Shown piece by piece: positions 1-64,000 of a stretch of 64,000 nt of DNA (its first letter is position 1; each line of letters starts with the position of its first letter). Location: contig CM060731.1 in NCBI GenBank assembly GCA_030704615.1, positions 70,060,001-70,124,000 of the forward strand, written 5' to 3'. The position numbers and the translations under genes are program-made. This DNA is from Takakia lepidozioides (lineage: Eukaryota; Plantae; Bryophyta). Under the pieces are notes generated by a model. It did no database searches and was not told the origin of the DNA. It saw nothing but the letters and a program-made list of their open reading frames with translations.

Positions 1-1965
1 TTATTTTTCGTTTCTGTGGGGGTGATGCAAATCAACCTCGCGTTGACGCAACCTTGGTTTGAGAAATGAAAGCATCTTTTTTTTAAGACTGTTTTTTGCA
101 TTTTGTATGGTTGCTGACCCTATTGTTCTTCGTTTTGTTGTACACAATCACGGTTGAGTTAACGCAACTTTGATTATGCTATGGATTTCAATCGTCTCTT
201 TCGATAGAACAGAGTTTGATAGCGAGCTTGACCAGCTTACCTCGGGCTCAACATCAGCCCCCCGTACGATGGCAGTTCTCGAGGAGGCGGACGTTCCTGA
301 CGAAGATCTGGACGTGGACTCTGATTTTGAGTGTGAGTAAGTCGTATTTGTTGTCGTACGGTCGGGTAATGCATTCCCTTGCTTCTTTCCCAACCGTGAT
401 TCCAATGATTCCTTCAATTAGAAATCTCGCAATTGTGACTTCTGACACCATTCGGGTTGGTTCGTTTCAGAGTGCGGCACCAATCATCAGCGATATCCTT
501 CGGTTTTCAAGGATACAACTTGACTCCAAGTCCGCCCCGTGGTTTCCACTTGCCTGTTTACGTGGAGGCATGTGCACGTGTGTTATCCCAGCAATCAGTC
601 TGTTCTCCTAAGAGTGGCTCATTGATGATGTGGCGTGAGCCTGACTGGGCTCACGTGCTCACAGGCTCATACGGAAGTTTTCCCCGTCTTTTAGGAAGGA
701 AAAGGCTAAAGCCCAGCTCTCCTATGGTAGTATCATCTGATTTTTAGTTTCTCTTTCCTTGCTCGGTTGAGTATCGATTCTCAGTTGTTAGTTGTAGCTT
801 CTCGACTGTACTCTTTCTGCCTTTTGTCACAAAACAGTGTCTTCCTACATCAGCGTCTAAGAGTTTTCTAGGTTTCTTCTATAAATGTTCCCAGCTACTA
901 TGCCAACATATATAGATCCTGCAAACCGCTGGTGACATCAGCTTGTATATTGCAATGTTGTTACTAAAGAGCTGGTCATCATTACATCATAACTGGAAGT
1001 CGCTACAACATGTGAGGCGCAACATAGCCTAGGTTTCATTGCAATACCTCACATTCATATGTTATAACCAGCAGTTGCTTTGACAGTTCCACATATGTGT
1101 CTGCCCCATGACCAATTTGCATGCTAGTCTTTAACAAAGACCGCAGGGTCTCGTAGCTCACCAGTATTCTTTCTTGGCGGCCTGCTGGCTGCTGCACCCC
1201 ACCAATCGTTTCTTGTCAGGATAATCCTAGCTATCAGCTCCACAAAAATCCAAACTTTAAAAGAGAGACTAAGCGAAGACAACACCAAAGGTAATTGCAA
1301 AAGAATGCACCCTTTATTTCAACATTACCCACGACCTTCAACTATGGCGTAGATGAAGGAGGAGAGCCCGGAAAAATGGCGAGCAAACGCGGCGAAGGAA
1401 AACAGACACGGGCAGCAAACGATAGTTTAAAACTAAAACTTCGCGTTAACATTTGTTACTGTAACTTTTCAGTGTAGCAGCGATAATGTTAGTTGGAGCA
1501 GTTGTTAGGAAAACAGGCCTGCTAAGCCGTGCCGTTAGTAGGTGTTCTACACTATCAGCGCAGTCTGGCGGGGGCCAAGTAACATCTTTATTGGCTCCTC
1601 CCTAAGGATAGACCAGGCATTGATTGTTTTCTCCAGATGTACCTTCCCCAGTTAATACCTAGCCACCAAGATTGTACCTTCCCAAATAAATATCCATTTT
1701 CAGTATACTTCTAGATTCTCATCCCCTATCGCTTACCCATTCATCCATAACTTGGTGAGTGCTAAAATTTTATTATAATCTGTTCCCTTCAGATTTATCC
1801 ATGTAGTTCTATTATATTCACTTTTTCCAAGACACCTTCCTTCATGTAATATGATATACAAGGCCTCACCTTTTCTTTTATATATATATATTCACTTTCT
1901 CTAAGTTTTATCAAAGTGACTTCCATTATATTCAGTTCCTTTCAGTTTCACATTGAATTCCATTA

Positions 1966-2200
1966 GCAAGAGTTAGTAGCTTAGTTGGATAGTGCATTGC
2001 CACCAAGATGATTATGGGGTCAAATCTTGCTACCTTAATGGCTGTGGTATTTTCTCTCCCTTCCCTTGGGCAGTGTCCCATCCGAAAGCCTTCACGGTGA
2101 GGTTATTCTGAAAGAGGTTATTTTTCCTCTCACTAATTAAGGGGCCTGATCTGTCGCTCCCAAATGTTTCCCTTAAAAAAGGAAAAAAAAAGGGGAAAAA
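1966..2200 (+). mobile_element. tRNA-derived SINE
   Basis: A-box-like TAGCTTAGTTGG (~1977), B-box-like GGGGTCAAATC (~2016), 3' tail GGGGCCTGATCTGTCGCTCCCA...TTTCCCTT then A-rich run. Imperfect flanking repeat ATTCCATTA/AATCCATTA. Body aligns by eye with the split copy at 12977-13906. Confidence 0.75.
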
Positions 2201-3631
2201 AATCCATTACATTTAGTTCTCTTCAAATTTGTCCCTCCAATTCCATCATATTCAATTTTCTTTTTCCATATTTATTCCTGCATATAATTTATTATTATGA
2301 TTTTCTATTGAGGTGAAAATACAAAAAAAAATTATTCCAAATTTCATATTTATTTGTTAAATGTCATTTTTAGGGACAACTGTCAATGTTGACAATTTTA
2401 TTTTATGTTTGAAATATTTCTCAGGACCGCCAGCGCTAACCTTGTAGTTTGTAATTAGGGTAGAGCCATTTCTCGACTAGCCGCTTGTTTTAACCTCCCT
2501 TGGTCGCACTGACAAGTGAGATTTTTTTGGTTCATCTTTATCCTAAAGAGGAGACCATGCATCAATGTCAAAAATCACTAAGCACCCACTGTGCCTTCCC
2601 AAGGTGTCACCTCCTCTCCCCTACTTTTATTAGGTGCCTTCTCTAAGTAAAACTTCCCTCAAGTAACATCTCTACTATTGAACAACTTATGAAAAAAATT
2701 GGATGATATTTCAAGTTTACTATGGGTGAAAATAGATTCCACTATTCACAAGGAGCCATGCACAACTAGGCGGTTGTTTAATTATGTATGAAGGTCAAGG
2801 TGAGCAGGCAATTTCCCGCTGCATGCATCCCCAACAAAATGTTTCTGCACATAGCTGTCAAATATGTGTGATCATCCATAGGGTTGTAAGGTAACATTTT
2901 CACCCATTAATTATACACTTCAATCATCTGTAAAAATTCTTATCACTTACCAAAGAGAAGCCATTTCATGGCTGGCTGCTAGTTCAGTATGCAAGTCTTT
3001 GCCTTTGAACAAAGGTGACCATGGACATGTGATTATCAGAAGTGTCATCGCTGCACAAATACTATTGCCTGGTATATCTCTGTCAGTGGCTTCGAGATGG
3101 TGTAATGAATATTCCTGCACACAAGTTAAATTTATTTGGGTAACCTGCAAAAGCAAGATGCACAGTGGCCTGATCTGGTTCTCATCAGGTTATCAGTAAC
3201 TTGAGATGCCCCTGTTGGTTATTGGGCTGGGTATTAGTACATTTCTGTTACTCTCGGGTTCTCAGTACTGCAGGTTATTAGCTTGTTAGTACCCTTGGGG
3301 ATTATGTAGAGACCCGGATGGAGAACCTGGTTGATACCTGAGCCCAACCTCATCACATTTTCCATGGATGATGCGGGATTTGCAACCCGTGCATATCGCC
3401 CATCCTTCATCACAGGTTTGTTGAGCTGGCAATCCCACAGAAATTCCAGATCTACATTTTTGCCATCCAAGCTGCCAGGATGACTCAGGTGAAACCTTGC
3501 AACAACACAGGTTGCTGATCTAGAGGACTACTAAAGACAAATCACCTCGCAACATGCATCGAGTCTGCCTTATACAAGTTCAAGCAATATGCGAATGCTG
3601 TTGACTAAACCCTACCATATGCTGTTTGTTT

Positions 3632-3884
3632 TGCTCATTCTTCTCTAATTCAGCACTTGCTGCATCCTTTAGTCGGTCCCTTATAGCAGACGACTTTCCA
3701 GCAAAATCCACCGGTCGCACCTCTTGTCCATGGAGAAAAGTCTTGCAAGTAGGTTGGTTATGTGCATCATGGTTTGTGCAGATCTGCGACACCAACATGT
3801 CTCCTCTAACGCTATTGGGATGTCTCTTTGGAAGAACGAGCATGTGAAGGATGCAAGAAGTGCTGAATTAGAGAAGAATGAGCA
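3632..3884. repeat. 38-bp inverted repeat pair with 177-bp spacer
   Basis: 3632-3669 TGCTCATTCTTCTCTAATTCAGCACTTGCTGCATCCTT is the reverse complement of 3847-3884 with 2 mismatches. Confidence 0.9.
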
Positions 3885-4969
3885 CAAACAAGGATTTTGC
3901 TTTTGGGATGCAGAAAGTTATTGGGGCTTACAGAGATGACATAGCATGGGTCAAAGAGGAAGCGCTGTGTGACATCTCCGTTCTTAATGTCTTTGGAGGT
4001 GCTGCTACAAGAACGAACAGTTGAGGTTTTACAACAGCAGAATGTGATTGCAAATGCTCGACATGCCCTGTGCACTTTGCACAAAGTTCTGAAACAGCAA
4101 GAAGGACAACAGGGACATGGGCCATGTGCATTCCAGGAAGCTATTTGGGCAGTGGAGTACACACTCAAAGCTAGAGCGAAGCCATGAGTGCACTGCTGAG
4201 GTCAGGGAAGAGTTGAAAGCCTGCCAATGGCAAAGTGGGCTTACAGTGTACAAGCAGACATGCATACATCATAGTGGGGCCTAACTGAATGGAGAATATG
4301 GATAATCAGCAGCAGCAGTCCAGGGGTAGTAAGGAGAATGCAGAGGCTCTAATGATGTGCAAGAAGTACAGGGGGATAAGCGGAGTAGTATCAAACGGAT
4401 GACAAGGATAACAAGCCATCTTTTACCTTCGCAGCCAAAGCCGGGTTTGTAATCTCAATGTTGTCATGATCCAGTTGTCTGAAGCGAGGACTCCAGTGGC
4501 CATTTCTGCCACCGCCCTCTCCAAAATCAGGTATGTAGACACCTGAATGGAAACCTGTTGGAGGACGCAAACAGGTTCTGTAAGTATAGAACGCACTCCA
4601 TATCCAGAGAATGGCGAGAGAAGGAGTCCTACATACATAATCAGAGATAGCTGGGAACAGCCACGTGATCAGGGGTCAGCATATGAACGTTGTAATTTCC
4701 ATAGGGACCTCTTCATAGTGGAGTATGTGACATGAGGAACAGAAGAGGACGCTACAGGGGAAGGAATCCACAGAGGCAGCCCGTTTGGGGGGGGCAGTGA
4801 AGATGTGCGTGGCAGGTGGCTAGGAGGTCTGGGCGTGTTTACCAAGAACTCTGCAAATAGAAGGGCTGCGGCCAACTTACGTATATAGCAGCACTTGTAA
4901 CTGTTTACTCATACATAAAGTATCTCCTCACTTGAGTGCAACGGCCTGTAAGCTGTGTTTGATGATCAA

Positions 4970-6250
4970 GTCAAATTGGATTGTGGTTCTGTGAGAAGAG
5001 AAACTTCACTTTAGGACAAGAAATAGAACGGACTGGAGTGTTGAAGGAACCAGTTGGACAGAACAGGGAAGGAGAGGAATAGGGGACAACATAGATAGAG
5101 CACAGGTCACAAAACCATATAACATGATGACTGTTAAGCATGTCTCTTACACTGCGAGAGTCAGAGGTGGCTTTCACTCTCCTTCACAAATGCATAACAG
5201 ATGATGCCATCACTGGATCCTATTGGTAGCATGTCTTCATCTATCTGAACCATAATCCCATACTAAGAAACCTACCTTCTCAGCTGCAGTGAGCATGAAA
5301 AAAATAAATAGCCTGGTAATGGGCCTTAGGTGAAAGAAATAATTCCATACCTTCAATAAAGCATCTTCAGTTTGGATGTTGAACAAAGCAACTGCTGCAC
5401 ATATCAGCCCATTGAGCAACACAATTGTAAGATGGCCTACAAGCTCCTAATGCTATAGTTGGTAGTGTTAACATTATTGTCAATAAGAGAGCTGCCATGC
5501 TCCATCCTCTGTTCCCCATCCACTAAAATTGGGAGAGCAACCAAGTTCTCTTCCATCCCCCACAACTGGCACACCAGGATTTGTGCCAATCAGATGATAT
5601 TGCATGATGACTTACAGCAATAGGTGAGTAAAGATGGCAAGACCTGCAGTCCAGCATATGGCCCTAAGAATAGAGTAGCACCACTCCATCCTGCCATTAA
5701 CATACCGCTAGCACCTATCCTGCACCCATCCTCACTACTCCCAAACTCACCTGTGCATGCACGTTTGTTGTCACTAGCATTCACCAACTCATACACTCAC
5801 CTACTAGATGAGCTCTGGAGAGCCCCATGTTGTGCTTTTCTTAGAGATACTTTACGCAACATGTTTTAGAAGCTCATTAGCCTGCTCTGACTCTTGCACA
5901 GAGCCAACATGTTCCCAAAGTGAAGTAAGCCAGCACAGGTGGGTTGATAAGCAGAACTATGCCCAACACCACCGACAGGCGTTCATCAAACTATGATTTA
6001 GGATCCACCTACACAAACTGCAAACCATCAGTGTTGCCATCCGCATAATCTCCCCCATAGTCATGAAGTCTGCATGGCCATCATTTATGGCACTCATGAT
6101 AGAATACAACACACACTACTCACACCTGAACAGTCTCAAAGATGGAGACTCGGAGAACATCACCTTGTTGTGTTGTAAATTGCACATAAAGACTGTTCAT
6201 CACCACTGCCACAGACCATAACAGCTTAAGTCAATAAGCAAAAGACGCCA
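4970..6250 (-). pseudogene. Highly decayed coding remnant, possibly a CxC/KDZ-type transposase
   Basis: Broken minus-strand frames give CRLHDYGGDYADGNTDGLQF (~6020-6080) and GSSDGIICYAFVKESES..SVRDML..HVIWFCD (~5100-5230), loosely like KDZ-family motifs. Many stops. Confidence 0.25.
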
Positions 6251-7355
6251 TGTATTCAATGTTTTTGATGTAAGCAAACTACATAAGTCAGTCAAAGCCC
6301 CAAATCCCTTAGTTGCAAATACATCCATTCCCAGAGCTCAAGTGCCACTATTTAGTTGCTGGGCAAACAAACTATAAGCGATCTCCAGTGCTTTTTTGTG
6401 ATTTCTCTTATCATTCTACGTAGCATTCTCTGGCATTCATATAGGTTCCTTGTCTTTTGTACCCTCTCTCCTAAAGCTACATGCATAGAAACTTCATCTT
6501 CGAGATGTTGTTGATTACCTGCTGTTCAAATTTGAAAATTCCTTCTTCCTTTCAAGAGGCCCTTTGGGCCACTTGTTGATGTGGGAATTTTCCTTCTCTT
6601 CCAAGTGCTGGAGTCTAACTCCTGGTTTCTACTATCATATCAACACCAGCTCTAAGTAAGAACTCAATTTCCTATAACCAGATAGCTGCCGGTTGTGCAC
6701 CATCAGTCTGGCAAGATCAGATAGGGCAGTATCCTGTGGGTTATTACAGATGTATTACTAGCCCAAGGTCGACCATAGGAATAAACAATATCCTGCACAG
6801 GGTAAGGCCTCTCTGTCAGTGGAGGAATGTAAGCTCTCTTACTCTCGCTCTCTCTCTCTTTGGGACGATGGCCACAAGGCTACAGCAAACGCCTCAAACC
6901 CCGGTGGGTGTGAAGTGTGAACCCAACTGGCTCCGGGAGGGTTAGCTTCCCGCGGGGTCAGTGGCCATAAGGCTATTGCAAACCAACGTTCAGCATGAGT
7001 ACATTCTCTTTGAGACAGGACTGTGCAGTTCAACAAAAGCCACATCTCCAATCTGTGACATGTTCCGAGCTAGAGCAGCAGTGCAGGCACCCACAGTTTG
7101 CTTTCTAACATGATCTAAATTTACGGCAACAGTCAATGCCTGTAACCAGATTTCAATCGGGTATCAAAGAGCCTCTCGTAATTTCCAGTTTCCACCTCTG
7201 GTTTGTCGATCCCATCAGCAGCTGTGGGAGGGTTGATATACCATGGAGGAATGCCCTCAAGAGTGTGCGATAGCAAACATTCCCAGTGGACAGTGAATGC
7301 ACCAAGCAGCTGCATCACAGTGAAGCAAGATACATCTTACAAGAGTAATTTTGTT

Positions 7356-10300
7356 TCACCAGTACTCCCCACAAGAACAAACCCCATCTTGGAAGTGGTG
7401 AAAACGGTTGGCATCCCGTACAACTATTGCTCGCCCAACAATCTTTGAGATGAACTTGGTGGCAGTGTGGCAGTCACCACACACCCGAAGGTTCTTGATG
7501 ACATGGAGTGGCATCCCGGGGACCGTGCTGATGAGCCCAAAAGCAATGGCCAGCTTCTCACTGTGGAGGCAAAGATAGACTTCCTTTCGATCCTCCTCCA
7601 CATCATGCAAGATATAGCGCGTGTCAGGCACATACCCTGCCTCCTCCACCTTCCCAGACAATCTTCTCAGCTCAGCCTGAATTTCCTCAATTTGCGGATG
7701 CAATTTGTCATCTACCACAAATGTGTGCATCTGGTTGCTCACCTCAATGCAGGAGCGACCTGGCTCCTTTCTGACACCTCTGACCTTCATCTTCCTTCGT
7801 ACCTTTGCAGTATCGTCCCACCTGCCAGCTGCGGCATAGATATTTGATAGCAACACATAAGTTGCAGTGTCCTGTCGATCCCACTTGAGGATAAATTTTG
7901 CTGCACGTTCTGCCACCTCCACATTCCCATGAATTCTGCAGGCACCAAGCAAGGCCTTCCACACCACATCATTTGGTTTGATTGGAATTTTGTTAATAAA
8001 GTCCTCAGCCTCATCTAATCGTCCCGCACGGCCAAGAAGGTCCACCATGCACGCAAAGTGCTCCAGTGTAGGAGTGAGGCCATGATCTTGAATAAGGGAA
8101 TCAAAGTAGTGCCTGCCTTCATCCACTAGGCCCCCATGGCTACATGCAGAGAGAACACATATAAAGGTGATATTGTTCGGATCCAAGCCTTCTTTTTGCA
8201 TTCCCTCAACTAGTCGCAGGGCCTCTTTATGCCCACCATGCTGGGTATACCCGGCGATCAACGCATTCCATGAGACCACATCTCGTTCAGCCATATTGTC
8301 AAACACTCCCTTTGCATCCTGAATGCTTCCACATTTGGCATACATGTCCACGAGGCAATTATCCAGAATGATATCTGGTACAATTCCAGTTCTCATGATG
8401 GCAGCATGGACCTCTTTGCCCTTTCCCAGGGCTGCCAGGCTGGCACAAGCGTTGCACAAGCAAACAAACGTGACCTGGTCGGGCTTCATCTCTTCCTGCA
8501 TCATTTGCTCATATGTCTCCAAAGCATTAATCCCACACCCATTCTGGGCATATGCTGCAATCATCGCATTCCACGAGACCACATTACGCTTAGACATATT
8601 GTCGAACACTTCCTTTGCATCCTTGATGCTTCCGCATTTGGCATACATGTCCACAAGGGTTGTATCCAAGATGATATTTGGCACAATTCCAGCTTTCAGG
8701 ATGTCGGCGTGTGCCTCCTTACCTTTTTCCAGGTCTGCCAAGCTGGCACATGCAATGCAAACACAAGTGAACGTGACCTGGTCAGGCTTCACCCCTTCAC
8801 GAATCATTTGTGCATAGGTCTGCAAAGCCTCAATCCCACAGCCAGGCCGGGCATATCCTGTGATCATCACATTCCATGACACCACATCTCGTTCAGCCAT
8901 ATTGAAGAAAACTCCCTTTGCATCCTCGATGCTCCCGCATTTAGCATACATGTCCACCAGTGTATTCTCCAAGATGATATTTGGCACTATTCCAGCTTTC
9001 CTGATTTCAGCATGGACCTTTTTTCCCTTTTCCAGGTCTGTGAGGCTGGCACAGGCCTTTAGAACGCAAATGAAGGTGACCTGGTCGGGTGTCACCCCTT
9101 CACCCATCATTTGTTCATAGGTCTCCAAAGCCTCAATCCCACACCCATGCTGGGAAAATCCTGCAATCATCACATTCCATGTGACCACATTTCGTTCGGC
9201 CATACTGTCAAATACTACCTTTGCATCGTCGATCCTCCAGCATTTTGCATACATATCCACAAAGGCTGTGCCCAGAATGACATCCGGTACAATTCCAGCT
9301 CTCATGATGTCAGTATGGACCTTTTTGCCCTTTTCCAGGTCTGCTAGACTGGCACACGCCTTGAGAACACCAACAAACGTGGCCTGATTTGGTGTCACCC
9401 CTTCCTGCATCATTTGTTCATAGGTGTCCAAAGCGTCCATCCCACACCCATGCTGAGCATGTCCTGAGATCATCACATTCCATGACACCACATTTCGTTC
9501 AGCCATATTGTTGAATACTATCTTTGCATCTTCGACCCTCCCACATTTGGCATACATGTCCACAAGGGCAGTATCCAGAATGACATCTGGTCCAATTTCA
9601 GCTTTCATGATATCAGCATGGACTACTTTGCCCGTTTCCAGGGCTGTAAGACTAGCACATGCCTTGAGAATGCAAATGAACGTTACCTTGTTGGGCCGTA
9701 CGCCCTCCAGCATCATCTGCTCATAGGTCTCAAAGGCCTCCCTATAATATCCTTGCTTGGCATATCCTGCGATCATCGCATTCCATGACACGACATTTCG
9801 TTTAGCCATATTATTGAAAACTACATTGGCATCCTTGATGCTCCCGCATTTGGCATACATGTTAACAAGGGCAGTGTCCAAAATGACAGCTGGTCCAACT
9901 CCAGATTTCATGATGTCAGCATGGACCTCTTTGCCCTTTTCCAGGGCTGCCAGACTGGCACATGCCTTGAGAACCGAAATGAAGGTGACCTGGTTGGGCT
10001 TCACCCCTTCCCTCTTCATTTGTTCTTGGGCCTCCAAAGCCTCCATTCCACACCCATTCTGGGCATATCCTGCGATCATCACATTCCATGACACCACATT
10101 TCGTTCAGCCATATTGTCAAACACTCCCTTTGCATCCTCAATGCTCCCACATTTGGCATACATGTCCACAAGGGTATTGTCCAAGATAATATTTGGCACA
10201 ATTCCAGCTTTCACAAGTTCAGCATGGAGCTCTTTGCCCCTTTCCAGGGCTGCAATACTGGCACATGCATTGCAAGCACAAACAAACGTGACCTGGTTGG

Positions 10301-11759
10301 GGTTCACCCCTTCCAGCATCATTTGCTCATAGGTCTCCAAAGCCTCCATCCCGCACCCATGCTGGGCATATCCTGCTATCATCACATTCCATGACACCAC
10401 ATCTCGTGCATCCATGTTGTCAAACACTACCTTTGCATCGTTGATGCTCCCGCATTTGGCATACATGTCCACGAGGGTAGTGTCCAGGATGATATCTGGC
10501 ACAATTCCAGCTTTCATGATGTCAGCATGTACAACTCTGCCCTTTTCCAGGTCTGCCAGGCAGGCACATGCCTTGAGAACGGAAATGAAAGTCACCTGGT
10601 TGGGTTTCAACCCTTCCCCCATCATCTGCTCATAGGTCTCGAAGGCCTCCCTACAATACCCCTGTTTGGAATATCCTGCTATCATGATGTTCCATGTAAT
10701 TAAACTTCGTTCAGGCATTTTATCAAACACTAGGCGTGCATCCACAACGCTCCCACACTTGGCATGCATGTTGACAAGGGTGTTGCTTAGAAAGATGTCT
10801 GGCTTGAATCCACTTTGGATAATGTGGGCATGGACCTGCTTTCCCTCTGCTAGGCCTTGCATCTTGATGCACTGCTGCAAGAGACGGACGTAAGTTTTAG
10901 AGTCTGCCGAAACGCCTCCTTGGTGCAAAATCTGCAACTCCTCTCTCACTTGTCCTGCCTTAAATAGAGTCCTCACATCCCCACATCTTTCCAAAGAGGT
11001 GGTCATGGTTGAGGTGCCTGACTCATGCAACTGTGATGAAGGTGCGTTCAATTGCCCATTGACCCATGGCGGTTTCTTGTAGCTATCTATCCATAGCCCC
11101 TCGTTGGTACTCTTCTGCTTGAAATCTCGTCCTCTAGATTGGATCTTTCTGCCTCGATTGTCCCTGCATTGACTTTTGGTTGAGGAAAAATTCTTCCAAA
11201 GCTTCTCCTCGTCTGAATTTTCAAATTTTAGATATTTGACCCTAGCTGCATCCAGCTTCTCCAATGCACCTACCAGTAGATGTTTCTTGCAGCTATCCCC
11301 CTTGGTGCTCCTATTCTTGGCATCTGGTGCAATAGGATGGATCTTCCTCCCACGATCGTCGCGCACATGACTGGGATCTACATAATTTTCCTTCGAAAGT
11401 TTGTCCCCTGGATTTCGGCTTTCTGGATATTGGAGTATGTTGCCCCCTTCCTCATCCCTCTGTCCATGAAATTGGTCCTCCACTGCTGGTTTCAACTGCC
11501 CCAAAATCGGCTGGAATCTGTTTGGAGAAAATCTCAATGCAATGCGGTTCAGAAAATGCAAAGGAATCCCGTACAGAGTGTACAGCCAACACATTTTGGA
11601 CGTTTTAAAAACAAGGCCAATGTCGGAAGCAGCGTGAACTCGGGGAGGTTTGTGAGGGCACCCCGAGGTGCCATTGAAGCATCTGGAGGATTCCAAGCGT
11701 GAAATGCTTATTATTGTACTCGCTGCCATGACTGCCCCTTCTGGAACGCCTGCTGCCAT
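7356..11759 (-). CDS. PLS-class pentatricopeptide repeat protein with E1/E2 and DYW deaminase domain (organellar C-to-U RNA editing factor)
   Basis: Uninterrupted 1467-aa ORF. ~29 PPR motifs in 101-aa P-L-S triplets (VVSWN.., QVTF.., DMYAKCG), then P2-L2-S2 and E motifs, PG box (EPGRSCIEV), HSEKLA...KNLRVCGDCH zinc/catalytic motif, terminal CSCGEYW. ~270-aa N-terminal extension. Confidence 0.97.
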   Translation of the reverse strand: MAAGVPEGAVMAASTIISISRLESSRCFNGTSGCPHKPPRVHAASDIGLVFKTSKMCWLYTLYGIPLHFLNRIALRFSPNRFQPILGQLKPAVEDQFHGQRDEEGGNILQYPESRNPGDKLSKENYVDPSHVRDDRGRKIHPIAPDAKNRSTKGDSCKKHLLVGALEKLDAARVKYLKFENSDEEKLWKNFSSTKSQCRDNRGRKIQSRGRDFKQKSTNEGLWIDSYKKPPWVNGQLNAPSSQLHESGTSTMTTSLERCGDVRTLFKAGQVREELQILHQGGVSADSKTYVRLLQQCIKMQGLAEGKQVHAHIIQSGFKPDIFLSNTLVNMHAKCGSVVDARLVFDKMPERSLITWNIMIAGYSKQGYCREAFETYEQMMGEGLKPNQVTFISVLKACACLADLEKGRVVHADIMKAGIVPDIILDTTLVDMYAKCGSINDAKVVFDNMDARDVVSWNVMIAGYAQHGCGMEALETYEQMMLEGVNPNQVTFVCACNACASIAALERGKELHAELVKAGIVPNIILDNTLVDMYAKCGSIEDAKGVFDNMAERNVVSWNVMIAGYAQNGCGMEALEAQEQMKREGVKPNQVTFISVLKACASLAALEKGKEVHADIMKSGVGPAVILDTALVNMYAKCGSIKDANVVFNNMAKRNVVSWNAMIAGYAKQGYYREAFETYEQMMLEGVRPNKVTFICILKACASLTALETGKVVHADIMKAEIGPDVILDTALVDMYAKCGRVEDAKIVFNNMAERNVVSWNVMISGHAQHGCGMDALDTYEQMMQEGVTPNQATFVGVLKACASLADLEKGKKVHTDIMRAGIVPDVILGTAFVDMYAKCWRIDDAKVVFDSMAERNVVTWNVMIAGFSQHGCGIEALETYEQMMGEGVTPDQVTFICVLKACASLTDLEKGKKVHAEIRKAGIVPNIILENTLVDMYAKCGSIEDAKGVFFNMAERDVVSWNVMITGYARPGCGIEALQTYAQMIREGVKPDQVTFTCVCIACASLADLEKGKEAHADILKAGIVPNIILDTTLVDMYAKCGSIKDAKEVFDNMSKRNVVSWNAMIAAYAQNGCGINALETYEQMMQEEMKPDQVTFVCLCNACASLAALGKGKEVHAAIMRTGIVPDIILDNCLVDMYAKCGSIQDAKGVFDNMAERDVVSWNALIAGYTQHGGHKEALRLVEGMQKEGLDPNNITFICVLSACSHGGLVDEGRHYFDSLIQDHGLTPTLEHFACMVDLLGRAGRLDEAEDFINKIPIKPNDVVWKALLGACRIHGNVEVAERAAKFILKWDRQDTATYVLLSNIYAAAGRWDDTAKVRRKMKVRGVRKEPGRSCIEVSNQMHTFVVDDKLHPQIEEIQAELRRLSGKVEEAGYVPDTRYILHDVEEDRKEVYLCLHSEKLAIAFGLISTVPGMPLHVIKNLRVCGDCHTATKFISKIVGRAIVVRDANRFHHFQDGVCSCGEYW

Positions 11760-11927
11760 GGCTGCTCGCTCTCGAACATTTTCAACCTGCGCTGCGCCCT
11801 TCTGATGTATAGGTTTAAAGCTGTTCCACCCAGCCGGTCTAGGTCGGATCTGCTTACAATCGAACGATGGTTCCTATCCAATCCCTCACACTGAACTAGC
11901 TCCGACTCAAGTCCCTGGATTAACCAA

Positions 11928-11930
<3 letters not shown>

Positions 11931-11969
<39 letters not shown>
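11931..11969. repeat. (CT)n/(GA)n microsatellite in the 5' region of the PPR gene
   Basis: About 19 perfect CT units, ~170 bp upstream of the PPR ATG. Confidence 0.95.
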
Positions 11970-11977
<8 letters not shown>

Positions 11978-12034
11978 AAATGACGCACTTCCGTCGACAA
12001 GGAGCTGCTAGTGCTGAAGCAAGAAGGTGGGTAA

Positions 12035-12160
12035 GTTAGGCCCACGTCCCAACAGCAGACATTGCAACTCTCTCCTCTGGGAAACTTGGGGTGAGGGCCT
12101 CTCAAAATTAACGGACAGTTGGTTTGGCCCTCACCCCACTATTGATCGTAAACCCTAAAC
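12035..12160. promoter_or_regulatory. Putative PPR gene promoter elements (site II-like GGCCCA, 13-bp inverted repeat, telo-box)
   Basis: GGCCCA at ~12039. TGGGGTGAGGGCC (12087-12099) pairs with GGCCCTCACCCCA (12126-12138). AAACCCTAAA at 12150-12159. Motif presence only. Confidence 0.3.
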
Positions 12161-12976
12161 TACACTAGCGAGTGACTATTGGTTCAGATTCTAACTGCCA
12201 CATTGTCACTACAGTGGGTCTGTTAAAATCTGCTTCACTTATTTTCCATTGTTCTTGAGGTCATCCTGTATAGGGAAGGCATTTCTGGATCTGAGCCTAG
12301 AGGCCGGTAGTCAGAGTAGTCGGAGGTGAAGGCCAAAAATTATTATTTTTCTGTTTTTGGTGAGAAGTTGGATGGCAGGGTAATCTGGAAGCCTTCCACT
12401 GCCTAAGGAAATGCCAAAAAAATTTAAACAAAACATTTCCATGCATAAGAGAATTGTCAATAAATTCCGGGTTTTGCAGGGCAAATACATTTTGATTGAG
12501 CATTGGAAGTAAGAGAATCTGATGGGTGCATTGCACAGTGTGGGAATGTACTCAATGGAGCTGATGGGGATCTTCCTCTAGGCAAAATTTACCTCGATTG
12601 AGTCTACGTTTTTAAGGGGCACGATAGATACAAAAGAAAAGTTTTGGCAGTCCACATAAATGAGTGGGAAAAAATTTGGCAGATTTTCGTGGAATGGGCT
12701 CTGATTTTAGACTAATAGCATTGAAGGCTTGAGGCCCGTGGTATAGGAATAGGGTCACCCGGGTCCAGGACCACAGATCTGCGGCCACCGCCTTGTCCCG
12801 CAACAGACCCACAGCCGTCCGGGTCTAGGACCAAGGATTTGCTGCCGCCTTCTCCTTGTTGTAGACCCACCTTAACCTGCAGGTCTTGTGGGGACTTCAA
12901 ATTTTTTCCACTTCCTGCCGCCTTATCCCGGACCCGGACCCGGGCAGTGCAGTAGACCCACTTTACCTGCGGGACC

Positions 12977-13906
12977 TTTTTTTATTTAAAAAAAGGGAAA
13001 CACCTGGGAGCGACAGCTCACAAATCAGGCCCCTTGATAGAGAGAGGAGAAAATAACAGTGTTGGTCTGGTATGGGTATCAGACCCGAGTATCAACCCTG
13101 GTATCAAACCTGGTATCAGGAACCAGACCAGCCTGGTCCTAAATTCTACATACCCAAGGCGATACCATTGCCTGCGTAGGGTTAGCGAATACCATACCAG
13201 TCTGGTGTTGACGGCTAGGATTTAGTATTGATACTCGTTGCAAGCGTTTCGCAACCATTCTTCGACTGGTATCAATCCTTGTTGACGGGAAGTAGGGAAG
13301 AGTGTTAATATGGTCTCAAGGGACAAGTCTCATGTCCTTAGGGTGTCTCAAACCAAATTGTTCGGGCGTGGAAAAAATTTCAGCCCACAAATTGGGCCTT
13401 GAGAGCAAATGTGCATGCAACATTGATTTGCAATAAAGTATGATATGCAGTTTGCACTCGGTGGCAATGAGATCATTTTTCATGTGCAGTTCCGTTGTTC
13501 ATGTATGATACACTCATGAAGTGTTTTTTAAGTCAATTGAAGGCTTGTTTGATACCAGATCCCATTATATATACTAGCTGGTATTACTTGGGCACATTTC
13601 TATTGATACCATTGCTTAGATGATGAAAAATTTCTCAATACCCTTACCAAACTGGTATCTAACTTGATAAATATCCTTGGTACCAATGTTCCCCTGGTGT
13701 GTCATTTTCAGAGCCACCCATATACCAGGACCAGCCTGGTATCCCAAAATGTTGATACCAGACCAACACTGGAAAATAACCTCTCGGTAACCTCGCCGTG
13801 AAGGCTTTCCGATGCGACACCTACGCAGGGAAGGGGGAGGAGCGTACCACACCCGTCAAATAGCAAGATTTGACCCAGAGTCACACTTACCAACTGAGCT
13901 ACTGAC
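12977..13906 (-). mobile_element. tRNA-derived SINE, interrupted by a hAT MITE
   Basis: Reverse complement of 13780-13906 gives TAGCTCAGTTGG...GGGTCAAATCTTGCTA...GAAAGCCTTCACGGCGAGGTTA, matching the 5' half of the SINE at 1966. 12977-13056 gives the 3' tail GGGGCCTGATTTGTGAGCTGTCGCTCCCAGGTGTTTCCC. Confidence 0.85.
13057..13771. mobile_element. Non-autonomous hAT-type element (MITE), 715 bp
   Basis: Perfect 17-bp TIR CAGTGTTGGTCTGGTAT. 8-bp TSD GAAAATAA (13049-13056, 13772-13779). Subterminal GGTATC/GATACC repeats. Confidence 0.93.
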
Positions 13907-14189
13907 TGTTGGTACTATTTTAGTATCATGGGTGATGTACATATTCACATCACCAAAATTCCAAGCCAAAGACAGCAGCATATAGCGCGATGAGAGTAAC
14001 TGCGAAGATAGGCAATTTTACATATAAAATTCAGCATCATAGGTCAAGCGTAACAAACATCAGGGTTCACATGTCCGTAATATAACAATTGCCTCGCTAT
14101 AACGATCAACATATGCGACAGGGGCTCTCATGTACACGACTCCTCATCAAAATATTGTGGACCCCGCTTCACCTCATCATGGAAAAAGA

Positions 14190-14913
14190 TATCTTTATTT
14201 CCATAGTGGTTTCTTTTGGCATCAGCATTGTGCGCCATAAAGCTTTACACCTGGTCAGATTCATACCCTTCCGCAAAAATATACCCGATGCATAAAATTT
14301 TGTCGATTGTAGCATCGCTAACAGGCAGCCCGAGAATGTATCTGTTTATTGATACAAACCGTTGGTATTCCCAGTGAAAATGATAGATAAAGGCTCTCTC
14401 GGAAATATTTGATGGCGGCAAACACACATGGTTTTGAGCTCTCCACTATAGTGCGTACATCTCTTTCCCCTCTTCCATATCATGTGCCGTCACATTATGA
14501 CTAAAAAACTTGAAATGCGGTTGTCCGTAGACATTCAAACAATATCATAGTATGTCTTTCCATGTATGTAACCGAACTTGCCGTAATTTCTTACACATAA
14601 CAGTATGTCCCAATGGTGGATATATGTCCCCCTAGTACGTTTTTATCACTGAATAGTACTTGTAGTTAATATTCTGATTACCATTTGAAAATGCAAATAG
14701 GACATCGTATCACCACATTTGACAGCCAAAAACCCAGCAAGACAATTTTCCGTTATAAATTTTCTTAACGACTCGAAAAGTTCCACCTGGACGTCGCATC
14801 CTCCTATGCCAACTATACATAGAAACCTCAAAGGTTTTTGATGCAACTCTGTCATTCGCCGTCGTCATCAGTTTCCTAGGTCTTCCCCTCCCTCTCTTAC
14901 CACATGCTTCCAC
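14190..14913 (-). pseudogene. Degenerate Replitron HUH (Y1 Rep) transposase
   Basis: Joined frames: RGRGRPRK...KTFEVS..GIGGCDV...AVKCGDTMSYLHFQMVIRI (HUH motif)...VMCKKLRQVRLHTWKDIL*YCLNVYGQPHFKFFSHNVTAHDMEEGKEMY (Y1 region). Stops and frameshifts. Confidence 0.8.
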
Positions 14914-15361
14914 TATGATGGGCGGTGCTTTTCATTGCCTCCATGCTGGCCCCACGCAGTGAGCCCAAATATGAGCAGGTCTCAAAATGGACCCCTTATT
15001 TTGGGGTGTAAAGTGGTTCTGCCTGCCCTTAAATGGCAACCTTAGTGCCAACGGGCTGATTTAGGTTCCTTCATGGGCATTGTGGGCCCCATGGTGCTTT
15101 GTTAGGTGAACAAAAAGGTACTCAATACTGTGACCAGCGTATTTGCCAAATGGAGGCGTATTAATAAAGCTGAGTGCTAATGTACGCACGTTGTTATTCT
15201 AATTAACTCTGCATGGGGTTTAGGATTGATCAGATATGCTCTGATTTGTTTTTTTAAATGCCTTGGCTGCTCAATTTCAAATTCACAGGGTTCCATTCAC
15301 TTTGCCTGCATGTATAACTTCATTACGACTATTGCACACAACTTCGCAACTACAGGTTCTC

Positions 15362-15585
15362 ATTCATGTGCAGGGAGCATAGTTTGGAGATTGGCTCAGC
15401 ATTGATTTACACTTCAGTTAATCCAGTTCATTACTATTGATTGATGTGCAGGGAGCTTAGTTTGGAGATTGGAATCCCATTAGTTTACACTTCAGTTAAT
15501 CCAGCACATTACAACTAATTCATGTGCAGGGAGCATAGTTTGAAGATTGGCTTAGTTTACACTTCAGTTAATCTAGTTTATTAGT
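15362..15585. repeat. Tandem repeat, 3 x ~79 bp
   Basis: ATGTGCAGGGAGCATAGTTTGGAGATTGG...TTTACACTTCAGTTAATC recurs at ~15367, 15444 and 15522. Confidence 0.9.
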
Positions 15586-15999
15586 AAGTGTATAGTCACG
15601 AGTGTGGAGTGTGCAACAGCGATGGACTTGAATTTCAGGCCCAGCCAAGCTTTTCGATTGTTGCCAGATACCGAGGTAGCTGATGATAGCGATAGAACGC
15701 AGAAGCCAACCACTCACAAGTGACTCAGATGACGGATACAATGACAGGTATAAACATGCAAATGATGGAAGTCAAAGTGAGGATGATGGCCTTGAAAATT
15801 TCCAGTGGGGCCAGGGAGAGGATTCCCAAGTTGAATTTCAGGTGGGCCAAGCCCAAGCCCAAGATCAAGTTGAATTTCAAGTGGGCCAAGGCTAACATCA
15901 ACCAGAACCTACAGTACAGCTAGACCAGACAACAACATTGCCAGAGACAAATACTGAAGGACCTGCCGACATTAACACTCTTCGATCTGATGGACCTGC

Positions 16000-17700
16000 T
16001 ATGCGTGGGGGCCGCCCAAGGAGAGGGAGGAGGCCTCTCAAGAATGGAAACTGGACTGATGAATAGTTGCGAGGTGTCGTGGCTGTCGTTGACCATGGAG
16101 ACGGCATCAGATCTGCAGCAAGGATGTTTGGAGTGCCTGTAACAAGTCTGAGAAACCACGTTTATGGCGTTACTACCAGTAGGAAGAGAGGCAACAAAGG
16201 GACATTAAACGCCAAGGAAGAAGCTGAACTAGTCCAGTACATTGAAAAAATGCAAGATATTGGGCATCCCTTGACACTAACTCAACTATGTCTGAAGGTG
16301 GCTGAAGTTACGCAAGGGAATGGAATTCCGGGCTGGGGGTGGGTGAGATGGTTCAGGTCACGACATCCACATCTTTCATTGAGAGTAGCTCAAGGACTAG
16401 AGACTGGGAGGGCCAATGGACTATGTCCAAAGAACGTAAAGACGTTCTATGCTAACCTGAAACTGATGTATGAGAAGCACAACTATGGGCCAACAAGGAT
16501 ATGGAATTGTGACGAGTCCGGGGCCCAAGCTGGGCGAAACGGAGGTGTTGTTGTGCTGGCCAAGACCGAATCCAGATCTGTTCATTCTATAACACCAGAT
16601 CAGAGGGAGTGGCTGAGCATCCTCACCTGCATGAATGCTGCAGGAAACTTCTACATATTCAAATGGAAAAGATTCCGTCGCAATTACATTCACAACTGTG
16701 AATCTGGAGCAACAATGGCAATGCAATGAAAAGCATGGATGACTGCAATATTGTTTCATAAGTGGATATCACATTTTCTGGAATCAGCAAAGGCAATGGG
16801 CAATGACATTACCGTCACAAACAGACATTTGCTAATTCTAGATGGTCACAACTCACAAGTCACCCTAGACGTTGTCAAGCAAGCAAGATCAGTAGGACTT
16901 GATGTCATTACACTTCCTTCTCACACATCCCATGCACTCCAGCCCCTTGATGTGGCAGTGTTCAAGCCCTTTAAGACTACCTTCAGGAAATATAGAGATG
17001 TTTTGGACCATGGCACATAAAGGAAGAGGAGCGTTGAAAGAAGATCTGGCCCAATGGGTCTCCCTTGCATTGAAAAAATGATTGACCCCTACCAACATTG
17101 CCAAGGGATTCAAGACCTTTGGGATCTGGCCTCTGAATCCAGAAGCCATGGCATGAAAGATGGGGCCGGCAGAATGTTTCTCAGGGCCGGGGACACCAGA
17201 CCTACACGCCAAGGAGATCAGGCCAGAATCAATGGACGAGGATACACCTGAGGGGGAGGTAGAAGACGTACTTGATGCCCTTCATGTGGAAGAGGTGTTG
17301 GGCAACCATGTGCCCAGCATACAAGAGAATCACCACCACTACTTTGTGGTGGTCGAAGAGCCAGATGAGGATGGGCGCAATGACCAGGAAAGGGGCGATG
17401 ACAACCAGCCACACTTTCGCAGCAGCCATGAGTCCTCAGTGCAGCTCGATGATGACGCAGACTGGGAGATGGTTCCCAGCCAGCCGGAGGTCCCTTCATC
17501 AATCTCCCGATTCTTGACGCTCCCAGAGGCTCCTGCAGTCAATCAAAGGGTAAGAGCATTAGGAGATGAACCTATTATAGACTACAACAAGTCAATTATA
17601 ATGACATGTGATGTATACTTGGCAGCACTAGAGCAAAAAGCGAGACTAAAATAAGAAGCAACCCAAGCTCGTGAGCAGAAAAAAGAGGAGACCCTGCAAG
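16000..17700 (+). pseudogene. pogo/Tc1-mariner-family transposase (psq-HTH, CENP-B HTH, DDE_1), disrupted
   Basis: IRSAARMFGVPVTSLRNH; PGWGWVRWFRSRHPHLSLR; WNCDESG; LLILDGHNSQ; LPSHTSHALQPLDVAVFKPFK. In-frame stops (16064, 16727, 17078) and frameshifts. TIRs not found. Confidence 0.9.
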
Positions 17701-19894
17701 GTAAAGCAAAGCGAGCAGCCGAGAAGATCGAGAAAAATGCTCTCAAGAAGACCCGAACACAAGAGCGACTAGCCAAGAGGGCCTTCGACGCCAAGTGGTC
17801 GGCACGAGCCTACAGCGAGGCAGGAGAGACGTCTGCATGCAGCAATCAAAGCAAGCAACCCCTCCCCCAAGCATGCATGGATCGCCCCATTGTGCGGGTG
17901 GGCTCCACCAATTTGTAAACACAATCAAAAAATTGCTATTGCTAAACGTCGGGCAAACGCCCGAGGGGAAGACACAAGTCATCTGCAGGTCGTAGGAGTG
18001 CCATGGGCGCATCAACCAGGTTCGGGACCACCTGTTGTAGAGCGGGTTGCTATCATGGCGGGCCAGGTGGGAAGGAGTTGCTGGGAGGCGACAGAGATGG
18101 CGGGAGGAATCAAGGTGGTGGCGGAAGAACAATAGGTGGAGAGCCGTGGTCTGTGACACTTGGATGGTCCAAATTAGTGCAGTGAGAGGTGAGGTTTCAG
18201 GCTGGAAAAGCACGCAGTTTGGCACACTTTGGATCATTACGTGCTTAAATAAGAATCCAAATCTAGGAGAGTGGGGTCCACTTTACAGGCAGGATTGACC
18301 ATTTGGCACACATTCACGGTTTCCCAAGGGCTTACTGGAGTTCATGCATCCGATCTCCCTTATTTCGCTACTGCACCATAGGATACCTTTTGCTCTTGTG
18401 GGCCGAGCTGTTGGGTGAGTTATTAGGTGTAGTAGTTGGTGTGTGGTTCAAGTGCACATCTCGTGCATATCAGGTCACATGTAGGCTTCATATTAGATAA
18501 TATTTCAGTGAGTTATGGTACCCTCTATAGCTCAGGCATAGCATTTTTGTGCCCTGCCACTTTGATAATATATATCAATTAACCACCTCATCCAAAATTC
18601 ATGCAATTCATACTACAAGCTGTTTGTTCAATTGCTCATCCAGTCATATAATTTTTCCCCTTACTGCACCAATTGTATGGGCATATCTGCTTAAACGCTC
18701 ACATTTGGGTGTAACTACCTTACTGTGCACCCTTGCATTCCGTGCACCCTCTGCTACTATGCATTGTTGTACCCTCTGCAGCATCTGCTATTGTGCGCTA
18801 CGCTAACCTCTTACGCTGGTACAGTCCTACGCACTCTGGCACGACTACCAAAACGCTTTTGGTGCTCCCTTTAGTCTATTCTAGAATGTTCTCTTACATT
18901 TGGGTATGGACTGCATATGGGCCCACATCCACTAGCCATGTGGGGCCTATGCAACTTCCCACATGCTTCAGACAAACTCATAGATGTCACCTGCCTCTTT
19001 GTCAATTTTATTTTTTCAGCGATTGGGGTACCTATTAGCTACGGGCCTCATACTTATTTTGGAGTTCTTCCAATTTCTTCCAAGTTCTTGTTTGACACTG
19101 ATGTAACAAATCACTCTTCCCAATGTTTGAGCCTGATACCCTTGCACTATCATTCATTACACCTTACCACTACTTACTGCCAACCTTAGAAACTTTATTT
19201 ATTAGGGCGACGCATTGCTCTACACTACTACTACTGGTGACTACTTCTAATATCAACGTTCTTTTTTATTGGAAATACATTGTATGCAAACAACAATATG
19301 AATAATATAAAAATATAATGTAAGCATATGATTTGATGGTACTTTTGTTGGCTTTAGGCGGCATGTGGGCTCCTCTGGTAGGTCCCCTGTTAAATCTTCC
19401 CCACTTAACCCTATTTTAACTAATTCTGAACTTTTGGCTTAAATCCGGACCAAACTTAATATGTATTAGAATTAAAATTAATTCAAAATTTGTTAATAAT
19501 ATCTTGGATAGTAATGTGTGATTGAACTTTGTGCAATTACAAGTGATGTCATACTTGCTTCAAAATGTAACATATAAGATGTCCATTTGACATTGAAGTG
19601 CTTGTGAAGTTGCAGTGTAACTCAACAATTCATTGAACGTCGACTGGGAAGTTGAATGATGTAATATTACATCATGTTACAATCACGATAAACAAATGTG
19701 TCGAATCGAACATGGGATAAACTCATAGTACTCTATCATACTTGATATAAGTTGATAGTAATTTTGATTGAATCTTCATGTTGACAAGCACAATATTCAT
19801 AGACAATGCCATTGGAATGATGTTTTGGGTGTGAGAAGGGCAGTAAAATATTAAAATAGCGTGAACATTAGGAAGATGACCTACTAGGGCAGTA

Positions 19895-21060
19895 AAATAA
19901 GGTTTGGGGTGTAACTAGATATATTAAGTGCAATAAGGTCCAAGTTTGTGGTGACTCGGAGAAGGGTTTAGGGTTTTAAAGGGTTTAGGATAGAAAGAGA
20001 GAAACAAATATGGACGACTCTAAACCTCTGTAGAATGTAAAAATGTAAGGGGAATTTGATGTCCATGTAATCATTCTATCATACGTTATCCAACTTGAAA
20101 ATTAAAGAAAACATTAAGAGAATGATACAAATTTTACAAGAGGTAACATGGTAGTACAATAAGGTTTGGAGTTTATTATAAGTAGGGTATTACACTAAGG
20201 TTTTGGGTATATGGTAAAAGTAATGGTTTAGGGTGCTAAGGGTCACGCTTAAGCTTGGGGTAAGGATTATTAAGGGAAGGGTAAAGGGAAAGGTAAGGGT
20301 TTAGGTTTTGGATTTAGGGTAAAAATGGACAAACAAATATGGAAGACTCACACATGGTAGTACAATAACTTGGTTTGGAGTGTAAGTAGGGTAGTACACT
20401 AACCTGGTTTTTGGTATATGGTAAGAGTACTAATGGTTTAGGGTAGTAAGTATCAGGCTTAAGCTTAGGGTAAGGATTAAGGCCAGGATAAAGGAATGGG
20501 TAAGGATTTAGGGTTTGGATTTAGGGTAGTTCAAAGGGACAAACAAATATAGAAGATTCACACATGGTAGTACAATAACTTGGTTTGGAGTGTAAGCTTA
20601 AGCCTGACACTTACTATCCTAAACCATTAGTACTCTTACCATATACCAAAAACCAGGTTAGTGTACTAAGGCCAGGGTAAATGAATGGGTAAGGATTTAG
20701 GGTAGTTCAAAGGGACAAACAAATATAGAAGACTCACACATGGTAGTACAATAACTTGGTTTGGAGTGTAAGTAGGGTAGTACACTAACCTGGTTTTTGG
20801 TATATGGTAAGAGTAATGGTTTAAGGTAGTAAGTGTCAGGCTTAATCTTAGGGTAAGGATTAAGGCCAGGGTAAGGGTTTAGGGTTTGGATTTATGGGAG
20901 TACACAAAGGTTTTTGGTATATGGTAATAGTTTAGGGTACTAAGTGTCCGGCTTAAGCCTATGGAAGGGTTAAGGGAAGGGTAAAACGAAGGGTAAAGAT
21001 TTAGAGGTGATGGTAAAGGTATAAATGGACAAACAAATATAGAAGACTCGCACTCACTAG
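19895..21060. repeat. TTTAGGG-rich subterminal tandem array (~200-bp units) with an internal inversion
   Basis: Unit anchor GGACAAACAAATATRGAAGA at ~20327, 20537, 20713 and 21027. Many TTTAGGG/TAAGGG motifs. ~20595-20668 is a reverse-complemented piece of the unit. Confidence 0.85.
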
Positions 21061-21421
21061 AACGAGACATTCCAAAAAAACATTTAGACCGGATTGGAAA
21101 AGAAAGAATCCAGGGGTTGTGCCATCATTTTTTTTTTGGGGTGCATTGTCTGTTTTGTAAGCCAGAATCCCCCATGTCACGAATATATGTAGATGAACAA
21201 AATGTACAGCAGTGCAGAGTCCAACACGACAGAAAGAAAATAGATGAACGTCCACTGCCCACTCGAGGTTCATTGCGACAGAAACAAAAGACAGGAAGGA
21301 TCACCAAACGCAAACACGAAGGGAAAGAAGCGTAAAGAAATTTTTATATCTTAAAATGAAAGACCGGAAATACCTCAACATTTAGTCCATGGATGGAAAA
21401 TGGTTCGCAAGAAGGAAACCT

Positions 21422-22300
21422 TCAGGTATCTGGCTGAAGGTTAGCAACCTCCAAATTCGTGTGCGCCTTCACTGCTTCCACCGCTGTAATTCTCTTGGTG
21501 TTATTTCTTGTCGTATTTTTTCGTGGCGGCATTGTCCACACGACATTGTTCACGTGGATCCATTGAGCAGGATCTGACGGGTTGTACTCCCAAACTTTTA
21601 ACCAACAGTCCCTGTACCTCTCAAAGTCTGAGGGGTTACCTCCTTTCTTCGGTCTCCACCACTCCACCTTCACTTTCTTAAAATTAGGATCTTCCCTTTC
21701 TCGGATGACATCTGAAATTGCCATTCCCATCCAGACCGGGCACGTCGTTGGGTCATGAGGGCGAACGAGCACAAAAAACCCTTTCTCAATGATGACATGG
21801 AGGAAGAAATTGAGGAAGAGGTTGACAAAGTGCTTTCAGAGCTTGCTGTGGAAACTGCTGCCCAGCTGCCTGCTGCTGCTGCACGAAGGGAGCGACTCAA
21901 GCAACCTGCCCAGGAAGAAGAACCTGAAGCTGACAAAGGGGTACAGTCTGTTCTTGCCTACCTCCTTATAGTTGTCTGCATGTCTGAATATCTTTCACCC
22001 CCTGCCCCTCTGTGTCACTTTTGTGTTTGTGTAGAGGACAGTGCTGATATCCCAACAGCCTCTGTAGATTCTGATCAACTCCCGATCCAACAGTGAATCT
22101 CTTTCCCAGATTGTCATGGCTCTGCTCGAGATCTTGTAGCAAACTCAAATGTCCTTGGACGCTCACACTTAGGCCACAGTAAGGTTCTGGAACTTCATCC
22201 TAGCTTCTTGAGGGATTTTGGCCGAAAACAAATTGGTCCTTAAACCATCGGAGGGATGGCATCCAGCCATCAGGTTCTGCCCTTTTGTCCTCCAGTGGGT
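21422..22300 (-). pseudogene. 3' (C-terminal) part of the Sola-like transposase
   Basis: THWRTK...DEVPEPYCG..ERPRTF (22300-22140), then IEKGFFVLVRPHDPTTCPVWMGMAISDV...VKVEWWRP...YRDCWLKVW (21790-21422). Same strand as, and a plausible continuation of, the ORF broken at ~43920. Confidence 0.65.
21790..21940 (+). pseudogene. VPS24: Captured fragment of ESCRT-III subunit VPS24/CHMP3 (C-terminal region)
   Basis: DDMEEEIEEEVDKVLSELAVETAAQLPAAAARRERLKQPAQ closely resembles the plant VPS24 C-terminus as I recall it. It interrupts the transposase antisense. Confidence 0.75.
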
Positions 22301-22399
22301 AGAATGAATTTATTTCTTTTTTCTTTTCTTTTTTCTCTCTCTATAAAGCACCATTTCATTTCATTTCATTTCATTTCTCTCTGTCAGTGAAGGTCAGGC

Positions 22400-22770
22400 A
22401 GGCATAGGGGTTGTATCAACCATATCTTCATCCTAAGCCAGACTATTCTGGGAGGGAATAAAGAATGAAAACCCACCTTTGTGATGTGGAGGATGATTCA
22501 CAATCTATTTGGGAACACCAAAAGTTGCGTAATGGTCAATGGCCAGAAGTCTAATTTCCTTCGAAGAGGGCAAGCATACCCATGCCCTCATCATGGAATC
22601 TGGATTGGAGGCAGATGCATGTGTGGGGAGTGCACTTGTAGACATGTATGCCAAATATGGGATAGTGAGGGATGCGCAGAAAATGTTTGACAAAATTCTG
22701 GAACGAGATGTGGTCTCGTGGACTTCAATAATTAGTGCATATGCCCAGCATGGGCATGGCAAGGAAGCTC
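22400..22770 (+). pseudogene. LINE RT fragment joined to a PLS-PPR fragment
   Basis: WRMIHNLFGNTKSCVMVNGQKS (RT-like, to ~22550), then FEEGKHTHALIMESGLEADACVGSALVDMYAKYG...DVVSWTSIISAYAQHGHGKEA. Confidence 0.75.
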
Positions 22771-23154
22771 ATACAAGAAGTGATTTTGACATATTACTGG
22801 CAGGGTCGCAGCAGTAAAAAGTATGCTTGTAATTGTACAGCAGAGAATGCTTATCAATAGGAGCTGGACAAGCTGCTGGCCAGCTTAAAAAGATCTGAAG
22901 TCTCTTTGATTCAAGCTGCGTTATGGTGAAGGCACTGGGGACGACCTCATCTGGTACTTCGGGGCATAGAACAATGGGCCGGATGAGAGTAGATGGACAT
23001 CTGTTTCAATAAACGGATAAATAAAGTCCAAATAAGTTTGAACCAAACAAGTTGAATTGAAGCTAAATCAAATAAATCGGTACTTGTATCAGATAACAGA
23101 AGCCACACGTGGAAATGAGATGAGATAATGGATGAATTCAATAGATTCAATGGA

Positions 23155-24967
23155 CGAATTCATCAATTTGTATACATGAAGTTGCAATTTCATCGGTTCA
23201 AATCGTCAATTTCACCACATGGAATTGACAATTTCATCACATAAAATTGCGATTTAATCAGTTCAAATTGTCAATTTCAACACATGAAGTTGCAATTTCA
23301 TCAGTTCAAATCGTCAATTTCATCACATGGAATTGACAATTTCATCAGTTCAAATTGTCAATTTCAACACATGAAGTTGTTGTCATGTGCATACATATCG
23401 CTACACAACTACATCGTTGTCCACAACCACACAACACATGTGCACACCGCTCGTTGGCCACGGGCTGCCCCATGATACCCCGTGGTACCACGTCCACGAG
23501 CCTTCACGACCCGCCATCCCCACGATCTGGTCACTGTGTCCGCACCACGGCTTCCCACGGTCACGGTCAATGGCCACGGTCAACTGTTCCCTGCGTTCCC
23601 GAGGCATTCCCGGACGTTCCTACACGTTCCCGAGCTCTCCCCGAGCTGGGGTTTGCTCCTACACTTGCTGCCGCTGAGCTATGGCTTCTGCGGAACCATC
23701 AACCCCGTCGCCCTGCACTCATGAGCTCTCACGGCCCACTAGAAGCGCCCCCAACTCAACAAACAAGCTATATGCTGCCCAACAAGCTCCATTTTCTTCA
23801 TGATCAAACTCACAAAAACAAATATGAAAATATACACATTTACAACTTTGGTGTACCTGCAGTTCTACTGCACATTCCCTGGCTCTAGGACGCCTAGTTG
23901 CTGCCCTTCCAACCCCACTCTTTCCACTCCAATAGCCCTTACAGTGCTAGAGTTTCAGATTGAAACTTCCAACTCAAGTACATGCTTCACAAGTGCACTG
24001 ATTTGCACACAAGAGGGACCAGCCCCCTCACTTCGCTCATACCTCTTCATGAGCTTGAAGCTGAAGCTCCCAACAGGCTGCGATGCATCCCCTCGCAGCT
24101 CCACTATTCAGCTGCTCCTCATCTACCCGTAACAACTGATTTCGGGCAGAAATACCTGGAGCTGATCATATCATCTCCAACCTGCAACACGCTAGCTTCC
24201 CATGCACAGCCCACATTCCTGCAGCTTGTTAACTCGGCCTACAACTGAAGAAGACGACCACTAGTTCACCTACTCGTGGCCAGCATCTCCTCCGCTTCAC
24301 ACTAGAAGCCCAAACTTGGTTGCCATAGTATTAAGTTATGCAACACTGATGGCCTCTCTATCCATTGCAAACGTGCAACCTATTCGCCTTCGCACTCTAT
24401 CCGCTTTGGATAGGCTCATGCACGGATCCCTACACTCTAGGCTGAACCGCTTTTCATGATCTGAGAACACAAGTGCTACAACTAGCTCAAACCTAGCACT
24501 CACGGACTCGAGCTAATCTTTTGGAGTGATAAAGGAAGAATAATACAAGCACACAAGCTCTCTCAAACTCACACACTTGCATATGAAAATATCACTCATA
24601 TATTAAGTCGAGCCAAGTGCACCCCACGCCATGGGGAATCCACACTACGGCGCTAGAGCTAGACGCGGTGAGGCTCAACTCGAGAAAGATGAGCTCACCG
24701 CGATCTGCCGTGAAGATAACAACGTCAGGTGTCCAAACATATATTGGCCCCTGGATTGACACTTGGATCAATCCCAAATGTCAATATATCAAAACTAACT
24801 ATTTCCTAGCTAGTTTCACACTAGTGATAAAATAACTTGACAATGCAATTTCCTCAGTTCAAATCGTCAATTTCATCACATAAAGTTGCAATTTCATCGG
24901 TTCAAATTGTCAATTTCAACACATGAAGTTAAAATTTCATCAATTCAAATCGTCAATTTCATCACAT
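23155..24967. repeat. TCAAAT(C/T)GTCAATTTCA tandem array, split by an LTR-like insertion
   Basis: Repeats at 23155-23380 resume in register at 24843-24967. Confidence 0.8.
23381..24842. mobile_element. Solo LTR or non-autonomous LTR-like insertion (1462 bp)
   Basis: Bounded by TGTCA...TGACA and interrupts a repeat unit. TSD only degenerate (TTGT/ATGC). No clear coding domain. Confidence 0.6.
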
Positions 24968-25284
24968 TTTTTGTCATACCCCCTTCTCCATGATTGTCAG
25001 AGCCACAAGGTCTACGTGAAACATTGTACTATTCACATAACAAACGTAAAAATGTCACCTCAAATGTCACCTAATGTTATAAATTATGTCACCTAATCTT
25101 ATGGCCCACTGACCTAATGCTCCATAGCCCTAACTCTAAGGCCAAATGTCACCAAATGTTACAAATGTCACCTAATCTTGTGGCCCACGGACCTAACCCT
25201 AACTCTAAGGCTACACATCAAGATTAATTGGCCACAAGTCGCAGTCGTTTGGGAGGCAGCACATCGACAGCTGTGTAATTCTTC

Positions 25285-26246
25285 TCATTTCTGATGTTTA
25301 CCTGTCAACAATAAACATGTAATTTTAATACATCTAATGACATCTGCTCCAATGGTGATTTTTGTATCCCATCCACTATCCATGAGTGATTCCAACAGCT
25401 TCTCACAAGGTTCTTTGAAAGTGAACATGGTATTGCTCTTAGAGATACTGCTGGCCACGGAAAATAGATCTACCATTACTCCGACTGGCATAAACCATTG
25501 TAAGTGGGTTGATTTGCTTCCTATTCTGGGTTTCATAGAGGATAAGAAATCAGACCGCAACTTAAGTCTGAAAGACTCACTGGTCGCCATGTCCGGTAAC
25601 GGCCAAGCTGGGTCACTAAAACCAGGAAGAGGGATCGGCTGTACTGTTCCAAACTCGGATCTACCATTGTGTGGGGTGTAAAATGCATTGTAGAAGTACA
25701 CATGATCTTGGAGGAGCTCCTTGTGCGTTCGATTTCCACGGCAAGCCTCACCTACTTCGGCGTGCACCACATACAAAACGTCCATTATACTCTTCGGATC
25801 AATCCAATCTTCAAAGGTGGAAAGGTATAGGTCTGCAATAAAACCCCACCCTCATCGTATAGCTGTTCCATTGTGCACAATACAAGGTGAACTTAGCAAA
25901 TAATGTAAACTTCTGAGGATCTTAGACAACTTAAATTGCAAGCACCTCTACCGAAAGCTGCATCTGCAGGCAAATCGAGTTGCCGTTGCATGTAAGCATG
26001 TTGAACACATATTTTGGATACGATTGTGGATCCACCTTCGAAACGAAACTTCAGCACCTTCGCCTTGTACGCCCCCTCCGTTGTAGAAGTTCCGCCGTGC
26101 TTCAATGAATCCTTAGCATGATCGCCTCTTCTACCCGGCATCAACGCTACCCAAGAATGACTCTCCACCTTCATGGGAATCCAGTTATCATTCTCGTCTT
26201 TTGAATTGAACACTATCACAGATCCTACTTCACTTCGTGGCCGCAT
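25285..26246 (-). pseudogene. Gene remnant with a BAH-like domain (probably TE accessory)
   Basis: YKAKVLKFRF...ICVQHAY, then EDWIDPKSIMDVLYVVH...YFYNAFY resembles the BAH beta-strand pattern. Two ORF segments probably joined by an intron (~25830-25935). Confidence 0.4.
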
Positions 26247-26520
26247 CTTGTTTCAGATTCACAATTCCCTCTATATCCCACCAAGAAATCAACTTAGGAT
26301 CCATTTTTCAGCTGGTCAGTTAGTGATTAGTCGCCTACTGATATCAAGCTCAGGTATTGTATCTTGTGTCCAAGGGGTGCTTCTTGAGTTCCACTTGTTA
26401 CAGACTCAGAACAGGTTCAGAAAAATTCATGCGGAAAAGACAATGGCCTGACTACATAGCCTTGTGGCCCGCACACAGTTTGGGCAGTCATGATATAAAG
26501 AACATGCGATGCATCAACAG

Positions 26521-26944
26521 CAGCAAATAAAATAGTCCATCAAAGAATTAGATGCCATGCACATAAGGTTGATTATTTCACATATAGTGCATGGACAAAC
26601 TATAATTGTCATAGACCGGCCAGATGACACATTAGATTCTGTCACATCAGATTCTTTGTGGAAGCTAGGCCATAAGATTCATGTAACATTAGATTCTGTT
26701 CTGGCCAAAATGCAAGCAGTTTTTGTTATCTGGCCTTACACTCTTCCAGCAAATAAAACAGTCCATCAAAGAATTAGATGCCATGCACATAAGGATTATA
26801 GGATTTCACATATATTGCATAGACAAACTATATGTCAAAAACCGGCCAGATAACACATTAGAATCTGTCACATTAGATTATTTGCGGAAGCCAGGCCATA
26901 AGATTCAAGTTACATTAGATTCTGTTTTGGTCAACATGCAAGCA
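26521..26944. repeat. Direct tandem duplication (~200 bp x2)
   Basis: CAGCAAATAAAAYAGTCCATCAAAGAATTAGATGCCATGCACATAAGG...TGCAAGCA at 26521-26718 and 26747-26944. Confidence 0.9.
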
Positions 26945-28999
26945 TGTGACTGAAAACTGGCCTTCTTTGGAATCTGGTATGCCAGTTTTCGACCCTCCGA
27001 ATGCATTGATATGGTCAGCAATATGGCTCCTTCATGTGCAGGCAGCTCCCTCACTGACAAATTGCCAAGCAGAGATAGAGCATAAATTTTCCTCTCTATA
27101 TCTATTGTTCCCTCTCTTGTTACCCCCTGCAGCTCTGTTGTAGCCTCGAGGGCTGGGCAGACCTCCACCAACCTGCACCGACCTCCACCGACCTCCATCT
27201 GCCAGAGTCTTCAAACCTAAAAGCTGTCCCTGCTTCATCAGATCCATCCAACTCAGTTGTAGCATATAAACATACCCACCTATTTCAACATCACCAGAGA
27301 TGTAGGAAACATTTATCACCACATTGACTTCCTATCTTCAGACATTCTCTTGATCAATAGATGTTTTGGGGAGCCAGATGTGGGTATGGACAAGAGTGGC
27401 CCATCTATGACGTTTTATGGTCTAATAAAGCTGGATAAGATCTACAGTATAAAGGTTCTCCCCTACCATTACCTATGATTACCCCTTGCCCAGCAGTGGG
27501 GCACAGACAGTAGGTTTAAATCTAGCAATTACTGGGATCTGGTTTCAGAAAGCATTGCTGCATGGGATCCTGGAACAAGCTTCCTTAAGGGTTAAACATC
27601 CTCGTGCTTGACAGCTTGCTCTCTTCCTTTGTGCATCTGGGGACAACATACATCTGATTGTCCCTAGAAGACGAGTGTCAACTGCTGCAACTCTCCTCCC
27701 ATGATTTGGATGCATGGATCTGAAACTCCAACTAAACTTCAACGCTTGTTATGATCATTGGTTGCAACTGTTGTTTTCTCGCCGGCTGGCTTTATCACCT
27801 CTGTCTGAATTGTAACCTCACCAGTTAATACCTCTGTCTGTCTGGTCGTGTCGCATCTGGATAGAAGCTGTGACACGAGGTTTTCGCTCATGTTTATGAT
27901 GAAGATGAATAAACAGACCTTCCCCCCTCCTCCCTACTGTGGCCCTTTACTGATTCATCCATGGAGAAAACAGGGGAGGGTTTGACCACATACTCGGAGG
28001 TTCTTGATGACATGGAGAGGTTTCAGGCCAAACAGCTTCTCATTTTGGAGGCAAAGAGAGAAATACTGTTGCTCCTCCTTGATATTTAACAACAAAATTC
28101 ATCTGCCAGGCAAGTATCTAGTATTACAGTCACAAGTAAAAATAACCCATGTAATTATCACCTGTATGGACCTTATGTGTTAAACCCAACCAACAAAGGA
28201 AGCCCCAATGCTAATAGCAAGCAAGTAACTAGCAGACTTATTGAACCCACCAATGGCTGCCACCCATAGATAAAAAATGTACCCCCATTCCCTCATCCTT
28301 GCATATCTTTCTCTGTGTGTCTCTCCCAAAGAATAGAGCGATTTCAACCACTGCCAAATCGTGCTGGCATTCACCTCAAGGTCTGTTTGAATAAAATGAC
28401 ACATTCATACCTCACTTGGAATATCAGAAACGGTTACTTCCCCTTGCACATACAAAGCAAGCAAAGTACTCACCAAAGTGGGTGCGGACTCCCTGGCAAC
28501 GGGCAGAGTCAAGTGCTTGGGGTCGCCTCCTAGCAATGGTCTGCTCTAGTCACTGCAGCTTGCTAGTGACCTCACCTGCCTCAAGCCAGGACTAACCACA
28601 CTTCAGCATGGCAACATGTAAACAAATGGGAAGAGTTGAGGAGTGAGGGAAAGGGTAGAATGGATGGACCTGCCAAGGACGAGCAGCCTCTGAAAAGACC
28701 ATAACATCTCCAGGCTTCACTCCCATAACAAGACAGGAGATGAGAAACGTTTCCTGTCTCCACTTCCTGCATGTTCCAGACTGTGAGAGAAGAGGGAAAA
28801 ACGATACAAGTACATGTAATATCCCCTGAAAGTACTTGCAACACTTCCTCAATGTGTGTGTATGGCTGCAGCTCCAGACTGCTGCGAAACATGAACCACA
28901 GTTCAAATTAATTTGTTTTGACAACGATGACTATACATGTCCAGAGCGAAGCTCAAGATGTAAGCAGAGCTGAGGTTTATTAAGAGAAAGCCTAACAAG

Positions 29000-30788
29000 T
29001 TAAGTTCCCGAAGGTTGCAAGGACTCTCTACCAGACGAGAAACAGCACCGTCATCGGCACTCCAGCCTGCAAAGCTCAACTTGTCCCGACATGCCAGGGC
29101 TTGCTTCATGCCCTCTCTCCATTTCCTGCAAACTCTGCTGGCCCTGGCAGTCATCACCCATATATGAACGGGGTTGAGTAGAGAAAAGTGAAAGGAAGCC
29201 CGAGAAGGGGTCTGCCAGGAATCCATAGCCTGAGAGCGAAAAAGGTTGGTTGATGGTATTGACCCATTGATGTTCTTTATGGATTTCCTTGCCACCCTGT
29301 AGGATTGTCTTCCATTGATCTGGGATAGAGCAGATGATGGTTTGGATCCCAGCTACCAGCCTGTTTTGACCCAGCGCCATCCTAAGGGAATCCGAGTTGC
29401 TGTCCCACAAGTGAGCTATTTGCCAGAAGCCTCTCGTTTCCCATGCTGCCCATCGTCTAGCTTGTGCTCTCTCTAGAGGGGTTGGATTTGATGTATTAAG
29501 GAAAAGATGCTGCCTCATTGTTTCTTGGAAGGTGGCAGGCTCCGACTTGAGCAGAAATGGCCTAAATCTTTTCCAGGCTTTCCAAATGTTTTTCCACAAA
29601 GGCGATCCCACTGATTTGTGATTGAATCCCTGGGTTATCCACCTGGTGGATTGTTTCCAGTGAGTGCTCAGGAGAGGTGAGCTAAAGGCTATGTTTTCTT
29701 CCACCAGAAGTTTCCACCACCCGCCTTCGGGTCCCAGAAATCTGGGCAACCATTTTCCCAGCAGAGCGTGGATCTGCATTTCTGGGTCCAAGATACCTAA
29801 CCCCCACTCTTCTTTGGGAGGCATATTTGCCTCCATGACACCTGGGGTCTTTTGTTCCGTGTTGAACAGTTTGCTCCCCAAATGAAGTTTCTCACGCATC
29901 TTTTGACATCGTTTAGGAACAACGAATCCGGGCCCCAAGTGGAGGCAAAGTACCAAATGCCTGCCTGTAGCACCTGGTTTGCCACCAAAGCTTCCTGTAA
30001 TGGTGAGAAAGCGTGATCCCCAGTAGGTTAATTTTCTCTTGAGCGTGGCTAGAATGGGCCCCATTCTTTGGTTCTCTGTAAGGTCTTACCAAAAACGTAT
30101 CCTAGCAGTGTTGTTGACTCGCCCGATGCCAGCCAGATTAGACCTATTTCAGCCCCCCATGAGGGGTTATTGCCTATTTTTGATTGTGCGAGGTCTCCCA
30201 CCAAGATTGCATTGGTCTTACTCCAATTGACCCTGAAGCCGGAGACCTCACAGAACTGGGTTAAAGTATCATGGGCTGCCTATAGGGTGTTGGGGGTGGC
30301 ATCAAGTAGTAAGAATGTATCGTCAACAAACATAGAGTCTTTTACTTGGGATTTGGAGCCCAGACCTAGGGTTTTTTATCCTGAGGCCTTGCACCGAAGC
30401 TTCAGAGTCCAGCAGGTAACCTAGGGTGTCAGCCACAAACAAGAAAAGAAAGGGAGACAACGGGCATCCTTGTCTAGCCGACCTGTGGAGTAAAAAAGGA
30501 GCGGAGAGATGGCCATTGATCAGGACTCTGCTAGTGGATTGGTAGAGAAGGATTTGAACCCATTGACAGAAGTTTTCTGGGATGCCTGTCTTTCGAAGAA
30601 CCGCCAGAAGGAAGGTCCAATCTACCTTGTCGAAGGCTTTCTCAAAATCTAGCAACCATAGGGCCAGGGCCTGGTTGTTTCTGGAAGCATATGAGGAGGC
30701 TTCTTGAGCAAAAGGATATTGTCGAGAATGTACCTACCTTTAATAAAACCAGCCTGGCCTGTCCTGATAAGCTGAGGGAGAAGGGGCT
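29000..30788 (-). mobile_element. LINE (L1/Tx1-like) ORF2 reverse transcriptase fragment, frameshifted
   Basis: GQAGFIKGRYILDNI; LDFEKAFDKVDW; RQGCPLSPFLF; FVDDT; VSGFRVNWSKT; ICLPK..GLGILD. Confidence 0.92.
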
Positions 30789-30796
30789 AGATGTTA

Positions 30797-30858
30797 CTTT
30801 CTCCTCTCACTATGCTTAATTTGTGAGTGGTCGCTCCCAGGTATTTTCCTTATATATT

Positions 30859-30892
<34 letters not shown>
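30797..30892 (+). mobile_element. SINE 3' fragment plus (TA)n tail
   Basis: TTCTCCTCTCAC...TTTGTGAGTGGTCGCTCCCAGGTATTTTCCTT followed by a TA microsatellite; same tail as the other SINE copies. Confidence 0.7.
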
Positions 30893-32296
30893 ACAGCAGA
30901 AGGAATAATGTCAAGCTCTGAGAGAGCTTGTCCTTGTCATTTGATTGGAGTAGTTGAAACTAAATGCACTGCCAAACACATCAACTGACTACCTCAAGTA
31001 TCATGTTAGCATGTAGCCGAGTCATAATGGGCACATACCACGTTGGATGTGGTTGTGGGTTCAAACCACAGTCTGGTGTGTCATGAAGGTGTCCACCTTC
31101 CTAGCGGAAGGCAGTAGCCCTTCGGGGTGAAGTGACTCCATAAGTTACACTTCCTTCAGGAGACGTCATACTTTTTTTTTCCTGTTATAGGGACTTGAGT
31201 GAACTACCGCTATAGGTACTTTGTATTTTGTATACACGTACATTATGTATAACAAACGTCCGCCACAAGAGGCTATGTCCTTGCTCTTCCTTTTGTGATT
31301 TTGGCGTTGTTGTTTTATATTTTTCTCCACGGCTTCATGAATCATGCCCATCAACCCTCCATAGACTAGGCTTAATGGATGAGCCTATTCTCCCCCTAGG
31401 CAAGATGTCTCCACAATGCCTCTACGATATCCTTTGTGGGTCATGTCAACCCTCCATAGACTAGGCTTAATGGATAAGCCTAGTTCTCCGTTCTCCGCCT
31501 AGACAAGATGTCTCCACAATACCTCTATCCCTTGCGGGACAGAGCCAATATATATGTGTGTATATTGTATATTATATACATACACAGTGCCATAAGGTTC
31601 ACCAACAAAACACTTTCTTCCTTTTTAAGTTTTGAGAATAAATAGTAGAGTGACGAAACACATTGCTTTACATGCGTGTTTCACGGAGTCTCTTTCCATT
31701 TCACCTGCTCTAACCACTGTTGTGTGGCCATGAAGGTTATAAACATGGATGACCCACTTTACAATGCTCTCCTCTATAGGTACAAAGCCGGCACCCACTT
31801 AAGTGGCATATCCAAGCTACTTATGAGGCAAGTAAACTATCACTTACCTACCCACCAGGAAAGTGAAGGGCGTTTGTTCAAAGTTGATGCTTTGGAAGGC
31901 CAATCTGCTGTGGAAGTCCCTCCTAGGTTCGCGGTTCCTGCCTTGCTTGAGCTGTATCATGCATCTATTTTTGCTGGTCATTTGGGGGTTACAAAGACAG
32001 TCAAGAGGTTACAAGAACAATACCATTGGAACGGCTTAGTAAAGGATGTCTCAGATTTCATTGCCAGATGCGTACCCTGTCATCCCAAAACAGAACCGAA
32101 GCTCCACTTCCTTTACAGCTAATCCCTATCATAGAGCCTTTTGCAAGGGTTGGCTTAGATCTAGTTGGACCACTCAAACCTACGTCCAAGGGCCATGCCT
32201 ACATTGTTGTAGCTACAGATTACCTAACGAAATGGGACAGTGATGAAGTCGTACAATTCTTCTTTGATAAGGTGATCCTCCGCCATGGGTGCCCTC

Positions 32297-33436
32297 CAGT
32301 GTCGTGCGGGTATATTGATTTCAATATACCCTTAGGGTATAAGTAAATTATTTTAGTCAAATCATTTACCCTCCGGGTATGGATTAATTAACATTTCAGA
32401 TTTCTATATAACCCCCGGGTATGGATATATATGCTAAAATATACCCTGAGGGTATGAATAGTTTCCGGGTATGGATAGTTATTTCCATTAATATATAATT
32501 TAATGGTTTTAAAGAATATATGATGTTCTTTTTTTTCTTTTCTTTTTTTCCATAAAGGAAATCTGGGAGTGACTGCTCACAAGATATTCTTCAATATGTA
32601 CAAAACACAGAAAAAACTATTAAAAAAAACAAAAAACAAAAAACAAAAAACAAAAAACAATCTTTGGTAAAAGAGAAAATTGCATAATATTTTGGTGTTA
32701 ATTTCCAATGCAAGATGGAGGAGGTTTGAGATTTTTTTTTAAACACGTCGGCTGGTAGCTCAGCTGGTAAGTGCACAATGTGTGTCACTCAGATGGTTCG
32801 GGGTTCGAACCCGCTGCTCTGCCCCGTGTGTGGGATTGTTCGTGTGACGGTATGTTTGGGCGTTGATCGTCTTGTAGGTCTCATGGCCCATAAATGAAAG
32901 GGGGTTAATCTTTCCCCCTCCTCAAGGGCCTGAATTGTGGGTTGTCGCTCCCAGATTTCCTTAAATAAATAATAAATAAAAACCCCTCAAGGACCTAAAT
33001 TGTGGGCTATCAGGTTTCCTTATATATATATATGCGAGATCTGAAGAGGTATTGTTTGGGTTATATGATATTTAAGGAATGATATATATGTAACATTTGT
33101 TTTAGCTCTGATTGGAGCTTTGTTATAGCTCAAGGCTCCCTATCAACACAACAAAACGAGAAAAGACCTAGCACATAAAGGCTATGAAGGCACATAAAGG
33201 CCCTTATATACCCTGATTAGATGTACCCTTCATTTTAACATATACCCTTCAGGAAAGTAGGTATATTGAGCGTAAGGTAAATATAAAGATAAGGGTATAT
33301 CATAAAAATATACCCTGATATAAATAAGGGTATACATCCAGTACCTATGCCATACCAGGGTATATATATATATATCAATATACCCTGATATACCCGCCGG
33401 GTATGTCAGGGTAATTCATATACCCGCCCAACACTG
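32297..33436. mobile_element. Non-autonomous hAT-type element, 1140 bp, containing SINE insertions
   Basis: TIR CAGTGTCGTGCGGGTATAT vs CAGTGTTGGGCGGGTATAT (17/19). 8-bp TSD GTGCCCTC (32289-32296, 33437-33444). GGGTAT/ATACCC subterminal repeats. Confidence 0.92.
32747..32981 (+). mobile_element. tRNA-derived SINE (full length)
   Basis: A box TAGCTCAGCTGG (32756-32767), B box GGTTCGAACCC (32802-32812), shared tail GGGCCTGAATTGTGGGTTGTCGCTCCCAGATTTCCTT plus A-rich end. Confidence 0.85.
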
Positions 33437-33808
33437 GTGCCCTCTTGAGATCCTCACAGATCAAGGTACCAAATTCTGCAATCAACTCATGAAGATTGTC
33501 TTGTTCAATTTAAACATTAAGCATGCTATGACTGCTCCCTACAACCCCCAATGCAATGGCTTGACCAAGCACTTTAACCAAACCATGTGTAGGATGCTGG
33601 AGAAAAATAGGACCCTTATTGATGAGTGGGACATCGTCATTCTTATTTTGTTGTTTGTCTATCGTACTTCCAATTCATGTTAATACCAAGATATCTCCCT
33701 TTGAGTTATTGTATGGTAGAAATTGTCGTAGCCCCTTCCATATTTCCTTGCTGCAAGTTTGTGCTACAGAGCCTGAAAACTGGGAAGAATTTCTACTCTC
33801 CATGGATA

Positions 33809-36800
33809 CCGTACGCGCAGGTCGGTTTTGGCACCCAGCTGCCGAATTAATTAATTTCTGAGACCTGGGTGCTTTTGACACATGGAAAGTAGTTTCCAAG
33901 GTTTTAGGCATTTGCCGTGGCTAATTTTTCGACATTGCACAAGCTACTCTCCTCCAGTATGTTCGTAGTCCATAACTCCCCACCATATTGACAGTGAACT
34001 TTTCCGCACTTCAAGCCTGTCCTTCTTATCCATATCCACTACGTCGTCGATGTCGATAGTGACATTGTTGCTCGTTTTTTTTTTCCAAAAGCTAGTGAGG
34101 TTTGTTATGGACTGTGTGCAATCTTGCACTTGCTTGCAGTGCATTCATGAGAGGAATCTTGACGTATACATTAGCACCAAACATTGTAAGTGTGTGTTGA
34201 AAACTTATCAAACTTTATCACTTGTAGATGCAATCCGAGATAGGGCAAGAAAATGCAAGTGCACATCAAAGAGAATTCTTTCAACTTTCTTCTGTTGCAG
34301 AGAGAATAAGAACAAAGGGAATGAGACGCTAGAATGTAGTACATCTGATGAAGATGATATTGAGAGTGAAGATAGATAATCAAGTCTTTTATTTTTTGTG
34401 AGTGCCATGATGGCTACTAATCAACTATCTTTGACGAGGTTTTTGAAAAGTATGAGCGATGATGATATCAATGGAGAGTTTCAGAAAATCACTTTAAAAT
34501 TTGAGAATGAAGCTGTAGAAAAGAAGTCTCTTCCACCTAAACCTAAGTGATCAGTGGGGAGGCCTCGGAAAGTAGAGCCTCAAATGACACTTTTGAATGG
34601 CACTTTAGGACCGCTTCTTGCAACAACTAGCAGTTCACCACCAATGCGCACATGCAAAAGATCTAATAAGAAAAAAAGATGATCATATGTGAATTGGTTC
34701 ACGGAGGATACTTGGCCTCTAATTGAGGCGGCGGTGAAGCAATATCAAAGTTTGTCCACTGCCTTACACTATTTGAAATTGACTCACAGGTACCTAACTC
34801 TCATTAGGTACTCTCTTCATTGTGGTCATTTTTTAAATATTATTTCAAAGAGAATGTACTGCTGAGACATTATTTTCCATAGCTTTGTGGTCATAGACAT
34901 AGGTAATTAGGAAAGAGAGTCAGTGAAAACGAAGCTAGCTAGTCTTATTTAGATAATGAGCATGCACTCAGCTCATTGGGAGTCACCTTTGATATTCCAA
35001 GTCTGTGAATTCAGTAGCATAGTTACTTTATGCATGAATTAGGGTTTGCAGCAATTCCAACAAGGGTTGTCCAGTACACACAAGGCTGAGTTTTATATTG
35101 CATGAGCATGCACTTGCTTGAAAGGGACTGCGAGGTAATGTAGCCCATATGGTGTCTTCCTTGAAAGCAGTGAATGCTATAGGCCTGAGCCATATGATGG
35201 ATAGTTTGTCCATAGTGAATGTTGGGACTTCTCTTTGGCTTTTCTTGGTGTTATGGTAAGACTTTCAGTGGCTATGGTGGCTGACCTCTTTTTGGTGACG
35301 GAGGCCTATATTAAATTGAATCTAGTTAAATTTGATTGAGGAATTATACTTGTACAATGTAGAAAGGTCTCATATGTGTCACTTGATTCAATTTTATTTT
35401 GTAGGGTGCCTGGGATAAGTTCAAGCCCCTTTGACAGACTCAGTCGCAACTCTTTGTACACGTGGTTCACTTTTGAAGGGCACTTGAAGCCTAAGTATTT
35501 TCTTCATATTGGAAGACACAGTCAATTCATACCCTCAACTCAAAATCATGGACCTCTTGCATCTAGACTTGATGTGGTGAAAGAATTGTGTGAGTTGCTT
35601 ATGAAAATGAGAGTATGCAGGGCAATCTTTAAATGTTGGGATTTGCCAACCAATGATTTTGGGTTTCATTACTGTTCGTGCACCTGAGTTATTGGGTAAG
35701 TTTAAAGTGACAATACCGTGGACACGAGCATTCTTCAATAACACACTAAATTGGAGCTATCGACAGGCCACCACCGCATGTGGAAAACTTCTAGAAGATT
35801 GGGAGACTCTTAGAAAATTTATGGCGTACCGAGTTGCTTACTTTGTGAAGGCATACGATATCCCTCCAAATCTGGTTATAAATACTGATCAAACATGTAC
35901 TACATTTCATATTCTGCTAATTTTGCATGGCTTAGTTTTGCCTGAAACTTAATTTTATGTATGTATGTATGTATGTTATGTGTTTCTAATCAATTTAGCT
36001 TGCTTTATAGTTCATAATGTGGTTTCATTCTTCCACTGTCTTGCTGATTTTATATGTAATATATTTGATCATGATTTTTAAAGGTTATGATCAATCAGCG
36101 AAGTAGCTGCATGTATGATTTAAAATTTCTAATGTCAATTGATTTTTATTTTTATTTTTTTTCTCTTGTGATATTCATCTTGTTCCCATGGCTAGGGAGC
36201 GCACTTGGGAGAGGAAGGGCTCAAAGGATATCAAAGTCCTTGGAGTAGTGGATAAGCGTCAGATTACATGTTATGTATCATCATCGGCTGCTGGTAACTT
36301 ACTACCATTGCAAATCATCTTCACTGGTAAAACAAATCGATATTTACCAAAAACCCCAGCTGCAAGAAATTGTTTCGATTATGGGTTTCATTTCACAATG
36401 ACTGAAAACCATTGGTCCAACATTAAAACATGTAAACAATTTGTCCGTCATATCCTGGTTCCATATTTTAAAGACGTGGTAGATAAAATAACACTGCCAA
36501 GGAGCCAGAAGATGATTTGGCTTATAGATTGCTGGTCCGTCCACAAATCAGAGGCATTTCTTGCGTGGATGAAGAAAGAGTTCTCATATATTTGTGTGTT
36601 ATTTATTCATACAAATTGCACATCAAAGCTCCAACCTGCAGATGTCAGTCTTCTACTGTCTTTGAAATGTGGTTTCACAACACAGTTCAAGCAATTGTCG
36701 GCAGCATCAATTCAACATCAAATTGAGAATGATGTCTTAAATGTTCAGCTTGATCTTAGAATAGGTACACTACGTGAAAAGTTGTGTACTTGGCTTCTGC

Positions 36801-37243
36801 ATACTTGGAAAGTCGTGGGATGTCAGATGATTGTGAAATGGTGGGGCAAGTGTGGGTTGTTGATGACATTTGATAAAGGTTTTCAAGCGGAGGCTATGGA
36901 ATCAAATGCACATGCTTCCCTGTTTTTCAGCTTGGAGGACGATTGTGAAGATACTGATGAACAACAAGACATGGAGGAGTTGTTCGAAGATGATGATATC
37001 ATGGATATGATGCTCCAATGTGCTATGAGTGAAGCTTGAAGTGCATTAGGTTTAGTTGCTAGTTGATAAGTAGATTCAGATTTGTATTTTCCATTTTCAA
37101 CATATTTTCCTTCAATTTTTATTAATTCGGACATTGTGAGATTGAAATTTCTCGAATATTTCAGACAAAATGGTTCAATTTTCTCCATATTTTTGGACGG
37201 TGCCGTTTTTAATTAATTATGTGCGAAACCGACCCGCGCGTAG
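33809..37243 (+). mobile_element. pogo-like (Tc1/mariner superfamily) DNA transposon with intron-containing DDE_1 transposase, decayed
   Basis: TIRs CCGTACGCGCAGGTCGGTTTTGGCAC / GTGCGAAACCGACCCGCGCGTAG, flanked by TA. GRPRK AT-hook, VINTDQT, DKRQIT, LPLQIIFTGKT, LIDCWSVH, CTSKLQPADV (ORF 36188-37039). Confidence 0.88.
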
Positions 37244-37837
37244 TAAAGAAACGTCAGTTGCGTGAAACTGCTAAGTCTAACATTCGTGAGGTATTGCATT
37301 CATTGTCCTGACTAAAAACGTCATGATATGTGGACATGTGGCATCATATAAGGGGTTTGTTTTGAACTTTTAAATGTATTTAACAGTCAGAACCACGACT
37401 ATGCTTATAGGATCTCCTTGCTAGGTGGTTTCTGTTGGATATCACACGTGTCAATGTATGAATGAAAGTTGTTCAGTGATGTTAAAGTGATATTGCTTAC
37501 TACCTATAGTATAACCCTAGTCGTGCACATGTCTTCCTGTAATCTATACTTCTACTGTTATAATGATTCTACCTACTGTAGTTTACTACCTATACTAGAA
37601 CCATAGTCATGCATATATTTATCTGTGATCTGCACTTCTACTGCTATAGTGATTCTAACTACTGACAGCAGTAACCCACATGACTGATACAACAACAGAT
37701 TAGGGTAATATCTAATACAGATACAAAAAAAATACATTAGCTTACCAAAGATCAAAGTGACAAAAAATTGACTCTGCAAATGAATGTTTTATTCACAGGC
37801 AAGAATGACAAGAAATAACAAAGTGAGAAAGTGCAAA

Positions 37838-38090
37838 TGACATAACATAGGCACTTAAGATAGCAGCAGATGTAAAAAGAGTTTGTCTTAAACAATTGCC
37901 AGTCAAATTTACAGGGAAGTACCGGAGTCCCCAAAATCTGGCTTCTAAAATAACAATCTGACCAAGTGCAAAAGACATTACATAGGCACCGAAGATAGCA
38001 GCAGATGTAAAAAAAGATTGTCTAAAACAACTACTAGTCAAATTTACAATATAGCACCGGAGTCCCAAAATCATGCTTCTCAAAATACAG
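37838..38090. repeat. Tandem duplication (~135 bp x2)
   Basis: GACATWACATAGGCAC..AAGATAGCAGCAGATGTAAAAA...ACCGGAGTCCC at ~37840 and ~37974. Confidence 0.8.
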
Positions 38091-40239
38091 TCTAAGGGGG
38101 GCAGCATAACATACATGTTGTCCTCATAATCTTTAAATTTTTGGCTTTGACTCACTAACCATGACATACAGCCATGCATCAGCCATGTTAAAATCTAAAT
38201 GTTGATTCGTGGAGAAGGTTCCCAAGTCAGTAACTCCATGCTCACTGCATTTACACAACAACCACAAACACATGAGTCCTTGGGAAACACAGAATTGAGC
38301 CTTATCAAGCTATTTGACACATCACAAACCTAATGAAAACATCAGTTAGCATGTTACATCACCATCACATACAAGAAATGACCCAAATTGATTCGAAAAT
38401 CTCATTCTACAAATAACAACACAGGTGCGACAAAGAATACATACATGATTTGAGATGAGTAATGGTTGTATAGCGGTGGGGAGGTCACTTTTTGACAACC
38501 TTGACCAATTTGTCGCTCCAAAGTGTGATGCTATCCAGAACGTGCTTCAGCTCAGTTTGGGTGGTTTAACTGTCGTATTGTGGTAAGGCAGTGGTGCATT
38601 CAGAATCAGTACTTCATCCACATGAACTGCAACGTACCCCAACGACACATCTTTGTACCCACGTGGAGGTTTTGTCCCCTCTAAGCCCATTACCACACAC
38701 CCCTCCTACTTTGCATTTAAACATTGCTTCCATAAATACTACATCATCTCCTCTCTTTACCTGTCACAAACCACGACAACAAATCAGAACCAATATCTTG
38801 AAACTTGTCACCAACTACAAACATATACAAATGTTTGATAGTCCTCATTCATCTCACGTCTCTCTACACAACTATACAGAAGACATTGATAACCAAGTTT
38901 GATAACTAACACTGATTCAAATCAATTCACACATATATAGAGTTCTAATAAAAAGAATGACATTACTCCATTATGCTCAATGGCCGGAGGTAGTTTATTG
39001 TTTTGCACTGGCATTGCTGCCCTTTGTTGCTGAACAAAAAATTGTTATTCCATATCCAACCCACAACATGCCCAAGCAGGTTAGAACAATGAATGCCTCA
39101 GAGCATAGTACAAAACCAGCAATGCATTACATGCCATCATTCGGGATACAAAAACCCTGCTGAGAAAAAAAACGTAATAAAAATGCTACTGAAATCTTGC
39201 AAACAATATCTCACGCCAAAAAAACCCTACAATCCTTACATATTGTGTTTCTGAATTTCATGTAATGCTGCCTCCACAGTTCATAAAACCAGACACCTTG
39301 AGCATAATCACAGCTTCCAAAACAAAACCAAGAGATTATGGGCACATGACCTCTTGTGGCACTATTGGGCATGTTATAAGGATATTATGTGCAGCATGAT
39401 CAAGACCAAAAGGGGGGGGGGTGGGGCTGAGAGCAGCAATTGCTACTGCTCTCAGCTTCCCCCCCCCACCATTCCAAAAATAAAATAAAAAATGGGGGGG
39501 GAGGTTTAGACTTAAAATATGAGGTGTGAAGGCAGACTCGGATACTTACGTCTGTCTCTTGCATGCGTGCATGAAGATGGCAGACTTGGAAATTAGAAAG
39601 CATATGCACGATCGCATTAAATAGATATAAAGCTGGTAGAATTGATGGCAGACTGAACGAGTTATCAAGTAGAGAAACGATCCCATGATATAGGCCCTTC
39701 TACTTCTTTTTAACCTTATCTGAAATCAAAAACCTGACTGAGAATAAACCCAAATATCTGATTACCGTACGGTTGGATGAACTGTTGCTGCGAGCTCGGA
39801 TGGATGGATATCGGATGTGGCGGGGCAGACCGTTACGTTAGTCTGAGCCGGGCTACATTAAATTAGGGTTGTCTTTAGTTAACAGCTAGTTTAGGATTAT
39901 GATAGGTAAGCTAGCGTCTTTGAGTGGCCCTGCTGGGACGACATTTGGCTAGTCAATGTAGAGTATCCATCTGGCCCGGATTTCGTTTCTAATATTACTT
40001 AAGCCTGGGCTCATAAGCAAACAGGGTGGTGGATTTGATCGGAAGTGGTGTACGGTGTATTTGCGTTGGAACTTGAGTGTGCATGAGCTTTTGGATGAAC
40101 GTGTGTCTGAAGTGTGAATCATTGTGACAGATTCCATCCTATCTAGCAAAACCCTGTCTTATTGCACTACAACCCTTCTGTTGGTAATTCCTGGATAAAA
40201 TAGGGAATATATCCCCGGTCCCAGAACCTTGTTTCACAT

Positions 40240-42315
40240 GGTCCTGATTTTATAATTATTTTATTAAATTCGGGACAGCCAGAGGTGATGGTCCCGATTT
40301 GTTTTAAAAATATAAATTTTTAACTTCAATTCGGGGCCACCATAAGTGACGGTCCAAATTTTTTGGTTTTGTTTAATTTTTAATTAAATTCGGGATGAGC
40401 ATAGATGATGGTCTTGAATTTGTGAAATTTATTGTGTTTTTTTATATTAAATTCCAGGTCGCATAAGTTGGCGGTCCCGAGGTTTCTTAAAATGTTAGTT
40501 TTTTTTATTAAATTCAGGATCGCCATAGCTGGCAGTCCCGATTTTTATAATTATAATTTTTATTTTATTATTAAATATGGGACCGCCACAAACGGACGGT
40601 TCGGATTTTTTAATTTATGAGTATTTTTATTAAATTCGGGACCGCCAGAGTTGGCAGTCCGGATTTTTCAACTTTTATATTTCTCATGAAATTCGGGACT
40701 GCCAGAGTTGGTGGTCACGATTTTCTTTTTCTTTAATTAAATAAGGGACCGCCAAAGCTTGCAGTCCTGATTTTGTTTATTTATTTATTAAAGTGGGATC
40801 ATTTGATCTTAGTTTTTGATAAATTTTAATTAAATTTGGGACCGCCAAAGCCGGCGGTACTGATTATTATTATTTTATTAAATTCAGGAATGATGGAGCT
40901 GGCATTTTTTTTAAATAAAATAAAATAAAATAAACTTCCCAATTTTATCCGAAAGAAATAAAGAAAATCGGGACCGCCAAAAGCTGACGCCTCGAATTTA
41001 TTAAATTATTTTTTATTAATTGATGCCGCTAGAGCTGCTTTCCTGAATCTATTAAATAATTTTCTATAAATTGGGACCGCCAGAGTTGGCAGTCTCGAAT
41101 TTATTAAATAATTTCTTGAAAATCGGGACCACTAGCTCTGGCGGTCCCGATTATTAAATGTTTTCTTGAAAAATCAAGGTGTACCAGAGATGGTGGTCCG
41201 GATTTATTAATAATATTTAAAAAAAATTGGGACCGCTCGATCCAACGATCCCAATTACAGAAAATTTTGCAGATCGTAAGAGAAGTACACGGAAAAGACA
41301 AAGTTCATATATTGGTAGAGGGCATACAGATAATCCTTAATAGGGACAGCGGAAGCAACGGTATCGACAATAATAATCAGGCTTTCATGGCAGGTATGAG
41401 GGAGTATACAGTTGGATTGTTGCTAACACAACTCTACCAAAAGGTCGAAGAGAGTGCTGCGCCAATACCCCTCTGTAACTATCTCTCAACTCCAGATTCT
41501 TTTCAGTATAGTTCTCTACGTCTATCTCCGGACAGCGCATTCCTATTGCAGGTCATTTACATTTTGCAAAGTGATATCACTGGATATTTGTTCTGACATT
41601 TGCATTGGCATGTAGAAAAGCAGTACTCCATGTTGATTACATATACCTATTGTTTATAGAAGATGGATGGGTGAGCGAAGAGCTGCTGGAAGACAAATGT
41701 GTGGAAAAACCCTGAGTTGTTTGAAGTAAAACTAGCAATATAGAAAATGACATCAAGAAATATATATTGAGTGCACACCATGCTGACATCAATTCTGTGA
41801 GTCTACCCTACAAAGTATTAACAAATGAATTATCCTCATGGGTTCTGGCTAACCCTAACTTTGTGTTGAACTTGGTGTTGACCATCAAGAAGAAGAATGT
41901 TGGCATATGTGATATCATGTCATGAAAAAAATTGGAATTTAATAAATTTAAAAAAAACGAAAAAATTCACAAATTCAGGATCACCACCTATGGTCATCCC
42001 GAATTTAATTTTAAAAAATTATGACAGCCACCTATTGTGGTCCCGAGTAAAAAATATATTTAGAAAAGAAACAAATCGGGACCATCACCTCTAGTTGTCC
42101 CGAATTTAATAAACACAAATATAAAATCAGAATCGCCAAAATAAAAACATTCTAAAAATTAAAAAAATTTGGACTGCTACTTCTGGCGATTTCGAATTTA
42201 GTAAATAAAAATAAAAATTTATAAAAATCGATACCACCACTTTTGTTGGTGTTGAAATTTAGTATAAAATTTTAAAAAATTAAATACATTCAGGACCGCC
42301 ACCTTTGGCGACCAC
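40240..42315. repeat. Foldback-type array of CGGGACCGCC-N6-GGCGGTCCCG mini-hairpins with AT spacers
   Basis: About 20 degenerate units at 40240-41250 and 41975-42315. Spacer polarity flips from T-rich to A-rich at ~40910. ~680 bp of unrelated sequence at 41255-41930. Confidence 0.8.
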
Positions 42316-42319
42316 CCTT

Positions 42320-43240
42320 TATCGTCATCCAACAACACTCGAAGTGGCCGGTACCTCTTGCATGCCGGTCCATTCAAATAAAAAATACCATCTTGGTTGT
42401 CTAACAAAACAACTTCTTGTGTCATCATGGCATGCTCAATGGCCGGCCTAACTGGCAGTTGCGTCAACATAGCAGCTGCAGCTTGTCATGGCGCAGCTGT
42501 GGCAGTCTTGATCCTCAAATCTGAGGACCTGTGTCGTACAATAATAACTCTGCAAAAGATGAAGTAACCTCCCCACTCTCACATAACGTCGCTGTCATTC
42601 TGAACACTGCAGTTGGTCGTACCCCCGGCGTTGCAATTATGGTCGCCGAGAACAATGAAGCCTAACATACAGATGTGGCCGCCCCCAGCAGCATACTAGT
42701 TGCAGTAGCCTTGGCATCAGATATTGCTACTACCCATGTGGCTCTCCCTAATGGTATGCTAACATTTGCCTCGGTATCACTCGGGTGAGAAGATGCCATG
42801 GATAGCGTCGACACTGTCTCCGCCAATGTGAATGATTGAGGCAGTCTGGCCTGACGGCTTGTCTCCCCACGCTATGGATCAAACTCCATCTTTGCACCTC
42901 GCGGCTCATGAACTTGTGTTGCTCATTGAGTCACAGCTGCAGCAGAATCCACCTACACAAGTGGTCCTGGGAGTGTTGCCCCGCACATAAATCTCATGTC
43001 TCCCATGTACTCATCCGTTAGGATAACGCTGCTGAAGAGGAACAAGAGGTGGATCTTCAAGTCTTGGAGCCGGTACCCATTAGAAACTTTGTGGGTCCTT
43101 AGGAAGGCCGCGAGTTTTTATTTTCTTGAAATTTGCCCGTCCTTGGTGGCTATACTACAGAGGTCATACCCGCCTCCTAAAAATAATACAAGCTGGCATA
43201 AGCAGTGTCACGTGTGTTCACCGCGTGGGGTCGTGTAGAT
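42320..43240 (-). pseudogene. LTR-retrotransposon gag/protease-like remnant
   Basis: GIFYLNG...PLRVLLD (retropepsin-like start) truncated by the repeat array. Degenerate zinc-knuckle-like DLC.GQH at ~42975. Frames broken. Confidence 0.35.
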
Positions 43241-43919
43241 AGATGGTATGTGTGGGCTCACTATTCTATAATCACTGTAAGTTATTTGCATGTTGGTATT
43301 GAAACATCGTGTGTCATGGTTGTTTTCAGTCAAGCAATTGAACATTTTGTCCTGGTATAGTCAAGATGACGGCCTTTTGTCATGTGAGTTTGTAGTGTTG
43401 CATATTGATTTACTTGATCTGAAGACATTCTCTTTTCCCTTCTGTTGAAGTCAATCTAGACATTATCTTTTGCCATCTGACTGCTCCGCGCAATTTGAGA
43501 CATCAGAACAATTACTAGTGGGGCATACTTTTCTCTGTTTGAGTGTAGTGCCTGGTTAGACAGTGATGACGGCAGTATGTGAATTATTGATATACTATAT
43601 AGTAACATCTGGGTCAGGTAGGATGGGGGTTAGCTGAACAGCAATATGTCGTGCTGTCATGACAAGCAGTCTCAAACTACTGTACACATTGGGCTTCACT
43701 CCCAAGAAAGTATATAGATCAAATAACCTGAAGTGCGAGGTGATATTGCACTGTTTATTTCATCGATCAACTTCATTGCAACTGCAATAACCCTAGTTCG
43801 TCTGCCACATAGACAATGAACTCCTCATCTCGCCTCCAGACCTGTTCAATATGTCACCAACATTATCAAGAATCCAATGAGAGGGAGAGAAGGCCACATG
43901 AGAAAGCGCTCGGCACCAG

Positions 43920-46470
43920 ATCGGAAATTCGTTTGGCTTATCAAGTTCAGCGAGAATATTTCCCCAGTATTGGTCATATTGTTCCATCACACCCCAGTAA
44001 TGATCGTCAAGCAACATTCCTTTGGTCCAAAAATCTTTGTATTTCTTAATACCATTTTTTATGAATGATTGTTTTTCTGAGGAGTCGTCCCCGACTCCCC
44101 ATATCGGTCTTCTTGGAACGGCATCTGGGTCTCCTTCAGGGAGATATGGAGTCCCATCAGGATTGGACTTCCACATCTTAACGCTGGAGTTTGTAGGAAG
44201 CCACTCCGAATTAGTAGATGACTTCTTGTACTTCATAACGGGCCAATCATCCGCATCCTTAAAAAATCGAAAGACGTGCATCTCTGAGATCCCCACCAAA
44301 GCCTCATTTCCATCATGAATACAACCCTTAACAAACTTCTTGAAGTCGGGAACCTCCTGTGTGATTTGAGGAATGAATTGCATATCTCATCAAATCCGGA
44401 AGAATGTAGGTGTTGTGTTCCTTTAGCTTATTCGAGAGATAGCTAAAGAATCCGTCAATATCCTCATGGATGTGCCCAACCATGAGAAAACATCTTTGGC
44501 AGTGAGGAGGGATAGGAAAGCAAGCATCCATCTGTTCTTATTGTCCTTGGAGGAGTTGTCCATCTGCAAATAAAGTCGTCTAGGAAGTGGTCGAGCACCA
44601 CGTTTATCGGGCGGCCTGCAGGGTTTCAGAGCCTCCAAACATCTTGATTTATCTCTCATGAGCGTTTCAAAAAAATCATTTTGAACTTCAGTGTCGAAAA
44701 TGTTCCTGGATTCCCGGCATGTCGGCTTTTCCAGTTGGCACAGGCACCGAGCCAGCGACCCAATTGTGAAGTTTGAATTGTCTTTCCAGAACTCAAGGGA
44801 AAATTGAGCGTAAGCTCCATCTCCGTGTCCGTGCGTAACCATTCCTGTCAATGAGACAGACAACTGACCCAATCCGGAGACCATCTTGTTCGTCGTCTGT
44901 AGCCTCGGAATAGCCGTTTTCCTATGATCCATCTTTCATGAATAATACATAGGAACTCCTCCGGAACCATAACGGACTCATTCCTCCAGCTATGGTACAA
45001 CCTTCTGCATGACTCTTGATGCCTCAAGTGCAAATCAAGCGCCCGTTTATGTGTGACCTGTTCGGAACTTCTCTTAATCGACTTCTTGATCAAGTCCTTG
45101 AATATCTCGCATTCTGTGCACTTAACAAAGGTGCTTCCTGTTTTCCGAACCTCCACGTTAGGAAATATTCAATTCCGTATACGGCTTATAGCTGGCTGCG
45201 AGACTCCTTTCAAACCGAGCAGTCTGTTTGTTTGCACCCCAACTCCCCAACAATGTCAATGTCCACTGGGCAGTGGAGGTTCTACAAAGTGGAAGAACAA
45301 GAAAGCATGATGGCATCAAAAAGAAAAAAATCATCCACAGTATTTTGAAAAACGAAAGGGGACAACGAATAAAAGTCACCTCGTTGGACTCCTCTCGAAT
45401 TCTCTTCCAGTTCATTTCAGGTGGCAAAATTCTCAAAGTATCCCGACATCCCTCTCCAATGCAACGTGTTTTGTGAGGCATAAGGTCAGTATTGGCATTG
45501 ATAATGGACATAATGTTCCCCTCTGCCTGGAGTGTCCCTGGTCGCGGCCGCTTGACGCCACGATTTCCTTGGAAAGATGACAAACAGCCCTCTTTACTGA
45601 GCTTTTTGTACTCCATGTACGTTGACCTTCCAATTCCGTGTATTATCCACCATGCTTTCTCGCAAACATCAACATCTTCTATCGTAACAGACGACATGCG
45701 CGATGACCCATCCATAATGTGAAGTCGTTTTGAAACATTCAATCCAAGTTCTCTCCTCTCAAACCCCAAAATGCAGTACGAATTGCCAAGGTTTTTCTCC
45801 AATCAAAATATTGGCAGCACTGAAGCTTGCAGCAAGGTTTGCTGCTCACCGACCTCACTTCATCCAAAGTGAGATTTTTCTTGCACTTTTTTGAGTCCTC
45901 CATATTGGATGGATTTTTCTTCCTAGTAAAATGCTTGTATGCTGCTTTCAATACGCCTGTACCATGGTCGTCATTCTCCATGTCACTGCATGATCGTAGG
46001 AAATTTTCGAGATCAACGGAGAGTATCCGACCATTTTCAAGAAGTCTTGTTTTTGTTAACGGCCATTTCACAATCGCCATCAGTGAACCGGACTCTCCAG
46101 AGATTGTTCTGGTGACCAAAACCCCAACATCGTCCTCTCTGAGTTTGTCATTCAGAATGATCTCGTTAGGAATGCATGCCTGAATTCGGCCTTCGAACAG
46201 GGCGTTTCCGTCCTCCCCAAGAAGAAGACACTGCAAGTTTCTCCAACATTCTCTCCCCAGACCTGCAGGCAGACCCCCCCCAGTCTCACCGTTGGACGGA
46301 ACATCATTGCTTTCAATGCTTTGTCCTTGATAATCACTACATTCTGTGATGGAATGACATCCTGGGTTTCTCGGGGATGATGAATCCACAGTTTCATGCG
46401 TGCGAACACATGACACGTCCCACACAACTGGAGTCCCAATCGCCTCCTTCAATGTGTCAGCATCCATGTG
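43920..46470 (-). pseudogene. Sola-like DDD transposase, N-terminal and catalytic part (frameshifted, at least one intron)
   Basis: CCKLQCC..RTAFW; VCEKAWWIIHGIGRSTY; FVKCTEC; LCIIH../MDHRKT; LYLQMDNSSKDNKN; FLMVGHIHEDIDGFFSYLS; VPDFKKFV; HVFRF. The 5' start is uncertain (ORF track extends to 46860). Confidence 0.8.
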
Positions 46471-48049
46471 TCGATAAGGCAGAGGACAGGAGCCAAATGC
46501 GTCATCACAAAAGATCAGGGTAACTGAAATGGTGGATGAACACAAGTGGTGTCCGTGGCAAGTTCCATCCCCAGAAATATTCAGGCAATCTCTTGAGGCA
46601 ACAACTGAAAGAGATCCAGGAAGTGACAGAAACACCTTTTGGCCAACTTGGAACCCCATGAAGTTAGTAACCTCCACTGGGCAGTGGAGGTCCAGTAAAA
46701 TCCTATTACCGGATTGAAGAGTAACTGAAGGAAAGAAAGTCTTGCCACCGAAAGGAGAAACTTTAAGTATAACTTTTTCGACGGTTTTGAATGAGAAAAC
46801 AATATGGATTGAAAAAGTATAGTCAATGTTTGGATCTACACTGGGACTGATAAAAAACAATTGGAATTAAATTGGAGTATGAGGGCGGAGTATAGACTAC
46901 ATCTATCGGAACTATCAGATGAAGTCACAATTGCCAACCTCCACTAGGCAGTGGAGGTTGGATGATATCTGTTGATGTCATCAACCACATGGATGAACAA
47001 TGGATAATGAAGAAGTCATTGGTACAACATTAAAAACTCCCTATTTTCGTCTTCTGTTTCATGTTTTGTGTTGGCATGTTCTCAGTTTTGTGTTGGCCCG
47101 CTCTCGATTTATGTGGCCTGTTCAAGATTCAATTCGTTTGGATCCTGCTTCATTCTCTGCTGCACTGCACTGTCTTCAGTGCTTCAGTCCGTGCTTTAGT
47201 GCACATTAGGTTTCTGTTTCATTGTTTGCTTTGTTGTTTGCTTCAATGCTGTTTCATTCTCTGTCAATTCATTTCACTCCTGCTCCATTTTGTGCTTCAG
47301 TGCATTCCTGCGTCATTGCTTCACTGTTGTTTTTCAATTGACCGATGGTTTGTAGGGTGGTTTTGTGTGGTCGTTTTGTATGCAATTGGGTTTGTGTGTG
47401 CTTGTTCTGGTCGATTAGGGTAATGGTTTAGGGTGGCGGGAGATTACCATGCTGGTTGTATTGCTTGTTTTGTTCATTGTGGTGGTTTATTGAGGATAGT
47501 GGTTTCGGAAATGCCCGGATGTTTATTTCTCAACCGTTTTCTTGATCCCCAAATCCAGCGTTAGTTGATGCATTTCTTCCCATTCAAATTCGATTCTGAA
47601 TGGAAATTTTCATTTCTTATCCAATTATGTCGAATTCGGCAATTCTGAAAAACCACGATAGCCTAATTTACTTGTATTCTACAGTAGACATATGCTAACA
47701 GTAGGCTTCGTGCAGGCCAGAGTAGAGTATTTGTAGACCCATGTCATGCACATGAGCAACTAGAAACTGGAACCTCCACTGCACAGTGGAGGTTCGCGTG
47801 AATTCTGTATGCGGAAGCTGAAAGGCATTTTTTTAAAGTATGGACAAAATCGGATAATTACGGGAAAATTGAAATCAGTTTGAGACGATGTGGGAACGAG
47901 TGATGGAATCATATGTGTAACATTGTAAGTGTGACACATACTTTCCAACGAGACTGGGATACAATAATTGGGAACCTCCACTACCCAGTGGAGGTTCGAT
48001 ATTTCTTTGGGTCAGCCAGTTACACACTCTGATTAGTTTTTATGTCAGA

Positions 48050-48703
48050 ATGAGAAAGTGGAATGAGGGTGGGGAACCGGTGTTTGACGATGAGTACAAG
48101 ACAACCAGATTAAATTGGAGCAAGAGACGGTGTTCGGTAGACGTGATGGAAGCGGATCGTCCAGATCAAAAACATAGTGTTTCAGAACTAGATGAAAAAT
48201 CCAGTTGGGGGTCTACCGAGCCGAACAAAGTGTCTGTCAATGACGAAAATGTGACTGTAGAATCCCCGCAGAACGCATCCGAATCTCCGAACAATACACC
48301 TGAAGTCATCTGTAAGGATACCCTGGCGGAAATAAGAGAAAGCGTTCATGTAAACAATGATATCAACGGATTTCCTACCTACTCCCAAGATTATCCAACA
48401 TACACCCCTTCAGACTATTCCCCAGACACATTGGCGGCGATACGAGTGACCGTTTTTGGATATCCAGCATCTCCGGGTTACTCGCTAGCATCTCCTGAAT
48501 CCACATCAAGATCTGAAGGATATTATCCTCCAAACTTCCTCCTGGACACTGAAACGAGCGGGGGAGTCCTGGAACTACTGGACGTCTCCGGATCTCCAGG
48601 ATACTCCCCTGCGTCTCCTGATAGTATCACCGGATCCCCAAAATATACCCCTCTAGACTATTCGTCTGATACACTCAGAGAGATAAGAAGGAGCATTCTG
48701 TAG
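48050..48703 (+). CDS. 217-aa S/P/Y-rich ORF with Pol II CTD-like motifs (transposon cargo)
   Basis: Open frame. PTYSQDYPTYTPSDYSP, SPGYSLASPES, SPGYSPASPDS, SPKYTP. Three DTLxxIRxxV/I repeats. Confidence 0.6.
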   Translation: MRKWNEGGEPVFDDEYKTTRLNWSKRRCSVDVMEADRPDQKHSVSELDEKSSWGSTEPNKVSVNDENVTVESPQNASESPNNTPEVICKDTLAEIRESVHVNNDINGFPTYSQDYPTYTPSDYSPDTLAAIRVTVFGYPASPGYSLASPESTSRSEGYYPPNFLLDTETSGGVLELLDVSGSPGYSPASPDSITGSPKYTPLDYSSDTLREIRRSIL

Positions 48704-49025
48704 TTCTTGGGTATATAATCTAGAATCGTCTGAATATAGTGTGAGAAGTTCCTTAGTATATTTTGGACGAATTAGGTTCGAAGATTTCTATTGTAGATTA
48801 GTCCTGTTTCAGGATGATGTACTCAATGGCTCCTGAGCCTCATTTTCATTAAAGGTTTTTCCTTCAACATCTGTAAAATATGGAGGATTTCCCATTTCAT
48901 GTAGAAAGACTCGTACATACAAACCTCCACTGTCCAATGGAGGTTCTCATTTCTGGAATGATGGATGCTAGTAAGAGAGATCATATTATTTGATTATCTA
49001 ATGAATTTGTGTTTGGTTGTAACAG

Positions 49026-52000
49026 AAGACATCCTACACCACCAGATTGCGTCCCGAGATTGATTGGAGATATTTGTGGCGCATTCGTATGCCGGAAGTC
49101 CTCACATTTCAAAACTGAGCATACCGCTATTTTTGAGCTTACCCCAGAGGTGACAGATTGGGGCATCGTGCCTGTCGGTACACCTCCTGATCACAAACTG
49201 TCTTTTCATTACAGAAGTCTTGGAGTAATAACAGACTTAAAATACGCAGAAGCTCTCGATATAGAGCTTGAATCTGAAGAGGAAAACCCGATGTTGGTTT
49301 TGTTCCTGCATGAGAATGCGAGAACCCCCAGGACGTTTGGTTTCAAAGTGGAGGTGGGTCGTCTGAACAAGTCATTGATGAGTGAATGCGTAGAATTGGG
49401 TTTTAGATTTCCAGACGAGGGCTCAGTATTTACAGACGTAGGTTTGTCGAGAGCCTGGAGTATTTTTCTAGATCTTCTGCACGCAATGAGGAACGACATT
49501 CGCAAGAAGCGAGCACTACAGGAAGCATCAGAGCCGAAGAAGGGAAAACGCAAGTCGTCGACAGCCGGCAATGATGACAATGAGGCCGGGACTTCCGCAG
49601 GAAAGAAGAAACAGAAGGAGGATCAGGATCCAGCATTGATGTCAGATAACAAGAGACCTAAAGCTGGGGAGATTTTTGACAAGGAAAAATGCGAGAAGAT
49701 GGAGGAGAGGCTCATGAAGGAATACAATGATGTATTTCCATTCGGATTCAAGAGTACCTTCCTTGTGAAGGTTTCCATGATGGAACTAGCTCCAAGGAGC
49801 ATGGTTTACAGGCCGTTAAATATCAAGCATAAGGACGAAGTGAAAGCGCGACTCTTCCAACTTCATTTGTTCGACTCGAAACATCCGGTGTATCTTGCGC
49901 CAATCAACCATTCCAATCCAGAGAAGATTGCTTCATCGCGACCGAAGCAATGGAAAGAGATGGACGTATCAAGGTTCTTCGTAATTGGTGGACAACACAC
50001 CATCGTGGCAGCAAAGGTAATGGACTTCATTTCCTCCCAGACCTCTCTTTTAACGAACCTCCACTGGGCAGTGGAGGTTGGTGTTGAACTACAAAATTGG
50101 ATATATCCCCACACTTTCAACTCTCTCATCCATTTTACATTAACTGTAGCAGGAACTTCTCGAGGATCTTGCTGACGGCGAACTGAAGGAGTATTACCGA
50201 GAGTGGCCTGCGAAGATTGTATGGTCTACCGATGAACAAAGGCTCCTGAAGTTGTCAAAGCTCCTCAACGATCCCAATAAGGCGCAAAAGTTTGATACAA
50301 CAATGCCGGAGAAAGTTGCGTATGCACGAATGTTATTCAACCTGAGGGGGAAGCCAAAGAAATACAACGATCACATCACCAAGTCCGAGACGAAACAATG
50401 GAAGGTATGCATTTATGGAATCAAAATCTACTATTCACATTCATTTTATGCTAAATAATACTTCTGTTGTCGGAGTGACAACTAATTTATCCCTGAATGA
50501 ATGTGCATGAGTTCATGTTTGCCTATCATTTGATACTTGAAATGGATAGCATTAAGGAGGCAATGGTCCTGGTACTTTGCGATGACGACGTTTGGAAGAT
50601 CTGGGAAGATGTTTTCAAAAACTGGGAGCAGGGAAAGCTACTCAACCCGCTTGGGATACAGTACAAGGGTGAACAGCAACAACTCACGAAATCTGCTATC
50701 ACAAAGCTGCAAGGGTTGAACAGATGGCAGCTGATAAAAGTTGCGCAGAAAATCTTGGACCTGAATAAACCGGCGCATTTTCATGTCTTCTATGTACTTG
50801 TTCATGCCTTGAATTGATTTGGTGTGATGGAAGTGTTGGGGTGGCCTCGGAGGAGCAAACAGTGCACGGAACCGTACACTAAGGACGAGTGGCGTGAAGT
50901 GAAGAGAAAGTACCAGAGTTCTCAACATTTAAAGACAAACTGGGGACGGATTACATCCAAAGCAAGATCAAGATGAACATGGAGACAAAACCACTCACGG
51001 CCGTTTTTGTTAAGTACGTCTGCTCCATCAAGAAAGCTTATGAGGATAGAGAGGATGCCATGGTGATTATTTCAGCGAGTTTCAAGACTCATTACGCTAT
51101 CATGGGTGGAGAAACAAAATTCGTCAATGCCAAGTCTCGTCTGCGACTCGCACCGAAGAAACGGTTTGACAACATAGCGATGGTGTTCATCAATACAGTT
51201 TCTGAAGACGACTCTGACGTATTTGAGTCCAAGGATTATGTGAACATACAGGAGGCCTTTGTGGCTCAGAAAATGAACACGAGTGCTTTTGTTTTCTTCT
51301 CGACGCAACCGTCCTCGGCCAATCTGGTCTCCTACATCCAAAATGGTCCCGGAAGAACATCGTATCTTGTCCGTCAGGGATTTTATGTTCCGGGAGAGTA
51401 TGAAAATATTTACAAAAACAGCACGAAGACTTTATCTCAGACTGTACTGTGCCTGGACTATGTTTTTCCAGTGACACCTGAGGAGATGCAGAATCCGGAC
51501 GAGCACATCTCCACCTCACTGTTAATCGAGCCAATACAGCCGATTCTGGAAGGGCCCTCTGAGAAGCCATCAGCTTTTGAAGAAGAGTGCATGACATATA
51601 ATCATGAGCTACAAGCTAACACATACAACTATTTGGCCTCCCTGTTTTGTCGAGACGAGATGTCCGCTGTCAACATCTTCGGAGGCGTGATGTTGACGTA
51701 CGCCCTTCATGTAAGTGTAATTTTTTTTTGCATTTTAAATACGAATTTTACATTTTTGATCGAACACGTAGGCAAGAAACATTCGAGTGCTTGACATCAA
51801 CCACTCAACCACAAAAACGTTTTGCAAAGGAAAAGTTGAAGCGAATTTTAAGAAGCTTCAAATTGAGAATGACAATGTTGCTGAAGAGGTTGACGACGGA
51901 GACGATGATGAGGATGAGGAGGAGGAAGATGAAGACTTGGAAGAAGGAGGCGGACATTCCGAACACGGAGAGGAGGACGAGGGCATCGATGGTAACAGGG

Positions 52001-52539
52001 ACAACAAGGGCCACGATGGTGACAATGCCAACCGTTGGGAGGCTGGACACCTAGATGTGATACATGACTTCAGAACTCACTCACAGGATGGTATTGAGAA
52101 CATCACCCAAGACGTTGCGGTCCACAATGTCGTGATTCTGGATGGGGATTCGTCAAGTTCAAGCGAGAGAACTAAGAGTAATCCTGCTTCACCATCAAGG
52201 GGTGCGGAGGCGAGCTCAATCGAGGTGCGCGGCAATTTTATTGGGAGTGCAGACGACTAGTTCAAACCTATAGAAGGGGACAAGCCGGCGCCAATGTCCC
52301 CGTCTCCCACCAAAGAGAGGGTAGAGAGAGCGAGGACAAAGAGCCCGTGTCCCACAAAAGACAACGGACACAGAGGGAGGACTAAGAGCCCGTCCCCCGC
52401 AAAAATGGACAGTTGTGACAGAGCCAGGACTAAAAGCCCGTCTCCAAGAAAAAACAGCGGAGGCAGAGGCCGAACTCAGAGCCCAACTCGCTCTCAAAGT
52501 GTCTCCCAGCATGTCAATTTGGATGTAGGTAACGAATGA
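49026..52539 (+). pseudogene. Multi-exon cargo gene: ParB/Srx-like domain, degenerate methyltransferase-like region, acidic tract, RxRTKSPSP repeats
   Basis: ORF segments 49009-50016, 50153-50403, ~50541-50770, 50973-51710 and 51771-52539, several with GT/AG edges. VYRPLN...PVYLAPI...FFVIGGQHTIVAAK; YLASLFCRDEMSAVNIFGG. Premature TAG at 52258. Confidence 0.55.
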
Positions 52540-53129
52540 CACCTGGAGATTTATGGTGTCTTTAAGCATTATAAATGGAACAAATTGTGTGTATTGCATC
52601 TGGTTGTGTTCTGGTTGTGTTTTTGCCAATAGCTAATATGTATCTTGATATTTCCCACCTTCTTCAACATTACATGTGACTGATGGTTACGAAAACTCGT
52701 ATAGATCCATGAACGGAAATTGGAGGAAATCACACAAACCCGGACAGAATCCATCGCGACTCAAACAGTGAGGAGGCAGGTGGACTTAACAATAAGGGCC
52801 GGCCCAACTGATCCGGTCAAACAAACAACCTCCACTGCCTAGTCGACGTTGCGAGATGGAGGAGATGAGCCGGAGATGGTCGTTGCTCACCGCGAAGGAA
52901 AAGAGAGCGAACAGCAACAACAGCAAATTCGGAACCCCTCCCCGAAACGGGTATACACCTCATAACCATCTTAGCTATGTTTTTCTTTGTCCTTCTTCTA
53001 GTTTTCAAAATAAATTAATTGTTCCGTTATTCCACAGGATGATATGATTCACCCTCCAATCGACTATCACAAATCTGTGAACCCACAGGATTGGTATCGC
53101 CTCTCTGAGGGACCGAAATGATCTCGACC

Positions 53130-53760
53130 AGGATACTACGTCCTGGTTCTTGACGTCGGTTACCTTGGTGAGGTTTACATCCGAGATGGTCCGAGATCCC
53201 CTCCCGCAACCCATCCTTGTGTGTGCGCTGGAAAATTCAAGCTTGCAGTCCGAAATGGGTTGGACGACTTCCTGAAATGGGTCCTTAAGCATTTTGAGGT
53301 ATACTTTTGGAACACTGGACCGTTAGAAAATGTCCTGGATATAGGGCTGGCTTTGTTTGGAAGAAGGGTTTACAAGGTTAGGGAATTCAGCAATGAGAAC
53401 TGCGTGAAGCATAGATAGACGTTCAGTGCCGAATGGCCCAAATATCCAAAAGCGCCAATATATCTTAAACGAGTCTATGACCTTTTCACTGTAGACGACC
53501 CTGTAGCGTACAAATCAAACACACTTCTTAGCAATACTGTAGAAAATATGTATAAGTCGTACTTGAACCCAAAGTCGCTCGGTATCTTCCTTCCAAAATA
53601 TAAAGCGCTCGTCGACCCATACAAGGACAGGTTTCTTCTTGATGAACTCAAACCGCACCTGAAAGAGTTGCGGTTATCCGGAAAAGACGCTGATATATTC
53701 AACGTGGAAAAACCCATAGGATGGCTCTTGACTATGGATTTGCAGAGTGCAGGTTTATCT
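53130..53760 (+). pseudogene. FCP1/SCP-like HAD phosphatase domain, copy 1 (disrupted)
   Basis: YYVLVLDV; VRNGLDDFLKWVLKHFEVYFWN; IYLKRV; SNTLL; YKSYLNP; FLLDELKPHL. Confidence 0.7.
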
Positions 53761-53926
53761 TAGAAAACAAAAATTTCCTGACGCTCATTGGAACAGTTTG
53801 AACGTAGATGGCTTCTGCTCTAGATTTTCATGAACCTCGACTGTCCAGTGGACGTTGCTCCTAGTGTCAATCTTGTCCTTGGGTTATCTTGATTACCACC
53901 TGAGTGGTTGTATGAATTTCTCACAG

Positions 53927-54520
53927 ATTGCAGCACCAGTTTCTCCAGTTGCGAAAGGATTGCGCTTGTTGATAATTTTTGACCTGAATGGAGTTTTGTG
54001 CAAAGTCTTGAGCACCAGAAGAGCTATAGTGTCCCCCAAATGTCCGAGACAATACTGATACCAACTCTTGTTGGATTTCAACTTGTCTATAGGCGGGGAA
54101 AAAATCGTGAGATGTAGACAGGTTGAAACAAACATTTCCGTCTAGGTATTGGAGCTGCATGATGTACAAGAACTGCAGCCTATCCTGGACTTTATGCTTC
54201 GGGGTTTCCTCAGCCGACATCGTTATGTCTCAGGAAGATTGTATCTCCGTCTACTTCTGTCCACCCTCAATTTATATCAGGATACGACTCGCCGAGTCTA
54301 TTCTTTGAAGCCATTGATGACGGTCTGGCAAAGATTTGGTGGTCAGTATAACCTGAGTAACACTCTACTTATTGATGATTCAGCTATTAGTGTGTGTGTT
54401 GAACCCGCCTGAATCTGCCTGATTCTAAAATCGTTGAATCCGTTGAGACGGACTCTTGCTATCTCCAGACGTTCTTCAGAAATATTTGCTTGAAATGAAG
54501 AAAATCCTCACACCGTTTCC
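53927..54520 (+). pseudogene. FCP1/SCP-like HAD phosphatase domain, copy 2 (disrupted)
   Basis: LLIIFDLNGVLC; SQEDC; LKPLMTVW...YNLSNTLLIDDS. Confidence 0.78.
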
Positions 54521-56283
54521 AGTTATCTAGGGAAAGGAGGATAGGACTTAAGCCTTGTCAGAATGTTTCCACCGATCCCAAGTTTTAAAGCCTCTCCTGG
54601 ATTATGTTATGATTCTAATTACGGGAATCTCCGATGTGATGCTTCAAAATAAAGATTTTATTGATCAACCACGTCTGTGATTCAAGTGTTTATTTTTGAT
54701 GGTTTTTATTAGGTTGTATTGTTTTTCTAGAAAAAATGTTGTGTACTGTGATTTCCTTTTCAATCTGAATTGGACATGGAATTGTTTGCTATTTCCTCGT
54801 CTCATCCATGCATTTCTCCACCCCATACCATCCCGATCCTTTGAGATACAGGCCTTCTCCGAAACTCATCTCAGGGGGCTTTTTCAAATCCAACAACCTC
54901 CACTGTGCAGTGGAGGTTATCCCATATCTGTACATTGACCTTGTAAGTTTGATTCTGCAGGTTCATGGCGATGCTGCTGATGCCAACTTCTTGTCGGGAC
55001 CTCCATTGGAATCCTCTATATCAGAAATTCGTCTACAGAGGGAAAACGTTCACACTACTGTTGAGATTTCTGTTATCGACGGTGAAACATCATCCAGGCA
55101 CTTGGCTTCCCTTCAATTGCACGACCCTCTTCTTCAGTCCATTCCTGAAAATGATGTTATGTCGCAGGATTGTTTAGGATTGAATGTCGAAGATGGAAGC
55201 CAACTTGACAAATGTGCAAGGGATTTCGTGGACCTCACTCTACAATCCTACACCTCCGTGTTAAGTGTCAATGGTGTGAAATCTACCTCGAGAATGTCAT
55301 CCGTTGAGGACGCGGCTGAGGCTGCGGCTCCGCAGCACAATGTTGTCTCTCTTCCCTCCTTCTCTCCCCAGCACGAAGGTTGGATAGCCCAAATCAGAAG
55401 GAATCAGGTAAAATTACTTATATCTGAATTCTAACTCGTCCTTTTGTTTTCCCTAGTACTGGGTCTGATGTTCTTGTTTTACTCCAGGCTAGAAAATCTG
55501 CGGATTGTGACCTTCCTGTCAAACGACGTTTTCATTGGAAATCTGTTCCGAGGTAATCCCTTCGTTACGTGTGAATTCCATTCAGGATGTGGAGTGCTCA
55601 ATGGACAATTTCCATTCCATTCCCCTTCTCCGAAACCCTTTCAACGAGGACAAAGACGAAACTTCAATTGCAACTTCTGGGCTTCTCGACCCTGCAGTGT
55701 TGGCGCAATGTTCTGCACCGAGGAAGCGGAATAGGCCCCCCAACCATTTCCATCTCTTCTACAAATCGGTTCCACCGGATAAGTCCTTCGTCAGAGACAA
55801 AGCAGACTCGAGGAAGAAAAGGAATACCTCGGACATACCGGGGTCTCGTCAAAACACGTCCATTGGGATGCCAAGCCCGCCAGCGAGACTTTCCAATAAG
55901 GCGACATCGATATTATTCGATATCATTTTTATTATTTTATTTATTTTTTGTTCATTTGGTTATGCACTAATTAACTTCATCTTTTCTCAACAGGAGGGGA
56001 TGCAGCACGATACCTTCATCAATTTCCCTCTGTACAAGGTACTTTCCTGAACCTCCACTTGGAAGTCGACGTTCCTCTTCTTAGCAATATTCACCCTCCT
56101 CTTGAAACATTCCAAGCCCACAACATTTTGCAGTATTTTGCCATTTTCTGCACAATCGTGTTGATCTTCCATACACTCAATCGTTCTGGGTCGTGGGTAT
56201 TTTTCATGGCAGAAACACTAATGTCAATGTGTGATTAACCTGCTCAGGATAACTTTGTCTCTCATCCTTTACATGCAACAGCG

Positions 56284-56863
56284 GGGAAGAGGAAACAAAT
56301 GTTGTTAATTTTGAGTGTCAACGGACTCCTCTGCTACCGGCCACCCCCAACCGGCGGTGAACTGTTTAAGGAGAAATTTCGTTTCAGAAATGTGACACTT
56401 CAAGTTCCTGACAGACCGTTTTGTGGTGCCTCGGCCTGGAGTCTTGGAGTTTCTGGACCTTGCATTGAAGCATTTTCACGTGGCCATTTGGTCATGTGCT
56501 GATAGAGGTGTTCTTTGTAGGATGTTGGAGAGCTTCGTCCCCACGAAAATAGCGAAGAAGTTTTGCTTCATATGGTCTGCTGAGGATTATAAGGATACCA
56601 CCGGTTATATCAGGCCCGGGATGAAATATCTCTTGAAGGATATTCGAAGTGTTATTGTCAGGTACCCTGGTAGACCGTTTGCTACGCATGGGCAAATACT
56701 TCTTGTAGATGATGAGCCATCAAAAGACCTGCGAAACCCACAAAATACTGGATTCTTCTCTTTCTCATTCAAGCCTTCACCAAACGGATTGCAAGACCGG
56801 GATGATATGACAAAAGCAGTGTGGCCATATATCGGAGATGGCTGGAGCTTCAACAGTCGTTGA
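56284..56863 (+). pseudogene. FCP1/SCP-like HAD phosphatase domain, copy 3 (frameshifted)
   Basis: LLILSVNGLLCY; VPRPGVLEFLDLALKHFHVAIWS; FCFIWSAED; LLKDI; ILLVDDEPSKDLRNP. Confidence 0.82.
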
Positions 56864-58379
56864 TTACATTAGCGAGAACCGGACAAAGTGTTCCCATAAG
56901 CCTATTGGTTGAGACCATGCCTGCTGGGCCTGGTATGGAAGATATCTTGATCCTCGTATTTGGATCCCACAACAAAAGGAACCTGATTACCTTGGTAGGC
57001 ACGGTGATCCACTCTTCTCATGTTTGTTCATAATTTGATTTTCCAATTCTTTTGCAGCTGCATTTTCACTCTTACCTCAACATATCCATATGCAAAACTT
57101 CTACTTTGGGCCTAACATTTGTCATTTCCGTCGCTTGTCCCTAGTTACATTCAAGGAACGAATTCTAAAAGAGGAACAAGAGCTGCGTGATTGGGAAGAA
57201 TGGCGGGCGTGCCGGGAGGCTTCAAGGGCATCAAGTAGAGTTGGCAGTAACATTTTAGGTGACAATGTCAGCCGGTTTCACCTTCCTGAAAGGATCTCCG
57301 TGTCCTCTGGAGCGGAGACCGTTGCAAGTGGCTGTTGTAACCGGAGGCGTCTTCGGACACATGCCTTGACTGCGAGCCGTTTGGGAGGAGACTCAGTATT
57401 ATTAATGAGTTAGTATAAGCCGTAACGGTTCTATGCCTTCAGAATCTATGGCTTGTATGGCATTAAGTCCATGAACGGATGAACAGTTGACGTTCATTTT
57501 TCTGTTGGTCCATCGCCTTGAATGATATAATCTCAAATAAAATATGAATGTTTCATAACTCGTTTTTCCATGTTGTGAGTTGATTGATCGATATTCTTGA
57601 CAGGTCCATCCTCACCGCACTGAGTAGTAGCATTAGACCTTGATACTAAACCGGATAGGACCCGGAATCAGCCACTTCTATTCTTTGGGTCCAGGACATT
57701 CGGGTGGATGACATTCGACTGGCCTTCGTCCTTCGACTGATTGTTTGCATCGGATTTCAGTCCCCATCATTGTTTCATATTTGGTTCTACCATTATTCCA
57801 TGTTTGTTACTGTATGTCATTTTGGATATCGGAGCTCTCATCATTGTTTGATTCATTGCATCCTCCCATTCCTTTTAATGAACGTCAACTTGGCAGTGGA
57901 TGTTCATCTAAGACCACAATACATACTTGTATTTTTGCGTAGAATGTGTGGAGGATTACATAATTTGTTGTTATATAGTGCACAAATAGTCAAATAATTA
58001 TAGATATATCTCTTTATTTCTATTATAGATTCTAATTATTCATATATCTTGTATTATTTCTGGACCAAACAAAAGTCCAGAATTAGTTAAAATAGAGTTA
58101 CTTTGTCTTATTGCGGATTCATTATTAAATATTTTAGAATGCGATTGATTGATTCTTGATGGATAGTAATATCACATTTGGCTTCTATGGTTCACACCAC
58201 AAAACACCTGAAATATGTAGATAAAATAATAATTATTTCAAGGGTTTGCAAAAAGCAGTGGTTAGTGTGATGGTAAAGAGCAATTTGTGATGAACATGAG
58301 GTTTGCTGTTCAAATCTTGGCAGGTGACATTGTGGCGGTAAATAGCTCTCGATGAGAGACTCTCAGAGTCTGAATCCTT

Positions 58380-58690
58380 GACGGAGCGAGTTGAGTTTTT
58401 GGAAGGTTTTGATGAGACTAGACAATTCGTAGCTCAGAACATGGAGTCTGTCCAGCGTCAATGCAAGACCCCGCTTTGATAAGAGAATGAAGAAACGTAC
58501 TTTTAAAGAAGGAGATTTGGTAATGTTGTTTGACAGTAGGGATGAAAACTTCAAAGTGAAATTCGACTATTTGTGGATGGGTCCATATGTGGTACATGAA
58601 GTCTTCGACATGGTTCTTTGTAGCTGGAGACCTTGAGGGGGGAATTGTTTCCAAACAGAGTAAATGGGATTCGTTGGAAACATTATAATG
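58380..58690 (+). pseudogene. Gypsy integrase C-terminal (GPY/F) fragment
   Basis: RFDKRMKKRTFKEGDLVMLFDSR...WMGPYVVHEV...NRVNGIRWKHY. Confidence 0.75.
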
Positions 58691-59759
58691 TGTGAGCAGT
58701 TCCAGAGGAAGCATATGTATGTCTTGCCCCTAATCTTTTCTAGTCAAGGGTGGATCCTGAATGGAAGTAGGGCAGTGGAATTGCACTATTGGCCTGATGT
58801 GGACAAAACACAGACGAAGATGAAGTATGTTATCAGTCATCATCAATTCAAATCCCGGAGAGGGTAACGACGATATTCTCTCTACCCTTGTATTTATTAA
58901 AATTGGTTGTTCGTTTCTTATTATTAATAATGTACAAAGTGAAAAAAGTTCTTGTGCAGGGCTTGAAAACGACATGAGTGTTTGCATCCATATGTCACAC
59001 CCATTATTGCCGATCATTTTTTTTAAATTCATGCCCACTGAGGCGCTTCAATTTCCAAATCATATTTCATGTGCATATATAATGTTTGTTACAACAAACA
59101 CTTTGCCAATATATCGATGTTCCCTGCATGGAATACTGCGACTTCCTAAACCATCCTGAGGCCAACTAGGTGTAGTAAAATTTAGCATTAATAGGGGGTT
59201 AGATTTAGATACAATGGGATTCTATAATGTAGCAGAACATTTGGACATATTAGATCCCTCCGATAACCACCGCTCCAACACAGCCGGAAAGTACAGAAGT
59301 TCAGATCGGTATGTGTTTGGAGATACCTGCTCGGCATTGAAGCGACACGACTATATTGTGGGGATGATCGAAGTTTAGACTTCAAATGGTGAATTTAATA
59401 ATTGAGTGTTCTTGAAATATTCACCGTGTTACATTTATGAGCAGTTGTGACCTCATCTGGTGTGATCCTTCAGGGTTGAAGAGACACCATAATTTGTGCT
59501 CCCTTCAGACGATTATCATGTTAAAGTTCTAGCTACGACCGAAGGTGGGAAGCTAGTTTAGCGTAGAGCAGGAATATGGTGCCATAGTGCCACGTCATCG
59601 TCGCCACATTTCGTCGTCAATTTTTTGGCCCTAACTGGACTGCCTGCTAGATTAACCCCAAAGCGCCAAGTTTTTTTGGAGCGTGGCCGGACTACCCGTT
59701 TCTTGCAGTTCTTGAAGTGCAGGAGCTCTGCGTTTTCCGCCATCGTTCACCTTGCAAGC

Positions 59760-60316
59760 TGCCCTGGTGGAAATGTATGTCAAATGTGCGTGCATCGAGC
59801 ATCCTAAGGGAGTGCTCGACAATATGCAGGCTGAACGAGATGTGATGTCGTCGAACGCGATGCTTGCAGGGGCGCAGGATGGAGGCTTTGGAGACATATG
59901 AGCAAATGATGGGGGAAGGGGTGAAGCCCGACCACATCACATTTGTGTGCGTTTGCAGTGCGGTGCAAGCCTGGCAGCCTTGGAAAAAAGCAAAGAGGTC
60001 CATGGTTGCATCGGCAAAGCTGGAATTGTAGCATTTCAGCATATTCAGATACTTATATCTGTCTCTTGCAAACGCGCATCAAGATGAAAGGTCTGGAATA
60101 TGGGAAGCAGGTGCACGCTCACATTATCCAACGGGGATTGGAGCCAATATTTTTTCTACACAACACCTTTGTCAACTACATGTGAAGTGCAGGAGCATCG
60201 TGGATGCCCACCAAGTGTTCAACAGAATGCCTCAAAGAGGTTTGATCACGTTGAATATAATGATGGCAGGATTCACCAAGCATGGATGTGGTAGGAATGC
60301 TTTGGAGACATATGAG
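59760..60316 (+). pseudogene. PLS-PPR pseudogene fragment, close paralogue of the 7356-11759 gene
   Basis: EALETYEQMMGEGVKPDHITFVCVC; TYICLLQTRIKMKGLEYGKQVHAHIIQRG; KCRSIVDAHQVFNRMPQRGLITLNIMMAG. Stops and frameshifts. Confidence 0.9.
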
Positions 60317-62299
60317 CCTTCTTCGACCTATTTCAGTCTATTTTGGCCTCTCATCAAACTCGGTTCTGAGATGCATATTGAATTCTGGAAGTGAGCTCGT
60401 TGTGCAGGAAAACATGATGTGTGAGAAGGCAACAAGGCAGCAGACTCTATGAGACTCTCTTGTTCTTGATATGCGAATCTTAGGGATGCATAGAGTTAAT
60501 TATACCTGATTATGCCACCTTCAAAGTGTATTGTACTGGTAAATGACATGCAGGTAGTCCAATCCCACTGCGAAGGCATCAAGTGCAGAGACCGCGTTTG
60601 TAGTGGCTGGGTTTGAATTTCAAGTCATCCACCCTGGTAAGATGTTTATGACTTCTGCAGTGAGCCACTTGCAAATTTTCATATGGTCATTGTAAAGGTT
60701 GTTGTCGGCTATGGAATTTTTGGGTTTACTTCCATAACCTTGTCAATCAGAGCCCCACAATTGCCTTGGGGAGGGCTGGTATTCTATGAGTCATAAGTGA
60801 TTCATTGGTTTATGATAGCTGATGTCTCATGTCCGGGTGCTTTTCAAACATCTATGTGCACTTGTGCCTTTATCCATTAATCTCCCTAGTGGTGTCCAAA
60901 TGGAGTGGTCAATCTACCTGGCTTTCCCTCGGTTAGGCCTGTGAAGGCCCTCCTGCAAAGCATCTCAAATTGATGAGGTAAATTAGGTGGAAATACCAGA
61001 CTCTGCAGTATAAGAGCAGACCATCTATGTAGATTGAAATCCCAGATTTGCATAGGGAGGATCAGATTTTCATTATTCACACACTATCCCTACTTGCACT
61101 TCATCACCCTTATCGCCTGCCTCACATGACCACCGTTTATCCTTTTGAAATCATGAAGCACAATTAGTTCCACGAAGCGTTATTCCAAGTCCATGACTGC
61201 CCTCATAACTTACTTTGATGACAATGATCTCACTACCTAGATCCTTCATGATGGTAATTTAGAGGGTTGCTAATACGGTCACATTTCAACTGTCCCACTC
61301 TGTCCTGGAAATCACAGAAATTAATCTGAATTTACCAATGGAACTTTCAGGAGCTAGAGTTCAACACCTCTTGAAAAATACTGGTCAAGATCTCAAACTA
61401 TTTCCACTCGGCACCAACATACACCAATGATCCGAGACGTGAGAGATGAACGACGATGGTCTACATTACTACTGCTGCAATATATCAATTAAATAACCAA
61501 CTAAGCATCACACCCACTACAACTTGGTGTACCTCCAAGTGCGAGACACTGAACTACCTCCACTAAACTACCGAGTATGAGCAAGAGAGCATGAAAGAGA
61601 GCGAGAGAGAGCGAGCGAGAGAGATAGAGGACGAGAACGCGAGAAATAGAACGTCTTGAATGGGGCTGTTATGACCCGCGGCTTCCTTCTTCATCCTCCT
61701 CACGTCCTCCTCACCGTTGATTCGACGGACGGACGAGATCTAGTCTTCTAGTATCTTTTTAAAAATAGTAACACACCAATGACTTAGTTAAGGTACATGT
61801 ACGCATCGATATCCAAGAAAATATTTAATTACTTGTTCAAGAGTGCATATTATTATAATATAAAAGATATACTATTTTAATCCTTCAAATCTGCCCCCTC
61901 CATTTGAACGGACCAGATCGAGCCACTTGTTTTTCATCCATCTGTTGACCTGGTCATCCATATTGTAATTTCATCCATATGTAGTTCCAACCTATAATTT
62001 CATCTATCCATAGATTTCATCCAGCTGTTGATTTTGTATCCGTCCGCTGATTTCATCCAAGGAATACATGACCAACTTAAGTTTGGTACATGACCAACTT
62101 GAGTTGGTAAATGATTCACTTGAAATTCAAATAGATGATACTCCATCCATAGACATTAATCTAGTGGGATCGCCACCCTCGATTGATTAGCATCTATGGT
62201 CCATATTAACCCCTGTGCTCCAATTGAATTCCTCTTCCGTGCCATGTTGATGTCTTGAAGCAGCTAGTTGTAGTGTTATCTTGAGAGTCGTCTGCTGGT

Positions 62300-62530
62300 G
62301 AGATCCTCCAGCAATATAGGCATATTTGCTTGCATTTGCTGATCCAAAAAGACGTCGATCCTGAATCATTATTGGCGTTGAAGACCACTCGTTGGATCCT
62401 AGATCATACCTCCATACCATGTAGCCTCTAAAGCACTGTCCACAAACCAAAAGCTGTAACTCTTGGAACATGTCGTTGTAGCCACTCCTCAAAGTCTTCT
62501 TGAAGAAATCGTCATCCCATCTAGCTTGTG
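62300..62530 (-). pseudogene. F-box/kelch-repeat gene fragment
   Basis: QLLVCG...VWRYDLGSNEWSSTPIMIQDRRLFGSANASKYAYIAGG is a plant kelch repeat. No F-box or further repeats seen. Confidence 0.65.
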
Positions 62531-64000
62531 TGATAGCTATTCCAGCTCTGCCATTGCTAGAATTCCATTTTCTTTGTGATTTTCTACTATGATTTTGTAT
62601 TGCACCCAGTAAAATATATACTAATGTACAGATAATACGTTATTTTAAATTATAATCCGAAAAATTGATCGACATATATGACGACCAATGGGGAACACTC
62701 AACTCAAGTGTGAAGAAACCCAGAATCTCTGGTTGCACATTTTAAACTGAAAATATAACATTAACACTATTTGTTGGCTGTACAAATGTACATTGTTTTG
62801 ATATGACTTCTTTAATAAATTTGTAAAACCATCCTCTCTCCTTCTTCGGAGAGAGTTTGAGTCCCAGATAAAAACGTTTCAAAACCATCCATTCTCCCCC
62901 ACCGGACTGGGTTTGAATCCCCTAGATGATGGAAGAAGATATGATATGTGCTAGATTGGTTTCTAATTCTGCTACGGTCTTGGAAATACTTTGAGCCTGT
63001 GCTCGTATATCAGCGGGAAAAGTTTGGATACTTTCTGCACCTCAAAGGACCATATTCTGCCTATTTCTAAGAAGGACATCGGCTCAAACTTGGTCACTTA
63101 AATAACAATTCTGTTTCTAAAAGATCTCGGCTCGAACCCGGCCGGAGAAAATAGCAATGGAAATGATTGGATACTTTATGAGCTTCGGAGGACCTTACAT
63201 TGGAAATAAAAGGCGCACCATCTATATCTAAAACACGACTCACAGGGACTTCTCATGGATTTCGCAGAGTTCATGGTGAAATACTGACTTGGAAATGATT
63301 GGATACTATGAAGATCTTACTCAGACTTTTATTAGAAAATGTCGTAGGCCATTCTGGGTTTTTCCACGCCTGAAAACTTTTCCATTCATGTGAGGGAAGC
63401 AGCAACCACTGCTCTACAATCTCTCTTCTTACCCCCTCATTTATCTCTCACTGAAGTCTCCATAATGAGTATCAGAAATGCTTGGCAGCTTACCTACACG
63501 AGGCCTTGACCCTTAGGCAATCCCTTAAGCAGTAGTTGCTCTTGGGCTGATTTTTGGCTCTAGTTTTGCGGATGTTACTAGTTCCATTTCATTTAATTCT
63601 CTTCTTTTCCTGCAACGGGAATACTACTTATGCCCAGCTTGCACCAGGTGCAACCAGGGTATTGAAACTGAAGAACACTTCTTCTTTTAGTGCCCCTCTC
63701 TATTATGAGATTTGTGGGAGAATCCACTGTCTATTCCGTGGCTGCTTTTTGGTTCTAATTTTGTCATATAAAGTACCATTTCATTTTATTTCATTTCTTT
63801 GTTATGCGGTCTTGTTCAATAAGCTCTCAGGGATTCAATAAATTCCTTCATCTTCGGGGATATTGGAAATCTTTTTTCTAAGCTCTTCGAGGCTCCTATA
63901 GATGTTGATTTTTTTTTTCTTCCTCCATGGAATGCTTGGGGCTAGAGGTACAACACGATCACAGCTTCTATGTGCGTAAATACCCCTTTTTGTGCAAATT

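Follow-up and report, generated by a model that had tools for sequence, protein, structure and literature searches.

The Sola superfamily of Bao et al. (2009), whose definition we follow as given in PMC10741241 and PMC3985635, is characterised by a DDD-type transposase, a 4-bp target site duplication (TSD) and terminal inverted repeats (TIRs) of 11-1124 bp; its elements are 2-9 kb long, some exceed 15 kb, and the moss Physcomitrella has them too (PMC10741241). A 2013 paper described Sola2 elements, 10-15 kb long, that carry Fanzor genes (PMC3627910). A 2025 study (PMC12477816) describes Sola1-1_Ec32, a 21.5-kb element from the brown alga Ectocarpus that has a ParB-like/methyltransferase gene on the strand opposite to the transposase. 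These accounts contradict two premises of the original prediction for the locus analysed here: that Sola members are normally a few kb long with one gene, against which stand both the elements above 15 kb (PMC10741241) and the Fanzor cargo (PMC3627910), and that a giant multi-gene Sola-like family had no published description, a place that Sola1-1_Ec32 now fills.

Our window is a 64-kb stretch of contig CM060731.1 of Takakia lepidozioides. In all likelihood it holds one copy of a Sola1-type cut-and-paste transposon of ~16.5 kb, which was inserted at an ACTT site and later decayed and was enlarged by a block of ~22.1 kb. The present copy is a case of ordinary decay, and the family as a whole is of moderate interest for transposon biology.

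Termini and the interrupted transposase gene

A search of the whole window with the 30-nt terminal sequence, allowing up to three mismatches, returned exactly two sites, inverted and 28/30 identical, whereas the chance expectation for such a pair was 0 (100 shuffles). At the left end (19403-19436), CCCC is followed by ACTT (19403..19406) and then by the plus-strand TIR (19407..19436), AACCCTATTTTAACTAATTCTGAACTTTTG. At the right end (58070-58103), the minus-strand TIR (58070..58099), CAAAAGTCCAGAATTAGTTAAAATAGAGTT, which has two mismatches against the left one, is followed by the second ACTT (58100..58103); both copies of ACTT were read directly from the sequence. Alignment of the two ends showed that their similarity stops after 30 bp, a TIR length within the range reported for Sola. 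The TSD is exactly 4 bp long, as in Sola, because the adjoining bases differ on both sides and the repeat cannot be extended by even one base. The predicted 30-bp TIRs (28/30) lying 38.7 kb apart with an exact ACTT duplication were thereby recovered as the sole such pair in the window. The left subterminal arm (19437..21436) contains tandem and inverted units of ~210 bp (20146-21053) and one degenerate palindrome (21247-21270). No tRNA genes or Rfam families were found in the window.

The main body of a Sola1-type transposase pseudogene (DUF7869; Pfam PF25273, E=1.7e-17) occupies 43934..46623 on the minus strand, and a last conserved part, corresponding to the C-terminal ~115 residues of homologues, lies at 21437..21790 on the same strand. 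A homologue search with the PF25273 transposase yielded 509 homologues; exact-protein look-ups of two frames of the window, aimed at further copies, found no record. In tblastn alignments, residues 37-888 of homologue P0041 matched 46623-43943 and its residues 978-1092 matched 21775-21473, both on the minus strand, and residues 1005-1123 of homologue P0044 aligned to the C-terminal part in the left arm. Transposase pieces had been proposed for both arms, and the colinearity of full-length homologues over 46623->43943 and then 21775->21473 bore this out.

To test whether the cargo accompanies the transposase, we fetched five related loci (L001-L005), whose transposases are 40-60% identical and colinear with the one in the window. 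Tblastx also located the C-terminal part in L001, L003 and L004, where the gap between the two transposase parts is 200 bp, 208 bp and 490 bp, respectively. Since these parts are so close together in three related elements, the ~22.1 kb that separates them here (21791..43933, with breakpoints approximate to within a few hundred bases) is a secondary insertion. The inserted block is a mosaic. Pfam searches identified within it a Snf7-like fragment (about 21790-22096, plus strand), a PPR fragment (22539-22817, plus), a LINE reverse-transcriptase fragment (29051-30655, minus), a gypsy integrase fragment (31676-32346, plus) and a pogo-like DDE_1 domain (35376-37039, plus), and a palindromic array of ~60-bp repeats lies at 40244-42132. 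We looked within the 22 kb for LTRs or other terminal repeats marking the block as one element and found none. A transposon common to flanks and block was also tested and was not borne out.

The original prediction had recognised this block but placed it at 22.3-43.9 kb; its start is nearer 21.79 kb. It had likewise foreseen a much smaller core, although the value is ~16.5 kb rather than ~17 kb. The figure of 38.7 kb given for the element is correct for the TIR span but does not describe the size of the family, as ~22 kb of it, more than half, was inserted into the transposase gene at a later time. For annotation, about 22 kb of the locus is nested junk and not cargo.

Alternatively, the block could be a nested insertion that was fixed in a sub-family and transposes along with the element, as in giant algal transposons, and no result obtained here marks it as unique to the present copy. 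However, it splits the transposase gene, contains none of the 24-bp family palindromes described below, and is absent from the three relatives, although those belong to other families; we regard this alternative as improbable. We favour a later arrival, in which the transposase would have bound the TIRs, cut with a 4-bp stagger and pasted the element in, and the mosaic of retroelement, pogo and host-gene fragments would have entered the transposase gene, in its 3' part, after that insertion.

Sola1-type motifs in a decayed transposase

The core of the transposase contains three catalytic motifs with acidic residues, namely a KMD motif (44915-44935), a DN motif, LQMDNSSKDNKNR (44531-44569), and a GH motif, VGHIHEDIDGFF (44445-44480), and its alignment shows D, DN and K as invariant columns. 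Set against published gapped core rows, and compared at the level of motifs, the series KMD / MDNSSKDNKNR / GHIHEDID corresponds to FDLEK / SDNCGGQNRNR / GHTQS of Sola1-1_AP and follows, again at motif level, the Sola1 pattern (D...; DNxxxQN(K/R)N; GH(T/S)...D). The motifs of Sola2-1_HM (TDGCAGQYKNCK, SHG) and of Sola3-1_HM (SDNASSYHGN) differ from those of the transposase here. A Sola kind of transposase had been expected, and the assignment can be narrowed to the Sola1 type, which we make by motifs rather than by a tree.

It appears highly improbable that this DUF7869-type transposon belongs elsewhere than in the Sola superfamily and resembles Sola1 in its motifs through convergence or only superficially. 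Pfam attaches no superfamily name to DUF7869, we found no mention of DUF7869 in the literature searched, and the Sola1 comparison is one of core rows, not of an aligned full-length reference Sola1 protein. On the other hand, three motif blocks fit the Sola1 row in order and content and depart from both Sola2 and Sola3, the 4-bp TSD agrees with Sola, and relatives of DUF7869 were found in plants and animals, which we also count against a position outside Sola. Under the Sola1 assignment, the DUF7869 genes of bryophyte genomes would be annotated as Sola1-type transposases.

Comparison with relative P0160, which is contiguous across the catalytic core, revealed frameshifts near 44935, 44490 and 44380; the window changes frame three times, with a one-base overlap at 44935. 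An uninterrupted transposase frame, as an autonomous element would have, was not found, given at least three core frameshifts and the 22-kb block between homologue residues ~888 and ~978. With at least three frameshifts, which would have struck the catalytic core after insertion, the copy is dead and no longer able to move by itself. Long-read assembly error is an unlikely source of the frameshifts, given that they number three and stand beside a 22-kb insertion.

Palindromes, family copies and the plus-strand cargo arm

A 24-bp palindrome, AACCTCCACTGnnCAGTGGAGGTT, occurs at 11 sites in the window against 0 expected by chance: one at 21247, ten across 45258-54918 and none in the flanks. Four of these sites (46669, 46936, 47771 and 47973) lie in the region between the diverging gene arms (46624..48049). 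The proposal of a private palindrome in both arms was correct, as all 11 sites fall in the arms. The PPR and Snf7-like host-gene fragments and the unrelated transposons of the middle 22 kb could suggest a chance composite, in which the two ends would stem from different partial copies with host DNA between them and not from a single insertion. Such a composite is scarcely credible when the flanking 4-bp repeats are identical, the palindromes are so confined, and the arms carry complementary, non-overlapping parts of a single transposase gene, colinear and in one orientation.

For the consistency of TIRs, TSD length and cargo across copies of the family, our evidence comes from the depth of 4221 contigs of one run, placed at >=90% identity, over the last 2.8 kb of the arm. 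Summed contig depth ranged from 2300 to 11400 within 55.3-58.16 kb and from 230 to 700 immediately beyond, and it remained high along the right subterminal arm (56864..58069) up to the bin with 58099. In that bin, which contains the end of the right TIR, depth fell 10- to 45-fold; single flank contigs had a depth of ~45. This fall at the TIR end shows that the family is multi-copy. It also supports, for the last 2.8 kb of the cargo arm, which is the part that the cross-copy depth covers, the idea of an opposite-strand cargo arm in a multi-copy family.

Inside the TIRs, plus-strand open frames at 48.0-57.4 kb face the minus-strand transposase, and palindromes are common to both arms. This is the arrangement of an accessory gene on the strand opposite to the transposase, and it agrees with the predicted layout of transposase on minus and cargo arm on plus. 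The cargo exons were searched one by one. The first frame (48050..48703, plus) translates into Ser/Pro/Tyr-rich repeats (SPGYSPASP, YTPSDYSP) reminiscent of the RNA polymerase II tail, and its Pfam match to RNA_pol_Rpb1_R (E=0.17) is sub-threshold.

The next exon (49651..50030, plus), with FFVIGGQHTIVAAK at 49975-50016, is a ParB/Srx-like candidate. All 10 of its 10 best phage tblastn matches were ParB proteins, at weak E-values of 1-4, and hhalign against the ParBc profile gave P=6e-4 and a probability of 29%, with GGHHR aligned to GGQHT. The nearest named Atlas clusters were DUF3723. Pfam and PDB searches with the candidate were blank, homologue searches with the 388-aa cargo frame and its 174-aa ParB-like part were empty, and a single-sequence AlphaFold model (pLDDT 39) was unusable. 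From these sequence comparisons, the resemblance of the exon to ParB is weak. The helper protein of the arm would read the palindromes by means of this putative ParB-like domain. One palindrome (50056-50079) follows the exon and is probably intronic.

The open frames at 50497..51794 (plus) have a fold without a match; no methyltransferase signal was found in them in Pfam, PDB, Atlas or phage tblastn searches. Methyltransferase identity, considered for these frames, was unsupported. Their single-sequence AlphaFold model (pLDDT 36) was unusable. PDB sequence searches with three cargo frames gave no meaningful match.

FCP1/NIF-like domains follow on the plus strand. Domain 1 (53122..53415) scored 23.4 bits against Pfam PF03031 (cutoff, 21.8) and contains VLVLDVGYL at 53140-53166. 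A possible domain 2 (53834..54412) was recognised by its motif, LIIFDLNGVL at 53969-53998; it had no Pfam match and a weak blastp match to L001. Domain 3 (56239..56863) matched PF03031 at 56423-56863 with 27.2 bits (cutoff, 21.8) and contains LLILSVNGLL at 56302-56331, in which the first aspartate of the catalytic motif is lost. The FCP1/SCP (NIF) phosphatases have the catalytic motif DxDxT. At the three expected places we found LDVGY, FDLNGV and LSVNGL, and because the motif is so degenerate the FCP1-like domains are probably not active phosphatases.

Apart from the weak match of domain 2 to L001, tblastx, blastp and Pfam searches found no cargo homologue at L001-L005, including upstream; L001 has neither the TIR of the present element nor the dispersed palindrome. 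A speculative and rather unlikely possibility is that the land-plant Sola1 elements form an undescribed branch. Their helper protein would combine a ParB-like reader with a polymerase-tail-like repeat and catalytically dead FCP1-like domains; bound to the 24-bp palindromes of its own family, in promoters and introns, it would recruit or protect transcription of family copies. If true, this would be a transposon-encoded, sequence-addressed self-recognition system, of which the window shows the parts alone (palindromes, NIF domains and a weak ParB signal). The family could serve to test whether a transposon protein recognises copies of its own element.

Comparison with described Sola elements

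As far as the Sola superfamily of Bao et al. (2009) is represented in the sources cited above, the present element resembles it in the DDD-type transposase, the 4-bp TSD, the TIR range, a size above 15 kb, presence in a moss and the Sola1 motif pattern, whereas most Sola members, at 2-9 kb, are unlike it in size. The dictyostelid Sola2-Fanzor elements (PMC3627910) likewise have 4-bp TSDs, short TIRs and a second, unrelated gene. However, they belong to another Sola group, with the motifs DFKEN / DGAKHFKS / HGKSD, and their cargo is a TnpB-like Fanzor, in contrast to the ParB/FCP1-like arm here.

The closest counterpart is Sola1-1_Ec32 (PMC12477816), also a giant Sola1 (21.5 kb, compared with a core of ~16.5 kb here) with an accessory gene on the strand opposite to the transposase. 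The same study found nested unrelated transposons and pseudogenised transposases to be common, and both are seen in our window. The accessory protein of Sola1-1_Ec32 is described there as ParB-like with a DNA methyltransferase, whereas ParB-likeness is weak here and a methyltransferase signal was not found. The arm of the present element also contains two or more FCP1/NIF-like domains, and the element has a family palindrome in dispersed copies; neither appears in the passages on Sola1-1_Ec32 consulted here. Sola1-1_Ec32 resides in a brown alga and the present element in a land plant; the Takakia family carries the giant two-gene Sola1 design, recently described in algae, over to land plants and adds to it the FCP1-like domains and the palindrome specific to the family.

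Boundaries and unity of the element

The termini of the element were read directly as CCCC-ACTT-AACCCTATTTTAACTAATTCTGAACTTTTG on the left and CAAAAGTCCAGAATTAGTTAAAATAGAGTT-ACTT on the right, delimiting 38,693 bp (19407-58099) with a TSD of exactly four bases, ACTT on each side. Searching the whole window with the 30-mer TIR as the query (at most 3 mismatches) returned only two sites, inverted and differing by 2 mismatches; the chance expectation for such a pair was 0 in 100 shuffles, and alignment of both element ends showed that the likeness ends past base 30. With this unique inverted pair and the flanking ACTT, the ends given in the original prediction were correct.

That prediction had also placed transposase pieces and a palindrome in both arms, and both observations were reproduced. 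The homologous DUF7869 transposase P0041 aligned with the window at 46623-43943 (residues 37-888) and, on the same strand, at 21775-21473 (residues 978-1092); P0044, P0154, and P0163 showed the same split placement. Therefore, the gene has its main body within the right arm and its terminal part in the left arm. In related loci from other assemblies, the two parts of the transposase are separated by 200 bp (L001), 208 bp (L003), and 490 bp (L004). The 24-bp palindrome AACCTCCACTGnnCAGTGGAGGTT occurs 11 times, once at 21247 and otherwise within 45258-54918 (ten sites), and the window search found none in the flanks or in 21.8-43.9 kb. Because of the split colinear transposase, the spacing in relatives, the palindromes, and the matching TSD, a chance composite of two copies appears very unlikely. 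The left subterminal arm (20146-21053) consists of ~210-bp units, some direct and some inverted; they include 76-nt arms at 20392-20467 and 20593-20668, 97% complementary around a 125-nt loop, whose transcript could fold into a hairpin.

Assembled contigs of public runs were placed on 55300-61000 at a likeness of at least 90%; one run yielded 4,221 contigs, of which 384 reached at least 99% identity. The summed contig depth in that run, which by the tool's own caveat does not equal copy number, was 2,300-11,400 in every bin through 57974-58164, the bin holding the TIR end, and 230-700 over the six bins that follow, with a depth of ~45 for single flank contigs. The depths are taken to show only that the terminal 2.8 kb of the cargo arm is present in tens to hundreds of repeats, which end within the bin holding the TIR end. 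Near-identical pieces were also present in a run of a second study (a plant metagenome).

Transposase gene and Sola1 assignment

The minus strand at 46.9-43.8 kb contains open frames that encode a DUF7869 domain (PF25273, E=1.7e-17). An exhaustive profile search with a 169-residue core piece returned 509 relatives, including full-length proteins of 1,100-1,250 residues, many proteins from the liverwort Riccia sorocarpa, and sea-urchin proteins named DUF7869. The transposase motifs are KMD..., MDNSSKDNKNR, and GHIHEDID; when eight DUF7869 proteins (from plants and one animal) were aligned, the motif columns proved wholly or almost wholly conserved. In the supplementary core rows of Majorek et al. 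(2014; PMC3985635), the motifs read FDLEK..., SDNCGGQNRNR, and GHTQS for Sola1-1_AP, TDGCAGQYKNCK and SHG for Sola2-1_HM, and SDNASSYHGN for Sola3-1_HM; two Sola2 transposases carry DFKEN, DGAKHFKS or DNARHFKS, and HGKSD or HGKSE (Bao et al. 2013; PMC3627910). Judged by motifs, the window pattern is that of Sola1, which upholds the predicted Sola-like nature and narrows it to the Sola1 type at the level of motif comparison. According to a review (PMC10741241), Sola elements have DDD transposases, 4-bp TSDs, and TIRs of 11-1124 bp, are mostly 2-9 kb with some >15 kb, and are present in the moss Physcomitrella.

The catalytic core is a single frame in the relative P0160, whereas the window copy has three minus-strand frame switches, at 44935 (LCIIHE and KMDHRKT overlapping by one base), near 44490, and near 44380. 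Because of these switches and the 22-kb interruption, the transposase is a pseudogene and the element copy is dead.

At locus L005, two DUF7869 gene fragments (5234-6250 and 10001-10936) lie on one strand 4 kb apart; they represent copies of a related element that are arranged in tandem or nested one in the other. The left flank contains a pogo/Tc5-like element (16067-17126; HTH_Tnp_Tc5) with relatives at L004 1933-2109 and 13038-13355 (44-52% amino-acid identity); since these adjoin the DUF7869 element of L004, the plant behind its ENA assembly is probably a relative.

Inner block, cargo arm, and flanks

The inner block of ~22.1 kb (roughly 21,791-43,933) is of foreign origin, and the element measures ~16.5 kb once the block is subtracted; over half of the element's length is a later insertion. 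The block contains a weak Snf7-like fragment and a PPR fragment (both host-gene pieces), LINE reverse-transcriptase and gypsy integrase fragments, a pogo-like DDE_1 gene, and a foldback-like array of ~1.9 kb (40244-42132). In this array, a ~60-bp unit that contains a palindrome of the GGGACCGCCAGAGTTGGCAGTCCC type recurs at least 15 times, and the array ends are 96% complementary (40260-40304 and 42069-42113). Because neither LTRs nor terminal repeats belonging to the block were found, it is a mosaic. One 43-bp tandem repeat forms two arrays in the block (23142-23380 and 24760-24967), 1.5 kb apart, which may delimit another nested element.

The cargo arm (plus strand, 48.0-57.4 kb) was searched exon by exon with frames unjoined. 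NIF/FCP1-like domains were matched at 53122-53415 and 56423-56863 (23.4 and 27.2 bits, respectively; Pfam cutoff 21.8). The FCP1-like domains are probably inactive, since LDVGY, FDLNGV, and LSVNGL replace the DxDxT of FCP1-like phosphatases; FDLNGV marks a third candidate domain, at which Pfam gave no match. The frame ending in FFVIGGQHTIVAAK had no match in Pfam, PDB, or homologue searches. When 2.3 Gb of phage DNA was searched by tblastn, the 10 best matches to this frame were all ParB-type proteins (E=1-4), from two unrelated phage groups, and a profile of 32 ParBc proteins aligned GGHHR with GGQHT (P=6e-4, probability 29%); these results weakly suggest a ParB-like candidate. An Atlas feature search placed this frame beside fungal DUF3723 clusters, as a lead only. 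The frames at 50.5-51.8 kb had no match in Pfam, PDB, Atlas, or phage tblastn, leaving a methyltransferase-like reading unsupported, and single-sequence models of two cargo frames gave no usable fold. The frame at 48050-48703, with SPGYSPASP-type repeats, resembles a polymerase tail and matched the Pfam polymerase II tail repeat below threshold. The cargo arm is either lineage-specific or diverged past detection, because no recognisable cargo was found upstream of the transposases in the fetched loci of other families.

An intron-less PPR-DYW gene of 1,467 residues lies in the left flank (7356-11759, minus strand) and identifies the host as a plant. Its middle (8236-10656) is an unusually regular tandem array in which eight units of 303 bp share 76-84% identity and each corresponds to a single PPR triplet, and a 110-bp inverted repeat (2017-2124 and 13773-13876; 80% identical) encloses 11.7 kb including the gene. 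PPR-like fragments in the right flank (59500-60460) reached a summed contig depth of ~640,000 in one run, compared with a depth of ~45 in contigs of single-copy sequence; the Takakia genome must contain PPR motifs in enormous numbers.

Comparison with published giant Sola elements

The original prediction knew of no description of a giant multi-gene Sola-like family; this is outdated, since a 2013 study (PMC3627910) described Sola2 elements of 10-15 kb that carry a second gene, and Sola1-1_Ec32 followed in 2025. The latter, from Ectocarpus, is 21.5 kb and carries an opposite-strand gene with ParB-like and DNA methyltransferase domains; the same study reports giant Sola1, KDZ, and EnSpm elements, generally >10 kb and sometimes >30 kb, with nested insertions, pseudogenised transposases, and accessory genes (PMC12477816). 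The locus carries a dead copy of a real Sola1-type transposon; its family is a variant, in a land plant, of a design that has been published from algae. It differs from the Ectocarpus giant Sola1 in its FCP1-like domains and dispersed family palindrome, both absent from the available part of that account, and in its land-plant host, of which that part includes none (PMC12477816).
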